A DNA stretch of 19,641 nt, from positions 1-19,641 of IMG/VR virus record IMGVR_UViG_2778261231_000016; one strand, given 5' to 3'. Below the pieces are notes generated by a model that saw only the letters and a list, made by a program, of their open reading frames with translations, searched no databases and had not been told where the DNA came from. How positions within the stretch are numbered: position 1 is the stretch's first letter; the number at the start of each line of letters is the position of its first letter. Position numbers and translations under genes: made by a program. Origin of the DNA: a virus. Taxonomy: Duplodnaviria > Heunggongvirae > Uroviricota > Caudoviricetes. Positions 1 through 19,641 of the stretch are shown here, in pieces.

Positions 1-3000
1 ATGAACAGGACCAGTCCCTATTATTGTCGCCGCTCAGTACTTTCCTTATTGATATCTGCCTTGATATATGCCCCGCCCGGGATGGCTGCCTTCACTACTA
101 ATGTTATTGGTGTGGTAAACGATGAGACTGTAGATGGCAACCAAAAAGTGGATGAACGAGGTACAACAAATAACACTCATATTATCAACCATGGCCAGCA
201 GAATGTTCATGGCGGGGTATCTAATGGAAGTCTTATTGAATCTGGTGGATATCAAGATATAGGAAGTCATAACAATTTTGTGGGGCAGGCTAATAATACA
301 ACCATTAACGGTGGCAGACAGTCAATTCATGACGGGGGTATTTCCACAGGTACGACAATCGAGAGTGGCAATCAGGACGTTTATAAAGGGGGTATCAGCA
401 ATGGAACGACAATTAAGGGCGGTGCTTCACGCGTAGAGGGAGGGAGTGCGAATGGAATACTCATTGATGGTGGTAGCCAGATAGTAAAAGTTCAAGGGCA
501 TGCTGATGGTACAACGATAAATAAGTCTGGCTCTCAGGACGTAGTACAAGGAAGTCTGGCAACGAACACAACCATAAATGGTGGTCGACAGTATGTTGAA
601 CAGAGCACAGTAGAAACAACAACCATTAAAAATGGCGGTGAGCAAAGAGTATATGAGAGCCGTGCGCTGGACACGACGATTGAAGGCGGAACTCAGTCTC
701 TGAATAGTAAGTCAACGGCAAAAAATACGCATATCTATTCTGGTGGCACGCAAATTGTTGATAACACCAGCACCTCGGATGTTATTGAAGTTTATTCTGG
801 TGGCGTGCTTGATGTTAGTGGTGGTACGGCAACAAATGTTACCCAGCACGATGGTGCAATTTTAAAAACTAACACTAACGGTACGACGGTGAGCGGTACG
901 AATAGTGAAGGTGCATTCTCCATCCACAATCACGTGGCAGACAATGTGTTGCTGGAAAACGGTGGTCATTTAGACATAAACGCATATGGTTCGGCAAACA
1001 AGACGATTATTAAAGATAAAGGAACAATGTCAGTTTTAACCAATGCTAAAGCTGATGCGACCCGAATAGATAATGGCGGGGTTATGGATGTTGCAGGAAA
1101 CGCGACAAATACCATAATTAATGGTGGCACACAGAATATTAATAATTATGGCATAGCCACAGGCACCAATATCAACAGCGGAACGCAAAATATCAAAAGC
1201 GGCGGGAAAGCTGACACAACAATTATATCCTCCGGGAGCCGGCAGGTTGTTGAGAAAGATGGTACGGCAATTGGCAGCAATATTAGCGCCGGAGGCTCGC
1301 TGATTGTCTATACCGGCGGTATTGCACATGGGGTTAACCAGGAGACGGGCAGTGCTTTAGTTGCCAACACGGGTGCAGGGACTGATATCGAAGGATACAA
1401 CAAGCTCTCTCACTTCACTATTACCGGAGGGGAGGCTAATTATGTTGTGCTGGAAAATACCGGCGAACTGACGGTAGTGGCTAAAACCTCGGCGAAAAAT
1501 ACTACCATTGATACTGGCGGTAAGCTGATTGTCCAGAAGGAGGCTAAAACAGATAGCACCAGACTTAATAATGGCGGCGTTCTGGAGGTTCAGGACGGTG
1601 GTGAGGCTAAGCATGTTGAGCAACAATCCGGCGGCGCATTAATTGCTTCCACGACCTCCGGAACACTTATCGAAGGAACCAACAGTTATGGTGATGCTTT
1701 CTACATCAGGAATTCAGAAGCTAAAAATGTAGTGCTGGAAAACGCTGGCTCATTAACAGTCGTCACTGGTTCCCGCGCAGTTGACACGATTATTAATGCC
1801 AACGGCAAAATGGATGTTTATGGAAAAGATGTTGGCACTGTACTCAATAGTGCTGGCACCCAAACAATATATGCCAGTGCCACTTCTGATAAAGCAAATA
1901 TCAAAGGTGGCAAGCAAACGGTATATGGTTTAGCCACTGAAGCAAATATCGAAAGTGGTGAACAAATTGTTGATGGTGGGTCAACAGAGAAAACACACAT
2001 CAATGGTGGCACGCAAACCGTTCAGAATTATGGTAAGGCAATCAATACCGATATCGTCTCTGGCCTACAACAAATTATGGCAAACGGGACAGCGGAAGGT
2101 TCCATTATTAATGGGGGTTCACAGGTAGTTAATGAGGGCGGTCTGGCTGAAAACTCGGTGCTTAATGACGGCGGCACACTCGATGTGCGGGAGAAAGGCA
2201 GCGCAACGGGGATACAGCAGAGTAGCCAGGGCGCTTTGGTTGCAACCACCAGGGCGACGCGGGTCACAGGAACACGCGCGGATGGCGTCGCGTTCAGCAT
2301 CGAGCAGGGTGCGGCGAACAATATCCTGCTGGCAAATGGCGGCGTGTTAACCGTGGAGTCAGACACCTCTTCTGACAAAACACAGGTCAATATGGGCGGA
2401 CGGGAGATCGTCAAAACAAAAGCCACTGCGACAGGCACGACGCTCACCGGCGGTGAACAAATTGTCGAGGGTGTGGCGAATGAGACAACAATTAACGACG
2501 GCGGAATACAAACAGTTTCAGCTAACGGAGAGGCAATAAAAACAAAGATCAATGAAGGCGGTACGCTGACAGTCAACGATAATGGCAAAGCGACAGATAT
2601 CGTCCAGAACAGCGGTGCCGCTCTCCAGACGAGCACGGCTAACGGTATTGAAATCAGCGGTACTCACCAGTACGGTACTTTTTCCATTTCCGGCAATTTA
2701 GCGACCAATATGTTGCTGGAAAATGGCGGTAATTTATTGGTATTAGCAGGTACCGAAGCTCGCGACTCCACGGTTGGCAAGGGGGGGGCAATGCAAAACC
2801 TGGGTCAGGACTCCGCCACAAAGGTTAACTCTGGCGGGCAATATACCCTTGGGCGGTCAAAAGATGAGTTTCAGGCTCTGGCCCGGGCAGAAGATCTCCA
2901 GGTCGCTGGCGGTACGGCAATCGTCTACGCAGGTACGCTGGCGGATGCATCGGTCAGTGGCGCGACAGGAAGCCTGTCGTTAATGACGCCACGGGATAAT

Positions 3001-4581
3001 GTTACGCCAGTTAAACTCGAAGGGGCGGTCCGGATTACCGATAGCGCGACATTGACTCTGGGAAATGGCGTCGATACCACGCTTGCCGACCTGACGGCTG
3101 CCAGCCGGGGCAGTGTCTGGCTTAACAGCAATAATTCCTGTGCAGGTACCAGCAACTGCGAATATAGAGTAAACAGTTTGCTACTCAACGACGGTGATGT
3201 TTATTTGTCAGCACAAACAGCAGCGCCTGCCACAACTAACGGTATCTACAATACGCTGACAACCAATGAACTTTCCGGTAGCGGTAATTTCTACCTGCAT
3301 ACCAACGTTGCAGGCTCCCGGGGCGATCAACTGGTCGTCAACAACAACGCCACTGGTAATTTTAAAATCTTTGTTCAGGATACCGGCGTCAGCCCACAGT
3401 CTGACGACGCGATGACGCTGGTGAAAACAGGGGGAGGGGATGCTTCGTTTACGCTGGGCAATACCGGCGGTTTCGTTGATCTTGGGACCTATGAGTATGT
3501 CCTGAAAAGTGACGGCAACAGCAACTGGAACCTGACCAATGATGTCAAACCCAACCCGGACCCCATCCCAAATCCAAAGCCAGACCCAAAACCCGATCCA
3601 AAGCCAGACCCAAATCCAAAACCAGACCCTACTCCCGATCCAACGCCGACACCCGTTCCGGAGAAACGCATTACGCCTTCTACGGCAGCCGTACTCAATA
3701 TGGCAGCAACATTACCGTTGGTATTTGATGCTGAGCTAAACAGTATTCGCGAGCGGTTGAACATAATGAAAGCGAGTCCACACAACAATAATGTCTGGGG
3801 GGCGACGTATAACACCCGTAATAATGTCACCACCGATGCGGGTGCCGGGTTTGAGCAGACGCTGACCGGAATGACAGTGGGGATCGACAGCCGTAATGAT
3901 ATTCCTGAAGGAATTACCACGCTAGGCGCTTTTATGGGCTATTCCCATTCACATATCGGTTTTGATCGCGGAGGACATGGCAGTGTGGGCAGTTATTCTC
4001 TGGGCGGCTATGCCAGTTGGGAACATGAAAGTGGTTTCTATCTGGACGGTGTCGTGAAGCTGAACCGTTTTAAAAGTAACGTAGCAGGTAAAATGAGCAG
4101 CGGTGGAGCCGCCAATGGCAGTTACCACAGCAACGGGCTGGGCGGTCACATTGAAACCGGGATGCGATTTACCGATGGTAACTGGAACCTGACGCCGTAT
4201 GCATCGTTAACGGGGTTCACCGCTGATAACCCCGAATATCATTTATCCAATGGCATGAAATCGAAATCAGTCGATACCCGCAGTATATATCGTGAACTGG
4301 GCGCAACGCTGAGTTACAACATGCGTCTGGGGAACGGTATGGAAGTTGAGCCGTGGCTGAAGGCGGCTGTGCGCAAAGAATTTGTCGATGATAACCGGGT
4401 GAAAGTGAATAGTGACGGTAATTTCGTCAATTATTTGTCGGGCAGACGTGGAATATACCAGGCAGGTATTAAAGCCTCATTCAGCAGTACGTTAAGCGGG
4501 CATCTTGGGGTGGGGTATAGCCATAGTGCCGGTGTGGAATCCCCGTGGAACGCGGTAGCTGGTGTGAACTGGTCGTTCTGA
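1..4581 (+). CDS. ypjA: AIDA-I/Ag43-type autotransporter adhesin (YpjA-like), 1526 aa
   Basis: Seen: ATG at 1; N-terminal signal-like segment MNRTSPYYCRRSVLSLLISALIYAPPGMAAF; long passenger of degenerate ~19-aa beta-helix repeats (GGxQxVxxGGxAxxTxIxxGG); Pro-rich PNPDPIPNPKPDPKPDP linker; C-terminal beta-barrel translocator ending in aromatic ...GVNWSF. Symbol from memory of the E. coli K-12 smpB-ssrA neighbourhood and the 1526-aa length; not verified by search. Confidence 0.85.
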   Translation: MNRTSPYYCRRSVLSLLISALIYAPPGMAAFTTNVIGVVNDETVDGNQKVDERGTTNNTHIINHGQQNVHGGVSNGSLIESGGYQDIGSHNNFVGQANNTTINGGRQSIHDGGISTGTTIESGNQDVYKGGISNGTTIKGGASRVEGGSANGILIDGGSQIVKVQGHADGTTINKSGSQDVVQGSLATNTTINGGRQYVEQSTVETTTIKNGGEQRVYESRALDTTIEGGTQSLNSKSTAKNTHIYSGGTQIVDNTSTSDVIEVYSGGVLDVSGGTATNVTQHDGAILKTNTNGTTVSGTNSEGAFSIHNHVADNVLLENGGHLDINAYGSANKTIIKDKGTMSVLTNAKADATRIDNGGVMDVAGNATNTIINGGTQNINNYGIATGTNINSGTQNIKSGGKADTTIISSGSRQVVEKDGTAIGSNISAGGSLIVYTGGIAHGVNQETGSALVANTGAGTDIEGYNKLSHFTITGGEANYVVLENTGELTVVAKTSAKNTTIDTGGKLIVQKEAKTDSTRLNNGGVLEVQDGGEAKHVEQQSGGALIASTTSGTLIEGTNSYGDAFYIRNSEAKNVVLENAGSLTVVTGSRAVDTIINANGKMDVYGKDVGTVLNSAGTQTIYASATSDKANIKGGKQTVYGLATEANIESGEQIVDGGSTEKTHINGGTQTVQNYGKAINTDIVSGLQQIMANGTAEGSIINGGSQVVNEGGLAENSVLNDGGTLDVREKGSATGIQQSSQGALVATTRATRVTGTRADGVAFSIEQGAANNILLANGGVLTVESDTSSDKTQVNMGGREIVKTKATATGTTLTGGEQIVEGVANETTINDGGIQTVSANGEAIKTKINEGGTLTVNDNGKATDIVQNSGAALQTSTANGIEISGTHQYGTFSISGNLATNMLLENGGNLLVLAGTEARDSTVGKGGAMQNLGQDSATKVNSGGQYTLGRSKDEFQALARAEDLQVAGGTAIVYAGTLADASVSGATGSLSLMTPRDNVTPVKLEGAVRITDSATLTLGNGVDTTLADLTAASRGSVWLNSNNSCAGTSNCEYRVNSLLLNDGDVYLSAQTAAPATTNGIYNTLTTNELSGSGNFYLHTNVAGSRGDQLVVNNNATGNFKIFVQDTGVSPQSDDAMTLVKTGGGDASFTLGNTGGFVDLGTYEYVLKSDGNSNWNLTNDVKPNPDPIPNPKPDPKPDPKPDPNPKPDPTPDPTPTPVPEKRITPSTAAVLNMAATLPLVFDAELNSIRERLNIMKASPHNNNVWGATYNTRNNVTTDAGAGFEQTLTGMTVGIDSRNDIPEGITTLGAFMGYSHSHIGFDRGGHGSVGSYSLGGYASWEHESGFYLDGVVKLNRFKSNVAGKMSSGGAANGSYHSNGLGGHIETGMRFTDGNWNLTPYASLTGFTADNPEYHLSNGMKSKSVDTRSIYRELGATLSYNMRLGNGMEVEPWLKAAVRKEFVDDNRVKVNSDGNFVNYLSGRRGIYQAGIKASFSSTLSGHLGVGYSHSAGVESPWNAVAGVNWSF
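3551..3660 (+). repeat. Imperfect 24-bp tandem repeats encoding the Pro-rich (P-x-P-K-P-D) linker of the autotransporter
   Basis: Seen: CCAAAGCCAGACCCAAA occurs at 3574-3590 and again at 3598-3614 (24-nt period) within a run of CCA/CCC/CCG-rich codons translating to PNPDPIPNPKPDPKPDPKPDPNPKPDPTPDPTPTP. Confidence 0.75.
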
Positions 4582-4592
4582 CCATCAACGAA

Positions 4593-4614
4593 AAAGCCCA
4601 CATCTGTGGGCTTT
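4593..4614 (+). terminator. Stem-loop downstream of the autotransporter stop (AAAGCCC-loop-GGGCTTT)
   Basis: Seen: inverted repeat AAAGCCCACA / TGTGGGCTTT starting 12 nt after the TGA at 4579-4581. The following T-tract is weak (TTTCATGTT), so intrinsic-terminator function is uncertain. Confidence 0.45.
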
Positions 4615-4741
4615 CATGTTACCAGGAGCCGCGGCTCCTTTGCGTATCCTTTTATGTCTCCTCACCGTCTGGTCGGTGTTTTGCTGAGACTTCTAACTTC
4701 CTGTTTTTGTTGGTGTTGTCCTTACACCGTCCAATCATGAT

Positions 4742-4785
4742 TGGTGGGCTGGCGGGAGTTGAACCCGCGTCCGAAATTCCTACAT
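4742..4785. repeat. att direct repeat: second copy of the ssrA 3' end (island boundary distal to ssrA)
   Basis: Seen: TGGTGGGCTGGCGGGAGTTGAACCCGCGTCCGAAATTCCTACAT at 4742-4785 matches 18582-18626 (the 3' end of ssrA, minus-strand gene) apart from a single missing A after TGGTGG. Identity stops after CCTACAT on both copies. Confidence 0.9.
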
Positions 4786-4980
4786 ACCATTTTTATTATA
4801 GTAAAAACAGTAGATTATGTTTGAAAACAATGTGTTAGTGTTATTTTGTATTTGCTCGTCTTACGCGTTTTTAATGCTCTGCCGCCAAAGTGCCGCCATT
4901 ACATCAAGCATCTAGAATAAAATTAGTTAATAAATTATAATTAATATGCTAATTGTTCTTGCATTCATAAGTGGGACGTG

Positions 4981-6714
4981 ATGAAAGAAAAAAAATTCGT
5001 TAGTGAGCTTTTCCTTGAAAATGGGCAGTTTATTTTAGTCGGTTTGACAGGTCGAACTGGTTCTGGTTGCACAACAACAGCTAATATTCTTGAAAACGAA
5101 AAAACAGTCTTCCCTGATGTAAGTAAATTACAGGGGTTTTACAAGGGATTGGATGTCCATCGTTATAATATAGTTAAAAAATTCGCAGAAAATCACTGGG
5201 AAAATTTTTACTCAATTAAGGTGAGTGACCTAATCTCAGCGTATCTTCTGATGTTAACAGTTGAGGAAGCTTCTGAATTCATTCTATCATCTAATAAATT
5301 TATCAGTAAAGGGCATTTAGATATTGTATTAACTTTTGGTGTATTCTCAGATAATCTCATTTTGACAAGATTTAAAAATGTAATTGAGAATTTGCTTGAT
5401 CATAATAGTGAATTGAAGCTTGATGAAAAAACGATTAATAAATTTATATCAATTTTGAAGTTAGTTAGAAAATTTACTAAAGAATTCAAAGCTGAACTAA
5501 ATGAGATAAACTCAAATTTATATGTTTCAGCCTATCAGTTAGCAGGTAAGTCAATTAGACGTCGTGGGCGTATTGAAGTCGATTTTGAAGATAAAGAGTT
5601 TATGCCTAAATCTGTTTTTCATTTGCCGGAAACTATTAATAGGGTTATTAAATTAATAAGAAAAAGCAAAAGAGATAACGCATTAATTGTCATAGATGCT
5701 ATTAGAAATCCATATGAGGCAAAATTTTTTAAGGATAGATATTCTGCATTTCATTTAATGTCAATAAATGCCCCAGATGAACATCGAACAAACTATTTGC
5801 GGAAACTACATAAGTTTTCAGAAAAGCAGATAGAGGAAATAGATTCTGTAGAGTCAGGTAAAGGTGATAACTCTTACAAACATCTCACCAATCCAAATGT
5901 AACTAAATGTATTGAACTATCAGATATACACATTTTTAACCCAAAAAATGAATTTGATAATGATAATATTTTAAAAGCACAATTAGCGTGGTACATCGCA
6001 CTGATGAAGCATCCTGGTCTGATAACACCTACTGCAATGGAAAGGGTTATGCAAGTTGCGTATACGGTAAAATTAAACTCTGGCTGTATATCTAGACAGG
6101 TGGGAGCTGTAGTAACTGATGGTGATAATTCAATAAAATCAGTTGGTTGGAATGATGTTGCCAACGGTCAGATTCCTTGCTCTATGAGATCTCTAGATGG
6201 CCTAATGAACGATTTTGATGAAAAAACGTACAGTCATTATGAGAGAAATAATAGTTCTTTCAGAATTAAAGCTAATGAGAAACTCTTAAATTTTAGGGCG
6301 ATAGATAAAACTGGTGATATTTATAGAGGCAGGAACTTATCTTATTGTTTTAAAGATATACATAATGATCTTGATAAAGAGAAAAAAGGTAATCAAGTTC
6401 ATACACGTGCATTACATGCTGAGGAAAACGCATTTTTACAACTTGCAAAATATGGTGGTATTGGCGTTCTTGGGGGGAAGTTGTATACAACTGCCAGTCC
6501 CTGTGAGTTGTGTGCGAAAAAAGCTTATCAGTTAGGTATATCTGAAATTGTATTTATTGATCCCTACCCAGGTATAGCTCAAGACCATATTATTAATATA
6601 GGTAGTAAGCCACCAAAGTTAATACAATTTAGAGGCGCAATTGGGAAGTCATATCACCGACTTTATGAGCAAATTATCCCGATAAAAGATGAGTTAGAAT
6701 ATCTCCTTGAGTAG
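4981..6714 (+). CDS. P-loop nucleotide-kinase-like domain fused to cytidine/dCMP-deaminase domain; AvcD/DcdV-like antiphage nucleotide-depletion enzyme (577 aa from ATG 4981; GTG at 4978 is an alternative start)
   Basis: Seen: P-loop G-L-T-G-R-T-G-S-G-C-T-T at 5041-5076 with Cys where the Walker-A Lys is expected; deaminase zinc motifs H-A-E at 6415-6423 and P-C-E-L-C at 6499-6513; very AT-rich compared with flanking phage genes. Established: this two-domain architecture is characteristic of AvcD/DcdV and the dCTP-deaminase defence proteins. Family assignment is from motif recognition only. Confidence 0.7.
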   Translation: MKEKKFVSELFLENGQFILVGLTGRTGSGCTTTANILENEKTVFPDVSKLQGFYKGLDVHRYNIVKKFAENHWENFYSIKVSDLISAYLLMLTVEEASEFILSSNKFISKGHLDIVLTFGVFSDNLILTRFKNVIENLLDHNSELKLDEKTINKFISILKLVRKFTKEFKAELNEINSNLYVSAYQLAGKSIRRRGRIEVDFEDKEFMPKSVFHLPETINRVIKLIRKSKRDNALIVIDAIRNPYEAKFFKDRYSAFHLMSINAPDEHRTNYLRKLHKFSEKQIEEIDSVESGKGDNSYKHLTNPNVTKCIELSDIHIFNPKNEFDNDNILKAQLAWYIALMKHPGLITPTAMERVMQVAYTVKLNSGCISRQVGAVVTDGDNSIKSVGWNDVANGQIPCSMRSLDGLMNDFDEKTYSHYERNNSSFRIKANEKLLNFRAIDKTGDIYRGRNLSYCFKDIHNDLDKEKKGNQVHTRALHAEENAFLQLAKYGGIGVLGGKLYTTASPCELCAKKAYQLGISEIVFIDPYPGIAQDHIINIGSKPPKLIQFRGAIGKSYHRLYEQIIPIKDELEYLLE

Positions 6715-6745
6715 AAATATTATACTCATCCTTCCTGAGGTAAGC

Positions 6746-6779
6746 TTCAAGATGATCAATAAATATTGATCATCTTGAA
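6746..6779. repeat. Perfect 15-bp inverted repeat with 4-nt loop (TTCAAGATGATCAAT aaat ATTGATCATCTTGAA)
   Basis: Seen directly, 32 nt downstream of the deaminase-fusion stop. Contains two GATC sites. No T-tract follows on either strand, so it is not a canonical intrinsic terminator. Confidence 0.8.
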
Positions 6780-7095
6780 AGTTAATTGCAGAGTCAAACT
6801 AGTAGTCAGACTGAAGCTTCGATAAAAAATGTTTTTGTTTTTTTTCATTTTCTAATGACTGTTTTTTATTGGTTTCTTTTTAATGTTGCAATGCTATGCT
6901 TTTCTACTATTTTTGAATGTGGCATCTTTGATGTTTTTATACAACAAAGATGAGGGCCTATAGGTTTTTTTGTGATGTAAAAATTATCTTATTCTATAAA
7001 TAAAACCTAAACTCAGTCTGAAGAGTTAAATGAGAATGGATAACCTGCTGAATATTATATTTGTAAATAGTTTGAGTTTGTTTTCATAAGTTACT

Positions 7096-8112
7096 CTATC
7101 TTAAGTTGCATAAAGGGTTTTTAGTTACCGCATCTTCAAGGTGATCGGGCGAAAAGTGGGCGTAAATCATCGTCATTTTTATATCGGCATGGCCCAGAAT
7201 ATCGCGCAGCACCAGTATGTTTCCGCCATTCATCATAAAATGGCTGGCGAATGTATGACGTAGCACGTGAGTGCATTGGCCCTCTGGCAGCTCGATGCCA
7301 GCTCGCTTTACTGCTCGTTCAAAGGCTTTTCTGCACGGGGTGAATAGCTTCCCTCTGTTCTTGGGGAGTTCGTCATACAGATCTTGAGATATCGGCACGG
7401 TGCGGTTTTTCTTACCCTTCGTCTTGGTATAAGTGATGCGGTATTTAGATAACTGATGGCCCTGCAGGTTTTCAGCTTCACTCCAGCGTGCGCCGGTGGC
7501 CAGGCATATTTTTGCAATCAAAAGCAGACTGGGGTTTTGAGAATCAGCGCAGGCATCTAGCAGACGTTTAATTTCTTCCGAGGTCAGGAACGCCAGTTCC
7601 CCCTCAGCGATTTTAAATGTTGGCAGCCCGGCGAGAGGATTTGGTGCTGACCAGTGGCCTAGTTTTTTCAATGTGCCGAAAACCGATGATAGGTTACGTT
7701 GCTCAAGATTCACCGTGCGTGGTTTTACTGGCGACATTAGTGTGCCGTCTTCGTTACGAACGTCACCTTTTAACCGTGCTTCGCGGTATTTCGTAAAGTC
7801 ACCGGCTGTCAGTTCTGAGGCGATGGGGTCGCCTAGACCATTACAGATAATTCTAAGTTTCGCCATGAGGCGCTTGGGGTCTGCGAGTGTCTGACCATAC
7901 AGGGAATACCAAAGCTCAATTAATTCTGATAGGCGTCGCCGATCATCCTTTTCACCCAACCACGGTTTTTTATTCACTTCTTCCATTGTGAAGCTTTCAA
8001 AAGCAATGGCTTCGCCTTTCGTAGCAAATTGCTTACGCACGCGCTTACCATTGCGTCCATTGGGATAGCACTCACACAACCATTTTCCGTTCGGCTGTTT
8101 TCTGATGGTCAT
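7096..8112 (-). CDS. int: P2/186-type tyrosine integrase (338 aa)
   Basis: Seen: N-terminus MTIRKQPNGKWLCECYPNGRNGKRVRKQF resembles the P2 Int N-terminus; C-terminal catalytic region has ...ATGARWSEA..., HVLRHTFASHF and ...IYAHF (tyrosine recombinase R/H-x-x-R/Y signature). Start abuts the cI stop. Confidence 0.95.
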   Translation of the reverse strand: MTIRKQPNGKWLCECYPNGRNGKRVRKQFATKGEAIAFESFTMEEVNKKPWLGEKDDRRRLSELIELWYSLYGQTLADPKRLMAKLRIICNGLGDPIASELTAGDFTKYREARLKGDVRNEDGTLMSPVKPRTVNLEQRNLSSVFGTLKKLGHWSAPNPLAGLPTFKIAEGELAFLTSEEIKRLLDACADSQNPSLLLIAKICLATGARWSEAENLQGHQLSKYRITYTKTKGKKNRTVPISQDLYDELPKNRGKLFTPCRKAFERAVKRAGIELPEGQCTHVLRHTFASHFMMNGGNILVLRDILGHADIKMTMIYAHFSPDHLEDAVTKNPLCNLR

Positions 8113-8113
8113 A

Positions 8114-8746
8114 TCAAAGGCTCTTAATGATTTTCAGTGCGCGGCCTACTACCTCAATGTCATCTAGGCCACATTCAAACGATGAATCATCCTGATGCAC
8201 TACTAATTTGTTTCCCGGAAGTCGAGTCAATTTAACAATGCTTTTTATCCCGTCAATATCGACTAACCACATACCATTTACTGGTGGTGTTTGGTTGCGA
8301 TCTATTAAATAAGAATCACCAGAAGTAGTCACCAGCAGTAGGTTGCTTGAGTCTGAGGGGAGTATGCTGCTATCAATGATTGCTTTTCCAGCATCGACCA
8401 ATAAACCACCGTTGAGAGTCGCCTTGTCAATTTCAGGAGATACTAGTTTAGAAAGAGGTACAACCTTGCTGGAGTTCACGGAATTGATATTTTTTTTAGG
8501 TTCAATGTTTGGACCTGGCTCCCCCTGTCCGGTGGTTAGCCACAGTAAAGAAACTCCTGTTTCCAAGGCGCACTGAATCACCCACTCTGCAGGAAAACTA
8601 TCTCTTAAGTATCTGTTTGCCATGGTGCTTTTTGATGCGCCTAAGTGATCGCAAAGTTGCTGTCTGGACTTGAAATCATAGGCTGCCATTAGTCTATGGA
8701 TAGCCTCTCTTCCCCCTGTATTCTCTCCAACCTTTACCTGTATCAT
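8114..8746 (-). CDS. cI: CI-type immunity repressor (186 CI-like, 210 aa)
   Basis: Seen: position immediately upstream of int on the same strand; HTH-like N-terminal region (KSRQQLCDHLGASKSTMANRYLRD); RBS AGGA 7 nt before ATG at 8746; faces an operator-containing intergenic region. Homology judged by eye. Confidence 0.8.
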   Translation of the reverse strand: MIQVKVGENTGGREAIHRLMAAYDFKSRQQLCDHLGASKSTMANRYLRDSFPAEWVIQCALETGVSLLWLTTGQGEPGPNIEPKKNINSVNSSKVVPLSKLVSPEIDKATLNGGLLVDAGKAIIDSSILPSDSSNLLLVTTSGDSYLIDRNQTPPVNGMWLVDIDGIKSIVKLTRLPGNKLVVHQDDSSFECGLDDIEVVGRALKIIKSL

Positions 8747-8758
8747 TTTTTAATCCTG

Positions 8759-8810
8759 TTGACGTATCAAATATTGGATCGTAGTATCTCGATGTATCAA
8801 ATATTGAATC
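8759..8810 (+). promoter_or_regulatory. Rightward lytic-type sigma70 promoter overlapping duplicated 17-bp operator-like repeats
   Basis: Seen: -35 TTGACG (8759-8764), 17-bp spacer, -10 TAGTAT (8782-8787). Direct repeats GTATCAAATATTGGATC (8764-8780) and GTATCAAATATTGAATC (8794-8810) lie 30 bp apart centre to centre, the first occupying the promoter spacer. Also tandem ATAAAACGA at 8813-8821 and 8823-8831. Confidence 0.55.
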
Positions 8811-8865
8811 AAATAAAACGAGATAAAACGACGTAAACCAAACCTTAATCGGGAGATACTGCACT

Positions 8866-9108
8866 ATGAGCACTGATATTTCAATTCGTGTACCAAAAGA
8901 GATGGCTACGCCTGCAGAGTTCGCGGAATGGGAAGGTATCTCCCGCGGCTCTGTGTATCAAAAAATTCATCATGGTCAGCTTGCTAAATACATGGTCAAG
9001 AAAGAAAAAAACAAAGGCCGCGTAAGCCTGCGTTATTTAATGTACAAAACCGATCAGGTCCGTGAATCCCTCGGTCATTCCAACTTCCGCGTCATTGTTG
9101 GTAAGTAA
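8866..9108 (+). CDS. Small HTH protein in the apl/cox position (putative excisionase / lytic-switch regulator, 80 aa)
   Basis: Seen: first gene downstream of the rightward promoter and divergent from cI; excisionase-like HTH segment TPAEFAEWEGISRGSVYQKIHHGQL; RBS GGGAGA upstream. Assignment by position and motif only. Confidence 0.45.
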   Translation: MSTDISIRVPKEMATPAEFAEWEGISRGSVYQKIHHGQLAKYMVKKEKNKGRVSLRYLMYKTDQVRESLGHSNFRVIVGK

Positions 9109-9140
9109 GTTCAATTATGAGAACTTTCTAAGGGGGTAGC

Positions 9141-9485
9141 ATGTTTGATTATAAGATTTCCAAACACCCGCATTTTGATGAAGCCTGTAGAGCTTTTGCA
9201 CTTCGTCACAATATGGCGAAGCTGGCAGAACGTTCAGGAATGAATGTCCAGACTCTGCGAAACAAACTCAACCCAGATCAACCGCATCAGCTCAATGCGC
9301 CAGATATCTGGCTACTTACCGATCTGACGGAAGATTCAACGCTGGTAGACGGTTTTCTGGCACAGATTCACTGCCTGCCATGTGTACCGATTAATGAGGT
9401 GGCAAAAGAGAAACTGCCACATTACGTCATGAGTGCAACCGCAGAGATCGGGCGTGTTGCTGCAGGTGCGGTACCGGTTTTCTAA
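9141..9485 (+). CDS. cII: Phage CII-family regulatory protein, apparently C-terminally truncated (114 aa)
   Basis: Seen: RBS AAGGGGG before ATG; N-terminal region MFDYKISKHPHFDEACRAFALRHNMAKLAERSGMNVQTLRNKLNP matches my recollection of 186-type CII proteins. Those are ~165-170 aa by memory, and here the ORF stops right at the junction with the tail-fibre stub. Confidence 0.65.
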   Translation: MFDYKISKHPHFDEACRAFALRHNMAKLAERSGMNVQTLRNKLNPDQPHQLNAPDIWLLTDLTEDSTLVDGFLAQIHCLPCVPINEVAKEKLPHYVMSATAEIGRVAAGAVPVF

Positions 9486-9871
9486 AATATAACGGAGCGT
9501 CATTCAACAAGGCAATGTATCCCAAACTTGCACAAATTTTCCCGTCAGGAGTATTACTTGATTTGCGCGGCGTATTTATTCGAGGCTGGGATGATGGAAA
9601 AGGGATTGATGCCGGGCGTGCAATACTGACACAGCAGCAGGATGCCCAGCAAAATATCACCGGCATGGTTTCTGATATGACAGTCGGCGTAAATGCTGAC
9701 GGAACAGGTGCATTTAGTATGGTCGATTTAACTACATCAGGCATTTCGGCAGGTGCACTAAATTCTTTTTATCAAAAGCATATTTATCTGGATTCCTCCA
9801 GAGTGGTCAGAACGGCAACTGAAAACCGTCCGGTAAATATCGCATTCAACTACATTGTGAGGGCTGCATAA
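9486..9871 (+). pseudogene. Tail-fibre (H-like) C-terminal remnant, 5'-truncated
   Basis: Seen: frame is open from just after the cII stop; translation contains the tail-fibre collar-like motif ...NGASFNKAMYPKLAQIF...LRGVFIRGWDDGKGIDAGRA...; no N-terminal fibre domain or proper start; stop overlaps the G start (TAATG at 9869-9873). Confidence 0.65.
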
Positions 9872-10458
9872 TGATGAACGCAGATTTAGCCATTTTAGAG
9901 AACGGTATTGCGACAACCGCCGGATGGATAACGATATATAACTATTCGGCGGTTACAGGTGAATATCTTGACAGCAACAGTGAATACATTCCAGAAGGTG
10001 TTGGATTGCCTGCGCTGGCAACAGATATTGAACCGCCGAACAGACCGGACGGTCAGGCTGTTATCTGGCAGGGTTCGTGGATACTGATGGATGACTGGCG
10101 GGGTGAAACGGTTTATTCCATTTTTGATGGTTCTGCCAGTATCGTGGATTACCTCGGGGCAATCGCAGAGGGATATACACAACAGAAACCCGCAACCCGT
10201 TTTGATAAATGGGATGGTAAGCAGTGGGTGACTGATACTGACGCGCGAAATACGGAAGCTGTTGCAGTTTCTACGCAACAGAAAGCTGCATTGCTGGCTG
10301 AAGCCACCGCGACCATAGCACCGCTTCAGGATGCAAAAGACGGAGGTTATATTGATGATGCTGATATTCCGATGTTGATTTCTTGGCAAAAATATCGCTA
10401 CGCGCTGACTAAAGTTAATCCTAAAACTCCTGTTTGGCCCAGCAAACCAAGTGTATAA
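9871..10458 (+). CDS. Tail-fibre assembly protein (P2 G-like, 195 aa)
   Basis: Seen: start overlaps the upstream fibre stop as in P2 H/G; 195-aa product in the expected position before the G-FI accessory slot. Similarity to gpG-type chaperones judged by eye. Confidence 0.8.
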   Translation: MMNADLAILENGIATTAGWITIYNYSAVTGEYLDSNSEYIPEGVGLPALATDIEPPNRPDGQAVIWQGSWILMDDWRGETVYSIFDGSASIVDYLGAIAEGYTQQKPATRFDKWDGKQWVTDTDARNTEAVAVSTQQKAALLAEATATIAPLQDAKDGGYIDDADIPMLISWQKYRYALTKVNPKTPVWPSKPSV

Positions 10459-10470
10459 ATGGTAATATAA

Positions 10471-10505
10471 AAGGCAGTTCACTCTATGATGAACTGCCTT
10501 TTATA
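10471..10505. terminator. Bidirectional stem-loop between convergent G and the 110-aa cargo ORF
   Basis: Seen: AAGGCAGTTCA (10471-10481), 8-nt loop, TGAACTGCCTT (10490-10500), followed by TTTAT on the plus strand and TTATATT on the minus strand. Confidence 0.6.
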
Positions 10506-10524
10506 ACGAGCATCAAAATATAGA

Positions 10525-10857
10525 TTATTTACCAAACAAAGAAACTATGTTGACTGCGACTGTGGTGATATCAGTCGCAGGTTTTAGCCATTTACTGATT
10601 TCATACTTGTCAAGGATTGAAGGGTACTCACTTGCTTCAACTGTTTTCAATTGATGTGCCGCTTGATTAATGTTTTCAAGTGGCGCGCCGGGAATGAAAT
10701 TTTCTTCTAGAAAGCTTTTTTGGCTTTCATATATTGATATCGCCTCGCCATTTCCAGAAAAAGTAGTTTCTTTAAAAACTAACTCTGTACACTCTGGTGC
10801 TCGAACTCCAATCGTATTATTAATAAAAGTACAACCCTCGAAAGTATGCTTACCCAT
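10525..10857 (-). CDS. Hypothetical protein (110 aa), AT-rich cargo in the G-FI (P2 Z/fun-equivalent) slot
   Basis: Seen: ATG at 10855-10857, stop followed by the stem-loop above; opposite orientation to all flanking late genes; markedly lower GC than neighbours; no recognisable motif, no signal peptide or obvious TM segment. Confidence 0.6.
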   Translation of the reverse strand: MGKHTFEGCTFINNTIGVRAPECTELVFKETTFSGNGEAISIYESQKSFLEENFIPGAPLENINQAAHQLKTVEASEYPSILDKYEISKWLKPATDITTVAVNIVSLFGK

Positions 10858-11032
10858 TTTTAGATTTTACCTTGGTTGCGTAGTGAAACCATTAGTTTAC
10901 ATCTTTCACCAGTAGCAATAAAAATGATGGTTAAGAATTGAGACGAGTATCACTGAACTATACATGCTGACCAAAGGAACCTTTCAAAGAATTTAAATGC
11001 GCTGCTAACGATCATTTTTCGTCAATATCAAT

Positions 11033-11050
11033 TGTGCTATTTCCCACACA
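11033..11050 (+). promoter_or_regulatory. Candidate Ogr-dependent late-promoter element (TGT-N12-ACA) upstream of the FI operon
   Basis: Seen: TGTGCTATTTCCCACACA at 11033-11050, ~75 nt upstream of the FI ATG. Established: P2 late promoters carry a TGT-N12-ACA dyad centred near -55 recognised by Ogr. Single motif match, so moderate confidence. Confidence 0.45.
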
Positions 11051-11124
11051 TAGCCCACTACGTGCGCCGCGTGCATATCAACCAGAACATAGGCACACCC
11101 CCTGTAAACCGGAGAGACTGCCTT

Positions 11125-12297
11125 ATGGCTCAGGATTACCACCACGGGGTGCGCGTTGTTGAAATCAACGAGGGCACCCGATCCATTACCACGGTGAGCA
11201 CCGCCATCGTGGGCATGGTCTGCACCGGCGATGATGCTGATGCGTCCATGTTTCCCCTCAATAAGCCGGTCCTGCTGACCGATGTGCTGACTGCCAGCGG
11301 TAAAGCGGGCGAGTCCGGCACGCTGGCCCGTTCGCTGGATGCGATTGCAGACCAGGCTAAACCCGTGACCGTCGTTGTGCGCGTGGCACAGGGCGAAACC
11401 GAAGCGGAAACAACCTCCAACATTATCGGCGGCGTAACTGCTGACGGTAAAAAAACGGGTATGAAAGCGCTGCTTTCGGCGCAGTCGCAGTTGGGCGTCA
11501 AGCCGCGCATTCTCGGCGTGCCGGGGCATGACACGCAAGCGGTTGCCACTGAGCTGCTGAGCGTGGCGCAGAGCCTGCGCGGGTTTGCCTACCTGTCCGC
11601 TTATGGCTGCAAAACGGTAGAAGAAGCGATTGCCTACCGTGACAATTTCAGCCAGCGCGAGGGGATGCTGATCTGGCCTGACTTCATCAACTTTGACACC
11701 GTGCTGAATGCCGACGCGACGGCTTACGCCTCCGCCCGTGCGCTCGGCCTGCGCGCCAAAATTGACGAGCAGACCGGCTGGCACAAAACCCTGTCCAACG
11801 TGGGCGTGAACGGCGTTACCGGCATTTCCGCTGATGTGTTCTGGGATCTGCAGGACCCGGCAACCGATGCGGGACTACTGAACCAGAACGACGTCACCAC
11901 GCTTATCCGCAAAGATGGCTTCCGCTTCTGGGGTTCCCGCTGCCTCAGTGACGATCCTCTGTTTGCCTTTGAGAACTACACCCGCACGGCGCAGGTGCTG
12001 GCTGACACCATCGCAGAAGCGCACATGTGGGCGGTGGATGGCGTACTCAACCCGTCGCTGGCCCGTGACATTATCGAAGGTATTCGGGCCAAGCTGTGCA
12101 GCCTGAAAACACAGGGCTACATCATCGGCGCAGACTGCTGGCTGGATGAGTCGGTGAACGATAAAGACTCCCTGAAAGCCGGGAAACTCACTATCGACTA
12201 CGACTACACGCCGGTGCCGCCGCTTGAAAACCTGATGCTGCGCCAGCGCATCACCGATCAGTACCTGCTGGATTTCTCCAGCCAGGTCAGCGCGTAA
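11125..12297 (+). CDS. Contractile tail sheath protein (P2 FI homologue, 390 aa)
   Basis: Seen: RBS GGAGAG 8 nt upstream; N-terminus [35 protein letters not shown] closely matches P2 FI (MSDYHHGVQVLEINEGTR...). The ORF-track start at 11032 is an upstream in-frame extension I do not believe. Confidence 0.95.
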
Positions 12298-12306
12298 GGG
12301 GACACC

Positions 12307-12822
12307 ATGGCTTTACCACGCAAGTTAAAACACCTGAACCTGTTCAACGACGGGAACAACTGGCAGGGGATCGTTGAGTCTCTGACCCTGCCGAAATTCA
12401 CCCGCAAGTTTGAGAAGTATCGCGGCGGCGGTATGCCGGGCGCGGTGGACGTGGACATGGGGCTGGATGACGGCGCACTGGACACGGAATTTTCAATCGG
12501 CGGCACCGAACTGCTGTTATTTAAGCAGATGGGCAAGGCCACGGTTGACGGAATCCAGCTGCGTTTCACCGGCTCCATTCAGCGTGACGATACCGGCGAA
12601 GTGCAGGCCGTTGAGCTGGTTGTGCGCGGGCGTCATAAAGAAGTGGATTCCGGCGAGTGGAAAACCGGCGAGAGCAGCACCACCAAAGTCAGCAGCACCA
12701 ACAGCTACGCGAAGCTGACCATTAACGGCGAAGTGCTCTATGAGGTCGATCTGGTCAACATGGTTGAAATCGTTGACGGCGTGGACCTGATGGAAGAACA
12801 CCGTAACGCCCTCGGCCTCTGA
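12307..12822 (+). CDS. Tail tube protein (P2 FII homologue, 171 aa)
   Basis: Seen: immediately follows FI with RBS AAGGGG; size and position as P2 FII. Confidence 0.93.
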   Translation: MALPRKLKHLNLFNDGNNWQGIVESLTLPKFTRKFEKYRGGGMPGAVDVDMGLDDGALDTEFSIGGTELLLFKQMGKATVDGIQLRFTGSIQRDDTGEVQAVELVVRGRHKEVDSGEWKTGESSTTKVSSTNSYAKLTINGEVLYEVDLVNMVEIVDGVDLMEEHRNALGL

Positions 12823-12876
12823 TTAACCTTAACGGCGCGGGAAGCCGCGCCAGTATTTCATTAACAGGAAACGAAC

Positions 12877-13179
12877 ATGAGCGACAAGCTGACTGAAAAG
12901 ACCGTAAAACTGGATACCCCCATCATGCGCGGTAAAACTGAAATTACCGAAATTGTGCTGCGCAAGCCGCAGTCCGGCGCACTGCGTGGCACCCGTCTGC
13001 AGGCCATTATGGATATGGACGTGGGCGCGATGATGACTGTGATCCCGCGAATCTCCACTCCGACGCTGACCGCGCAGGAAATGGCAGAGCTGGACCCCGC
13101 CGATCTGACAGCAATGGCTGTAGAGGTGGTGACTTTTTTGTTGCCGAAGTCGGTGCTTGCCGATTTGCCGACAACCTGA
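12877..13179 (+). CDS. Tail assembly chaperone (P2 E homologue, zero-frame product, 100 aa)
   Basis: Seen: RBS AGGAAA; position between the tube and tape-measure genes; contains the slippery heptamer TTTTTTG (13135-13141) near its 3' end. Confidence 0.85.
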   Translation: MSDKLTEKTVKLDTPIMRGKTEITEIVLRKPQSGALRGTRLQAIMDMDVGAMMTVIPRISTPTLTAQEMAELDPADLTAMAVEVVTFLLPKSVLADLPTT

Positions 13180-13313
13180 CGGTTGATGATCTGGTGGCAG
13201 ATATTGCCACCATCTTTCACTGGTCGCCGTCCATCACTGACGTTATGCCGCTGACTGAGGTGCTGGAATGGCGGCATAAGGCAATTCAGCGAAGCGGGGC
13301 CAGCGATGAGTGA
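12877..13313 (+). CDS. E+E' fusion made by programmed -1 frameshift at TTTTTTG (about 13135-13141); E' frame ends at TGA 13311-13313
   Basis: Seen: the -1 frame after the slippery site is open to 13313 and overlaps the tape-measure start (13306). Established: the P2 FETUD operon makes E+E' by -1 frameshifting at this kind of site. The exact shift codon is not determinable by eye. Confidence 0.65.
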
Positions 13314-16083
13314 TAATAACCTGCGTCTGCAGGTGGTTTTGGGGGCGGTTGACAAGTTAACCCGCCCTTTTAAAAATGCCCAGGCTGGCTCAAAAGAGCT
13401 GGCAGCGGCAATCCGGCAGACCCGCGACCAGCTTAAGCAACTGAGCGATGCGGGAGGCCAGTTAAAATCCTTCGACCAGCTATCGCAAAGCGTGCGCCGT
13501 ACAGGTGCAGAGCTGGATCAGACGAGACTGCGCGCGCAGATGATGACGCGCGAAATGTCATCTTTGGAATCCCCAACAAAAAAACAAACTCAGGCGCTTG
13601 AAGCTCAGTGGCGTGCTGTTGCACGTCTTGAGCAAAAGCAGAAACAGGAAACAAACCAGCTATCTGCAGTAAGGGGGGAGCTTTACAGGCTGGGGTTATC
13701 TGCTGGGGGCGGAGCGCGGGAAACCGCCAGAATTACCCGTGAAACTGAGAAGTATAACCAGAAGCTGGCAGAGCAGGAGCGCAGGCTGCGCGAGGTTGGC
13801 GAGCGTCAGCGAAAGCTCAACGCTATCAAAGCCAAGGCTGAAAAGACCCGTGAGTTAAGGAACTCTCTGGCAGGTAATGGTGCAGGGGAGATGGCGGCTG
13901 GGGTAGCTACTGGCATGACGTTATTGGCTCCAGTAAAAGCCTATTCTGAATCTGAAAATGCCGCTAATCAGCTCGCCGGTTCAATGATGGGGCCGGGCGG
14001 AAAGGTCGCACCTGAATTTGAGAAAATTAACCAGCTGGCGGTAGCGCTTGGAGACAGGCTGCCGGGAACCACTGCAGATTTCCAGAACATGATGACAATG
14101 CTGCGTCGTCAGGGGATGTCAGCACAGGTCATTCTTGGCGGGCTGGGGGAATCGGCGGCTTATCTGGGGGTGCAGTTGCAGATGGCTCCCACTGCTGCGG
14201 CTGAGTTTGCCGCAAAATTGCAGGATGCAACACAGACCTCAGAAAAAGACATGATGAGCCTGATGGATCTGATCCAGAAGGGTTTTTATGCCGGTGTTGA
14301 CTCAGGGAATATGCTGCAGGGATTTTCTAATATCAGCAGCGCCATGAGCATTATTAATCAAAAAGGGATTGAAGCAGCTAAAACTTTTGCTCCGTTGCTG
14401 GTGATGGCTGATCAGAGCGGGATGGCTGGTGAGTCTGCAGGTAATGCTTACCGAAAAATTTTCCAGGCAGCGCTGGATTCAAAAAATATTCAGTCAGTCA
14501 ACGACGATCTGAAAGGCACCGGTATCAACTTCAATTTTTCCAATGGTAAAGGTGGATTCGGCGGGCTGGAAAATATGTACGCCCAGCTGGAAAAGCTTAG
14601 TAAGCTCAACGATGAAACCCGGATGGCAACGATTAAGGATCTGTTCGGTAATGATGCGGAAGTCATGAAAGTCCTTAACACCATGATTGAAAAAGGTATT
14701 AATGGATATCGTGAAACTACCGCCAAACTTGAAAATCAGGCTTCACTGCGGGAACGCGTCGATGCGTCCCTGAATACCCTGGGTAATAAATGGGAAGCCG
14801 CTACAGGTTCCTTTACCAATGCTATGGCTAGTATCGGTGAAACAGTTGCCCCAACATTAAAGAAGCTGGCTGACTGGTTGGGTGAACTGGCTTCGCGTCT
14901 GGATGGTTTTGTTAAACGACACCCACAATTGACCTCAGCGCTGTTTAAGCTGGCAGCTGGCTTTGCCATTGTTGCCACCGCCGCTGGGGTTGTTTCACTG
15001 GCGCTGGCGTCCGTGTTAGGGCCGATGGCAGTAGTGCGAATGAGCGCAGGGGTGATGGAGCTAAAATTTTCATCTGCATTTGGTCTTATTGGGAAAGCAA
15101 TCAGTTCTGTTGGCAAGTCAGTTATATGGCTGGGCCGATTGATGTTTGCAAATCCTATACTGGCTGTCATTGGGCTGATCGCCGCTGGTGCTATTTATAT
15201 CTGGCAGAACTGGGACACGCTTGGACCAAAATTCAAGGCAATGTGGGATGCCGTATGTAATGCCACAAGTACGGCATGGGATTGGATTAAAGAGAAGGCC
15301 AGCGCCGCATGGGAGGGGATTAAGTCACTGTTCTTTAATTATACCTTGCCGGGATTAATAGCTAAAAATTGGGATGCAATAAAAACTGGCGTTTCTGAAG
15401 CGTGGGCCAATATCAGACAATCTATTAGTGATAAATGGAATTCGATCCTGGCTGATGTTGCCGCGCTTCCTGCGAAGTTTCAGGACATGGGCAGCGCCAT
15501 TATTGACAGCATTCTCGATGGAATTAATGCCAAATGGGAGACACTCAAAAGCAAGCTTTCCTCAGTCACAGATTATCTGCCTGACTGGATGACCGGAAAT
15601 AATAAAACACAAGACAAAGCACAGGTGCAGGTGGTTGGTGGAGCAGCGGCTGCTGCCGTTCCGTTTGCCGGGATGTATGACAGTGGTGGGATTATTCCGC
15701 GCGGTCAGTTCGGTATTGTTGGAGAGAACGGCCCTGAAATTGTGAACGGCCCCGCAAATGTGACCAGCAGGCGGCGCACTGCCGCGCTGGCTTCCGTCGT
15801 TGCAGGTGTCATGGGCGTAGCGGCAGCGCCTGCAGAGGCTGCTCCACTACATCCTTACAGTCTGCCTACTGTGGCATATAAACAAAGCCAGCCTGCGAAA
15901 TCTGCCAGCGCGCCGCCAGTGATGCACTTTGAAACTCACGCGCCGATCACTATCTATGCTCAGCCAGGGCAGAGTGCACATGATATTGCCCGTGAAGTTG
16001 CCCGACAGCTTGACGAACGCGAGCGCAAGACCAGGGCTAAAGCACGCAGTAATTTCAGTGATCAAGGGGGATATGAATCATGA
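13306..16083 (+). CDS. Tail tape measure protein (P2 T homologue, 925 aa)
   Basis: Seen: long coiled-coil-rich N-terminal half (Q/E/R/K/A-rich), hydrophobic central segments; located between E/E' and U; stop overlaps the U start. Confidence 0.95.
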   Translation: MSDNNLRLQVVLGAVDKLTRPFKNAQAGSKELAAAIRQTRDQLKQLSDAGGQLKSFDQLSQSVRRTGAELDQTRLRAQMMTREMSSLESPTKKQTQALEAQWRAVARLEQKQKQETNQLSAVRGELYRLGLSAGGGARETARITRETEKYNQKLAEQERRLREVGERQRKLNAIKAKAEKTRELRNSLAGNGAGEMAAGVATGMTLLAPVKAYSESENAANQLAGSMMGPGGKVAPEFEKINQLAVALGDRLPGTTADFQNMMTMLRRQGMSAQVILGGLGESAAYLGVQLQMAPTAAAEFAAKLQDATQTSEKDMMSLMDLIQKGFYAGVDSGNMLQGFSNISSAMSIINQKGIEAAKTFAPLLVMADQSGMAGESAGNAYRKIFQAALDSKNIQSVNDDLKGTGINFNFSNGKGGFGGLENMYAQLEKLSKLNDETRMATIKDLFGNDAEVMKVLNTMIEKGINGYRETTAKLENQASLRERVDASLNTLGNKWEAATGSFTNAMASIGETVAPTLKKLADWLGELASRLDGFVKRHPQLTSALFKLAAGFAIVATAAGVVSLALASVLGPMAVVRMSAGVMELKFSSAFGLIGKAISSVGKSVIWLGRLMFANPILAVIGLIAAGAIYIWQNWDTLGPKFKAMWDAVCNATSTAWDWIKEKASAAWEGIKSLFFNYTLPGLIAKNWDAIKTGVSEAWANIRQSISDKWNSILADVAALPAKFQDMGSAIIDSILDGINAKWETLKSKLSSVTDYLPDWMTGNNKTQDKAQVQVVGGAAAAAVPFAGMYDSGGIIPRGQFGIVGENGPEIVNGPANVTSRRRTAALASVVAGVMGVAAAPAEAAPLHPYSLPTVAYKQSQPAKSASAPPVMHFETHAPITIYAQPGQSAHDIAREVARQLDERERKTRAKARSNFSDQGGYES

Positions 16084-16565
16084 TGATGGTGCTGGGGTTA
16101 TATGTCTTTATGCTGCGTACAGTGCCATATCAGGAGCTGCAGTATCAGCGAAGCTGGCGACACGCCGCCAACAGTCGGGTGAACCGGCGACCATCAACGC
16201 AGTTTCTTGGCCCGGGTAATGACTCGCTGACCTTATCTGGCGTACTGCTGCCGGAAGTCACCGGGGGCAGGCTGTCATTGCTCGCGCTGGAGCAAATGGC
16301 AGAGCTGGGCAAAGCATGGCCTCTGATTGAGGGAAGCGGGACCATTTACGGCATGTTTGTGATCGAGAGCCTGAGTCAGACAAAAACAGAGTTTTTTGAA
16401 AGCGGAATGCCTCGCCGTATTGAGTTTACGCTGACCCTGAAAAGGGTTGATGAGTCGCTGTCTGATATGTTCGGCAGTCTCAGCGATCAGCTCAGTAACC
16501 TGCAGGACTCTGCAACGTCTGCGATAGGTAATATTAAAAATACGGTTGGAGGGTTGCTGCAGTGA
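16080..16565 (+). CDS. Tail protein U homologue (161 aa)
   Basis: Seen: N-terminus MMMVLGLYVFMLRTVPYQELQ...LSLLALEQMAELGKAWPLIEGSGTIYGMFVIESL closely resembles P2 gpU; ATGATGATG start overlaps the T stop. Confidence 0.9.
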   Translation: MMMVLGLYVFMLRTVPYQELQYQRSWRHAANSRVNRRPSTQFLGPGNDSLTLSGVLLPEVTGGRLSLLALEQMAELGKAWPLIEGSGTIYGMFVIESLSQTKTEFFESGMPRRIEFTLTLKRVDESLSDMFGSLSDQLSNLQDSATSAIGNIKNTVGGLLQ

Positions 16566-17662
16566 ATTTTAGCTCTGATCTTTTTGACCTGAACAGCAAA
16601 AGCCCGGCTTTCAGTATCGTCATTGAAGGTAAGGACGTGACGACCGTGCTGGATACCCGCCTGATGAGTCTGACGCTGACGGATAACCGGGGCTTTGAAG
16701 CGGACCAGCTTGATCTGGAGCTGGACGACGCCGACGGGCTGATCGCCCTGCCGCGACGTGGGGCAGTGATTCAGCTAGCGCTGGGCTGGAAAGGCCAGCC
16801 GCTTTTCCCTAAAGGGGCTTTTACCGTGGATGAAATTGAACACAGCGGTGCCCCTGACCGGCTGACCATCAGGGCGCGTAGCGCAGATTTCCGTGAAACC
16901 CTCAATACACGGCGCGAAAAATCATGGCATCAGACAACGGTGGGGGAGGTGGTAAAGGAAATAGCCGCCCGGCATAACCTCAAAATGGCGCTGGGCAAAG
17001 ACCTGACGGATAAGGCGCTGGATCATCTGGACCAGACCAATGAAAGCGATGCAAGTTTTCTGATGAAACTGGCGAGACAGTATGGGGCGATTGCTTCCGT
17101 TAAGGACGGGAATCTGCTGTTTATCCGGCAGGGACAGGGAAGAACGGCGAGCGGCAAGCCGCTGCCGGTTATCACCATCACGCGCAAAGCCGGTGACGGT
17201 CATCGGTTCACCCTTGCTGATCGTGGTGCCTATACCGGTGTTATTGCCAGCTGGTTGCATACGCGTGAACCCAGGAAAAAAGAGACAACCAGTGTTAAGC
17301 GTCGTCGAAAGAAAACCACCACACCCAAAGAGCCGGAAGCAAAACAGGGCGATTATCTGGTGGGAACGGATGAAAACGTGCTGGTTCTTAATCGTACCTA
17401 CGCCAACCGGAGAAATGCAGAGCGCGCAGCAAAAATGCAGTGGGAACGTCTGCAGCGTGGGGTTGCTTCATTTTCCCTGCAGCTCGCTGAGGGGCGTGCT
17501 GATCTCTATACGGAAATGCCGGTGAAGGTTACAGGGTTTAAGCAGCCGATCGATGATGCAGAATGGACCATTACCACCCTGGCGCATTCTGTCAGCCCGG
17601 ATAATGGATTTACAACCAGCATGGAGCTTGAAGTAAAGATTGATGATTTAGAAATGGAATAA
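16562..17662 (+). CDS. Tail protein D homologue (late control gene D-type, 366 aa)
   Basis: Seen: GTG start with RBS GGAGGG 8 nt upstream, overlapping the U stop; size and position as P2 gpD. Confidence 0.92.
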   Translation: MNFSSDLFDLNSKSPAFSIVIEGKDVTTVLDTRLMSLTLTDNRGFEADQLDLELDDADGLIALPRRGAVIQLALGWKGQPLFPKGAFTVDEIEHSGAPDRLTIRARSADFRETLNTRREKSWHQTTVGEVVKEIAARHNLKMALGKDLTDKALDHLDQTNESDASFLMKLARQYGAIASVKDGNLLFIRQGQGRTASGKPLPVITITRKAGDGHRFTLADRGAYTGVIASWLHTREPRKKETTSVKRRRKKTTTPKEPEAKQGDYLVGTDENVLVLNRTYANRRNAERAAKMQWERLQRGVASFSLQLAEGRADLYTEMPVKVTGFKQPIDDAEWTITTLAHSVSPDNGFTTSMELEVKIDDLEME

Positions 17663-17729
17663 ATAAGTTCTTAATATTGATTCTTTGTGTATCATTATTG
17701 AGATTTTAATGGTGACGGAGAATAAAAAA

Positions 17730-17948
17730 ATGATGAATTGCCCAAAGTGTGGACATGCGGCGCACACCCGGAGCAGCTTTCAGGTTACTGATAGCACGAA
17801 GGAGCGTTACTGCCAGTGCCAGAACATTAATTGCGGCAGCACATTTGTCACCCATGAAACGGTTGTACGATTTATCGTTACCCCGACAATAATCAATAAT
17901 GCCCCGCCGCACCCTACGCCGGGTGGTCAAGGGCACATGAATTTTTAA
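17730..17948 (+). CDS. ogr: Ogr late-gene transcriptional activator (C4 zinc finger, 72 aa)
   Basis: Seen: MMNCPKCGHAAHTRSSFQVTDSTKERYCQCQNINC... matches P2 Ogr (MFHCPLCQHAAHARTSRYITDTTKERYHQCQNVNC...) in length and Cys spacing; RBS GGAG 9 nt upstream of ATG 17730. The ORF-track start at 17685 is a TTG extension. Confidence 0.93.
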   Translation: MMNCPKCGHAAHTRSSFQVTDSTKERYCQCQNINCGSTFVTHETVVRFIVTPTIINNAPPHPTPGGQGHMNF

Positions 17949-17954
17949 AACAAG

Positions 17955-17978
17955 AACCTGCTGCGGCAGGTTTTTTAT
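17955..17978. terminator. Bidirectional intrinsic terminator between convergent ogr and the BRCT-domain gene
   Basis: Seen: AACCTGC-tgcg-GCAGGTT followed by TTTTTT (17971-17976) on the plus strand; on the minus strand the hairpin is followed by TTCTTGTTTTAAAAAT. Confidence 0.65.
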
Positions 17979-18457
17979 GCGTCAGGAATTTCACCCGTTT
18001 CTATAAAATGAACAAAACTTTCTTCATCAATGATGATCGTACCCTTCATGCGTGCAGCATTTACTTTGGAAGGGCCAGCATTGTATCCGCAACAGAGCAT
18101 CTGCAGATTTTGAGTAACGGAACTTCTCACTGTCATGCTGTGCGCTTCGGCAACTTCAATCAAACGCTCTTTATCTGCCTTTTTGAAACCTGTAAAACAG
18201 ACGTCAAAAGTGAGGGTTTTGGGCTTGGTGGCCTTGGTTAGATGGATGTAATTTTCCGGTAGGAAGGACTGACAGGCTTGCTGTGCTTCATCAGCAGATG
18301 TGCATTCTTGAAGTATTCTATCTTTACGAAACGTTCTTATTGAATGGGTTGATTGGCATATACCCTGAATGTGGTTATCGCTGTAGCTAACACTGCTTAT
18401 TGAATGGGCACCAATGCGCGCATTCGCATTGATGTAAACAAAGTGCATTTCTTCCAT
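17975..18457 (-). CDS. BRCT-domain protein of unknown function (160 aa from ATG 18455-18457)
   Basis: Seen: C-terminal ~80 aa (TLTFDVCFTGFKKADKERLIEVAEAHSMTVRSSVTQNLQMLCCGYNAGPSKVNAARMKGTIIIDEESFVHFIETG) fits the BRCT pattern of NAD-ligase-type BRCT domains; strong RBS AAGGTGA 6 nt before the internal ATG. The ORF-track start at 18544 would overlap the ssrA terminator and is rejected. Confidence 0.65.
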   Translation of the reverse strand: MEEMHFVYINANARIGAHSISSVSYSDNHIQGICQSTHSIRTFRKDRILQECTSADEAQQACQSFLPENYIHLTKATKPKTLTFDVCFTGFKKADKERLIEVAEAHSMTVRSSVTQNLQMLCCGYNAGPSKVNAARMKGTIIIDEESFVHFIETGEIPDA

Positions 18458-18545
18458 GTGAATCACCTTTATTACACAAACGGTTAAGACGTTATGAACG
18501 GTGGGCAAATTGGCTGCCGCCATTTTGCCGCCACAGCCAAACAAA

Positions 18546-18579
18546 AAGGGGTTACGTTTTCACGTAACCCCTTGTTTTA
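18546..18579 (-). terminator. ssrA intrinsic terminator (stem GGGGTTACG / CGTAACCCC)
   Basis: Seen: hairpin immediately 3' of the tmRNA CCA end on the minus strand, followed by TTTTTGT (minus strand). Confidence 0.75.
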
Positions 18580-18581
18580 TT

Positions 18582-18944
18582 TGGTGGAGCTGGCGGGAGT
18601 TGAACCCGCGTCCGAAATTCCTACATCCTCGGTACTACATGCTTAGTCAGTCTTTACATTCGCTTGCCAGCTGCGGACGGACACGCCACTAACAAACTAG
18701 CCTGATTAAGTTTTAACGCTTCAACCCCAGGCAGGGCTTCCACGCGATCTCTTTTGGGTTTGACCTCTCTTGATCCCCGTCCTAAGAGCGGAGGCTAGGG
18801 AGAGAGGGCTCTAAGCAGGTTATTAAGCTGCTAAAGCGTAGTTTTCGTCGTTTGCGACTATTTTTTGCGGCTTTTTACGAGGCCAACCGCCCCTCGGCAT
18901 GCACCTTGGGTTTCGCAAATCCCGTCGAATCCAGAATCAGCCCC
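18582..18944 (-). ncRNA. ssrA: tmRNA (SsrA), 363 nt
   Basis: Seen: reverse complement begins GGGGCTGATTCTGGATTCGACGGGATTTGCG... and ends ...GGGTTCAACTCCCGCCAGCTCCACCA; contains the tag reading frame GCAAACGACGAAAACTACGCTTTAGCAGCTTAA (ANDENYALAA stop). Matches E. coli ssrA from memory. Confidence 0.97.
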
Positions 18945-19158
18945 AATGTGTAAAGGTAAGTATACCAGATTTATGAGCGCCATGACCAGCCTCAATGGCG
19001 TTATCGTTAAAGATTTAGCACCCATGTAGCCTGATTTTTATTCGATTAAGCAATGGGATGGCAACATTTGTGTCGGATGTGATAGCCAATAAGATGTTCA
19101 TTCGCGCCGCCGGAGAGGGAGGCGCGGTGAGGAACTGGTCAATAATTGGAGTGCAGGT

Positions 19159-19641
19159 TTAACGGTGGGCGTTTTTCATGATACGCGCTTTATCCACCTG
19201 CCATTCGCGCTCTTTGATATCTGAACGTTTATCGTGCTGTTTCTTACCTTTGGCGACGCCGATTTTCACTTTGCACCAGGCATTTTTCCAGTACAGGGAG
19301 AGCGCCACTACGGTATAGCCTTCTCGATTGACGCGACCGTACAATGAGTCCAGTTCGCGCTGGTTGAGAAGTAACTTGCGGGTACGGGTAGGATCGCACA
19401 CCACATGCGTGGAGGCCACTGCCATTGGCGTGATGTTTGCGCCAAACAGGAACGCTTCTCCGTCACGCAGAAGGACATAGCTGTCGCTGATATTGGCTTT
19501 TCCTGCGCGCAGGGATTTAACTTCCCAGCCTTGCAGGGCAAGTCCCGCTTCGAACTCTTCTTCGATAAAGTATTCGTGACGGGCGCGCTTGTTAAGCGCG
19601 ATGGTCGCTGAACCAGGTTTATGTGCTTTTTTCTTCGTCAT
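19159..19641 (-). CDS. smpB: SsrA-binding protein SmpB (160 aa)
   Basis: Seen: translation [160 protein letters not shown] is recognisable as E. coli SmpB; adjacent to and co-oriented with ssrA. Confidence 0.97.

Follow-up and report, generated by a model that had tools for sequence, protein, structure and literature searches.

Two accessory-gene slots flank attP in the lineage of an internally deleted 186-like prophage at ssrA

The stretch of DNA analysed here (the window; 19,641 nucleotides) carries a 13.8-kb prophage of the 186-like P2 family, internally deleted, of the Elveevirus type and integrated in the 3′ end of ssrA (Table 1). Its limits are two copies of a 38-bp direct repeat, GCTGGCGGGAGTTGAACCCGCGTCCGAAATTCCTACAT, which match exactly and extend by another 7 bp if one mismatch is allowed (G/A at 4747/18588). 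In 19.6 kb, a 38-mer would recur exactly by chance with a probability of about 1e-15, so such a repeat is not expected. The same att core is present, identical and in single copy, in phages MLG42 and Cartapus. The nearest phages are classed as Peduoviridae, genus Elveevirus, and the window has the traits of that family: int, CI, Apl/Cox, CII, the FI–D tail operon, ogr and att repeats at a tRNA-like gene.

Table 1. Features of the prophage and its integration site, in window coordinates
Feature	Position	Strand	Basis or remark
Distal att core repeat	4748-4785		Prophage-host junction, ypjA side; exact 38-bp match to 18589-18626
attP P′ arm	4786-4905		Aligns to int-proximal attP arm in MLG42 and Cartapus
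Paired putative Int arm-type sites in P′ arm, TGCCGCCAAAGTGCCGCCA	4880-4898		Motif count; resemblance to 186 consensus
Anti-phage dCTP deaminase	4981-6714 (ORF start 4978/4981)	+	NCBIfam NF041025, PADLOC, Pfam
AT-rich 381-bp spacer between convergent deaminase and int	6715-7095		Perfect hairpin at ~6745-6781
Tyrosine integrase, int	7096-8112	-	Pfam Int_N and Phage_integrase
186-type CI repressor	8114-8746	-	Pfam Phage_CI_repr and Phage_CI_C
Apl/Cox excisionase-repressor	8866-9108	+	phrog_6912, phrog_575
Truncated cII	9141-9485	+	Pfam Phage_CP76, match to positions 1-110/146
Tail-fibre C-terminal fragment, tail-fibre assembly gene, inverted fibre fragment	9515-10857		PHROG tail fibre/assembly matches; Beta_helix fragment
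Tail module FI, FII, E, T, U, D (full-length ORFs)	11125-17662	+	ORF list; phrog_23 tail sheath
ogr late-gene activator	17730-17948	+	Pfam Ogr_Delta, E=1.4e-20
Putative WYL-BRCT protein, 160 aa	17975-18457	-	BRCT fold; occupies ogr-att slot
Paired putative Int arm-type sites in attP P arm, TGCCGCCATTTTGCCGCCA	18515-18533		Alignment to MLG42/Cartapus; motif count
Bidirectional terminator-like hairpin	18546-18573		12-bp stem; T tracts on both strands
tmRNA gene ssrA	18582-18944	-	Right att repeat in its 3′ end
Proximal att core repeat	18589-18626		Inside ssrA; exact 38-bp match to 4748-4785

Collinearity of the window with its relatives ends at 9473–9487. At the deletion junction (approximately 9474–9515), the replication, head, lysis and baseplate genes have been lost, and cII is fused to the C-terminal fragment of a tail-fibre gene. 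Judged from the list of open reading frames and from this collinearity, the window element contains no replication, capsid or head, lysis or baseplate genes. It is defective, as the preliminary description of this DNA had stated, yet int, cI, apl/cox, FI–D and ogr all remain as full-length open reading frames; the tail module is 92–94% identical to that of MLG42 at the nucleotide level, and over 597 close relatives of int are found in IMG/VR. The ssrA site of E. coli K-12 does carry a different element, CP4-57. Tandem elements also occur at ssrA among the relatives, with P4-like satellites beside the prophage in E47, L3_E36 and CAVP773.

We rebuilt attP by joining the two prophage ends. The reconstruction is collinear with the contiguous BRCT-attP-int interval of Yersinia phage MLG42 and Escherichia phage Cartapus, and the match takes in the core, which is identical, as well as the terminator and the arm-type sites. 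The arm-type motif is similar to the 186 arm-type consensus YAYCGCCAYTY, and the window has two copies of it where none would be expected. The terminator-like hairpin is supplied by the phage, follows the 3′ end of ssrA directly and is kept in both phages. The open reading frames agree with the placement proposed earlier, with a deaminase gene between the distal att repeat and the oppositely oriented int, and a BRCT gene between ogr and the att repeat embedded in ssrA. Since the rebuilt attP aligns to an uninterrupted stretch in two packaged phage genomes, the circular form has the two end genes side by side, divergently oriented across attP. Hereafter we call the att-int interval slot 1 and the ogr-att interval slot 2.

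The slot 1 gene of the window encodes an N-terminal P-loop kinase-like domain and a C-terminal zinc cytidine deaminase domain. It scored 425.6 bits against NCBIfam NF041025, above the equivalog cutoff of 400, and matched the PADLOC dCTPase model (E=9e-146) and Pfam dCMP_cyt_deam_1 (E=1.6e-14). Over its full length, the protein is 72% identical to the validated enzyme of E. coli AW1.7, whose architecture it shares. That enzyme gives defence when cloned alone, and mutation of conserved residues, including the G29/C30 motif, abolished defence (Tal et al., bioRxiv 10.1101/2021.04.26.441389). Residues essential for defence are conserved in the window protein: in a pairwise alignment, its nucleotide-binding motif, GLTGRTGSGCTT, is identical to that of AW1.7, with G29/C30 conserved, as are C370 and C401 and the HAE and PCxxC motifs of the zinc deaminase domain. 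By analogy with its AW1.7 homologue, the enzyme would be switched on by infection and would convert dCTP to dUTP, starving the invader's DNA replication.

AvcD of the AvcID type III toxin-antitoxin system (PMC10511110) has the same kinase-like and deaminase architecture. An Rfam search of the window matched only tmRNA and found no AvcI-like RNA. The setting of the window gene differs from that of the AW1.7 gene, which lies in a tRNA-Phe island rather than in a slot of a P2-like prophage; the AW1.7 island likewise has its deaminase gene between an integrase and a tRNA. The upstream regions are unlike each other: the 192 bp before the window gene consist mostly of the attP arm and a short AT-rich leader and are not conserved in AW1.7. 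Downstream, the 381-bp spacer is kept in alleles of 95–100% identity, whereas alleles of 74–75% identity have approximately 30 bp instead. All 17 IMG/VR copies of the deaminase gene (71–100% identity) show the order core-deaminase-int-cI, with four different cI types. This constant position, across alleles down to 71% and four immunity types, places the deaminase in the att-int slot.

To see what else occupies slot 1, we tallied 58 loci from IMG/VR that have the ssrA core and an int of 90% identity or more, together with the window, which is one of the two deaminase entries; as relatives were sampled by int identity, some clades may be over-represented in these counts. Among the 59 sequences, slot 1 was empty in 15 and held a single gene of family A in 17, family B in 11, family C in 8, family D in 2 and the deaminase in 2; a Dcd/ThyX pair, family B with IS5, family B with family C and an unclassified insert occurred once each. 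This amounts to eight kinds of content (empty, four single-gene families, the Dcd/ThyX pair, an IS5 insertion and the deaminase) plus the unclassified insert. The slot was occupied in 43 of the 58 loci, mostly by families unmatched in the Pfam and PADLOC libraries searched. Family C is GapS1 (446 bits; cutoff 320), which together with the dCTP deaminase makes up the recognised defence systems in slot 1. The other families had no Pfam or PADLOC match, and A (approximately 400 aa), B (approximately 360 aa, a membrane protein) and D (approximately 220 aa) had none in NCBIfam either.

Despite this range of contents, the cargo boundaries were identical in all variants: the int stop codon on one side and the putative Int-binding sites of the P′ arm, which is itself kept throughout, on the other. 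In most relatives, the slot 1 gene is co-oriented with int and starts 5–30 nt past the int stop codon; from this spacing and orientation, the gene probably closes the lysogenic cI-int operon. The window differs in that its slot holds a single-gene deaminase in the opposite orientation, presumably with its own promoter. Intact relatives show the same variety. Cartapus has the order BRCT-attP-‘RES’-int, the slot is empty in MLG42, and the intact genome in ETEC L3_E36 carries family A.

The occupant of slot 2 most likely starts at the ATG at 18457, because the resulting 160 aa match the PGAP calls in relatives and the TTG start giving 189 aa enters the terminator. The protein has a C-terminal BRCT fold of the DNA-binding RFC1/LigA type, and its structure model contains an N-terminal domain with five strands. 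The WYL profile (PF13280) matched 17 of 45 aligned homologues (best E=3e-6), and the window protein itself gave no match at E<=0.01; its sole PADLOC match was PDC-S48, through the BRCT region alone. A WYL-BRCT architecture, in which this ligand-sensing domain is fused to BRCT, is listed in Makarova et al. 2014 (PMC4012209), the relevant passages of which give neither a function nor a phage location; the gene described here is phage-borne.

Slot 2 is bounded by the ogr terminator and the P arm, and the BRCT gene is transcribed away from attP. In relatives, the slot contains the BRCT gene, is empty (130 bp), or contains one of three unrelated genes, which encode a secreted protein (127 aa), an HNH-like protein (288 aa) and a membrane protein (240 aa). 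The preliminary description had proposed a cargo hotspot near att, and intact relatives do carry variable cargo to either side of attP, rather than an ogr-att-int interval that is always empty. Its statement that this interval holds only attP in P2 and 186 stands for P2, which has no gene there, but not strictly for 186, in which the small Orf69 is annotated between attP and int. Orf69 (83 aa, function unassigned) shares its position and orientation with the co-oriented slot 1 genes of families A–D.

One could regard the WYL-BRCT gene as a core gene of the lineage instead of cargo, acting for example in lysogeny control, DNA-damage sensing or the handling of DNA during integration and excision. 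Its homologues lie beside tail gene D, on the side of the lysogeny genes, in P2-like phages of four host genera (Yersinia, Escherichia, Mannheimia and Burkholderia), and others occur in Vibrio and Pseudomonas phages. The gene has a GC content near that of the phage regulatory region, the PHL101 homologue directly follows cI, and the RFC1/LigA type of the BRCT domain would suit such a role, as would the WYL domains of other regulators, which bind nucleic-acid ligands according to the relevant part of PMC4012209. However, ogr is followed directly by attP, with no BRCT gene, in the ssrA-integrated L190, L203 and others, whose D proteins are 90–98% identical; unrelated genes take its place in L208, L235 and L240; and P2 and 186 do not have it. 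Homologues also occur outside prophages, some in non-defence chromosomal settings and one in a setting like a defence island. We consider a core function unlikely. Because homologues sit at a comparable place in P2-like phages of Mannheimia and Burkholderia, we regard the gene as a long-resident accessory gene of the lineage and not as the partner of the deaminase. Our best guess, held with low confidence, is that it encodes a lysogen-expressed sensor of nucleic acid or DNA ends that acts in exclusion or defence.

The two end genes had been described earlier as one accessory locus. They do occur together, in the window, in E. coli FDAARGOS_1337, CAVP773, NCTC9038 and E47, and in two IMG/VR contigs, but not consistently, and the slots assort independently, as seen from pairings on shared contigs and from genome counts. 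Both prophage ends were known in just 12 contigs, since prophage boundaries in IMG/VR are often cut. The BRCT gene was found with an empty slot 1, family A, family B plus IS5, GapS1 or the deaminase, and relatives lacking it had slot 1 empty or family B. Among 5,426 complete E. coli genomes, 173 carried the BRCT gene and 20 the deaminase cassette, a roughly ninefold difference.

These pairings largely refute the idea that the deaminase and WYL-BRCT protein form a single two-component system, joined only in the circular phage and deliberately split by integration. Such a system would fit the adjacent, divergent arrangement across attP, the presence of both genes in five or more E. coli genomes and in two contigs of IMG/VR, and the common defence layout of a WYL sensor beside an effector (relevant part of PMC4012209). 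Yet the BRCT gene keeps other company in Cartapus, MLG42 and L3_E36 among others, and is far commoner than its supposed partner; a single deaminase cassette (99.7% identical) accompanies two BRCT alleles that share only about 74% identity; and the 15-kb region around the AW1.7 deaminase, which defends alone, has no annotated BRCT-domain gene. We judge a two-component system highly improbable.

Alternatively, the end genes might not be phage-borne at all but leftovers of neighbouring islands at ssrA, with a misleading pairing of att repeats. The tandem satellites in the three genomes named above and the foreign GC content of the deaminase gene (29–36%, against approximately 50–58% in the backbone) would be in keeping with this. 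By contrast, both genes lie within the att repeat pair, packaged or complete phage genomes carry the BRCT gene and slot 1 cargo in one stretch with attP, and the deaminase holds its position across divergent alleles and immunity types. Contiguity with attP in phage genomes refutes this origin for the BRCT gene, and for the pair as a whole we give it almost no credence.

Because the slots assort independently, we read the locus as two neighbouring moron slots and not as a single functional unit. Our main conclusion, to which we assign a probability of roughly 85%, is that attP in the lineage of this deleted 186-like prophage is flanked by two separate accessory-gene slots whose contents are swapped independently. 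The slots adjoin only because both abut attP, and integration sends them to opposite ends of the prophage; recombination in the flanking genes and in the conserved arms of attP probably exchanges the contents of each slot separately.

Hotspots flanking attP are already known from the iLund4u preprint of 2024 (10.1101/2024.10.15.618418) and a 2026 report in NAR (PMC13586616). The relevant passages of the former describe a hotspot between a tail protein and CI, and those of the latter a P2 hotspot between integrase and att. Both concern the same place in the genome, where variable accessory or defence genes beside att and int travel with the phage. As in the NAR hotspot, the window has a gene inside the element between att and int, with content that varies at fixed boundaries and includes known defence systems. 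Our tally thus reproduces the hotspot, as those passages present it, for the ssrA-integrating lineage. The published counts cover known defence systems and put 3% of P2 systems at the att-int site; those relevant passages do not describe the slot on the ogr side, the boundaries fixed by the int stop codon and the arm-type sites, or the WYL-BRCT gene, all of which are described here. The Z/fun and old/tin cassettes of P2 (gpA-gpQ hotspot), which exclude other phages (Rousset et al. 2022, PMC9122126), resemble the attP slots as small cassettes of foreign GC between conserved modules. They differ in place: the window slots flank attP, and so come to lie at opposite prophage ends, where P2 is empty.

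The observation is therefore real but ordinary and already known. The principle has already appeared in print, and the deaminase is among the known defence genes; the leads are the putative WYL-BRCT gene and several unannotated cargo families. We suggest tentatively, and with more doubt than belief, that in P2/186-like phages integrating at ssrA, the attP slots may form a rich, mostly unread store of single-gene immunity factors. It would comprise WYL-BRCT, as a lysogen-expressed sensor excluding or regulating other mobile DNA, families A, B and D, the pair of Dcd-like and ThyX genes and the three ogr-side genes, with cassettes swapped via the attP arms, possibly between tandem elements at ssrA. 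If so, these slots would be richer in immunity factors than surveys of known systems suggest. The slot boundaries (int stop codon and P′ arm; ogr terminator and P arm) offer a simple means to harvest candidate defence genes, and annotators of P2-like prophages should treat genes just within the att repeats as phage cargo. Placement beside attP leaves the phage operons uninterrupted, and the genes end up at both extremities of the prophage. For one lineage and at base-pair resolution, the locus confirms the published principle that temperate phages put accessory immunity genes beside attP.

We rebuilt attP by joining the phage-side junction sequences (18458-18626 and 4786-4977). The rebuilt site was collinear with the contiguous stretch that runs from the BRCT gene to int, or to the cargo gene beside int, in two sequenced phage genomes, those of Yersinia phage vB_YpM_MLG42 and Escherichia phage Cartapus (both Peduoviridae, genus Elveevirus), and the core was identical to theirs. 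Because this phage DNA is contiguous, the adjacency of the two end genes in the circular form, which the preliminary description had proposed on topological grounds, goes beyond plausibility and can be regarded as demonstrated. Both phages also share a bidirectional terminator with a 12-bp stem, directly after the ssrA end, and a paired motif, TGCCGCCAnnnTGCCGCCA, on the two attP arms. This motif occurs twice in the window, compared with zero occurrences expected (200 shuffles), and resembles the annotated Int arm-type consensus of phage 186. If one mismatch is allowed (G at 4747, A at 18588), the att repeat is 7 bp longer. At this position attP of the phage has the A, so the ssrA 3' end and the terminator of this lysogen are phage-supplied.

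Features of the window and their coordinates
Feature	Position	Strand	Remark
ypjA, autotransporter gene	1-4581		left flank
extension of att repeat	4741-4747 and 18582-18588		7 bp, one mismatch
direct repeat	4748-4785 and 18589-18626		exact, 38 bp; right copy is ssrA 3' end
paired arm motif	4880-4898 and 18515-18533		both attP arms
deaminase fusion	4981-6714	+	577/578 aa
spacer	6715-7095		AT-rich, 381 bp
hairpin in spacer	~6745-6781		perfect, 37 nt
int	7096-8112	-	
cI	8114-8746	-	186-type
apl/cox	8866-9108	+	
cII	9141-9485	+	truncated
tail-fibre debris	9515-10857		
FI-FII-E-T-U-D tail operon	11125-17662	+	uninterrupted
ogr	17730-17948	+	
BRCT-domain gene	17975-18457	-	160 aa
terminator	18546-18573		bidirectional
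ssrA (tmRNA)	18582-18944	-	ARAGORN and Rfam
smpB	19159-19641		

Gene calls and a repeat search over the window agreed with the coordinates, gene order and orientations described previously. The element is defective, as had been claimed: the collinearity of relatives with the window stops inside cII, at about 9474, and the genes for replication, head, lysis and baseplate are absent. On the other hand, int, apl and the att repeats, which should be all that excision requires, are intact. The tail-fibre debris comprises the C-terminal part of a tail fibre, a gene for tail-fibre assembly and a beta-helix fibre fragment in opposite orientation; it is similar to the invertible fibre segment of Cartapus, but an invertase gene is absent. 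None of the complete E. coli genomes had the window's exact element (none covered at least 80% of it). The left arm (1-9473) was 99.8% identical to E. coli FDAARGOS_1337 and NCTC9038, and the tail-ogr-BRCT arm (10971-18626) was 83-84% identical to the same two genomes and 92-94% identical to Yersinia phage MLG42. Judged by these identities, the element combines parts of two relatives in a mosaic. Comparison with E. coli K-12 confirmed that CP4-57 occupies the ssrA site there.

To survey the att-int interval, we fetched 80 IMG/VR loci with an integrase 90-100% identical to that of the window; 58 of them had the ssrA core downstream of int, and the int-to-core interval of these was classified. 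With the window included in the tally, the interval was empty (132 bp) in 15 loci and held a gene of family A (~400 aa, the 'RES' protein of Cartapus) in 17, family B (~360 aa, a membrane protein) in 11, family C (~508 aa) in eight, family D (~220 aa) in two and the dCTP deaminase in two (locus L113 and the window). Single loci held a Dcd-like and ThyX pair, family B with IS5, families B and C together, and an unclassified insert of 1175 bp. The slot was filled in 43 of 58 loci, mostly by unannotated genes. Family C is GapS1 (NCBIfam 446 bits, cutoff 320), an anti-phage protein already described (bioRxiv 10.1101/2023.03.28.534373); families A, B and D had no match in Pfam, PADLOC or NCBIfam.

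The insertion point was constant for all cargo, with the int stop codon on one side and the P' arm-type sites on the other. Families A to D have the same orientation as int and start 5-30 nt past its stop codon (for example, in loci L155, L116, L176 and L149). The deaminase is the exception, lying on the opposite strand with the AT-rich spacer before int. Families B and D end inside the conserved Int arm-type repeats, so that attP itself encodes their last residues. One relative (L119:8012-9550, IMG/VR 3300028453_000039) has in this slot a two-gene cassette. Its products are a Dcd/dUTPase-like protein of 261 aa, which ends in a C-terminal membrane helix, and a ThyX-type thymidylate synthase of 255 aa; PADLOC matched neither. 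This pair, at the position of the deaminase, may be another nucleotide-pool-based system.

For the ogr-att interval, we fetched 80 loci by their D protein and read the state of the interval wherever sequence past D was available. Many loci had the order D-ogr-BRCT-core, and in others, including L190 and L203, ogr was followed directly by the core (130 bp) without a BRCT gene. The place of the BRCT gene was taken, each time on the minus strand, by a gene for a 127-aa secreted protein (L208), a 288-aa HNH-like protein (L235) or a 240-aa membrane protein (L240). Both attP flanks therefore vary in intact and near-intact relatives, which upholds the proposal of variable cargo beside attP. Read-through transcription of the BRCT gene, whether starting at ssrA or in the cI-int operon, was rejected, as the strong bidirectional terminator intervenes; the gene is therefore probably driven by its own promoter, although a promoter consensus scan of 18458-18545 found none.

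Tandem elements occupy ssrA in E. coli CAVP773 (L001:14360-22987), E47 (L268) and ETEC L3_E36 (L279:1-4900), in which P4-like satellites abut the P2-like prophage. These satellites have cargo of their own, namely an Ec67-type retron RT, SIR2, and an AAA ATPase with DUF4435. CAVP773 had no att core between the BRCT gene and the satellite. In E47, part of the prophage is split and inverted, with IS26 at the break of the rearrangement.

The preliminary description had further taken the two end genes as one accessory locus, and this part did not hold. Among contigs with both ends, the BRCT gene was accompanied in the att-int slot by family A (three), GapS1 (two), family B with IS5 (one), the deaminase (two) or nothing (two), and elements lacking the BRCT gene had family B or an empty slot. 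The intact 33-kb prophage of ETEC L3_E36 combines the window's BRCT allele (98%) with family A cargo in the slot beside int. Conversely, the same deaminase cassette is paired with two BRCT alleles that are ~74% identical to each other, as follows from the near-identity of the left arm to FDAARGOS_1337 and NCTC9038 and the much lower identity of the BRCT arm. Of 5426 complete E. coli genomes, 20 had the deaminase cassette and 173 the BRCT gene. This independent assortment, together with the unequal frequencies, leads us to reject one functional pair and indicates that the genes are neighbours through geometry, not partners. The hotspot and the adjacency in the circle stand; the single functional locus does not.

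The deaminase itself matched the NCBIfam equivalog for anti-phage dCTP deaminase (425.6 bits, cutoff 400) and the PADLOC dCTPase model (E=9e-146), and was 72% identical, end to end, to the protein of E. coli AW1.7, which depletes dCTP in infection (Tal et al.). Residues G29/C30, C370 and C401, whose mutation abolishes defence in the AW1.7 enzyme, are conserved. Its GC content of 29-36% sets it apart as foreign to the phage backbone. Deposited phage genomes contained no close match, only T4-like dCMP deaminases, and we used IMG/VR prophage contigs in their place. All 17 IMG/VR copies (17/17, down to 71% identity) lay in the att-int slot, beside four different cI types; that such diverged copies share one slot indicates a long-term passenger of this phage lineage. 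The AW1.7 deaminase (L270:6515-8245, NZ_CP073624), which has been validated experimentally, belongs to a different integrative element. There too it is flanked by a tyrosine recombinase and by the tRNA (Phe) that this recombinase targets, so the att-cargo-int layout recurs.

Related AvcD enzymes are restrained by an RNA antitoxin, which decays upon transcription shut-off (PMC10511110). When diverged alleles and the AW1.7 locus were aligned for an AvcI-like RNA upstream or downstream of the deaminase, the attP arm alone was conserved and nothing was common with AW1.7; Rfam found only the tmRNA in the window. The spacer between the convergent deaminase and int contains a perfect hairpin, and deaminase alleles at 74-75% identity have just ~30 bp at this position. 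The spacer may act as an insulator/terminator or encode a small RNA.

An AlphaFold model of the BRCT protein from a 45-sequence alignment (pLDDT 89.8, confident) predicts two domains joined by a short helical linker, the N-terminal one with five strands and the C-terminal one alpha/beta. In 17 of the 45 homologues, the N-terminal motif FVY..G.I.A...S.S..QG.C....LRTFRKDRI was recognised as a WYL domain (best E=3e-6). WYL-BRCT is listed as an architecture, with no function given in the part of the source consulted (Makarova et al., PMC4012209); PADLOC, NCBIfam and Pfam gave BRCT-level matches only, and a literature search for a function of the protein found none. P2-like phages of Yersinia, Escherichia, Vibrio, Mannheimia, Burkholderia and Pseudomonas encode homologues. 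The gene comes immediately after cI in Mannheimia PHL101, and in a Burkholderia phage it comes after the repressor region, with D as its direct neighbour; a phage-intrinsic role is a live rival to an accessory one. Distant homologues have mixed gene contexts, one defence-island-like and the others unremarkable. The former, 44% identical (L271:4176-11597, ENA ERZ21873832), lies between an OLD-like AAA/TOPRIM gene and a DUF4238 and a TIR-domain gene, in a region adjoining rpoS/nlpD, surroundings that look like a defence island. Our working guess is a lysogen-expressed accessory protein that senses DNA or nucleic acid, possibly for exclusion.

In P2, attP alone lies between ogr and int, as the preliminary description had stated; for 186 the statement was slightly off, since Orf69 lies between attP and int. 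Hotspots are known at gpA-gpQ and, in Vibrio phages, at cI-int (Rousset et al. 2022, PMC9122126), and a further source argues that the P2 integrase-att hotspot is mobilised with the phage (PMC13586616). The att-proximal hotspot is thus already in the literature, and the deaminase belongs to the known defence genes. What is added for this lineage is that the slots have fixed boundaries, that a second one exists on the ogr side, that the two are independent and that occupancy of the first is high (43/58), mostly by unannotated genes. The finding is of modest interest, owed to the uncharacterised WYL-BRCT gene and to the other slot occupants that lack annotation.

Follow-up and report, generated by a model that had tools for sequence, protein, structure and literature searches.

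Organization of the locus

The window, i.e. the whole stretch of 19,641 nt that was analysed, contains a P2/186-like prophage remnant of 13.9 kb, which is bracketed as a whole by att repeats. A gene for a predicted anti-phage dCTP deaminase lies between the attP arm and the integrase gene. The features are listed below, with the strand where one was assigned.

4741-4786: attL, a 46-nt copy of the ssrA 3' end with a 1-nt indel (direct repeat with 18581-18626, local alignment)
4787-4900: attP arm, common to all 186-like ssrA prophages with any cargo (seven-way junction alignment, with L010, whose slot is empty, and L009, which carries GapS1, among the prophages aligned)
4880-4887 and 4891-4898: tandem TGCCGCCA AAG TGCCGCCA ending the attP arm, putative Int arm-type sites
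4913-4941, plus strand: putative deaminase promoter TAGAAT-N17-TATAAT (read by eye; predicted leader about 32 nt)
4981-6714, plus strand: predicted anti-phage dCTP deaminase, 577 aa (kinase-like domain approximately aa 1-345, deaminase domain approximately aa 350-577)
5041-5079, plus strand: non-canonical P-loop GLTGRTGSGCTTT (G21-T33, including G29 and C30; based on invariance across homologues and on the AW1.7 mutants)
6415-6423, plus strand: HAE (H479-A480-E481), zinc ligand His479 and catalytic Glu481 (aligned with the T4 dCMP deaminase active site)
6499-6513, plus strand: PCELC (P507-C508-E509-L510-C511), zinc ligands Cys508 and Cys511
6715-7095: AT-rich non-coding spacer, specific to the allele class (no ORF >55 aa)
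6746-6779: perfect 15-bp hairpin with a 4-nt loop, 32 nt past the deaminase stop (fold z -4.6 on the plus strand, -3.2 on the minus strand)
7096-8112, minus strand: P2/186-type tyrosine integrase, convergent with the deaminase gene (Pfam Int_N and Phage_integrase)
8114-8746, minus strand: 186-type CI repressor (Pfam Phage_CI_repr and Phage_CI_C)
8866-9108, plus strand: Apl/Cox-like excisionase-repressor (phrog_6912, phrog_575)
9141-9485, plus strand: truncated cII, 111 of 169 codons (Pfam Phage_CP76; deletion/chimera junction at 9473/9474)
9515-17948, plus strand: tail module of a different P2-like lineage
18581-18626: attR, the 3' end of an intact ssrA (18582-18944, minus strand; Rfam tmRNA 295.8 bits, repeat alignment)

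A 44-nt stretch of the att core matches ssrA in every one of 5,426 E. coli genomes (5,426/5,426), and the attL copy gives a weak tmRNA match on the minus strand. The element combines a 186-type int-cI/apl-cII switch with P2-type tail genes, ogr and the att repeats. Its match to the intact prophages L001 and L002 (99.8%) ends at position 9473, within cII. The tail module (tail-fibre 3' fragment, tail-fibre assembly, sheath, tube, E, tape measure, U, D and ogr) shares 93-95% identity with the ssrA prophages found in E. coli ET650 and LR882997, and about 78% with Klebsiella P2-like phages. The replication (gene A), portal, terminase, capsid, lysis and baseplate genes present in both intact prophages are absent. 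Since the gene set of a complete genome is missing, the element is called a remnant, as the sequence-only reading had proposed.

The deaminase ORF translates without stops into 577 aa. An alternative in-frame start, GTG, is found at 4978; the ATG is the RefSeq choice. G+C content is 0.31-0.36 over positions 5001-7000, compared with 0.45-0.48 in int and 0.50-0.61 in most of the tail genes. Translation and the GC profile thus confirm the AT-rich ORF, with its P-loop and both deaminase motifs, exactly where they had first been reported.

Family assignment and predicted fold

By sequence, the ORF belongs to the established family of anti-phage dCTP deaminases. Its score on the NCBIfam equivalog NF041025 is 425.6 bits and exceeds the cutoff of 400 (E=2.1e-127, model positions 1-437 of 437); the E. 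coli AW1.7 enzyme scores 449 bits on this model. The ORF also matches the PADLOC dCTPase profile (484.8 bits, E=1.3e-145), Pfam dCMP_cyt_deam_1 (E=1.6e-14) and, over the full length of the deaminase, phrog_8118 (1310 bits). In the predicted structure the N-terminal half is NMP-kinase-like and the C-terminal half has a dCMP-deaminase fold. Together with the 72% identity to the validated AW1.7 enzyme, the equivalog model and the two predicted folds uphold the original view of a kinase-deaminase fusion of the nucleotide-depleting defence family. In 20 complete E. coli genomes, RefSeq carries the label "anti-phage dCTP deaminase" on alleles with 97-99.8% DNA identity to the window gene, and these copies sit inside otherwise intact prophages. 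No close homologue of the deaminase was found in the sequenced-phage collection, in which the best matches reach 25-27% identity and the sequenced P2/186 phages have none.

The P-loop is invariant among 46 close homologues. At the position of the Walker-A lysine, Cys is present in 131 of 139 diverse representatives and Lys in none, and the Vibrio enzymes have Ser. The deviation, suspected at first to be common in the family, is by these alignments indeed one of its hallmarks. HAE is invariant in 149 of 150 representatives. G29, C30, C369 and C400 are all present in the window enzyme and near-invariant across the family. With dN/dS among alleles at 0.08-0.16 and the ORF intact, the sequences show purifying selection on the gene.

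Comparison with characterized systems

The closest characterized relative is the AW1.7 enzyme (WP_045268677; 576 aa), which aligns end to end with 72% identity and 85% positives; the window protein is assigned to this AW1.7-type branch. The two share an identical LVGLTGRTGSGCTTTANILE P-loop, including G29 and C30, and the same HAE and PCELC motifs, and C370 and C401 of AW1.7 correspond to C369 and C400 of the window protein. The two proteins differ at 28% of residues, and most of these differences fall in two places, the kinase-like domain's helical insert (aa ~90-160) and a deaminase loop (aa ~420-470). Phage defence and dCTP depletion were shown for the AW1.7 enzyme, and both are lost in the mutants G29A/C30A and C370A/C401A (Tal et al. 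2022; preprint 10.1101/2021.04.26.441389). Depletion of dCTP on infection together with phage protection has been demonstrated only for AW1.7, U09 and the AvcD homologues. The genomic settings differ: the AW1.7 gene lies in a tRNA-Phe island with two integrases and has a 524-nt upstream intergenic region, whereas the window gene has about 82 nt of upstream DNA of its own and sits in a 186-like ssrA prophage, in the slot between att and int.

The AvcD/DcdV-AvcI systems of V. cholerae VSP-1, V. parahaemolyticus, P. mirabilis and ETEC H10407 also join a P-loop-kinase-like N-terminus to a dCMP-deaminase C-terminus. In these systems both domains are needed, deamination of dCTP and dCMP is triggered by transcription shutoff, and the genes are carried on mobile elements. 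The window protein has the PLK-like and DCD domains and the non-lysine Walker A that define an AvcID toxin, with Cys30 in place of the Ser of the Vibrio enzymes. That Ser is S52 in V. cholerae DcdV, and S49K+E376A inactivates V. parahaemolyticus AvcD (Severin/Hsueh et al.; 10.1101/2021.03.31.437871; PMC10511110). The likeness to VC0175 of V. cholerae (532 aa, compared with 577 aa) is drawn from architecture, and ETEC H10407 gave no DNA-level match to the window gene.

Housekeeping and phage dCMP deaminases (T4 Cd, 1vq2; S-TIM5, 4p9c; PBCV-1 bi-DCD, 7fh4; ComEB) match the C-terminal ~200 aa in fold and zinc-site motifs, but lack the kinase-like domain of 345 aa and are about 25-30% identical to the window protein.

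The cargo slot between the attP arm and int

The cargo extends over approximately 4901-7095. Its sole gene, well above 350 aa in length, stands alone in the accessory slot of a mobile element. In the related prophage L010 the slot is empty and int abuts the attP arm directly; H27 and H28 match window positions 4742-4900 and have no deaminase. These comparisons, which end the arm at about position 4900, support the earlier proposal that the deaminase is cargo in an otherwise bare interval between int and att. Among sister prophages the slot is either empty or contains a GapS1 family protein (L009), another gene or diverged deaminase alleles, of which five classes were found.

The 381-nt spacer downstream of the gene is confined to the 20 genomes with this allele; the other deaminase allele classes end approximately 10-30 nt from int. 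Between sub-alleles it is 92% identical, compared with 97.5% for the CDS (pS 0.074), and so diverges at about the synonymous rate. A check for ORFs, RNA families and occurrence elsewhere indicates that the spacer is neutral apart from its single hairpin. The hairpin has no U-tract and is conserved in the 97% sub-allele; it may act as a terminator or barrier where the deaminase and int transcripts converge.

Allele swapping was considered on the basis of an allele divergence of 70-77% beside Int proteins that are 92-100% identical. It was rejected because the synonymous sites of int are near saturation too (pS 0.50-0.68, compared with 0.71-0.79 in the deaminase), which makes long residence with co-divergence equally possible.

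The int-att interval was described as a minor P2 defence hotspot (bioRxiv 10.64898/2026.02.27.708500), the classical P2 hotspots having been reported by Rousset et al. 2022 (PMC9122126). As in the relatives of the window, slot content at the int-att hotspot varies between related prophages; the att site of the window is specifically the 3' end of ssrA, a place already known as a defence-island hotspot of E. coli (#9; PMC10121019). In the text of the preprint and its available supplements, a dCTP deaminase at the int-att spot is not mentioned.

Upstream region and control of the enzyme

The hexamers of the putative promoter recur with the same positions and spacing in the allele classes L018 (TAGAAC/TATAAT) and L022/L025 (TAGAAT/TATACT). 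A stricter consensus scan found no plus-strand promoter upstream of the ATG, so the promoter is a candidate identified by eye and by cross-allele conservation.

One alternative concerns the control of the enzyme. The gene might encode an AvcID-type type III toxin, inhibited until transcription stops by a labile RNA (AvcI/DifV-like) that is encoded directly 5' and might extend into the attP arm or the beginning of the mRNA. The AvcID homologues of the four organisms named above each have such a cis-acting 5' RNA inhibitor, the same trigger, transcription shutoff, has been proposed for AW1.7-type enzymes, and 195 nt are available between the att core and the ATG. Only about 82 nt of this interval are cargo-specific, which gives no support to an AvcI-type RNA antitoxin in the window; the remainder is attP arm, which is common to prophages without a deaminase. 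Over the five allele classes the cargo-specific upstream DNA measures only 82-119 nt, and the known RNAs are longer: functional V. cholerae DifV has 152-174 nt and the V. parahaemolyticus AvcI transcript just under 300 nt. An AvcI-like RNA was sought in the upstream region with Rfam (gathering and E-value thresholds), folding z-scores, cross-allele alignment and comparison with the AW1.7 upstream region, and none was found. The region has no Rfam match and no excess folding (z -0.24 and +0.53), diverges at synonymous pace (90% identity between sub-alleles against the pS of 0.074) and has no similarity to the 524 nt upstream of the AW1.7 gene. As the 5' RNA inhibitors are not conserved in sequence between species, the missing similarity is compatible with the presence of one. 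On balance, RNA control of this type is considered unlikely for the window gene. The slot alleles may instead work without a cis-acting AvcI-type RNA, with control in the protein itself or by a trans factor, a suggestion that is put forward tentatively.

Proposed function

The product of the ORF is very probably a functional anti-phage dCTP deaminase that acts as a single protein, of the kind described by Tal et al. 2022 and of the AvcD family, carried as prophage cargo. Substrate, trigger and phage protection are assigned by analogy with the homologues. The enzyme would be produced constitutively from its own short promoter and, as in its 72%-identical relative, would stay inactive as long as the cell is healthy. 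Once host transcription is shut off by a lytic phage, dCTP (and dCMP) would be deaminated to dUTP and dUMP, the dC pool would collapse and replication of phage DNA would stall. The chemistry would be carried out by the C-terminal zinc deaminase through H479, E481, C508 and C511. The N-terminal NMP-kinase-like domain, with Cys for the Walker-A lysine, would probably serve nucleotide binding or regulation rather than phosphate transfer, and would be required for activity. The gene is accessory cargo of a 186-like prophage with the ssrA 3' end as its integration site, and lies between the attP arm and int; in this E. coli strain the prophage has shed its replication and head genes and retained the defence gene intact. 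Because the prophage is defective, the expression context may differ from that in intact lysogens.

The reduced state of the prophage and the predicted nature of the promoter would also suit an inert relic ORF, unexpressed or inactive in a dead prophage. This is improbable: copies in intact prophages share 99.7-99.8% identity with the ORF, every catalytic and P-loop residue is kept, dN/dS against the nearest sub-allele is 0.155, and the upstream region is unchanged through the att site relative to intact prophages.

A dCMP deaminase of phage nucleotide metabolism (T4 Cd, or ComEB/RibD-like) that serves prophage DNA synthesis can practically be dismissed: the deaminase domain does align with T4 and cyanophage dCMP deaminases and the PHROGs dCMP-deaminase families appear as secondary matches, but similarity to T-even Cd is about 30% and confined to aa 357-529. 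The protein reaches 36.4 bits on the ComEB model TIGR02571, whose cutoff is 219.45, and matches no RibD model. Its 345-aa kinase-like domain and G-C P-loop are characteristic of the defence family, and the gene occupies a variable, sometimes empty accessory slot and is missing from sequenced P2/186 phages.

Significance

The gene family, its mechanism, the non-canonical P-loop, the ssrA hotspot and the P2-like int-att slot are all already published. The NCBI pipeline already names the protein, and the importance of the anti-phage dCTP deaminase in the window beyond annotation is small. The slot occurs in nature without cargo, with a GapS1 family protein, with another gene and with five diverged deaminase alleles, a series that can be used for the study of cargo turnover, and the very short private upstream region makes the slot alleles convenient for testing how universal AvcI-type RNA control is in the family. 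If they do work without such an RNA, the slot alleles would represent a self-contained variant of the AvcD family that acts as both sensor and effector; control by the protein itself could, for example, lie in a Cys-P-loop kinase-like domain that senses nucleotide or transcription status.

The deaminase gene

A sequence-only reading of the window had described the gene, its motifs and its AT-richness, and all were borne out at exact coordinates:

4981-6714, plus strand: deaminase ORF, 577 aa, no internal stops
5041-5079, plus strand: P-loop GLTGRTGSGCTTT, G21-T33
6415-6423, plus strand: HAE, H479-A480-E481
6499-6513, plus strand: PCELC, P507-C508-E509-L510-C511

The RefSeq start is the ATG; an alternative in-frame start, GTG, lies at 4978. 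The G+C content drops to 0.31-0.36 over 5001-7000; int has 0.45-0.48, and most tail genes have 0.50-0.61.

The proposed assignment to the kinase-deaminase fusions of the nucleotide-depleting defence family is upheld by profile searches, in which the defence-family models accept the protein and the housekeeping model ComEB does not (36 bits, far under its cutoff of 219 bits). The NCBIfam equivalog NF041025 "anti-phage dCTP deaminase" is covered completely with 425.6 bits (curated cutoff 400 bits), and the PADLOC dCTPase model matches at 1.3e-145. Full-length identity to the E. coli AW1.7 enzyme (WP_045268677), which confers defence against diverse phages by dCTP depletion (Tal et al. 2022; 10.1101/2021.04.26.441389), is 72% (85% positives). 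The residues mutated in that enzyme all have counterparts here, namely G29, C30, C369 and C400. Pfam detected the deaminase domain alone (PF00383, 1.6e-14, aa 353-525), and the PHROGs entry, phrog_8118, carries the function "unknown".

RefSeq uses the name "anti-phage dCTP deaminase" for the same gene (97-99.8% DNA identity) in 20 of 5,426 complete E. coli genomes, and 24 further genomes of this set contain more diverged matches. The family is large, with more than 4,700 90%-identity clusters among 8,000 candidates scored and 447 50%-identity clusters at E <= 1e-30. Many of the distant representatives (P0156, P0164, P0168, P0176-P0178, P0199, P0200, P0211 and P0217) are 760-860 aa long, with a further ~200-280 aa on one side or the other of the kinase-deaminase core. 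The nearest relative among sequenced, named phages is a 'cytidine and deoxycytidylate deaminase' of Burkholderia phage phiE094 (37.7 kb; 32378-33223, H132/H133), with 27% identity to aa 237-529, an alignment that takes in part of the kinase-like domain.

Structure and P-loop

A sequence search for a solved structure of the full fusion found none. The AlphaFold2 model (46-sequence alignment; pLDDT 77.8, pTM 0.73) divides into two halves. Among 150 representatives with 35-56% identity to the query, C369/C400 and the residues for zinc binding and catalysis vary little or not at all. At the Walker-A lysine position Cys is present in 131 of the 139 that aligned there, Ser in two and Lys in none. 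The Vibrio enzymes carry Ser: a Walker A mutant S52K was made of V. cholerae DcdV, and S49K+E376A inactivates V. parahaemolyticus AvcD (10.1101/2021.03.31.437871; PMC10511110). A P-loop without lysine is therefore characteristic of the family, which confirms the earlier statement that P-loops of this family deviate at this position. Because the lysine is missing, true phosphotransfer by the kinase-like domain is doubtful, and the domain more probably binds nucleotide or has a regulatory function.

Prophage remnant

The order ypjA (1-4581), element, ssrA, smpB is that of the E. coli chromosome. The landmarks of the element are:

4741-4786 and 18581-18626: direct repeat of 46 nt with one indel, from within-window alignment
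7096-8112, minus strand: P2/186-type int
18582-18944, minus strand: ssrA, Rfam 295.8 bits

Positions 4742-4785 match the 3' end of ssrA in every E. coli genome, and the two repeat copies represent the attL and attR sites of an element that integrates into ssrA. The interval from attL to attR contains the deaminase, int, a 186-type cI, apl/cox and cII, followed by a tail-fibre fragment, tail-fibre assembly, sheath, tube, E, tape measure, U, D and ogr.

The 99.8% identity shared with the intact prophages in VG888-46E9 and NCTC9038 ends at 9473, within cII; at 9473/9474 cII is joined to the 3' part of a tail-fibre gene (ORF 9515-9871). Genes for replication, lysis, head and baseplate are absent. 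The tail half (9474-18580, G+C 0.55-0.61) belongs to a different P2-like lineage than the deaminase-bearing 186-like half, sharing 93-95% identity with ssrA prophages in E. coli ET650 and LR882997 and ~78% with Klebsiella P2-like phages. Positions 9474-11000 had no megablast match among the 5,426 complete E. coli genomes. The identity stop, the missing genes and the foreign tail half show that "P2/186-like prophage remnant" was a correct description, and that the remnant is chimeric. Its composition suggests that it arose by a deletion joining ssrA prophages that were tandem or recombinant.

In NCTC9038 (L002, 11789-13836) and strain 2824 (L010, 2624-3817), the DNA that separates ypjA from the 186-like prophage contains a further degraded integrase and IS3/ISEc52 debris, which is evidence that the ssrA site has been occupied serially. 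Between ogr and attR, at a second accessory position close to att, lies a 188-aa ORF (17975-18544, minus strand), where ET650 has a shorter hypothetical gene. This ORF matches phrog_2561 'DNA ligase' (2.4e-68; like the C-terminal region of NAD-dependent LigA) and, weakly, the PADLOC candidate PDC-S48 (5.9e-07), with no Pfam match. An antisense, AT-rich 109-aa ORF (10525-10857, minus strand; local G+C 0.36) lies between the tail-fibre assembly and sheath genes, at the Z/fun accessory position of P2; its Beta_helix match is sub-threshold, and PADLOC and PHROG gave none.

Regions flanking the deaminase

The 381-nt AT-rich spacer between deaminase and int (6715-7095) is peculiar to this allele class; in other alleles the distance to int is ~10-30 nt. 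The spacer looks to be evolving neutrally and stands out only for a perfect 15-bp hairpin (6746-6779, z -4.6) between the convergent genes. The arm CTTCAAGATGATC of this hairpin is similar to GCATCTTCAAGGTGATC in the 3' coding sequence of int (~7121-7137), and the hairpin may be left over from an earlier junction of deaminase and int.

AvcID is a type III toxin-antitoxin pair in which the RNA antitoxin gene directly precedes the toxin gene; the antitoxin is functional at 152-174 nt in V. cholerae, and the V. parahaemolyticus transcript is just under 300 nt (10.1101/2021.03.31.437871; PMC10511110). Cargo-specific DNA 5' of the ATG amounts to only ~82 nt here and 82-119 nt in other slot alleles, whereas AW1.7 has a 524-nt upstream region, with which this stretch has nothing in common. 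A promoter-like TAGAAT-N17-TATAAT at 4913-4941, kept in position in three allele classes, would give a ~32-nt leader. The upstream stretch folds no better than shuffled sequence and matches no Rfam family, and its divergence between sub-alleles is close to that of synonymous sites. AvcI RNAs lack sequence conservation, so absence is not provable in silico; the upstream sequence leans against an AvcI-type RNA at this locus.

The att-int interval

In a seven-way alignment of the interval, including five prophages from complete genomes, the att core and a ~115-nt arm ending in the tandem TGCCGCCA-AAG-TGCCGCCA (4880-4898) are common to all regardless of cargo. In strain 2824 (L010:4001-4163) the int stop codon directly follows the arm, leaving an empty slot. 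The slot of ETEC4089 (L009:4178-5698, minus strand) holds a gene annotated as GapS1 family protein, and that of CFSAN051542 (L003:6472-7401, minus strand) a 308-aa protein with a weak PADLOC 2TM 'Effector' match. The deaminase module thus spans ~4901-7095, and its reading as cargo between int and att stands.

At least five deaminase allele classes occupy the slot (100/97, 77, 75, 74 and 70% aa identity; IMG/VR scan and tblastn), next to Int proteins that are 92-100% identical and several cI types. A dN/dS of 0.08-0.16 shows purifying selection on these alleles. Both genes approach saturation at synonymous sites (pS 0.71-0.79 in the deaminase, 0.50-0.68 in int), and therefore ancient residence with co-divergence is not distinguishable from allele replacement. 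Other E. coli family members are carried by an ICE (LF82), a serine-recombinase island (LR-29-1) and a tRNA-Phe island (AW1.7).

The gene, its family, its mechanism and the odd P-loop are already published. The original finding is accurate and its interpretation supported, for a feature already known. The tmRNA locus is E. coli defence-island hotspot #9 (PMC10121019). The int-att interval is a minor defence hotspot of P2-like prophages, with 3% of P2 systems (10.64898/2026.02.27.708500), and the classical P2 hotspots are located elsewhere (Rousset et al. 2022, PMC9122126). In the text and supplements covered, a dCTP deaminase comes up in neither of the two P2 papers, which is an inventory detail. 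With a GapS1 family protein, a 308-aa protein, the deaminase or no cargo, the att-int slot presents a natural series of cargo states.

Follow-up and report, generated by a model that had tools for sequence, protein, structure and literature searches.

Introduction

[quoted passage not shown] The palindrome considered in this study, which lies after an anti-phage dCTP deaminase gene in an E. coli prophage, resembles these structures in being a stable hairpin shortly after a stop codon, with no trailing uridines, in the same organism, and by analogy it would be expected to stop PNPase and RNase II and to define where the mRNA ends. It is unlike them in showing no C-rich, G-poor rut region immediately downstream on the plus strand and in having a stem that is unusually long, perfect, and AT-rich.

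A different precedent is found in the mutational behavior of imperfect inverted repeats. Template-switch mutation corrects quasipalindromes in E. coli (PMC7202029), and it has been suggested that a bias of this kind accounts for the conservation of perfect inverted repeats across Proteobacteria (PMC5941160). The present case is like those captured by the model of Ripley, by the reporters of Lovett (PMC7202029) and by the survey just cited (PMC5941160), in that an imperfect repeat has been turned into a perfect one by a deletion and substitutions that a single template switch, or a few of them, could have produced. It is unlike the known cases in that the starting repeat consists of identifiable integrase codons (those for IKMT and DHLE) and the product lies in a 3' untranslated region. 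The palindrome therefore belongs to kinds already known, 3' stem-loops and corrected quasipalindromes, and its only unusual aspect is a coding origin that can be traced.

The reading I favor, at a probability of roughly 0.55, is that the palindrome is a fossil of the 3' end of an integrase gene (int) that today serves as a protective RNA hairpin at the 3' end of the deaminase mRNA. The stretch of DNA analyzed, 19,641 nucleotides in all, will be called the window, and coordinates refer to it.

Genomic Setting

The window is E. coli chromosome carrying a Fels-2/186-like (P2-family) prophage at ssrA. It begins with ypjA, encoding an autotransporter (1-4581), and one end of the prophage follows at 4741-4906 on the minus strand, consisting of an incomplete copy of the ssrA 3' end (att core at approximately 4741-4790) and then an attP arm common to Fels-2-type phages. 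This segment matches Fels-2, SEN8, RE2010, Cartapus, and others at their attP, and within it a tmRNA fragment is recognized at 4742-4831 (minus strand, 25.3 bits). The other end of the prophage is marked by the complete ssrA gene at 18582-18944 (minus strand). Just to the right of the attP arm begins the variable cargo region, visible in the GC profile as a low-GC island (GC fraction about 0.29-0.36) extending from about 4900 to 7095.

The cargo in this case is the deaminase gene (4981-6714, plus strand), which encodes 577 amino acids counted from the ATG at 4981. Its product scores 425.6 bits against the NCBIfam model NF041025 (antiphage_deaminase), above the equivalog cutoff of 400, and is also recognized by PADLOC as dCTPase (1.3e-145), by Pfam (PF00383), and by RefSeq ("anti-phage dCTP deaminase"). 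A spacer of 31 nt (6715-6745) separates its stop codon from the palindrome carried in its 3' untranslated region. Convergent with the deaminase gene is the resident int, a Fels-2-type tyrosine integrase gene (7096-8112, minus strand, 338 amino acids; PF24624 and PF00589) whose DNA is 84-88% identical to int in Fels-2, RE2010, and Cartapus. Beyond it lie cI, an apl/cox-like gene, and cII, as in 186/Fels-2-like prophages of the P2 family. Prophages of this family bring a Dam methylase gene of their own.

The AT-rich interval between the palindrome and int (6780-7095) is the one from which, in the original prediction, the palindrome insulates the cargo gene. It is more than a spacer and consists mostly of a decayed gene, the orf208 pseudogene (6909-7085, minus strand), which retains approximately the first 60 codons of a 208-amino-acid membrane-like gene, with two in-frame stops. 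The pseudogene matches its intact counterpart by tblastn (41.7% over 60 amino acids) and, in a further comparison, at 42-44% identity (E values of 3e-8 to 4e-9 in the local search space), with the stops seen in the alignment. The intact gene (called at 208 or 212 amino acids, minus strand) is present in five loci of the sister group described below (L010, L011, L013, L229, and L230), and an identical copy was found by tblastn in L009. A profile search found no family match for orf208.

In Fels-2, 3 nt separate the attP arm from the int stop codon, and the segments of DNA that match arm and int lie about 31 nt apart there and in SEN8 alike. Different cargo, in the same orientation as int, occupies this junction in RE2010, Cartapus, and a Klebsiella phage. 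Set against the tight junction of Fels-2 and SEN8, this cargo indicates that the junction is a hotspot, and by the evidence of sequence the deaminase gene is cargo that entered between the attP arm and the int stop codon, in an orientation convergent with int. The concept of the moron comes from phage genomics. The deaminase cassette resembles both morons and the defence cargo of P2-family hotspots, as the latter are presented by Rousset et al. (2022, PMC9122126), in comprising a low-GC, self-contained defence gene at a fixed junction with flanking signals of its own. It differs from these in its location, the junction of attP arm and int stop in Fels-2/186-like prophages at ssrA, which a search of PMC9122126 by term did not find, and in that its putative 3' signal has been recycled from a neighboring integrase gene rather than imported with the cargo.

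Properties of the Palindrome

The palindrome occupies positions 6746-6779 and reads, on the plus strand, TTCAAGATGATCAAT-AAAT-ATTGATCATCTTGAA. The earlier description of a perfect 15-bp inverted repeat that begins 32 nt past the deaminase stop codon (TAG, 6712-6714), contains two GATC sites, and is not followed by a T-tract was confirmed when the sequence was read again. In duplex DNA the palindrome has arms of 16 bp about a 2-nt center (AA), and each arm lengthens to 21 nt if imperfect pairing (90%) is allowed (6741-6761 with 6764-6784). The GATC sites are at 6754-6757 and 6768-6771, 14 nt apart. The stem is AT-rich, with only four G-C pairs among its 15-16.

The palindrome is real and non-random rather than a product of chance. 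When the window was shuffled block-wise 200 times, perfect inverted repeats with loops no longer than 12 nt attained 12 bp in one shuffle and no more than 11 bp in the rest, as compared to the 16 bp observed. A 46-nt RNA segment containing the palindrome is calculated to fold with an energy of -20.6 kcal/mol from the plus strand and -19.8 kcal/mol from the minus strand (z of about -8.3), and none of 200 shuffled sequences was equally stable. No other strong structure is found within 6715-7095.

Two further features that might have been associated with the site were considered and set aside. A small open reading frame on the minus strand (6756-6848, 30 amino acids) ends inside the palindrome, and its start is absent from a variant with 97% identity. 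A sigma-70-like match on the minus strand (6797-6769) is no better than expected by chance.

Distribution of the Palindrome

The palindrome with its flanks was found in 20 of 5,426 complete E. coli genomes, in one place per genome (the scan reports each site twice, only because it is palindromic) and always after the anti-phage dCTP deaminase gene. Seven of these genomes are at least 99% identical to the window over a 651-nt test region, while the remaining 13 are about 94.5% identical and have a palindrome that differs solely at the outermost pair, where TTGAT stands in place of TTGAA. This second type, represented by L002, keeps what will be seen to be the ancestral TTGAT.

More distant are sister loci whose deaminase is 89% identical to that of the window (L009-L013, L229, and L230), from Citrobacter, Siccibacter, Enterobacter, and sequencing-run assemblies. 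Their hairpin is at the same position and has the same core arms, CAAGATGACC and GGTCATCTTG, extended by CGGG and CTTG. Its 7-nt loop comes in three versions, and the 13-14 pairs of the stem are invariant. A hairpin with the same arms is thus present at the same place in all loci with a deaminase at least 89% identical, and the conservation by which the original prediction proposed to be judged is, over that range, what is observed.

Scans of viral sequences for the exact palindrome found five stretches. Scans of viral and metagenomic sequences for the pattern of the arms gave many hits, those adjacent to a deaminase gene being only the same two E. coli variants, and the other hits, whose arms were not inspected, look like chance matches. 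In the metagenomic scan, where most hits were of this kind, the only relevant ones were E. coli-type copies, L116 and L172. Deaminase homologues in other contexts do not allow the hairpin to be considered a general accompaniment of such genes, since only about half of the cases carry one: a strong 3' hairpin is present in L018, L027, and L008 and absent in L030, L025, and L047. A scan of genome contigs for the deaminase found one locus, in Photobacterium, with an unrelated terminator-like hairpin.

Origin of the Palindrome from an Integrase Gene

The source of the palindrome is suggested by 16 sampled prophage and phage contigs in which a deaminase gene (70-77% amino acid identity) directly abuts a convergent int. 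The int gene is intact in L024, L041-L046, L049-L053, and L055, and is represented by a C-terminal fragment of 108 amino acids in L014-L017. The stop codons of the two genes are 6-20 nt apart. On the plus strand, the 3' ends of these int genes have the form CTTCAAGATG(A/G)TC TGGTGA...CCATG GTCATCTTGAT, and all of the loci read CTTCAAGATG(A/G)TC..GGTCATCTTGAT at 40-50 nt past the deaminase stop. Translated from the minus strand, the region gives D-I-K-M-T-M-(V/I)-Y-(S/A)-H-F-S-P-D-H-L-E-D, around the catalytic tyrosine.

The codons on either side of that tyrosine form a repeat, CTTCAAGATGATC-24 nt-GGTCATCTTGAT. Those for IKMT (ATC-AAG-ATG-ACC) and those for DHLE (GAT-CAT-CTT-GAA) are near reverse complements of each other, and this sub-lineage of int therefore bears a natural, imperfect inverted repeat. 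The imperfections are a T.G mismatch and unpaired outer bases. The resident int of the window lacks the inverted repeat because its IKMT codons are ATA AAA ATG ACG. It seemed at one point that the repeat might be specific to int genes adjacent to the deaminase, and hence selected, as it was in a first sample (5 with the repeat, versus 8 others without), but a pattern scan of viral contigs found the same int variant beside unrelated cargo in L212/L225, L218, and L227, and the idea was rejected. The inverted repeat within intact int is instead a trait of that int sub-lineage.

Aligned by MAFFT, positions 6745-6779 of the window match the int 3' ends with a single gap of 14 nt, and the sister type does so with a gap of 11 nt. 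A local alignment of positions 6715-6795 with the int 3' ends scored 37.5, as compared to a mean of 16.6 and a maximum of 31.5 for shuffled sequences; the score was reached by none of 2000 shuffles against L042, none of 2000 against L049, and one of 2000 against L024. On its minus strand, the palindrome still reads FKMINIY* and IDHLE, where int has DIKMTMIY..PDHLE. By this alignment the left arm (6746-6757, together with C6745) derives from the codons for D-H-L-E, read on the minus strand, and the right arm (6768-6779) from those for (I)-K-M-T, and the inner part (6758-6767) is the residue of the codons for M-I-Y-A-H-F-S-P after the 14-nt deletion.

Homology, syntenic position, and orientation all agree, and the conclusion that the palindrome is what remains, in shrunken form, of a Fels-2-type int at its 3' end is well supported by these comparisons of sequence. 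The same origin, which the original prediction missed, explains a direct repeat within the window, in which the left arm (6745-6757) matches the DHLE codons of the resident int (7134-7146, CTTCAAGGTGATC) at 12 of 13 positions. The spacer (6715-6745) is probably what is left, in scrambled form, of the old int beyond its DHLE codons. Here the resemblance is weak: the minus strand of the spacer reads ..IDHLEAYLRKDEY.. where int has ..PDHLEDAVSKNPLNFI*, and the spacer shares no more than 17-18 of 33 nt with that of the sister lineage.

In the sister loci the order is hairpin (with the 11-nt deletion), intact orf208, and int. Since orf208 is intact there and a pseudogene in the window, the common ancestor of the two had, in order, the deaminase gene, the int relic, orf208, and int. 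The history can then be reconstructed as follows. An ancestral phage carried a dCTP deaminase gene as cargo, tail-to-tail against int. Through a later rearrangement orf208 and a new int came to lie on the right, and of the old int only some 25 terminal codons stayed with the deaminase gene. In the lineage of the window, the relic then lost 14 central nucleotides and gained two substitutions in the right arm, giving the perfect palindrome with its 16-bp arms.

The int genes themselves are mosaic. That of the window is 99% identical to that of L049 over about 300 nt and about 80% identical thereafter.

Perfection of the Arms and Possible Constraint on the Stem

The ancestral arms, ..GATGATC on the left and GGTCATCTTGAT on the right, oppose a T to a G and leave an outer T unpaired. 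The right arm of the window type has changed twice, from GGTC to GATC and from TTGAT to TTGAA, each change adding a Watson-Crick pair. The 94.5% type has only the change from GGTC to GATC and is thus an intermediate. The sister type has instead a change in the left arm, from GATC to GACC. Where the ancestor opposed T to G, the window type now has a T-A pair and the sister type a C-G pair. All three substitutions in the arms (G to A, T to A, and T to C) raise complementarity, as is characteristic of a corrected quasipalindrome. Such changes fit selection for a stronger stem and correction by template switching equally.

Conservation of the stem was assessed at two distances. Between the window and L009, which have diverged by 0.42 at four-fold degenerate sites, 18 of 20 core nucleotides of the stem are identical (binomial P = 0.002), as compared to 67-70% of the orf208 relic and about 52% of the spacer. 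Between L009 and L013, with a four-fold divergence of 0.185, all 26 stem nucleotides are identical (binomial P = 0.005) while 4 of the 7 loop nucleotides differ (Fisher P = 0.0009 for stem against loop). The excess of conservation becomes marginal, however, once correction of one arm by the other is allowed; I estimate P at about 0.02-0.09 in that case. A formal test of covariation (alignment A3) was not significant, with one pair changed on both sides and the score reached by 53 of 500 shuffles, because there are only two or three independent relic lineages.

Across the three architectures of the relic, the RNA from the plus strand is calculated to fold with -20.6, -20.7, and -21.3 kcal/mol. 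From the minus strand the sister type is weaker (-14.3 and -16.0 kcal/mol), because of its G.U pairs. The near constancy of the plus-strand energy points to RNA in the sense of the deaminase gene as the molecule likely to be relevant.

Possible Functions of the Hairpin

In the function that I favor, a hairpin of about -21 kcal/mol with no U-tract would form in the 3' untranslated region of the deaminase mRNA and block 3'-to-5' exonucleases, so that the end of the message would be defined and stabilized after a termination that may be factor-dependent or diffuse. It may likewise cap the convergent cI-int transcript. The absence of a T-tract, of an Rfam family, and of further copies, together with the conserved stems and the steady energy of the plus strand, makes a protective stem-loop of this sort the best guess. 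A stable stem with no U-rich tail, as in the stem-loops of PMC6061677, is found in all three architectures of the relic. The original interpretation is in this way supported in part, an RNA-stabilizing or Rho-associated 3' stem-loop being still the best guess. A rut-like, C-rich and G-poor region was not found downstream on the plus strand (6780-7100), where C is 7.5-14% and G is 12.5-20%; directly after the hairpin the values are 10-12% for C and 13-20% for G. On the minus strand, the only excess of C over G is found past the int stop (20% versus 7.5% at 7095-7016).

The main rival is that the hairpin does nothing: it would be a decaying remnant of int that was made perfect, and is kept so, by template switching during replication rather than by selection. 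I consider this a serious possibility, though one I would not choose over the protective hairpin. It draws directly on the substitutions described above, each of them a change toward complementarity of the kind that is the signature of quasipalindrome template switching in E. coli (PMC7202029), and on the reported conservation of perfect inverted repeats across Proteobacteria through the same bias (PMC5941160). The central deletion and the perfection of the arms could moreover have come from one template-switch event, and neither a U-tract nor a rut-like downstream region was found. What such a process does not readily account for is that 9 of 10 core positions of the arms remain ancestral in both lineages while the loop, the spacer, and the orf208 pseudogene have diverged by 30-50%. 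Correction alone predicts that some pairs in the arms would have been swapped for new pairs, and only one has been. Against it, too, is the energy of about -21 kcal/mol that the plus strand keeps across architectures, its G.U pairs working only in RNA from that strand. A more ambitious version of the argument, in which int codons have been exapted as a selected 3' boundary or insulator that the cassette would require for expression in a lysogen in the face of convergent cI-int transcription, and perhaps also as a breakpoint for cargo, strikes me as unlikely.

Other classes of site are considerably less probable. The place is a usual one for a bidirectional terminator, between convergent units (the deaminase gene on the plus strand; cI-int, joined by orf208 in the sister loci, on the minus strand), and no competing structure lies in the interval, so that a strict intrinsic terminator, possibly bidirectional, between the deaminase gene and the cI-int operon has to be considered. 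The palindrome is like such terminators in being a hairpin between convergent genes, but unlike them it lacks a T-run and an A-run for the opposite strand, and seems to lack a G+C-rich base to its stem. T-runs are missing 3' of the stem on either strand, in the window (where the tail is AGTTAATTGC on the plus strand and GCTTACCTCA on the minus strand) and in every variant, and the stem, very stable as it is, has four G-C pairs, where true terminators in the window have G+C-rich stems and T-runs. A terminator scan of 6300-7400 gave no sites, while the same scan found the true terminator at 18546-18573, after ssrA. Judged by its sequence, the palindrome is not a canonical intrinsic terminator, and I regard the strict form of this explanation as very improbable.

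Slightly less probable still is a role as duplex DNA, either as the operator of a dimeric regulator or as a pair of GATC sites sensitive to Dam or SeqA, both kinds of role having been raised in the original prediction. A perfect dyad with two GATC sites 14 nt apart, in a prophage family possessing a Dam methylase, invites such a reading. A dimeric protein would nonetheless have to tolerate variation in the spacing of the conserved 10-nt arms, from 24 nt in ancestors with intact int to 13 nt (sister type) or 10 nt (window type), and no regulator gene travels with the cassette. The change in spacing between the window and sister types makes a dimeric binding site unlikely, and dependence on Dam is made unlikely by the loss of both GATC sites in the sister type, where they are replaced by GACC and GGTC. 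One of the two is absent in the ancestors, and the sites themselves derive from GAT-CAT (Asp-His) codons. The least probable of these explanations, one that I find hard to credit, is a signal for mobility or recombination: a REP or MITE element, a site like an integron attC, or a hairpin serving as breakpoint in the swapping of cargo. The recognizable int relic does end on the right where the right arm ends, with different sequence beyond it in the different lineages, at a junction that is a hotspot for cargo and beside int genes that are mosaic. Divergence to the right is compatible with neutral decay of orf208. A dispersed repeat is rejected by the presence of a single site per genome in the 20 genomes that have it and none elsewhere among the 5,426, and an integron attC site or an IHF site (WATCAANNNNTTR) by a reading of the sequence, in which the pairing of the stem is unbroken by extrahelical bases, RYYYAAC/GTTRRRY cores are lacking, and the spacing does not fit.

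With Rfam 15, only tmRNA reached its gathering score in the window, and a permissive search of 4560-7200 gave the hairpin a spurious hit to a miRNA precursor (23.4 bits against a threshold of 54.5). Deaminases of the AvcD type are paired with an antitoxin RNA, AvcI, according to PMC10511110. The terminator expected there between antitoxin and toxin suggests that this RNA lies upstream of the deaminase gene, and on that account the AvcI type of RNA is unlikely to be relevant to a palindrome downstream. An RNA of the AvcI type was not identified in the window.

Significance of the Coding Origin

The birth of a non-coding hairpin can here be traced from an inverted repeat within a coding sequence, beginning with two integrase motifs whose codons are reverse complementary and passing through intermediates kept in different prophages. 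The comparison also documents the junction of attP arm and int stop in Fels-2/186-like prophages at ssrA as a cargo hotspot, and shows that deaminase cassettes travel with pieces of int. If the hairpin is functional, then defence cassettes can draw their 3' signals from the phage genes beside them; if it is not, the locus provides a natural example of quasipalindrome correction. With either outcome, what is known of defence by the deaminase itself is unchanged.

One other 16-bp palindrome, and only one, is present in the window. Located at 10466-10505, it was not listed by the terminator scan and is terminator-like by a reading of its sequence only, but with its A- and T-runs it looks like a conventional terminator.

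The attP arm–int junction as a site of variable cargo

I compared the region of the window running from the attP arm to the stop codon of int (4741-7095) with its counterparts in Fels-2, SEN8, RE2010, Cartapus and the Klebsiella phage ST437-OXA245phi4.1 (phage loci L206-L209). In Fels-2/186-like phages, the junction of the attP arm with the stop codon of int is a site at which the cargo varies. Fels-2 and SEN8 have no cargo there, RE2010 carries a gene for a 401-aa uncharacterised protein, Cartapus one for a RES-domain protein, the Klebsiella phage one for a 516-aa hypothetical protein, and the window the dCTP deaminase gene (4981-6714, plus strand). Most of the cargo runs in the same direction as int, whereas the deaminase gene is convergent with it.

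Comparison with L049 and other loci shows that the int genes themselves are mosaics. The int gene of the window (7096-8112, minus strand) is 98-99% identical to that of L049, a locus with the deaminase beside an intact int, over the first ~300 nt and about 80% identical beyond. The 3' ends of int genes that adjoin deaminases are also lower in GC content (34-39% vs 46-49%), and the two observations together suggest that cargo has been swapped by recombination within int. A deaminase of 75% identity occurs in a different island adjacent to smpB/ssrA, one with a P4-type integrase, in metagenome and NCBI contigs (L014-L017). Since part of a Fels-2-type int, a C-terminal fragment of 108 aa (4768-5091 in those loci), still lies beside the deaminase in this island, the cassette moved along with a piece of int.

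Sequences flanking the deaminase gene

Only about 70 nt (4907-4980), very AT-rich and specific to the cargo, lie between the conserved attP arm and the start of the deaminase gene, and within them is a TATAAT at about 4937. An AvcI-type antitoxin RNA is known for the related AvcD deaminases, according to PMC10511110. A search of 4907-4980 for RNA families detected none, and an AvcI-like antitoxin RNA was not identified there.

On the other side of the gene, the palindrome at 6746-6779 may be usefully contrasted with the sole other palindrome of the window with 16-bp arms, found at 10466-10505 (ATATAAAAGGCAGTTCA-CTCTATGA-TGAACTGCCTTTTATAA, with a loop of 8). In the latter, an A-run and a T-run flank a G+C core; it lies between a plus-strand ORF ending at 10458 and a minus-strand ORF ending at 10525, and looks like a conventional bidirectional terminator. 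The hairpin at 18546-18573 (minus strand; 12 bp, G+C-rich, then TTTTTGTTT), directly 3' of the CCA end of ssrA (18582), is a canonical intrinsic terminator. Relative to the att core this hairpin is on the prophage side, so the terminator of tmRNA is supplied by the phage.

Between the palindrome and int lies a pseudogene of orf208 (6909-7085, minus strand) with in-frame stops. In the sister prophages orf208 is found immediately downstream of int (L010, 2108-2734; L013, 4874-5500) and encodes what is apparently a membrane-spanning protein of 208 aa, with no match in Pfam, NCBIfam or PADLOC.

In two assemblies of Yersinia enterocolitica (L027 and L028), a deaminase gene of 71% identity is followed by a hairpin lacking U's and then, ~60-140 nt past the stop, by a tandem array of at least eight copies of the 9-nt unit TAAAACATC, the copy number differing between the two.

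Remainder of the prophage

Across the att site, between ogr and ssrA, is an ORF of 189 aa (160 aa in the annotation of RefSeq relatives; 17975-18544, minus strand), which may be a second cargo gene. It weakly matches the C-terminal region of LigA, the NAD-dependent DNA ligase (NCBIfam), and the PADLOC candidate PDC-S48 (6e-7).

From 9141 to 16083 the prophage looks rearranged relative to near-identical relatives; across this region the contents of its relatives L001 and L002 are different. The cII-family ORF has a length of 114 aa, against 169 aa in L001. GC content is high (0.55-0.62) in a block from about 11000 to 14000, and a tail tape-measure-like gene (13306-16083) comes after the early region.

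Follow-up and report, generated by a model that had tools for sequence, protein, structure and literature searches.

A probable 186-type lysis–lysogeny switch in a deleted P2-family prophage, with candidate CI operators 30 bp apart

What is encoded in the gap between the cI and apl genes of a P2-family prophage remnant, and could it still govern lysogeny in an element that has lost most of its genome? The window analysed here, a stretch of 19,641 nucleotides comprising positions 1 to 19,641 of IMG/VR record IMGVR_UViG_2778261231_000016, contains this interval at 8747–8865, which is the exact gap from the ATG of cI (8746, minus strand) to the ATG of apl (8866). The original prediction was of a 186-type switch, with a strong rightward promoter and duplicated 17-bp operator-like repeats. 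We compared the locus with 186, using as reference for its layout GenBank record NC_001317, which annotates pR, pL, CI sites, Apl sites, FL, FR and pE, and with 20 relatives drawn from phage records and GTDB genomes, which fall into four operator groups defined by the sequence of the pR spacer. We conclude, with good confidence, that the region is the lysis–lysogeny switch of a 186-type (SopEΦ/SEN8-like) P2-family prophage, in which CI, Apl and the state of the element are as modelled below.

The remnant is about 13.9 kb long and is bounded by a perfect 38-bp direct repeat at 4748–4785 and 18589–18626. This att repeat corresponds to the 3′ end of ssrA; the tmRNA gene lies at 18582–18944 and was the sole match in an Rfam search of the window; the element thus differs from 186, which integrates at a tRNA-Ile gene. 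Its neighbours are ypjA and smpB, in an E. coli-like arrangement. From left to right, the remnant carries a dCTP-deaminase cargo gene, int (7096–8112, minus strand), cI, apl, a truncated cII/tail-fibre fusion, tail genes, ogr/B and a second cargo ORF. int and cI are read leftward and apl and cII rightward from one short control region between them, an order common to 186, Fels-2, SEN8 and SopEΦ. Among complete phages, the nearest are Klebsiella Kp4845-2, Salmonella SEN8 and SopEΦ, Yersinia MLG42 and Fels-2, and E. coli 47-1826 carries an intact prophage with 99.8% identity to the window up to 9473–9474, where the window's deletion starts.

The deletion joins codon ~111 of cII to the middle or C-terminal part of the tail-fibre gene (region 9141–9871; junction 9474). 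The truncated cII (9141–9485, plus strand) encodes 114 residues compared with 169 in relatives, its homology stops at 9474, where the tail-fibre fragment is fused to it, and its match to PF06892 covers only positions 1–110 of 146. The lack of an intact CII reflects damage to the window's copy and does not bear on the family assignment. Rightward of cII the early region is gone, and with it fil and the replication, dam, tum, head, lysis and baseplate genes; what remains is tail genes, ogr and cargo ORFs. Both the truncation of cII and the loss of tum set this copy apart from 186. A search of 5,426 complete E. coli genomes did not recover the deletion junction (0/5,426), which suggests that the remnant is young and that its integrity reflects recency rather than selection.

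No LexA-controlled Tum antirepressor was found among the remaining ORFs of the remnant, and deletion of the Tum-type antirepressor region would make self-induction impossible. The window likewise contains no relevant LexA boxes. LexA-like sites with at most one mismatch number 10 against 6.4 expected, and the window's only perfect CTGT-N8-ACAG lies inside the deaminase ORF, at 6084–6099, where it probably arose by chance.

Three genes of the remnant occupy positions typical of cargo or morons. The 578-aa anti-phage dCTP deaminase gene (4978–6714, plus strand) lies between attL and int, matches the PADLOC dCTPase family at 9e-146 and has a domain of the cytidine/dCMP deaminase type; in the intact prophage of E. 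coli 47-1826 the same gene, so annotated, occupies the same place, as cargo in the gap between att and int. A 189-aa cargo ORF (17975–18544, minus strand) between ogr/B and attR, the slot filled by sopE in SopEΦ, weakly matches the candidate defence family PDC-S48 (6e-7). A 110-aa orphan ORF (10525–10857, minus strand) lies between the tail-fibre assembly and sheath genes on the opposite strand, a position of the P2 Z/fun moron type, and has no match in PADLOC.

The immunity repressor gene cI (8114–8746, minus strand) is intact and encodes 210 residues. Its product matches PF07022 (5.6e-31) and PF16452 (5.4e-28), the N-terminal helix-turn-helix and C-terminal oligomerization domains that together make up 186 CI, and matches the 186 CI crystal structures in PDB entries 2FJR (1.6e-27) and 2FKD (7e-14). 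There was no match to Peptidase_S24 in CI, the C-terminal domain being PF16452, and the protein is thus unlike the LexA-like, self-cleaving CI of the lambda type. Identity to 186 CI is 33%. The length of the protein is the same as in SopEΦ, SEN8 and Fels-2, and the linker between its two domains is about 17–18 residues longer than in 186 CI. In the literature we found no binding, transcript, immunity or operator experiments for this Fels-2/SopEΦ-type group of CI proteins.

We then located the early lytic promoter. pR (8759–8787, plus strand) consists of a −35 hexamer TTGACG at 8759–8764, a 17-bp spacer and a −10 hexamer TAGTAT at 8782–8787, with a predicted start near 8794. A promoter scanner gave it a score of 9/12, which alone is not above chance, as four promoter-like sites occurred in 1.6 kb against 2.9 expected. 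Its position is that of the annotated 186 pR, 13 bp from the cI ATG compared with 15 bp in 186, and both hexamers and the 17-bp spacing are kept in the 20 relatives of the four operator groups. Across groups, column identity is 0.99 for the −35, 0.90 for the −10 and 0.79 for the spacer, whereas within the window's own group the spacer reaches 0.98. Conserved hexamers around a divergent spacer are what one would expect where an operator lies within a promoter, and we suggest that pR contains such an operator.

The candidate CI operator in the spacer, O2, is the 17-mer GTATCAAATATTGGATC at 8764–8780, with the core TCAAATATTGG at 8767–8777. It sits where the central 186 operator, ATCTCTCAATTGGGAGAT, sits, shows 98% column identity in the window's operator group and differs in groups B to D. 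A second candidate operator, O3 (GTATCAAATATTGAATC, 8794–8810), covers pR from +1 to +17 and has the core TCAAATATTGA followed by ATC. O2 and O3 are identical at 16 of 17 positions and lie 30 bp apart, start to start; in 2,000 shuffles of the 119-bp intergenic region no pair of 17-mers reached 16/17, the maximum being 15. The promoter hexamers, their 17-bp spacing, the 17-mer and its repeat 30 bp downstream had all been named in the original prediction, and each lies exactly, to the base, where it had been placed. The further claims of a 186-type switch between cI and apl, and of a CI operator over the lytic promoter, also held up: the CI domains, the identity of Apl, the position of pR and the operator in its spacer all agree with the former, and the first repeat, situated like the central 186 operator, is consistent with the latter.

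To define the constrained bases, we used 95 distinct 700-bp relatives from a scan of viral contigs for the promoter plus O2, a set that is conditioned on O2 and hence uninformative about O2 itself. In O3, the elements TCAA, TTGA and ATC are kept in 91–95 of the 95, whereas the centre and the three left-flank bases vary, the latter differing in about a third of the relatives; the distance between O2 and O3 is invariant at 30 bp. The unit under constraint therefore appears to be an imperfect inverted repeat, TCAA-N3-TTGR(ATC). This motif, without the ATC, has seven matches on the two strands of the window (five distinct sites, two of them palindromic) against 1.95 matches expected, and three of the five sites fall in the switch. 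We conclude that the 17-mers with a TCAA-N3-TTGR core are likely to be CI operators. The operators of 186 read ATCTC-N8-GAGAT or ATTCAC-N5-GTGAAT. In 186, three operators lie at pR two DNA turns apart (about 21 bp), in addition to FL and FR (PMC3675496); here there are instead two strong copies 30 bp apart, a spacing at odds with the two-turn phasing of the 186 wheel model.

Three other sequences were considered as CI sites and set aside. At a possible O1 over the cI start (8740–8756), the fixed bases are those of the start and Ile codons and the rest varies, so that conservation gives no support. A weak third copy of the 17-mer inside apl (8955–8971) has no TCAA-N3-TTGR core, and its variation in relatives follows codons only. 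The palindromic TTCAAACGATGAA at 8174 depends on a base that only the window has, relatives reading CTCA, and is attributed to chance. Separately, a GATC (Dam) site at 8777–8780, one base before the pR −10, is present in 19 of the 20 relatives and in all four operator groups, SopEΦ being without it. A DNA adenine methylase is among the genes of the intact E. coli 47-1826 prophage, and a methylation input to pR or to CI binding is possible.

Further evidence on the operator core comes from a site within cI. An FL-like distal operator core, TCAATGTTTGG, lies at 8502–8512, in codons of the CI linker and 265 bp to the left of O2. Its TCAA and TTG are kept in 92–95 of the 95 relatives, most of which read TCAATATTTGA, the reverse complement of the O3 core. 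Although the core falls within the most variable part of CI, its third-codon bases at 8510 and 8504 are 100% and 98% fixed, whereas those at 8507, 8501 and 8513 vary; third positions neighbouring the half-sites are 39–64% conserved, and only 14% of third positions in cI are conserved as highly as those of FL. Codon 79 specifies S, T, P or A in different relatives, yet is always xCA. No FL-like core was found in operator groups B to D. The FL-like site thus appears to be under constraint at the DNA level, and is the best independent support for the operator assignment.

On the other side of pR, a 20-bp inverted repeat, AAGTTCaattatgaGAACTT, lies at 9107–9126, just past the apl stop codon and in the same position as 186 FR. 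It shows almost no variation across 46 distinct relatives and all operator groups. Its half-site spacing is unlike that of 186 FR, and it contains a −10-like CATAAT on the minus strand, a candidate pE. Since the repeat is the same in groups with different operators, it may be the −10 of pE rather than a CI site; its role is ambiguous, and it may be pE, FR or both.

186 also has CI sites at the promoter of the late activator gene, ogr/B. In the window, this region (17663–17730) has a −10, TATCAT, assigned by homology with 186 pB, and an inverted repeat, GTTC-N8-GAtT, over the −35; its sequence is common to Fels-2 and SopEΦ despite their different pR spacers. A GTATCA at 17689 coincides with the −10 TATCAT assigned from 186 pB and offers no independent support for the 17-mer.

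The leftward promoter of cI had been left unplaced in the original prediction. We now assign pL to 8884–8856 (minus strand), by exact positional homology with 186 pL, with a −35 hexamer TTGAAA at 8884–8879, a 17-bp spacer, a −10 hexamer CAGTAT at 8861–8856 and a predicted start near 8849, for expression of cI and int in lysogeny. The offsets from the apl ATG are identical to those of the annotated 186 pL, with the −10 at −10 to −5 and the −35 at +13 to +18. In 19 tabulated sequences from the four operator groups, TTGAAA is invariant and the −10 is CAGTAT or CAATAT, which in the window agrees with the consensus at just three of six positions. pL overlaps the start of apl and faces pR, and the starts predicted near 8794 (plus strand) and 8849 (minus strand) would give a convergent overlap of about 55 bp, compared with about 63 bp when the same estimate is made from the annotated hexamers of 186. 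A leftward promoter-like match from 8770 to 8742 was rejected, because its start would fall inside cI and it cannot serve as the cI promoter.

The first gene downstream of pR, apl (8866–9108, plus strand), encodes an 80-aa Cox-like excisionase and repressor (phrog_575, 5e-28) with 30% identity to 186 Apl. The latter binds 6-bp direct repeats 10–11 bp apart, of which attP has five and the pR–pL interval seven, and binding requires three adjacent sites (PMC7498355). In the window, ATAAAACGA occurs twice with a 10-bp period, as ATAAAACGAG and ATAAAACGAC at 8813–8832, and the candidate Apl operators at 8814–8839 (plus strand) comprise TAAAAC at 8814, TAAAAC at 8824 and TAAACC at 8834 (GTAAACC from 8833), all in 10-bp phase; TGAATC at 8805 and TTAATC at 8845 are possible weaker flanking sites. 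This is the sole phased array of at least three TAAAAC-like sites in the 19.6-kb window, with 0.135 expected, and it is kept in all operator groups along with a conserved Apl N-terminus. The hexamer of 186 is about TTGGCA and occurs seven times, compared with three clear sites here.

A similar array of candidate excisionase sites was found in the att arm at 4838–4873 (minus strand), where AAAAAC, TAAGAC, AAATAC and TAACAC follow one another in exact 10-bp phase. It lies between the att core and two arm-type Int repeats of TGCCGCCA (TGCCGCCAaag and TGCCGCCAtta; 4880–4903), and is inverted relative to the array between pR and pL, as in the 186 sequence. A strict scan of the window for Apl arrays returned nothing at the att arm, where the array emerges when one or two mismatches per site are allowed. 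It is clearer in related loci: among 10 that reach the att arm, the second site is TAAAAC in eight, TAAAAA in one and TAAGAC in L032, the sequence of which does not differ from that of the window at this point. The tandem copies of ATAAAACGA are thus present as originally quoted, but they are best read as Apl sites and not as further CI operators. We conclude, with moderate confidence, that the TAAAAC repeats are Apl sites, distinct from the 17-mers.

The locus and 186 have in common a two-domain CI; the int–cI/apl–cII arrangement; a pR close to the cI start whose 17-bp spacer holds an inverted-repeat operator, in the window a candidate one; a pL at identical offsets from the apl ATG; and direct repeats one turn apart, found between pR and pL and, in the opposite orientation, in the att arm. 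A distal operator within cI, again a candidate in the window, and an inverted repeat that is conserved immediately past the apl stop are further parallels; FL and FR of 186 lie about 300 bp from pR.

From these gene identities, sequence elements, their conservation and the positional homology with 186, we predict the binding events, transcription starts and immunity phenotype as follows. CI expressed from pL would bind TCAA-N3-TTGR at O2, in the pR spacer, and at O3, over pR +1 to +17, and would thereby switch pR off. Because pR and pL converge over about 55 bp, repression of pR should also relieve interference on pL, so that expression of cI and int is sustained. The FL core in cI, 265 bp away, probably aids repression by looping, as FL does in 186. 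Apl, the first product of pR, would act through the TAAAAC repeats between the two starts to damp both promoters, and would also bind the similarly phased att-arm array to direct excision. With cII and the replication, head, lysis and baseplate genes gone, only the maintenance half of the circuit would be left, the likely effects of which are that pR is kept silent and that the host is immune to phages with the same operators.

The assignment of both 17-mers to CI has to be weighed against two other readings of the repeat. In one, the pR core (−35 plus spacer) underwent a 30-bp tandem duplication of which O3 is a decaying vestige rather than a working operator, and CI acts via the spacer site alone, perhaps aided by weaker, undefined sites. 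The repeat does reach 24 nt, at 79% identity, into a −35-like stretch in which GTTGACG aligns with CTCGATG, and the left-flank bases of O3 are not conserved, SopEΦ having AGTTCC in place of GTATCA. However, decay is hard to reconcile with the retention of the 14-bp O3 core TCAAnTrTTGAATC in 91–95 of the 95 distinct sequences at a constant distance from O2; moreover, a core of the O3 type recurs at FL, and the +1 to +17 position is well suited to blocking RNA polymerase. We regard this origin of O3 as unlikely. Alternatively, CI might read the 17-mers in the manner of P2-type C proteins, as a direct-repeat pair flanking the −10 rather than as two independent inverted-repeat dimer sites. [quoted passage not shown] The 17-mers are likewise direct repeats that bracket the −10, with centres 30 bp apart, and each is only an imperfect palindrome. 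Yet P2 has a C protein of about 100 residues, no cII and non-palindromic repeats of 8–10 bp, whereas the repressor here is a 210-aa CI of the 186 type, the conserved bases form the symmetric pair TCAA/TTGA, and the occurrence of the core in reverse complement at FL in most relatives fits a symmetric site. Reading of the pair in the P2 manner strikes us as very improbable, and we retain two inverted-repeat operators as the preferred interpretation.

If the elements are those of a 186-type switch, do they still work in this copy? Only three differences separate the switch from that of the intact E. coli 47-1826 prophage in 1,374 bases: a synonymous change in cI, the single amino-acid difference in CI, E100K in the linker, and A/G at 8813, just outside the first TAAAAC. 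None falls in a promoter hexamer, operator core or TAAAAC hexamer, and pL, pR, O2, O3 and FL are base-identical. The switch could nonetheless be inert in this strain, and confer no immunity, if there is too little CI, or if repression is made unstable by E100K or by the absence of cII and pE. cII is truncated, most of the element's genome has been lost, and the deletion junction, absent from all 5,426 complete E. coli genomes, is recent and so unexposed to selection. Against this, maintenance in 186 requires pL and CI but not CII (PMC3675496), and lysine at position 100 occurs naturally in Fels-2-type CI proteins. We consider an inert switch doubtful, although it is the most serious of the alternatives. 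Since maintenance in 186 has no need of CII and the elements are base-identical to those of the intact prophage, the maintenance circuit is intact in sequence. It is plausible that the switch still functions, and the remnant probably still blocks phages sharing its repressor sites. It may also still be excisable, as int, apl and both att sites are intact; excision is conceivable if CI is inactivated.

Which phages would share those sites? In SopEΦ, SEN8, vB_YpM_MLG42, Kp4845-2 and the E. coli 47-1826 prophage, the CI N-terminal domain is 97–99% identical to that of the window, and pR, pL, the TAAAAC array, the FL core and the ssrA att core are common to all. O2 is also the same in these five, bar single-base changes at the centre base in SEN8 and the last base in SopEΦ. 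The left half of O3 has diverged in SopEΦ, whereas in the window O3 is a near-perfect copy of O2, and the five are complete phages or prophages, whereas the window holds a remnant deleted from cII codon ~111 into the tail-fibre gene. These five and the window almost certainly form one immunity class, as judged by the sequences that they share. Fels-2 (Felsduovirus) resembles the window in architecture, Apl, TAAAAC repeats, pL, FR-like element, att site and pB region, but differs in its pR spacer, TATATAAAAAGTGATCT, and in its downstream site, TTCATGGTTTGAA, which lies about 25 bp from the spacer centre, and it has no FL core; its CI is 76% identical to that of the window in the N-terminal domain and 53% in the C-terminal domain. 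Fels-2 probably belongs to a different immunity class, even though its recognition helix is the same. Indeed, although their pR spacers differ, all four operator groups have one and the same predicted recognition helix (SKSTMANRYLRD), a finding which suggests that specificity is set elsewhere or that the groups cross-react.

The switch is an uncharacterised addition to the well-known 186-type family and leaves the understanding of how such switches work unchanged. One tentative possibility would reach further. The longer-linker CI subfamily may work via two operators three turns (30 bp) apart that bracket the −10, together with one distal site. If true, the repressor–DNA assembly would be geared differently from that of 186, with its three operators at two-turn phasing; it would amount to a naturally occurring variant of the 186 'wheel', its linker length and operator phasing having evolved together, and the Fels-2 group (~25 bp) would represent a third setting. 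In any case, the locus differs naturally from 186 in both spacing and linker, and so lends itself to tests of the 186 CI wheel model. The analysis also provides a base-level map of pR, pL, the CI operator core, the Apl hexamer and the distal site for an immunity class that is uncharacterised yet very common among the P2-family prophages of E. coli, Salmonella, Klebsiella, Citrobacter and Yersinia; a related module is present in about 1,230 of the 5,426 complete E. coli genomes. The map predicts the phages that the strain should exclude, and because a repressor circuit that appears intact is joined in the remnant by the gene for an anti-phage dCTP deaminase, protection of the host may persist.

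Follow-up and report, generated by a model that had tools for sequence, protein, structure and literature searches.

Defective P2-like prophages of Escherichia coli are represented by the D'-ogr remnant of strain K-12 as well as by the cryptic prophage of E. coli B/BL21, the latter belonging to the same phage family as the element described here and being likewise an integrated prophage in which internal deletion has spared att, int, the immunity repressor and part of the late genes. The decay of such prophages is usually viewed as random deletion combined with selection. Concerning deletions that start from a preferred position, hotspots with one fixed endpoint at sites of replication nicking or arrest—the M13 and pC194 origins and Ter/Tus—have reportedly been described by Michel and Ehrlich and by Bierne et al., while the invertases of the Din family (Gin/Cin/Pin) can produce deletions when a true site recombines with quasi-sites having the same central dinucleotide. 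Aberrant excision of phage lambda, as seen in the Spi- assay, is listed as short-homology-dependent illegitimate recombination in E. coli (PMC11372144). A 2026 survey of defective P2-like elements reports no obvious pattern of core-gene inactivation (PMC13586616); for this reason, and with no description of a deletion site in cII found in the literature searched, the cII hotspot presented below appears to be undescribed.

The window analysed here is the whole stretch of 19,641 nucleotides of the IMG/VR virus record IMGVR_UViG_2778261231_000016, 19,485 nt of which are part of the E. coli draft contig NNZM01000039.1 (GCA_002545375.1) with 0 mismatches. It contains a P2/186-like (Peduoviridae) prophage remnant at the E. 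coli ssrA gene, flanked by direct repeats of the attachment core, the second copy of which lies in ssrA itself. The features are collected in Table 1, the late-gene calls and their Pfam families being taken from the identical contig L289 (offset 860). The gene order is that of a P2/186-like phage, with int and cI directed leftwards, apl/cox and cII directed rightwards and the late genes FI, FII, E, T, U, D and ogr placed beside attR. Between the two 38-nt ssrA repeats the prophage measures 13,879 bp, compared with ~33 kb in intact relatives (33,368 bp in phage Cartapus), and no replication, head, lysis or baseplate gene is present between positions 9486 and 11124, i.e. the set of genes is not the complete one of an intact inducible prophage. 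The remnant is immune and non-inducible; what is left of the prophage comprises the two att sites, the defence cargo gene, int, cI and apl, together with the tail genes from the sheath to ogr. Taken by itself, the object in the window is nothing unusual, being a defective P2-like prophage of the sort known from E. coli B.

Table 1. Features of the window, with positions counted from its first nucleotide; a slash marks the joint.
Feature	Positions	Strand	Remarks
ypjA/ehaD autotransporter gene	1-4581	+	
attL, 38-nt direct repeat = ssrA 3' end, left prophage boundary	4748-4785		100% identical to 18589-18626; homology to Cartapus att region
Cargo gene, kept in the remnant	4978-6714	+	"anti-phage dCTP deaminase" in near-identical relatives (RefSeq annotation); PF00383
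P2/186-type integrase, intact	7096-8112	-	PF24624, PF00589
CI immunity repressor, intact	8114-8746	-	PF07022, PF16452
Apl/Cox-like excisionase-repressor, 80 aa, intact	8866-9108	+	
Truncated cII ORF	9141-9485	+	9141-9473 = cII codons 1-111; 9474-9485 = PVF + stop from tail-fibre DNA
Deletion junction	9472-9474		...GCAGGTGCGGTA/CCGGTTTTCTAAAATA...; crossover within or right after TA (9472-9473)
Tail-fibre gene H, 3' fragment	9474-9871	+	last 132 codons of collar-type variable, receptor-binding segment
Tail-fibre assembly gene tfa/G, intact	9871-10458	+	PF02413
Kept late genes FI sheath, FII tube, E, E', T tape measure, U, D, ogr	11125-17948	+	all full length
attR, second copy of the 38-nt repeat	18589-18626		within ssrA 3' end
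ssrA (tmRNA)	18582-18944	-	
smpB	beyond ssrA	-	

The earlier note, made from the letters of the window, had described a CII-family ORF that stops at position 9485 after only 114 codons. The ORF is there as described, and 333 nt of it (111 codons) represent true cII, out of a gene of 510 nt and 169 codons. Its match to the Pfam family PF06892 (phage CII) covers only the profile positions 1-110 of 146. A length of 169 aa is found in 109 of the 120 best CII homologues from a database of 5.8 billion proteins, and the intact annotated copies of cII in E. coli FDAARGOS_1337 and phage Cartapus are likewise 510 nt and 169 aa long. The CII' of the window is not a full-length CII, i.e. a protein of ~169 aa spanning the whole family profile, and a naturally short CII is ruled out by the 169-aa relatives together with the partial PF06892 match. 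Nor do intact relatives combine a CII of ~114 aa with a tail-fibre gene placed directly after cII; their CII has 169 aa, with fil and the replication genes coming next. When the DNA of the window is aligned with every intact phage and with 1,233 E. coli records, the identity ends at window positions 9473-9478 in each case, and the base-by-base comparison identifies 9473 as the last cII base (...GCTGCAGGTGCGGTA), where intact genes go on with TCTGGCGATG or TCCGGCGATG; divergent lineages of cII, such as that of L310, have no GGTA. The ORF runs to its stop after three foreign codons because the DNA from 9473/9474 onwards is the H segment read in a different frame.

Concerning the other side of the junction, a start-less, collar-type tail-fibre C-terminus had been claimed to begin near the end of cII, in agreement with what was found. 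The tail-fibre frame is open from 9401 to its stop at 9871, its first ATG is only at 9515, and the right-hand tail-fibre homology starts at 9473/9474, the fragment of H having neither the promoter-proximal part nor a start codon of its own. Positions 9473-10268 of the window are 95% identical to positions 1004-1799 of the locus L286, in which the counterpart is the C-terminal part (...ETPPTGFLKYNGASF...) of a tail-fibre variable segment of 230 codons, situated in an invertible tail-fibre cassette next to a gene for a resolvase-family invertase. The fragment has 165 homologues at E ≤ 1e-20, the best of them 97% identical, and PF07484 is precomputed on nearly all of the best 120 of these 165; it is through this homology that the fragment is recognised as a collar-type C-terminal segment, the 132 aa alone giving no Pfam match. 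The window's H C-terminus plus tfa module is absent from all 5,426 complete E. coli genomes searched, and a degenerate tail-fibre pattern gave no match among viral contigs. As far as annotation is concerned, pseudogene fragment is the proper label at this locus for the short "CII family protein" and likewise for the start-less "tail fibre protein".

The genes that come after cII in intact relatives are fil, several small ones, one for a methylase and the replication gene A; beyond these lie cos, Q and P, then the genes for head, lysis and baseplate, and finally H. Absent from the window between cII nt 334 and the point in H are fil, the replication genes, cos, the portal, terminase, capsid, lysis and baseplate genes and the N-terminus of H, in accordance with the earlier statement that the P2/186 genes between cII and the 3' end of H are gone. 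The distance from breakpoint to breakpoint in Cartapus is ~6.2 kb + 13.3 kb = 19.5 kb. One deletion suffices, since the 13.9 kb remnant and ~19.5 kb add up to ~33.4 kb, compared with the 33,368 bp of Cartapus; the single large internal deletion proposed in the earlier note thus fits the arithmetic of sizes. Alignment to intact P2-like relatives, as had been suggested there, mapped both breakpoints. Of the junction range given before, 9474-9490, the lower edge is right, whereas the junction itself maps to 9472-9474, where it is seamless and contains no inserted DNA. The feature is the scar of one ~19.5 kb internal deletion, which brought the final 132 codons of H next to cII nt 333. As to microhomology, for which a look at the junction had also been advised, an overlap of 1-2 nt (A or TA) can be deduced; for the window junction it is read from the other events described below, because the best right-side parent is only 95% identical.

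The left breakpoint is a strong hotspot to which deletions return, having served in at least 15 independent events that differ in their right partner. The same cut in cII (...GCAGGTGCGGTA/) is present in at least 15 distinct junction types (Table 2), the partners being Q, P, X, V, H, T, D, ogr and A, and the sources comprising complete E. coli genomes, contigs from IMG/VR and from metagenomes, and the protein cluster (90% identity) to which the CII' of the window belongs. The D, T, P and Q junctions are found in complete E. coli genomes at differing loci, the A junction in the BL21 lineage and the A' junction in another strain; the P', second P and second Q sites come from the IMG/VR and metagenome contigs, the V, third P and ogr junctions from the protein cluster, and the second D and L/X junctions were recognised on re-scoring the same loci. 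The prophages bearing these junctions occupy varied chromosomal sites—ssrA, rcdA/ybjJ, beside csiD and others—and vary in integrase, repressor and apl gene; the one sequence that every remnant has kept is cII' itself. Elsewhere in these remnants, the deletions A::D, O::J, P::X and lysB::V have their endpoints at other, non-recurrent positions with 0-3 nt of homology. The terminase gene represents a second coincident breakpoint, used once as the left end and once as the right end.

Table 2. Junction types sharing the cut in cII, with the sequence that follows GGTA.
Partner	After GGTA	Loci
H	CCGGTTTTC	window
D	ACCGGGGC	L001, L139
T	TCCGGTTTAC	L005, L012
P	CCGGAAGC	L006, L021
Q	TCCAGGTC	L007, L023
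A	GCTGAGCC	L009 (BL21-type strain), L097
A'	GCCGGGCA	L010
P, second site	TCGGCTTT	L011
Q, second site	GGCGTTAC	L106
D, second site	TCTGGTG/GGG	L130
L/X	TCTG/ATGAAAG	L180
P'	CGCGGTATCC	L020
V	CCCAGGGC	L292
P, third site	TTCGTCCGG	L294
ogr	CCCATGAAAC	L296, L297

It should be noted that some of the scans were biased, being anchored on the junction sequence itself, and that BL21-type strains inflate the counts. An unbiased anchor placed 82 nt upstream of the hotspot gave 120 IMG/VR loci with three truncations within cII nt 276-510, all of them at nt 333-337. The protein cluster contains five truncated members with a complete ORF (114, 116, 117, 119 and 120 aa), each of which diverges right after V111. 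A 120-nt probe centred on the site matched 1,092 records of complete E. coli genomes in full and 58 in part; in an evenly spaced sample of the results, three of three partial matches stop at the site. The pattern scans of genome contigs and metagenome contigs returned mostly unrelated loci (135 anchor matches in unrelated context) and few true cII hits. As a side observation, one more of the 120 anchor loci carries a 1-nt frameshift and no junction. The idea that there is no hotspot at all, i.e. that the deletions begin at random positions and the one in cII looks frequent through selection or sampling, is hardly credible. Selection surely favours remnants that keep cI and lose lethal genes, and part of the searches was junction-anchored, with laboratory strains of the BL21 type raising the counts; selection at the protein level, however, cannot fix one phosphodiester bond when the tails are read in different frames. 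Moreover, the unbiased samples gave 3/3 and 5/5 at the same codon, the partners are 15 distinct ones, and the remaining deletions of the same remnants sit at non-recurrent sites.

The anatomy of the junctions was scored on the 13 partners for which a close parental sequence is known. A TA aligned to the TA of cII is present at the crossover in 13/13 partner parents, and the cII sequence TC(C/T)GG that follows is matched at +2, +3, +4 and +5 by 10, 11, 10 and 7 of the 13, respectively (background match rates 0.29, 0.48, 0.26 and 0.26; p = 5e-4, 8e-3, 2e-4 and 0.03), the similarity of the partners to cII being at chance from +6 onward and to the left of the TA. Wherever the partner differs from cII or is without a base within this block, the junction carries the partner's version, the sole exception being the second D site, where six perfectly matching bases come after the mismatch. 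Every event is a co-linear deletion, including those with the Q and P partners located on the other coding strand, and the number of inversions is 0. The 13 related junctions share the TA and an imperfect 4-5 nt, with no long homology and no insert, which is the character of illegitimate recombination; the junction of the window itself is seamless, the nearest available relative of its right parent being the 95% identical L286. The joint is homology-poor and seamless, and lies at a hotspot with a polar signature. Reciprocal junctions of the X::cII-3' type were not present in the right-anchored sample. This is weak evidence, since a cell with such a product would die from losing cI; in part, the apparent polarity may be a survival bias, with selection hiding the reciprocal or leftward products.

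Based on the above results, it is probable that the remnant arose by one ~19.5 kb deletion through microhomology-guided illegitimate recombination at the recurrent TA hotspot of cII, a template switch being the likeliest sub-mechanism. Judging from the junction anatomy, which matches no known site of a site-specific recombinase, the process would be homology-independent and guided by microhomology, with the left crossover falling in a single TA dinucleotide of cII and the partners presenting a motif TA-N-C-Y-G-G. A 3'-ended lower strand from the partner region would anneal to the upper strand of cII at TATCYGG and would then be extended leftwards; annealing of the lower strand is favoured because the terminal TA is perfect, the pairing behind it is imperfect, the partner bases are kept and nothing is shared ahead. 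The step may be either a template switch or a microhomology-primed synthesis, probably in the course of phage or prophage replication. A switch during rolling-circle replication could yield a circle with attP, int and cI and without the lytic genes, and such a lytic-gene-free circle might, speculatively, then integrate. Several points speak against the template switch: the span of 3-28 kb is unusually long-range, the choice of this particular acceptor site in cII is not explained by it, and a sequence-specific enzyme could just as well have left the perfect TA and the conservation beside it.

Such an enzyme, cleaving and rejoining DNA, would recognise TA-N-C-Y-G-G-like sites and join the cII site to others, in which case the hotspot would be its target and not a fragile or acceptor sequence; a nickase/HUH protein, a topoisomerase/gyrase and a relaxase come into question, as does a recombinase, so far unrecognised, from the host, a plasmid or the phage. 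It would be in line with the TA invariant in all 13 partners, with the conservation at +2 to +5 that ends sharply at +6, and with the second coincident breakpoint in the terminase gene, found as either end; the cII motif also resembles what is presumably the nic consensus of MOBP relaxases, YATCCTG/Y. The participation of an enzyme of this kind is nevertheless rather unlikely. The site is unlike the origin nick of P2/186 gpA, GCGCCTCG/GAGTCC, and unlike the att cores, it has no dyad symmetry, and the junction sequence does not resemble what we take to be the Gin/Cin crossover consensus. A relaxase cutting after TATCYGG would retain the block of cII, whereas the junctions retain that of the partner. 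In addition, no inversions were seen, and cII' is the sole sequence common to all the remnants, int, cI and apl varying by locus. The broader proposal that the TA at cII nt 332-333 of 186-type genes marks a sequence-specific DNA transaction of P2-like phages or their hosts—a programmed or enzyme-made nick, a strand-transfer or a replication-switch site, unrecognised before and repeatedly turning infecting or resident phages into immune non-lytic remnants—can be put forward only tentatively.

Several known activities and signals were also compared with the cII site. The rolling-circle nick of gpA/HUH type was rejected, the P2 and 186 sites, GCGCCTCG/GAGTCCTGTCAATAAC, lying in gene A (the Cartapus equivalent at ~31268) and none of them resembling the cII site. 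Action of Int at a secondary att site was dismissed as well: neither the att core GCTGGCGGGAGTTGAACCCGCGTCCGAAATTCCTACAT nor that of 186 attP is related to GGTGCGGTATCTGG, and the remnants carry differing integrases. A deletion mediated by the invertase does not agree with a break situated away from the cassette boundary and with most partners outside the cassette. The XerC arm of dif presumably shares GGTGCG with cII, and XerCD was discarded, its predicted cut being 2 nt off and a XerD arm being absent. No IS is present at any junction, which rejects an IS-mediated adjacent deletion, and a restriction-type cut at /CCGG is contradicted by the partner base retained between TA and CCGG. As regards structure, the folding energies at the site are no better than those of shuffled sequences on either strand (z = +0.9 and +0.2), i.e. 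no hairpin or cruciform is indicated; no promoter or terminator was found at the cII site, and the diversity of nt 301-360 is like that of the rest of the 3' two-thirds of the gene, giving no sign of a conserved DNA or RNA element over the site.

The only Chi-like sequence noted is the octamer GCAGGTGC at the cII site (6/8 to GCTGGTGG), a true Chi being absent from either strand of the intact phage. RecBCD resecting from a break within the prophage might stop at this octamer and leave a fixed 3' end of the upper strand after GGTA, GGTAT or GGTATC, 4-6 nt downstream, which would be joined via terminal microhomology. The crossover does lie 4-6 nt 3' of the octamer with the correct strand and orientation, the last base of the octamer being 4 nt ahead of it and RecBCD cutting at a distance of 4-6 nt at Chi; partners sharing TATC or GGTA are somewhat frequent, the partner sites are enriched just past cos, in Q and P (6/15), and the absence of true Chi from the intact phage would suit this course of events, too. 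A role for RecBCD is, however, very improbable: the octamer has two mismatches to Chi and a doubtful activity, a fixed 3' end at the TA leaves the +2 to +5 similarity to the right of mismatches unexplained, and the deletions ending in gene A exclude cos.

It is also improbable that the deletion in the window was reached stepwise, i.e. that a smaller deletion from the same point of cII, e.g. to the terminase gene, was later extended rightwards, with the determinant of the hotspot situated in the retained left side and still active. The prophage lineage at ssrA contains nested junctions, cII::P (L294), cII::H (the window) and cII::D (L001), and these three share the dCTP deaminase, int, cI and a left arm of 99-100% identity, in line with such an extension. 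The right flanks of the partners, however, resemble the TC(C/T)GG of intact cII, which the first deletion would remove; the sizes fit a single deletion, and prophages that are unrelated and sit elsewhere in the chromosome have deletions from the hotspot, too.

Irrespective of the mechanism, a widespread family of E. coli prophages repeatedly loses its lytic genes from one nucleotide, in contrast to the usual view of prophage decay. If a specific break, nick or template switch is indeed responsible, it would offer a testable mechanism for grounded prophages that still give immunity and anti-phage cargo, and the cII hotspot could serve as a simple PCR or sequence marker for such deletions. Should the sequence-specific transaction at the cII TA prove true, it would define a molecular route of prophage domestication with the defence cargo kept.

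Compared with the systems mentioned at the beginning, the cII hotspot shares with the replication nick or arrest hotspots one endpoint fixed to the nucleotide, many variable and weakly similar other endpoints, exclusively deletions and a very short homology; it differs from them in that the cII site is not the phage origin—the origin lies in gene A and is unrelated in sequence—and that no arrest or nick signal is known or detectable there. With aberrant lambda excision it has in common joints of a few bases, apparently no long homology, recurrent hotspots and the location in a prophage; the lambda events, however, involve 9-13 bp of homology and phage-host joints, whereas at the cII hotspot the perfect homology is 2-7 bp, both ends are within the prophage and the partners number at least 15. 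The likeness to recombination of Din-family invertases at quasi-sites lies in the right parent of the window, which belongs to an invertible tail-fibre cassette beside an invertase gene. The break is, however, ~100 codons inside the variable segment and off the cassette boundary, the cII site is without the core that we take to be AAACC-NN-GGTTT, and most partners (Q, P, T, D, A, ogr) are unrelated to the cassette. A close counterpart is the remnant of the BL21 lineage, the cII::A junction of which is positioned at exactly the same cII nucleotide as that of the window; the two differ in the partner, being the replication gene A in BL21 and the tail-fibre gene H in the window, as well as in the chromosomal site, rcdA/ybjJ and ssrA, respectively. 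The defective prophage of BL21 is thus one example of the repeated loss of lytic genes at the cII hotspot.

A defective P2-like prophage, well known from the E. coli B/BL21 lineage, has the 3' part of the replication gene A joined to cII at GCGGTA/GCTGAGCC (the slash marking the breakpoint), and its breakpoint in cII is, to the nucleotide, that of the window. A second coincident breakpoint is found in the terminase gene, at the bond GGGCTA/CGCGGTATCC: a P::X deletion of one genome has its left end there, and a cII::P deletion of another genome its right end. The 9-mer of the cII hotspot is repeated, as GCGGTATCC, just downstream of this bond. Concerning the right-hand breakpoints examined, approximately half of them have CCGG inside the first five retained bases, and in one remnant (L006) both deletion junctions, cII::P and O::J, continue on the right with the identical 8 bases CCGGAAGC. 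The Chi site (GCTGGTGG) is absent from both strands of the whole 33.4-kb genome of the intact phage Cartapus.

Two sequences from IMG/VR (L310 and L312) carry an intact cII of a divergent lineage, in which the peptide AAGAVSG is kept via other codons (GCCGGTGCTGTGTCGGGT), so that the motif GGTA TCT is missing there. This lineage is a natural control for a dependence of the hotspot on the DNA sequence as opposed to the protein. It should also be mentioned that E. coli ET734 (NZ_CP100922.1; hits H63 and H161), in which the best match to the sheath gene of the window was found, has this match approximately 10 kb upstream of a near-identical copy of cII on the same strand; since this order differs from that of a single normal prophage, it suggests that ET734 carries tandem or rearranged P2-like elements.

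Coordinates of the features discussed (X::Y, deletion junction with left partner X and right partner Y)
Feature	Sequence	Position	Strand	Remark
cII::A junction, BL21-lineage prophage	L009; L097 likewise	4727-6172		L009, E. coli Nico21(DE3), a BL21 derivative
Terminase-gene breakpoint	L007	6146		
Terminase-gene breakpoint	L020	junction	minus	
Terminase-gene breakpoint	Cartapus (L008)	3593/3594		
cII::P and O::J junctions	L006	4034-4045 and 5320-5331		one remnant
Deaminase-domain protein, 578 aa	window	4978-6714		adjoins attL; annotated in relatives as anti-phage dCTP deaminase
Tail-fibre C-terminus, its assembly gene and next 570 nt	window	9474-11027		
110-codon ORF	window	10525-10857	minus	weak, sub-threshold beta-helix match (PF13229, E = 4e-5)
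ORF with weak, sub-threshold BRCT-domain match	window	17975-18544		adjoins attR

The stretch 9474-11027 of the window, including the 570 nt behind the assembly gene, has no megablast match among 5,426 complete E. coli genomes; for the sheath gene, from position 11028 on, a match of 95% is found in the complete genomes. The closest relative of the fibre module (95%) is present in the Logan contig L286, where it is located within an invertible cassette. Where the relatives have the alternative segment of the fibre together with a second assembly gene and the invertase, the window has the 110-codon ORF, which may be a piece of a different receptor-binding protein; the window retains no gene for an invertase.

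The remnant has retained cargo genes at both prophage ends, namely the one for the deaminase-domain protein at attL and the ORF with the BRCT-domain match at attR, and related remnants carry different cargo at these positions (retrons, a SIR2 protein and a DUF4041 protein).

Follow-up and report, generated by a model that had tools for sequence, protein, structure and literature searches.

Results

A minus-strand gene between G and FI of a P2/186-like prophage remnant

The stretch of DNA analysed here, referred to below as the window, comprises 19,641 nt of E. coli DNA at the ssrA locus, with the tmRNA gene at 18582..18944 on the minus strand and smpB at the right end. The prophage that it contains is a degraded P2/186-like E. 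coli deletion remnant, in which a truncated cII runs directly into the end of the tail-fibre gene H. The remaining part of H is 91% identical to residues 454-570 of its 571-aa counterpart in the intact phage, and G, the gene under study and FI through D are all intact. As the original prediction had it, a 110-aa ORF, hereafter ORF110, lies between G and FI on the minus strand, antisense to G, FI and all downstream tail genes, which are on the plus strand. The features of the region are as follows.

7096..8112, minus strand: integrase
8114..8746, minus strand: 186-type CI repressor
8866..9108: Cox/Apl-like gene
9141..9485: truncated cII
9515..9871: tail-fibre H remnant, last 117 residues, directly after cII
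9871..10458, plus strand: tail-fibre assembly gene G, left flank, 195 aa (Pfam Caudo_TAP, 1.6e-19; PHROG_105, 8.9e-64)
about 10466..10505: bidirectional hairpin terminator between the convergent G and ORF110, 17-bp stem
10525..10857, minus strand: ORF110 coding sequence, 110 aa plus stop, ATG start
10858..10979, minus strand: cassette-specific upstream region (5′ UTR and putative promoter DNA), missing from related prophages with other cargo
10938..10955, minus strand: conserved 18-nt block CAGTGATAYTCRTCTCAA, adjoining the proposed −10
10957..10987, minus strand: putative sigma-70 promoter (−35 TTGAAA, 10982-10987; −10 TATAGT, 10957-10962; spacer 19 bp)
11033..11050, plus strand: TGT-N12-ACA element in the backbone DNA that precedes FI (late pF promoter region)
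11125..12297, plus strand: tail sheath gene FI, right flank, 390 aa (Pfam Phage_sheath_1, 4.7e-32; PHROG_23, 2.3e-142)

The AT-rich composition ascribed to the ORF is borne out by a GC content of 37.5%, lower than the 47.1% of G and the 59.8% of FI, and so is the proposed hairpin terminator, which has a predicted free energy of −24.2 kcal/mol and a z score of −7.5, with none of 200 shuffled sequences being as stable. On both strands the G+C core of the hairpin is followed by TTTTAT, and thus it can terminate both G and ORF110. A simple terminator scan did not list the hairpin at 10466..10505. The corresponding cassette of Citrobacter type carries a different hairpin at the same place.

A megablast search with the G-FI interval as query placed the right boundary of the cassette at about 10980-11031, where the matches from 1008 E. 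coli genomes begin, in agreement with the alignment of relatives. Within the cassette, the block CAGTGATAYTCRTCTCAA is exactly retained in the cassettes of E. coli (the window, L006 and L007) and of Citrobacter type (L003 and L004), the other flanking DNA being diverged and rich in indels, and it is the only strongly conserved non-coding element found there. As this block adjoins the proposed −10, its conservation lends mild support to a transcription start at this place. The sigma-70 promoter put forward for ORF110 fared less well, in that both hexamers are present at the positions given for them, but their spacer is 19 bp long, a consensus promoter scan did not call the TTGAAA/TATAGT pair and shuffled sequences of the region contain promoter-like sites at least as often, so that the pair amounts to a string match and not to evidence. 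Moreover, the proposed −35 lies in backbone DNA common to the related prophage FDN-24, which has an acyltransferase as cargo, and the −10 lies in cargo DNA. On the other side of the boundary, the TGT-N12-ACA element, which we take to be the consensus of Ogr-dependent promoters, is conserved in the window and in the relatives E41, ET650 and FDN-24, and aligns with the region of the activator binding site annotated for pF in P2.

Coding constraint on ORF110

We compared ORF110 with its P2-type homologues, in all four of which (4/4) the sense frame of ORF110 is the sole open frame. The 330 coding nucleotides align with the homologues free of indels, and the DNA upstream and downstream is indel-rich. 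Nei-Gojobori counts against the Citrobacter-type copies gave a pN of 0.20 and a pS of 0.72, corresponding to a dN/dS of 0.09-0.11 at saturated dS. The protein database contains an E. coli match with 98% identity and two homologues of exactly 110 aa with 64% and 62% identity, and the gene occupies the same G-FI slot in the same antisense orientation in L006/L007 (an intact P2-like prophage of E. coli, 98% at the amino-acid level), in L003 (a Citrobacter freundii prophage, 64%) and in L008 (a Logan contig, 62%). Two plus-strand ORFs that overlap the gene, at 10670..10915 and 10547..10654, were discarded, as their frames contain stops in the homologues. The Shine-Dalgarno sequence of the E. coli version is weak or distant.

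With no frameshift in the P2-type homologues and a substitution pattern of purifying selection, the ORF is a conserved coding sequence by the measure that the original prediction had set out, and judged from these alignments ORF110 truly encodes a protein and is kept by purifying selection. It is also not a fragment of a known structural gene, the homologues being full-length with their start methionines aligned.

Cargo of the G-FI slot in P2-like prophages

In P2 itself, the G-FI interval carries fun(Z), a 528-aa minus-strand gene annotated as blocking T5. In the closest E. coli relatives of the window by FI identity, the slot is filled by an invertase and alternative tail-fibre-assembly genes (E41), by gtrA/gtrB/gtr(type) (ET650) or by an acyltransferase (FDN-24), the gtr and acyltransferase cargo being on the minus strand, as ORF110 is. 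The FI-proximal backbone, including TTGAAAGG, is common to the ORF110 prophage and the relatives with other cargo.

Vassallo et al. described the G-FI interval as a second defence-enriched locus of P2-like phages, with three of their systems located there (PMC9519451), and Egorov et al. described a locus of mixed purpose, with swapping of receptor-binding proteins, invertases and defence-like cargo (10.1101/2024.10.15.618418). The identification of the slot as the Z/fun defence hotspot of P2 therefore stands as regards fun(Z), its antisense orientation and the reported enrichment (PMC9519451), but the cargo is of mixed purpose. Given this mixture, position alone is weak evidence for defence; the location raises the prior for an accessory function that benefits the lysogen, and it does not single out defence. 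By its foreign composition, its own terminator and its antisense orientation, as read from the DNA, ORF110 is a self-contained cargo gene, or moron, of this slot. The hotspots of P2-like phages have been a repeated source of new defence systems, and most small hypothetical cargo genes in them have been skipped, since nothing recognisable is found inside.

ORF110 belongs to a large unannotated family

The gene had been taken for an orphan, which it is not. A tblastn search yielded weak full-length matches to 112-aa hypothetical proteins of the Klebsiella phage ST147-VIM1phi7.2 and of a tailless Vibrio prophage (order Vinavirales), a profile search returned 15 clusters, and an exhaustive HMM search, run over 1.84 billion representatives, found 278 at E<=1e-3, of which 49 reach E<=1e-10, the 278 family representatives being clusters at 50% identity. 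In a non-circular profile-profile test with hhalign, the P2-type subfamily matched the rest of the family over 108 columns (99.7% probability, E 1e-25). Most members are full-length proteins of 107-130 aa, and more than 100 full-length small homologues share the aligned start methionine. About a dozen members reach 198-245 aa and carry extra N-terminal beta-helix rungs, and large beta-helix proteins match the family profile in their repeat part only. Among the Klebsiella copies, P0014 and P0015 are frameshifted.

The members are annotated as hypothetical protein at most, and a Pfam domain is assigned to none of them. The original view that the protein is of no recognised kind was upheld, since no described family matched in Pfam above threshold, PHROG, NCBIfam or PADLOC. 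For ORF110 there was no usable PHROG, NCBIfam or PADLOC match, no Pfam immunity family was matched, and a sequence-profile search of the PDB returned chance matches to FGFR2 only (E>0.01). The 5027 PADLOC models gave 0 families at E<=0.1 for ORF110, P0007 and P0003, a set that includes the Klebsiella and Vibrio relatives.

The gene is rare in sequenced genomes. Against 5426 complete E. coli genomes, the cassette gave megablast matches only in the 64 bp next to FI, the gene itself being absent; tblastn found no ORF110 homologue in 72,556 plasmids; and no ORF110 relative was found among 100,044 species-representative genomes at close-relative sensitivity. The family is present in just 7 of 50,697 GenBank phage records. 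Its hosts include Enterobacteria, Vibrio, Acidithiobacillus and Betaproteobacteria, and it is noteworthy that the family occurs in temperate phages both with and without tails.

Predicted structure of the ORF110 protein

An AlphaFold2 model of ORF110, computed from a 14-sequence alignment, is compact and has a pLDDT of 89.5 and a pTM of 0.61. It contains six short strands in a 3+3 pattern within residues 3-43, followed by helices at residues 46-53, 60-70, 75-84 and 97-108. An Acidithiobacillus member that is only 17% identical is predicted to have the same layout (pLDDT 81.9). The N-terminal half also matches Pfam PF13229 (Beta_helix) over residues 5-55 with 23.6 bits, below the gathering threshold of 25.9 bits, and 29 of 57 members match this model weakly, with no other consistent match and none in the helical half. 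Of the profile and structure searches that had been suggested for the ORF, the former thus led to an unnamed family and the latter to no fold analogue, as Foldseek comparisons with BFVD and the PDB returned none at E<=0.001.

The protein has no signal peptide, and its N-terminus is polar. A C-terminal transmembrane segment or tail anchor was rejected by a Hessa-scale scan, in which the best 19-mer of ORF110 has a dGapp of +9.9 kcal/mol; across the family the median is +6.5, with none of the 57 members below 0. A role as a DNA mimic was also rejected, ORF110 being just mildly acidic with a pI of ~5 and a net charge of about −5. Conservation is strongest in structural columns (Leu, Trp90, Gly17, Pro21 and Pro59), with no invariant polar and no conserved catalytic residues across the family. 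From the model, we infer a soluble, cytoplasmic protein made of two right-handed beta-helix rungs and a four-helix C-terminal part, and neither the family nor this architecture is described in any library searched. As a soluble protein that lacks conserved catalytic residues, it most likely acts stoichiometrically through protein binding. Because the N-terminal rung starts at Met1 and the long forms add rungs to it, the open edge may serve as a docking surface; the model suggests this exposed N-terminal beta-helix edge as a candidate site of docking or dimerisation.

These results also bear on whether ORF110 has a function at all. Were it to have arisen by chance in AT-rich filler, or to be what decay has left of a larger, tailspike-like beta-helix gene, this would be in keeping with the sub-threshold Beta_helix match, the deletion of much of the surrounding prophage and the poor Shine-Dalgarno sequence. 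We nevertheless give this explanation a very slim chance in view of the low dN/dS (~0.1), the length of 110 aa kept at 62-64% identity, the large number (>100) of full-length small homologues with the same start methionine, the restriction of matches in large beta-helix proteins to the generic repeat part, and the confident, compact AlphaFold2 model. That ORF110 is a real, conserved moron of an undescribed family is, in our judgement, close to certain.

Genomic contexts of the family

We inspected about 15 contexts of family members. In the Klebsiella phage ST147-VIM1phi7.2, the gene lies antisense within the lysis-terminase region; a promoter-like site, TTAACA-17-AATAAT, which is a better candidate than the one proposed for ORF110, precedes it by about 40 nt, and its stop codon is immediately followed by a canonical terminator. 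A lambdoid contig from IMG/VR also has the gene in antisense, here with the lysis genes on one side and the small terminase gene on the other. In PM2-like Vibrio prophages integrated at dusA, the copy is found towards the integrase end, on the strand opposite to the structural genes, and it is divergent from another 112-aa beta-helix protein. This pectin lyase-like neighbour, seen in Vibrio only, was considered as a related partner and rejected, since the two have generic beta-helix repeats alone in common. The borders of PM2-like prophages have been reported as hotspots of accessory and defence genes (PMC11630473).

Distant members adjoin YoeB/Phd and BrnTA toxin-antitoxin pairs, an AAA_15/21 ATPase and Cas1, or HicB and a TIR_2 protein, and a further one stands at the end of an integrase island. 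One member forms part of a run of small genes of unknown function on one strand, together with acetyltransferases, DUF2846 and DUF4019, and some are found in housekeeping or ordinary chromosomal contexts. No partner gene recurs across the ~15 contexts, and none of them has a toxin-domain gene immediately upstream.

The positions in tailed phages, where P2-like members neighbour the tail-fibre and assembly genes and lambdoid members fall within the lysis-terminase region, could point to an accessory that serves the phage during lytic growth, either by anti-defence or by modulating its own tail-fibre or beta-helix assembly or lysis timing. With its rungs of beta-helix, the protein could sit on the end of a beta-helical domain in a fibre or spike, as a cap or an extension, and it is small and acidic (pI ~5), as many anti-defence proteins are. 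Against such a role, members are also found in PM2-like prophages, which are tailless, and in chromosomal islands devoid of tail genes, P2-like phages are reported to carry anti-defence genes only rarely, and ORF110, being antisense to the late operon and having its own terminator, is not co-transcribed with tail or lysis genes. We regard a phage-serving role as rather improbable.

An orphan immunity or antitoxin-like binder, which would neutralise a bacteriocin, a contact-dependent or T6SS effector or another mobile-element toxin and thereby protect the lysogen in inter-bacterial conflict, appears improbable as well. The absence of a toxin-domain gene immediately upstream and of any match to Pfam immunity families argues against it, even though small size, lack of catalytic residues and rapid divergence are what is seen in immunity proteins, and some members sit beside toxin-antitoxin pairs or in the small-gene array with acetyltransferases.

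Discussion

The leading function that we propose for ORF110 is that of a single-gene phage exclusion or defence factor, as the original prediction had suggested, and we put it forward tentatively. Orientation and location suggest that the gene would be transcribed from a weak promoter of its own in the lysogen. Its product would then bind another protein stoichiometrically, and the lysogen might gain because superinfecting phages or other mobile elements would be hindered by this binding to their target, with no need for catalysis or membrane insertion. In favour of a defence role are the conflict-type neighbourhoods of distant members (toxin-antitoxin pairs, ATPase and Cas1, HicB and TIR_2, the integrase island), the recurrence of the antisense moron pattern in the Klebsiella phage, the lambdoid contig and the Vibrio Vinavirales prophage, and, for the G-FI slot, the hotspot literature (PMC9519451; 10.1101/2024.10.15.618418) together with the annotation of P2 fun(Z). 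Several observations weigh against it, namely the failure of any of the 5027 PADLOC models to match, a promoter that is weak, with its 19-bp spacer, and not above chance, the O-antigen modification genes or invertase in the slot of close relatives, the lack of a conserved partner gene and the unremarkable contexts of some members, and the rarity of the gene across genome, plasmid and phage collections along with the frameshifted Klebsiella copies.

Host-directed lysogenic conversion is a further explanation, in which a small cytoplasmic binder would modulate a host pathway and any effects on phages would be indirect. Candidate pathways include envelope or O-antigen biogenesis, which would be in line with the other cargo of the slot, cell division and stress physiology. 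We consider this unlikely, because the protein has no signal peptide or transmembrane helix, its two rungs are far fewer than in any known carbohydrate-active beta-helix, it has no conserved polar or catalytic residues, and the Enterobacteria, Vibrio, Acidithiobacillus and Betaproteobacteria that host the family have unrelated O-antigens.

Returning to exclusion or defence as the leading function, we speculate on a more specific form of it, which in its full detail is doubtful. ORF110 could be the first recognised P2-borne member of a new single-gene, non-enzymatic family of inter-phage conflict, common to tailed prophages (P2-like and lambdoid) and to tailless PM2-like prophages of a different viral realm, whose two-rung edge and helical tail would dock on a conserved phage or host protein and so block infection independently of catalysis or membrane insertion.

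Whatever its function, the family is coherent, structurally confident and wholly unannotated, and it travels as an antisense cassette in very different temperate phages, including a tailless lineage. If ORF110 turns out to exclude or defend against phages, the anti-phage repertoire would gain a single-gene mechanism of 110 aa that needs no catalysis, as well as a new fold, and the exchange of cargo across viral realms could be approached through it. Should it act in host modulation or toxin immunity instead, the analysis would give a name to a recurrent dark prophage gene.

Comparison with known systems

Among the defence systems carried in P2 hotspots (the PD-T4 and PD-lambda series, Old, Tin and others; PADLOC 2.0), ORF110 resembles the known ones in its carriage at a hotspot, but no model matches it. 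Membrane superinfection-exclusion proteins of the Imm, Sp, SieA and gp15 types differ from it in kind, as ORF110 has neither a signal peptide nor a transmembrane helix. With the right-handed parallel beta-helix proteins, such as the pectate-lyase-like (PbH1) proteins and phage tailspikes and fibres, the likeness stays below the Pfam Beta_helix threshold. We rejected a tail-fibre or tailspike fragment on the grounds that the family members are full-length at 107-130 aa with an aligned start methionine, that dN/dS is ~0.1 and that there is no PHROG tail match.

Within the slot itself, the gtr, acyltransferase and invertase cargo consists of membrane enzymes or recombinases of known families, whereas the ORF110 protein is small, predicted to be soluble and not assignable to any known family. 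P2 Fun(Z) (AAD03288.1), a lysogenic conversion protein that blocks T5, is the closest parallel in position, being non-essential cargo in the same G-FI interval on the same antisense strand, but it has 528 aa where ORF110 has 110 aa, and homology between the two was rejected, the best BLASTP match having an E value of 0.31 over 37 residues.

Classical morons are promoter-ORF-terminator cassettes, for example lambda bor, which encodes a secreted lipoprotein, and HK97 gene 15, whose product gp15 is a membrane protein. ORF110, with no signal peptide or transmembrane helix and an unrelated fold, is unlike these two proteins. Yet it shares with the classical morons a foreign composition, its own terminator, an orientation antisense to the late genes and insertion at a site where the cargo varies from phage to phage.

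A deletion remnant at the ssrA locus

The window prophage is a remnant left by deletion, in which the truncated cII is cut to 114 aa and the remainder of the tail-fibre gene H begins less than 30 bp beyond it. This remainder comprises the final 117 residues of H; it aligns at 91% identity with residues 454-570 of H in an intact relative, where the protein has 571 aa. The window prophage lacks all genes for replication, head, lysis and baseplate, and G through D forms its intact stretch.

Junction and window edges
1..4581, plus strand: Ag43/AIDA-I-type autotransporter adhesin, 1526-aa ORF from the window edge
9141..9871: truncated cII then H remnant, prophage deletion junction
17975..18544, minus strand: 189-aa ORF without annotation, between ogr and ssrA
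18582..18944, minus strand: ssrA (tmRNA gene)
Right end of window (region 17975..19641): smpB

The adhesin ORF matched an autotransporter barrel (4.5e-98) and the Ag43 model (2.6e-104), with a score under the equivalog cut-off of the latter. With ssrA at 18582..18944 and smpB at the right end, the entire island is located at the ssrA locus.

Cargo and boundary of the G-FI slot

The slot is the interval between G and FI that holds the 110-aa gene ORF110. At its boundary towards FI, the backbone has a near-palindromic element, CCTTTCAAAG / CCTTTGAAAG, common to prophages with differing minus-strand cargo, namely ORF110, an acyltransferase or gtr. This element could be a shared outward-facing −35, or else a recombination boundary.

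Positions of the element
10976..10993: window
~4985: related prophage L022
~4955: related prophage L021

In the Logan contig L008 (2212..3994), the slot has received a second cargo insertion between a 62%-identical ORF110 homologue and FI: genes for a DNA methyltransferase and a resolvase/invertase, together with a 109-aa duplicate of an N-terminal part of the sheath.

Long, decayed and distant family members

Family forms of 198-245 aa (proteins P0016, P0021, P0029, P0034-P0038, P0045, P0057, P0059, P0068 and P0090) have additional beta-helix rungs at the N-terminus, together with a conserved motif there. In nearly all of them a Met stands in exact alignment with the short-form start Met, which suggests mis-called starts, a fusion of genes or initiation at an internal site. 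Two separate Klebsiella clusters, P0014 and P0015 (13 and 1 member sequences), are frameshifted or truncated; the family gene therefore decays in some lineages. A distant member (L014 7001..10496) sits in a purple bacterium as part of an insertion among clustered photosynthesis genes, and a 631-aa AAA_15/AAA_21 ATPase and a solo Cas1 are encoded convergently with it.

In Vibrio PM2-like prophages, a family member is divergent from a 112-aa 'pectin lyase-like' beta-helix protein, whose similarity to the ORF110 family is limited to generic repeats. This protein is identical across the three loci, and the adjacent phage genes vary.

Divergent pair
L002 1455..2203
L009 7591..8339
L010 1236..1984

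A dCTP deaminase beyond the integrase

Immediately beyond the integrase lies a gene for an anti-phage dCTP deaminase.

4978..6714, plus strand: anti-phage dCTP deaminase, 578 aa

It scored 425.6 bits against NCBIfam NF041025 (cut-off 400) and 9e-146 against PADLOC dCTPase, and the PHROG_8118 match covers its full length. The deaminase-to-cII block recurs with 99.6% identity in several E. coli genomes. The position of the deaminase fits the minor P2 defence hotspot named 'integrase-att' (bioRxiv 10.64898/2026.02.27.708500).

Follow-up and report, generated by a model that had tools for sequence, protein, structure and literature searches.

We consider it very probable that the window (the whole stretch of 19,641 nucleotides analysed here) carries a canonical P2-family recoding cassette, in which the tail genes E and E' are joined by a programmed -1 frameshift, and that this cassette is intact because the deletion that produced the surrounding prophage remnant is recent, and not through selection of the signal in the host. 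The frameshift signal of P2 type is already known, and the finding is correct but ordinary: a textbook signal in its expected place, within a prophage fragment that has had no time to decay, carries little weight by itself.

The E/E+E' cassette and its likeness to P2

The cassette is made up of the following features.

12877..13179, plus strand: E-like tail assembly chaperone ORF, 100 aa, zero frame (Pfam PF10109 Phage_TAC_7, E 6e-18)
13134..13140, plus strand: slippery heptamer T_TTT_TTG, the putative -1 shift site, with phase and position as in the annotated P2 frameshift site
13140..13313, plus strand: E' extension, 57 codons plus TGA, -1 frame (Pfam PF06528 Phage_P2_GpE)

The E-like ORF is flanked by the tube gene FII and the tape-measure gene T, and its protein is identical to E of the Escherichia coli ET650 prophage. 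The earlier note had described a TTTTTTG near the end of this ORF at 13135-13141. The heptamer is present, but a direct reading of the sequence places it at 13134-13140 on the plus strand, one base to the left of that position. Its phase within the E-like ORF 12877-13179 is T_TTT_TTG, that is X_XXY_YYZ (E-frame codons GTG GTG ACT TTT TTG TTG CCG, plus strand), and the E stop follows 39 nt downstream. From 13140 the -1 frame runs through 57 sense codons (VAEVGACRFADNLTVDDLVADIATIFHWSPSITDVMPLTEVLEWRHKAIQRSGASDE) before it is closed by TGA at 13311-13313; since the tape-measure ATG is at 13306, the end of E' overlaps T by 8 nt, and the -1 frame is thus open to that TGA and overlaps the tape-measure start, as had been claimed. 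The fused product E+E' corresponds to 12877..13140 joined to 13140..13313 and has 145 aa, with the predicted junction peptide ...VVTFLVAEVGACR.

The bare motif is of little value, as TTTTTTG occurs 10 times in the window against 7.7 expected and 49 of 200 shuffled sequences reach 10 copies. The argument is therefore carried by its phase, position and homology. The genes of the window contain 31 in-frame XXXYYYZ heptamers; the one at 13134-13140 is followed by the longest stretch of open -1 frame (57 codons), and the -1 frames of the other two that lie at most 40 nt from a gene end have just 6-7 codons.

Translation of the -1 frame and alignment of the product with P2 gave a clear result. The fused protein matches PF10109 over residues 9-88 and PF06528, 'Phage P2 GpE', over residues 107-142 (E 4e-18), with 65 bits for each family, above the curated cut-offs of both (23 for PF06528). 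In BLASTP it aligns with P2 gpE+E' over 139 residues with zero gaps, at 50% identity (E 2e-50), and the gapless alignment spans the shift point (...VVTFLVAEVGA... against ...VVGFLVAELGA...). The E' part is approximately 58% identical to P2 E', as counted by hand from the alignment. The similarity of the -1 frame product to P2 E' is thus confirmed, and so is the assignment of the whole to the P2 type of recoding cassette, given the PF06528 match on the E' frame and the lack of gaps to P2 gpE+E' at the junction. A tblastn search of the fused protein against a phage collection returned two-piece matches in 57 of 60 among the matches listed, as expected from a change of frame; the other three were short and partial. 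Searches of NCBIfam and of the PDB sequences found no match and no relative, respectively, for fused E+E'.

The resemblance to P2 (NC_001895, P2p25/P2p26) extends to the gene order, which is FII, E/E', T, U, D and ogr in both, and to a T_TTT_TTG in the same phase, a 57-codon E' and an 8-nt overlap with T (in the P2 locus E+E' ends at position 858 and T starts at 851). The RefSeq record of P2 gives E+E' as a two-piece join and marks the homologous heptamer as the 'site of -1 translational frameshift'; equivalent notes are found in the records of Fels-2 and 186. P2 differs in the distance from shift site to E stop, 21 nt against 39 nt in the window, and in the length of E, 91 aa against 100 aa; it also lacks the hairpin predicted 6 nt downstream in the lineage of the window, whose cassette, unlike that of P2, stands in a non-viable remnant. 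Fels-2, with ET650 the closest relative, encodes a P2 gpE-like pair (STM2699/STM2697.1) whose fused product is 96% identical to that of the window, and it is also located at ssrA; both Fels-2 and ET650 are full-length at about 33 kb and have head, lysis and baseplate genes, unlike the 13.9-kb element of the window. In 186 the corresponding pair, orf51/orf52 (gene H), has the same heptamer and a 57-codon E', its record notes a probable frameshift, and its immunity region, of the CI/Apl/CII type, corresponds to the one in the window; the sequence of 186 is more distant and its att site is a tRNA-Ile gene.

At the sequence level, the cassette of the window has all the features that define the P2 E/E+E' cassette and is competent for the shift; that shifting takes place, and how efficiently, we infer. 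Ribosomes translating E would meet T_TTT_TTG, where tRNA-Phe (on UUU) and tRNA-Leu (on UUG) would slip one base back in a minority of passes, and a slipped ribosome would read 57 further codons in the -1 frame. E (100 aa) and E+E' (145 aa) would thus be made at a fixed ratio. If lambda gpG/gpGT is a guide, the tape-measure protein T may be bound by both products, and the tube protein may be recruited by the E' part. In P2, Christie and colleagues reportedly found in 2002 a shift frequency of about 10%, and their fusion-protein and complementation data are said to favour the fusion; the same work reportedly saw no sequence similarity between the tail proteins of P2 and lambda. A conserved frameshift in tail chaperones is said to have been described by Xu, Hendrix and Duda in 2004. 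P2 produces its 91-aa E and a 142-aa E+E' via TTTTTTG (PMC3091744). The lambda pair, with a role as tail assembly chaperones (PMC5009743), follows the same logic of two overlapping ORFs between the major tail and tape-measure genes, a -1 shift close to where the first ORF ends and a fixed short:long ratio (PMC5009743, PMC3091744), in a siphovirus tail and not the myovirus tail considered here.

The remnant probably does not express any of this. It contains CI, and we found no antirepressor gene in it; therefore its tail operon is probably silent.

Conservation of the site and routes to the fused protein

We read the homologous spot in P2, 186, Fels-2, ENT90, FSL SP-004, Serratia KSP20, Burkholderia phiE12-2, Ralstonia YO136_2, Pseudomonas phiCTX, Acidovorax Acica, Shewanella M16-3, Vibrio MAR, Mannheimia phiMhaA1, an unverified gut phage and the remnant ECL27977, a Fels-2-like relative from E. 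coli. An in-phase slippery heptamer is present in the same place in all 15 lineages read. In 13 of them it is T_TTT_TTG, situated 21-66 nt ahead of the E stop and followed by a -1 ORF of 55-74 codons with the motif ADIAxxFHWxP...EL..WR..A..R; these 13 represent Escherichia, Salmonella and Erwinia as well as Serratia, Burkholderia, Ralstonia, Pseudomonas, Acidovorax, Shewanella and the gut phage. The exceptions are the Vibrio phage, with T_TTT_TTC, and the Mannheimia phage, which has in the same place another classical slippery heptamer, G_GGA_AAG. The slippery site of lambda is also G_GGA_AAG. Conservation of the P2 frameshift site among Burkholderia P2-like phages has been described, as has the lack of a downstream structure in P2 (PMC3091744).

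Among 80 close relatives in IMG/VR, the offset of the heptamer is unchanged in 79, which also share the lengths of E (100 aa) and E' (57 codons); in the remaining one the E start was missed by the search pattern. Across 60 unique close-relative sequences of the 437-nt cassette, the heptamer with its flanks, CTTTTTTGTTG, is invariant, while 70% of the third codon positions of the E-only part vary. In the E' part, read in the -1 frame of the same 60 sequences, the variable fractions of codon positions 1, 2 and 3 are 19%, 14% and 47%, a third-position bias that, as a pattern of substitution, is the signature of a translated -1 frame.

Three sequence elements around the shift site and upstream of E deserve description.

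13123..13128, plus strand: Shine-Dalgarno-like GAGGTG, candidate stimulator from its sequence, 5 nt 5' of the heptamer
13147..13166, plus strand: predicted hairpin of 8 bp, AAGUCGGU-GCUU-GCCGAUUU, 6 nt 3' of the heptamer
12834..12851, plus strand: GC-rich terminator-like hairpin in the FII-E spacer

All eight pairs of the hairpin at 13147-13166 are preserved in 15 unique Fels-2-like variants, solely via one-sided changes among A-U, G-U and G-C. In its 45-nt context the hairpin is not significant (z -0.8), and its region codes in two frames, so that its conservation proves little. P2 and the other lineages have no counterpart of it, and when 12 lineages were folded no downstream structure proved to be shared or significant (z -1.3 to +1.4). 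Fels-2-like phages, unlike P2, may use this hairpin to stimulate the shift. Equivalents of the Shine-Dalgarno-like element, (G/A)AGGTG or GGAGGT, are found in Fels-2, P2, 186 and Acica and are absent from phiE12-2, KSP20 and the Shewanella phage; the GAGGTG at 13123-13128 also codes for the conserved residues (E/K)-V-V. The hairpin at 12834-12851 has the position of tI, the partial terminator annotated in 186 between the tube and chaperone genes. An Rfam scan of the window matched tmRNA alone.

Two other routes could account for the E' frame. It might be a separate 39-aa protein initiated at GTG 13194, for which no frameshift would be needed, and annotation appears to agree: PGAP lists a 39-aa 'GpE family phage tail protein' on close relatives, and a 120-nt gene stands at the homologous position in PGAP and in the gene calls of the source contig. 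But E' has no credible start of its own, as the candidates GTG 13194, ATG 13245 and GTG 13260 all lack a Shine-Dalgarno sequence; read in the -1 frame, the 18 codons from the heptamer to 13194 (VAEVGACRFADNLTVDDL) show conservation relative to P2 (VAELGAVTFPKNLSVDDL), upstream of any such start; and the P2 record annotates a join with a -1 shift. We regard a separate E' as very improbable. Alternatively, the fusion might arise from slippage of RNA polymerase on the T6 run, with a 1-nt deletion in some transcripts, and not from slippage of the ribosome. The site is a homopolymer, and sequence alone cannot tell apart two routes to the same protein. Against this, every T-run site (14 lineages and the window) consists of six T, no more and no fewer, in X_XXY_YYZ phase with G or C as the next base, and one lineage has the non-homopolymeric G_GGA_AAG in the same place. 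For RNA polymerase to slip efficiently in bacteria, a run of about 8-9 or longer is generally required. Polymerase slippage is thus highly improbable, and ribosomal frameshifting at T_TTT_TTG is the reading that we adopt.

Anatomy, age and selection of the remnant

The element that contains the cassette occupies 4748-18626 (13.9 kb), is flanked by perfect 38-nt direct repeats and is inserted in the 3' end of ssrA. Its landmarks and the remaining tail genes are as follows.

4748..4785, strand not applicable: attL, 38-nt direct repeat of the ssrA 3' end, 100% identical to 18589-18626
9473..9474, strand not applicable: deletion junction from cII to the C-terminal variable part of a tail-fibre gene; homology to intact cII ends at 9473
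11125..12297, plus strand: FI tail sheath, 390 aa, full length (Pfam sheath domains; 1173 nt, as in ET650 and Fels-2)
12307..12822, plus strand: FII tail tube, 171 aa, full length (Pfam PF04985, E 8e-61; length as in relatives)
13306..16083, plus strand: T tape measure, 925 aa (Pfam PF10145; length as in ET650)
16080..16565, plus strand: U-like tail gene, 161 aa, full length (Pfam PF06995; length as in relatives)
16562..17662, plus strand: D-like baseplate hub/late control gene, 366 aa, full length (Pfam PF05954; 1101 nt, as in ET650)
17730..17948, plus strand: ogr/B-like late activator with Ogr/Delta zinc finger, 72 aa (Pfam PF04606, E 1e-20; 219 nt, as in ET650 and P2)
18582-18944, minus strand: tmRNA gene ssrA (Rfam)
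18589..18626, strand not applicable: attR, 38 nt within the ssrA 3' end, repeat of 4748-4785

The left part carries int, CI, an apl-like gene and an anti-phage dCTP deaminase (NCBIfam NF041025, at 426 bits where the cut-off is 400), and cII, cut after nt 333 of 510. At the junction the sequence reads GCGGTA/CCGGTTTTC (the slash marks the breakpoint), and the translation downstream of it (...GFLKYNGASF...) is about 40% identical to the C-terminal segments of tail fibres in relatives. Also between the repeats are the last ~130 codons of this tail-fibre gene, a fibre-assembly gene and an AT-rich stretch, and in the right part the tail operon is accompanied by ogr and a small BRCT-like ORF. Among the ORFs between the att repeats we found no replication, head, lysis, baseplate (V, W, J, I) or tail-completion (R, S, X) genes, all of which are present in the full-length ssrA-site prophages of E. 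coli ET650 and VG888-46E9. The element is accordingly a remnant without baseplate and capsid genes, as the earlier note had it, and the same note was right that FI, FII, T, U, D and ogr are intact; E is as well, and all are full length, with lengths equal to those of the ET650 prophage. The remnant does not have the full gene set of a functional P2-like (Peduoviridae) prophage, nor is it an R-type tailocin, having no baseplate and no lysis genes, and a fibre represented by a ~130-codon C-terminal stub plus the assembly gene.

The remnant is chimeric. The left arm, as far as 9473, shares 99.8% identity with the corresponding region of VG888-46E9, and the tail operon is closest to that of ET650 (95.5%); the tape-measure gene of VG888 differs in length. 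This fits a deletion across tandem prophages, an arrangement seen in ET734, or an earlier recombination.

Several observations bear on the age of the deletion. A contig of assembly GCA_002545375.1 matches the window at 100% identity over 19,485 nt. The truncated cII product is reported in just six contigs, and the three that we read have 0 or 1 mismatch with the window in the overlaps; two of these three carriers, both assemblies from the read archive, overlap the window over ~8 kb, ending inside E, 5' of the heptamer. The 437-nt E-E' cassette is 100% nucleotide-identical to that of the full-length ET650 prophage and of three IMG/VR contigs of 25-37 kb. Comparison with 19-35 relatives per gene showed 3 substitutions private to the window in ~3.8 kb of tail genes. 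All three are nonsynonymous, which could hint at relaxed constraint, with n=3 too few to test. The simplest reading is a recent deletion, with too little time for decay; its youth we infer from a few near-identical carriers, and an older, sparsely sampled clone would look alike.

The earlier note had proposed that the tail module was either recently inactivated or under selection. The first half of this alternative is favoured by the near-identical carriers and the three private substitutions; the second has no support, the cassette being equal to that of intact prophages. Selection by the host would mean that the tail module, with a working E/E+E' shift, is kept as something useful, which could be a domesticated partial tail, a tailocin component, or a reservoir that rescues, recombines with or provides tail parts to incoming P2-like phages or satellites. 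Such a role would agree with seven tail-operon ORFs that are all full length, with the retention of ogr and of a late-promoter-like TGT-N12-ACA at 11033-11050, and with low pN/pS values against relatives (0.07-0.11). However, a comparison of the tail module with intact relatives, which gave a tail-gene pN/pS of 0.07 against ET650, records evolution in the phage era and therefore gives no support for selection after the deletion, from which nearly zero divergence has accumulated. Moreover, V, W, J, I, R, S, X and the lysis genes are gone, as is most of H, and without them neither a tail nor a tailocin can be built. Other remnants, sisters at the same ypjA-ssrA locus, show tail genes deleted or broken: ECL27977 keeps FI-ogr with a frameshifted and shortened T, in HH107 cII is joined to mid-T with loss of FI-E and half of T, and in FDAARGOS_1337 a replication gene is joined to mid-D and everything before mid-D is lost. 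This varying loss of tail genes shows no consistent retention of the module. Host selection is consequently very unlikely, and the proposal that the retained signal indicates selection does not survive, with the cassette identical to that of a full-length prophage and tail genes lost or broken in sister remnants. Recent deletion within a Fels-2/186-like prophage remains our preferred explanation.

Annotation of the cassette and a recurrent breakpoint in cII

Automatic pipelines separate E' as a 39-aa gene rather than annotate a join. In ET734, the position of the heptamer shows T4 and the E gene is marked as frameshifted. Homopolymer errors of long reads can erase the T6 run, and an intact site is hence a useful check of assembly quality and not a sign of function or selection.

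Examination of related elements showed that the left end of the deletion is recurrent. Intact cII reads ...GCAGGTGCGGTA/TCTGGCGATG at this point (the slash marks the breakpoint). Five 186/Fels-2-like E. coli remnants break within 4 nt of it and are joined there to different partner sequences; their cargo, int and CI genes differ and several are at different att sites. One other sampled remnant is broken elsewhere.

We considered and rejected two origins for the junction. A Hin/Gin-type invertase finds no support, as the breakpoint lies ~75 nt past the crossover sites of relatives and the cII side is unlike such a site. Nor is there support for a secondary nick site of the replication protein A, since the hotspot resembles neither the nick site in the P2 ori nor the VG888 equivalent. 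A literature search for a known cII deletion hotspot returned nothing relevant.

The partners joined to the cII breakpoint are the tail-fibre tip in the window, an IS66 fragment in ECL27977, mid-T in HH107 (with 4-nt microhomology), gene A at ~nt 1300 in C41(DE3)/BL21, and gene A at ~nt 275 in A21005-2. A fixed left end, variable right ends and microhomology together suggest a site-specific nick, break or fork stall at this position in cII.

A recurrent breakpoint in cII and the make-up of the remnant

In five independent 186/Fels-2-like prophage remnants of E. coli, the element in the window among them, the cII gene is cut within 4 nt of the point that follows GCAGGTGCGGTA, making this position a recurrent deletion breakpoint. 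The cut maps as follows, the last four positions being in retrieved comparison loci with coordinates of their own:

Window 9473/9474: cII nucleotide 333
L097, about 7520
L099, about 8992
L185, about 3134
L186, about 3134

The left end is constant among these remnants and the right end differs, the partners joined to the cut gene being a tail-fibre tip, an IS66 fragment, the middle of the tape measure and two different places within replication gene A. The junctions carry microhomology of 2-6 nt. We checked two possible origins of the breakpoint, an invertase site and a nick site of the A protein, and neither found support.

To the right of the cut, the window element continues with a segment of about 1.5 kb:

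9474-11025: tail-fibre C-terminal stub, fibre-assembly gene and an AT-rich stretch

The AT-rich stretch holds an ORF of 110 aa on the minus strand with a weak beta-helix match. Neither the 5,426 complete E. coli genomes searched nor the phage collection contained near-identical DNA to this segment, and its protein-level identity to relatives is only about 40%.

The arms on either side of this segment differ in affinity (4748-9473 versus 11026-17949), and the remnant is a chimera. The full prophage region of E. coli VG888-46E9 matches its left arm at 99.8% identity, while the nearest relative of its tail operon, within the right arm, is the prophage of E. coli ET650 (95.5%); the tape-measure gene of VG888 itself is unlike that of the remnant in length. 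These mixed affinities suggest either a deletion across tandem prophages or recombination at an earlier date. A tandem arrangement of ogr and int is present in the comparison assembly ET734.

Cargo slots at the two ends of the element

Genes of variable identity occupy both ends of the element:

4978-6714, plus strand: anti-phage dCTP deaminase (NCBIfam NF041025, above cut-off)
17975-18457, minus strand: small ORF between ogr and attR, weakly similar to NAD-dependent ligase at the ligase's BRCT end

The deaminase gene lies inside the element, with attL on one side and int on the other. Since the sister prophages of ECL27977 and HH107 carry unrelated hypothetical genes in this position, the attL-int interval is a variable cargo slot. 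The ogr-attR interval is a second one: a 483-nt homologue of its ORF is labelled 'BRCT domain-containing' by RefSeq in ECL27977 and hypothetical protein in other strains, and ET650 has another gene, of 384 nt, at this position.

Possible regulatory motifs and hairpins

Two motifs and two hairpins were noted in the element:

8761-8810, plus strand: 20-nt repeat GACGTATCAAATATTGGATC, two copies, 90% alike, spacing 30 nt
11033-11050, plus strand: TGT-N12-ACA, about 75-90 nt 5' of the FI start
12834-12851, plus strand: GC-rich hairpin GGCGCGGGAAGCCGCGCC in the FII-E spacer
13147-13166, plus strand: predicted 8-bp hairpin, 6 nt 3' of the slippery site

The repeats, flanked by CI and an apl-like gene, probably serve the immunity switch as operators or as binding repeats of the Apl type. 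The sequence also reads TGT-N12-ACA, a motif of low information content and a candidate for the Ogr/B-dependent late promoter element, which takes this dyad form in P2-like phages. In phage 186 the annotated partial terminator tI occupies the position of the FII-E hairpin, a terminator-like structure that would hold E-T-U-D expression below that of sheath and tube. The predicted hairpin following the slippery site is preserved in all 15 Fels-2-like variants solely through one-sided changes; P2 and other lineages lack it, and taken alone the hairpin is not significant.

Annotation of E and E'

Both PGAP and the gene calls give E' as a stand-alone gene (39 aa, 'GpE family') rather than joining it to E through the frameshift. 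Pitfalls in the annotation of E/E' occur in three comparison loci:

L001, 14167-14286
L002, 9850-10148
L180, 14054-14173

The ET734 assembly reads T4 in place of the T6 run and labels E a pseudogene; many of its genes are marked 'frameshifted', and the T4 reading is probably a homopolymer error.

Follow-up and report, generated by a model that had tools for sequence, protein, structure and literature searches.

A two-module WYL-BRCT protein encoded on the lysogeny side of P2-like phages, and its possible roles

What does a small gene do at the very end of a P2-like prophage, between the late activator gene ogr and the tmRNA gene that holds the attachment site? The question is raised by a 19,641-nt stretch of DNA from a virus of the Caudoviricetes (IMG/VR record IMGVR_UViG_2778261231_000016, positions 1 to 19,641; hereafter the window), in which such a gene encodes a protein with a WYL and a BRCT domain, called WYL-BRCT below. 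The protein is a further member of a catalogued yet uncharacterised family: the domain census of Makarova et al. 2014 includes the WYL-BRCT combination, and no functional study of the family was found in the literature. The gene, the features around it and the other att core lie as follows.

4748-4785: attL core, a 38-nt exact repeat of attR
17730-17948, plus strand: late activator gene ogr, convergent with WYL-BRCT (from the annotation of relatives)
17955-17972, no strand assigned: hairpin between the convergent ogr and WYL-BRCT genes, a two-way terminator of unequal strength
17975-18457, minus strand: WYL-BRCT coding sequence
18463-18469, minus strand: Shine-Dalgarno sequence AAGGTGA of the WYL-BRCT gene
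18515-18533, minus strand: tandem TGGCGGCA-N3-TGGCGGCA in the P' arm of attP, between the ssrA terminator and WYL-BRCT
18546-18573, minus strand: phage-supplied ssrA terminator hairpin (12-bp stem, then a T-run), on the prophage side of the att core
18582-18944, minus strand: tmRNA gene ssrA, upstream of WYL-BRCT and co-oriented with it
18589-18626, no strand assigned: attR core, a 38-nt exact direct repeat of attL, inside the 3' end of ssrA
19159-19641: smpB, following the tmRNA gene

The first-pass annotation had described a 160-aa minus-strand ORF with an AAGGTGA ribosome-binding site, and exactly this was found: the reading frame is intact, with the stop codon inside the coding span, and the Shine-Dalgarno sequence, which is kept in relatives, is separated by a 5-nt spacer from an ATG start codon at 18457. 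The ORF as called mechanically is longer, starting from a TTG at 18544 and yielding 189 aa; this start was rejected, its extension overlapping the Int arm sites and abutting the terminator at 18546-18573. The proteins of relatives are 160 aa long, with conservation starting at the ATG. A collection of 5.8 billion proteins yielded 179 homologues, and the family comprises 1378 representative clusters at E <= 1e-3. Comparison with seven relatives by the Nei-Gojobori method, using unsaturated dS only, gave dN/dS values of 0.05-0.17, an identical protein (100%) is encoded on IMG/VR prophage contigs, and the functional Yersinia phage vB_YpM_MLG42 encodes a protein that is 95.6% identical (XAF37129). 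The ORF is therefore a genuine gene under strong purifying selection. That it is instead a chance ORF or the decaying remnant gene of a defective prophage, a reading invited by the 13.8-kb deletion remnant in which it resides and by a window protein that by itself falls below the Pfam BRCT threshold, is almost certainly wrong, being refuted by the intact frame, the identity of the IMG/VR and MLG42 copies, the dN/dS values and the confidently predicted fold.

Over its full length, the protein belongs to phrog_2561 (E 3.7e-68), which occurs in P2-like phages of Yersinia, Escherichia, Vibrio, Mannheimia and Burkholderia; the phrog_2561 proteins of Mannheimia phage PHL101, Escherichia phage Cartapus and MLG42 match it as full-length members of the same family, occupy the same lysogeny-side position and show no structural difference. 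Family members have been labelled 'DNA ligase' (PHL101 ORF34), 'putative exonuclease' (Cartapus gp32) and 'BRCT domain-containing protein' (RefSeq), the 'DNA ligase' annotation being used by PHROG, JGI and RefSeq. An identity as NAD-dependent ligase was rejected: the 160-aa protein has no adenylation region, OB fold, Zn finger or HhH, and the LigA profile TIGR00575 scores 22.4 bits against a cut-off of 444, the match being confined to profile positions 546-652. Since only the BRCT end matches those enzymes, the family names 'DNA ligase' and 'exonuclease' are unsupported. Profile searches of the WYL-BRCT protein found no HTH, WCX, nuclease, ligase or other catalytic region, and WYL-BRCT is a non-enzymatic two-module protein, divided as follows.

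18302-18457, minus strand: WYL domain (aa 1-52), a five-strand beta module with the RTFRKDRI motif (alignment, profiles, model)
18209-18301, minus strand: two short helices and a variable linker (aa 53-83; model and alignment)
17996-18208, minus strand: BRCT domain of the LigA/RFC1 type (aa 84-154), with invariant T89, G90, K96 and K131

The C-terminal half is a single BRCT domain of the DNA-ligase/RFC1 type, and the BRCT assignment made earlier from the pattern of residues stands. Against Pfam BRCT (PF00533), the window protein scores 19.3 bits, just below the gathering score of 21.3, 23 of 30 aligned homologues match (best E 1.6e-7), and more distant family members pass the gathering score with 27.1 and 34.6 bits. 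The predicted fold agrees, the order b1-a1-b2-b3-a2-b4-a3 being present in this half. Among solved structures, it comes closest in sequence to the BRCT domains of NAD-dependent ligases and Rfc1; by fold comparison, the nearest viral structures are NAD-ligase BRCT domains. LigA and RFC1 share with WYL-BRCT the fold and the conserved Thr-Gly and Lys positions, but carry a catalytic or clamp-loader module where a WYL domain is attached here.

The phosphate pocket of BRCT domains is defined by two elements, S/T-G in the loop between b1 and a1 and T/S-x-K where a2 starts (PMC10386641). T89 and G90 (b1-a1 loop), K96 (within a1) and K131 (where a2 begins) never vary in the family alignment, and their positions coincide with the S/T-G and Lys pocket elements of canonical BRCT; in the window protein, the T/S of the T/S-x-K element is replaced by Pro129, with T89-G90 and K131 in the expected places. 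The equivalent Thr-Gly and Lys residues of RFC1 reportedly bind the 5' phosphate of recessed DNA, in work of Kobayashi and colleagues from 2006 and 2010. BRCT domains of the LigA/RFC1 type bind DNA and prefer recessed 5'-phosphate ends, according to earlier work as cited in a passage of PMC9293004.

The N-terminal module, which had been left without an assignment, is a WYL domain. The hallmark motif RxFRxDRI is present as R41-T-F-R-K-D-R-I48, and F6, Y8, S24, Q31, G32, T42, R44, D46 and R47 are invariant in this half of the family alignment. The window protein alone has no direct match to Pfam WYL (PF13280); 13 of 30 homologues match (best E 3e-6), and L045 and L048 pass the gathering score, with 34.9 and 36.3 bits against 21.8. 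The distant members that pass it come from Pasteurellaceae and Oxalobacter prophages. When a 58-residue N-terminal family profile was compared with solved structures, the WYL domains of PafBC (6sj9, E 1.7e-5) and PafC (7p5x, E 2.1e-4) were found, that of PafBC being the closest. Strands are predicted at aa 3-9, 15-25, 29-34, 40-44 and 48-52 (model, pLDDT above 90), and a Foldseek search with the model of the whole protein found a 76-aa phage 'WYL domain-containing protein' (E 1.1e-2, target-normalised TM-score 0.57). Behind the WYL domain, helices are modelled at aa 55-62 and 67-73, with pLDDT falling to 68 across the aa 71-80 block, and aa 53-83 form the most variable, indel-rich stretch of the family alignment.

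WYL is an Sm-like sensor domain. In CapW, DriD and PafBC, it binds ssDNA, which serves as a damage or infection signal (PMC11662680). CapW has arginines flanking its WYL triad; these are missing here (H29-I30-Q31), so that the ligand of the WYL half may not be ssDNA. The wHTH-WYL-WCX regulators (PafBC, DriD, CapW, BrxR) have a homologous WYL domain with the RxFRxDRI motif, as in WYL-BRCT, but they also have HTH and WCX regions, which are absent here, and the triad-flanking arginines are not conserved in WYL-BRCT. No HTH families were detected in the protein or in 30 homologues; it begins directly with WYL, and its next domain is BRCT, not WCX. Identity as a wHTH-WYL-WCX transcription factor was thus ruled out, neither an N-terminal winged HTH nor a C-terminal WCX being present, and for lack of both WYL-BRCT cannot act as a transcription factor of the PafBC/CapW type.

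The genomic position of the gene was compared across P2-like phages, including a survey of 41 loci from species-representative genomes. No match was found in P2 or 186, in line with the earlier statement that the gene is outside the P2/186 gene set, though it is widespread in other Peduoviridae. The circular maps of MLG42 and Cartapus read cI, int, (cargo), attP, WYL-BRCT, then convergent ogr and D. In PHL101 and Vibrio phage PV94, WYL-BRCT directly follows the repressor on the same strand, the gap in PHL101 being 3 nt, with the annotated RBS of WYL-BRCT within cI; in a Burkholderia phage, it is the last gene of the repressor operon, abutting D. Within the survey, 12 further P2-like prophages (from Hafnia, Brenneria, Rahnella, Acerihabitans, Yersinia, Wohlfahrtiimonas, Ignatzschineria, Oxalobacter, Pasteurellaceae and Pseudomonas) have WYL-BRCT after the repressor, either directly or with one gene between, and six copies lie at an ssrA end like that of the window. 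The associated repressors are of several types (186-type cI, LexA-like HTH+S24, short HTH), and WYL-BRCT is therefore tied to the lysogeny transcription unit as such and not to any single family of repressor. WYL-BRCT lies on the lysogeny side, usually directly after the immunity repressor and, in the ssrA-integrating lineage, after int and attP; in that lineage, integration leaves it at the end of the prophage, co-oriented with the tmRNA gene just upstream.

Both of these positions are variable cargo slots. At post-repressor loci, the genes between WYL-BRCT and int vary (KAP NTPase, membrane proteins, lipoprotein-like proteins), and the cI-int interval has been described as a hotspot of anti-phage genes in Vibrionaceae phages related to P2 (Rousset et al. 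2022, PMC9122126). Where other E. coli ssrA prophages share this att arm, the slot between ogr and attR is taken by the gene for a 238-aa protein with two TM segments or for a 127-aa protein with a signal peptide, and this filling of one slot by unrelated genes bears out the earlier description of WYL-BRCT as a cargo gene at the prophage end. WYL-BRCT is among the commonest slot occupants and is found in several genera of Peduoviridae. In the int-attP slot, the window has a deaminase fusion, Cartapus a RES-like gene and ETEC L3_E36 a 397-aa hypothetical gene; MLG42 has no comparable cargo gene there. A tie between WYL-BRCT and the deaminase fusion, the co-occurrence of which the first-pass annotation had named as a point to check, was rejected, since Cartapus, L3_E36 and MLG42 keep WYL-BRCT with other or no int-attP cargo.

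In the window itself, 125 nt separate the gene from the tmRNA gene, which is upstream of it on the same strand. As first described, WYL-BRCT lies at the prophage end, with the end of ogr at 17948 on one side and the att repeat inside ssrA on the other. The last 7 nt of the tmRNA are supplied by the phage, as is the terminator at 18546-18573, which is a strong one. The hairpin at 17955-17972 had been taken for a bidirectional terminator shared with ogr; the hairpin is real, and for transcripts of ogr (-14.1 kcal/mol, with a U-run) it is a good terminator, but for those of WYL-BRCT (-9.6 kcal/mol, then CUUGUU) it is a weak one. TGGCGGCA occurs in five exact copies in the window against 0.87 expected, its tandem is kept across divergent relatives, and the same tandem pair is found on the other att arm at 4880-4898. 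From this arrangement, the tandem is probably an arm-type site to which Int would bind; a role as operator of WYL-BRCT was rejected, because both att arms have the tandem.

Between the ssrA terminator and the WYL-BRCT ATG, no credible sigma-70 promoter was found, the sole candidates placing their -10 element over the Shine-Dalgarno sequence. For the gene to be expressed here, transcription would thus have to read through from ssrA in the prophage or from the int side in the circular phage, or to start at an unrecognised promoter. The prophage between the att repeats is a deletion remnant of 13.8 kb, in which int, cI and a truncated cII are followed by the genes from tail-fibre assembly to D and by ogr, and in which no replication, capsid or lysis genes were found; a complete prophage in an E. 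coli ETEC genome carries a copy of this prophage end that is 98.6% identical. The role of WYL-BRCT in the remnant could differ from that in an intact phage.

Wider relatives were also analysed. Among the best 150 of the 1378 representatives, 61 exceed ~210 aa in length; TM helices were predicted by a crude hydropathy scan in 44 (41 N-terminal, 3 C-terminal), 11 have a beta-rich domain without assignment, and the remaining extensions are extra BRCT or WYL copies only. The TM-bearing relatives include L039 and L045, which are copies in Pasteurellaceae P2-like prophages in the same post-repressor slot. At 20 non-P2 loci, Pfam and PADLOC scans of 118 neighbouring proteins found no conserved partner gene, the neighbourhoods consisting mostly of housekeeping genes with three integrases and a few scattered defence genes. 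WYL-BRCT is essentially absent from plasmids (6 weak or partial matches) and rare in E. coli, where 14 of 5426 complete genomes contain most of the query.

What, then, might such a protein do? By analogy with characterised WYL and BRCT domains, WYL-BRCT may be made by the lysogen to bind ssDNA and 5'-phosphate structures, with a function in superinfection exclusion or defence, or in reporting to a partner; this is the reading we prefer, although tentatively. The lysogen would express the protein together with the repressor in the phages where it adjoins cI, and by read-through in the prophage of the window. WYL-BRCT would bind ssDNA combined with a 5'-phosphate end or nick, candidate targets being gaps, resected or cohesive ends and replication intermediates, and binding would hinder superinfecting or replicating foreign DNA, leading to exclusion or defence. 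Acting alone, the protein might cap or sequester foreign DNA; acting in a pair, it might be the sensor half, as suggested by the relatives fused to TM helices or to a beta-rich domain. A sensor or adaptor role, already proposed in the first reading of the sequence, is reasonable since no enzymatic domain is present.

A narrower version, in which WYL-BRCT would be a single-protein, non-enzymatic exclusion factor with WYL on ssDNA and BRCT on the 5'-phosphate end or nick, capping or tethering incoming phage ends, gaps or replication intermediates and so blocking ligation or replication, with ~30% of relatives acting at the membrane and ssrA integration coupling the gene to the highly transcribed tmRNA, is judged unlikely as a whole. 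No effector domain was found in the WYL-BRCT protein, and PADLOC-DB v2 gave no full-length match to any system component, its only match being the candidate PDC-S48 (E 4.6e-7) over profile positions 336-406 of 411, at the BRCT end alone. Counting against a role in exclusion or defence are the mostly housekeeping genes at the non-P2 loci, the lack of a visible promoter and the missing CapW-type arginines.

Exclusion or defence would have precedents of position. Like WYL-BRCT, lambda rexAB, P2 old/tin/fun, K139 glo and the genes of the cI-int hotspot belong to the repressor/int unit and show variable occupancy, and in sister prophages the WYL-BRCT slot is filled by membrane or secreted proteins, resembling the logic of an exclusion-gene hotspot; none of these exclusion or hotspot genes has sequence or domain similarity to WYL-BRCT. 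A stand-alone WYL protein is encoded upstream of Kiwa in a P4 satellite hotspot and has been proposed as a Kiwa regulator (Rousset et al. 2022, supplement). Likened here by description only, it is, as WYL-BRCT is, a small mobile-element cargo protein without HTH, and its gene adjoins that of a membrane protein; it differs in having no BRCT and in its proposed role toward Kiwa, whereas the window gene has no partner gene.

Less probable than exclusion or defence in general, and on the unlikely side, is a role as DNA-damage or ssDNA sensor for the lysis-lysogeny decision of the prophage or for survival of the lysogen. WYL would detect ssDNA gaps, and BRCT would dock on the 5'-phosphate junction of the gap or on a partner, with the outcome that repressor stability, induction or repair is modulated, in the way that PafBC, DriD and CapW use an ssDNA signal. 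The tight linkage to the repressor, probably with co-translation (3-nt gap in PHL101, RBS inside cI), is consistent with this role, as is the sensing of damage-made ssDNA by the WYL domains of PafBC, DriD and CapW (PMC11662680), PafBC being the closest solved WYL domain to the family profile. However, the repressors that accompany WYL-BRCT are unrelated to one another and include LexA-like HTH+S24 proteins that already sense RecA-ssDNA themselves; WYL-BRCT is replaceable by unrelated cargo in the Elveevirus lineage and absent from P2 and 186, and so cannot be a core part of the switch; and the many relatives with a predicted membrane anchor fit poorly with the sensing of gaps in the chromosome.

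An accessory or competitor role toward ligase, in which the LigA-type BRCT would either bring the LigA of the host to ends or nicks in phage DNA or compete with it for these sites, appears improbable. The T5-like phages offer a parallel in subunit B of their split NAD-dependent ligases (9hu3_B; Eps7, PG07), likewise a small phage protein with a LigA-type BRCT, but that subunit is without WYL and pairs with a catalytic subunit A, and no gene for subunit A adjoins WYL-BRCT at any surveyed locus. The domain content (no adenylation, OB, Zn or HhH region, and ~22 bits against 444 for TIGR00575) also argues against it, the sealing of cos ends on entry cannot come from a gene that is not yet expressed, and the replication and repair genes of P2-like phages are not located in the lysogeny-side cargo position.

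Highly improbable is an anti-defence decoy, soaking up the ssDNA or nucleotide signal that derepresses WYL-controlled immune operons of the host (CapW-CBASS, BrxR-BREX), or masking DNA ends from host nucleases. A WYL domain without a DNA-binding HTH or WCX region would suit a decoy, and host WYL repressors are released by ssDNA (PMC11662680), but a gene placed on the lysogeny side and transcribed together with the repressor would more probably serve the lysogen, and the BRCT half and the membrane-anchored relatives would be left unexplained.

For the phages concerned, these results mean that a widespread family mislabelled as 'DNA ligase' or 'exonuclease' consists of two nucleic-acid- or ligand-reading domains and no enzyme, and that it travels with the immunity repressor through many P2-like genera, in slots known for anti-phage genes. 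The protein is small, soluble and easily testable, with T89, G90 and K131 in BRCT and R44 and R47 in WYL as targets for point mutants. If WYL-BRCT protects the lysogen, the known defence systems would gain a binding-only mechanism, and WYL a function beyond transcription factors; a damage sensor acting for the prophage would instead feed a new signal into lysis-lysogeny control.

The prophage, delimited by the 38-nt att repeat, spans positions 4748–18626, a length of only 13.8 kb, and carries int, cI and a truncated cII (about 110 of 146 profile positions), followed by the genes for tail-fibre assembly, sheath, tube, tape measure, U, D and ogr. Genes for replication, the capsid, lysis and the baseplate have been deleted, and the element is a defective remnant in which both end cargo genes are kept. 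The following features were annotated in the window.

1–4581, plus strand: large AIDA/pertactin-type autotransporter adhesin gene, ending just outside attL
4880–4898 and 18515–18533, minus strand: tandem octamer TGGCGGCA-N3-TGGCGGCA, one pair in each phage arm, flanking the att core
4978–6714, plus strand: 578-aa protein carrying a cytidine/dCMP deaminase domain at its C-terminus, encoded within the prophage in the attL–int interval
8761–8780 and 8791–8810: 20-nt direct repeat GA(C/T)GTATCAAATATTG(G/A)ATC, spacing 30 nt, just upstream of the cI start

The adhesin contributes 1526 aa within the window, the remainder lying off its left end, and ~170 nt separate its stop codon from the displaced 3′ fragment of ssrA. 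Within the window, the octamer TGGCGGCA was counted in 5 exact copies against 0.87 expected, and the tandem is retained in divergent relatives; these tandems are probably arm-type Int binding sites of the ssrA-integrating P2-like phage. The repeats at 8761–8780 and 8791–8810 are probably repressor operators or the switch region.

The int-attP interval, occupied in the window by the gene for the deaminase-domain protein, is a second variable cargo slot, and was found to hold a RES-like 401-aa protein in Escherichia phage Cartapus and a 397-aa hypothetical protein in E. coli L3_E36, with no comparable cargo gene in this slot of Yersinia phage MLG42. In the E. coli genome carrying the complete prophage closest to that of the window, a P4-like satellite (NZ_LR882997.1, 1228000–1233000) lies in tandem with the prophage, adjoining its int end, and encodes psu, an AAA ATPase and DUF4435 pair (PARIS-like), and an integrase.

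For the WYL-BRCT family, a crude hydropathy scan of the 150 best representatives predicted transmembrane helices in 44, with 1–5 helices per member, mostly N-terminal. Two such copies (loci L039 and L045) come from P2-like prophages of Pasteurellaceae, where they occupy the slot after the repressor.

L039:7536–8492 and L045:7719–8519: WYL-BRCT copies with transmembrane helices predicted by the same scan

In two sister E. coli ssrA prophages (loci L135 and L136), the ogr-attR slot, which holds the WYL-BRCT gene in the window, encodes other proteins.

L135:2677–3393: two-TM coiled-coil protein, 238 aa
L136:2839–3222: signal-peptide protein, 127 aa

Both are uncharacterised, and are typical of exclusion or lysogenic-conversion genes.
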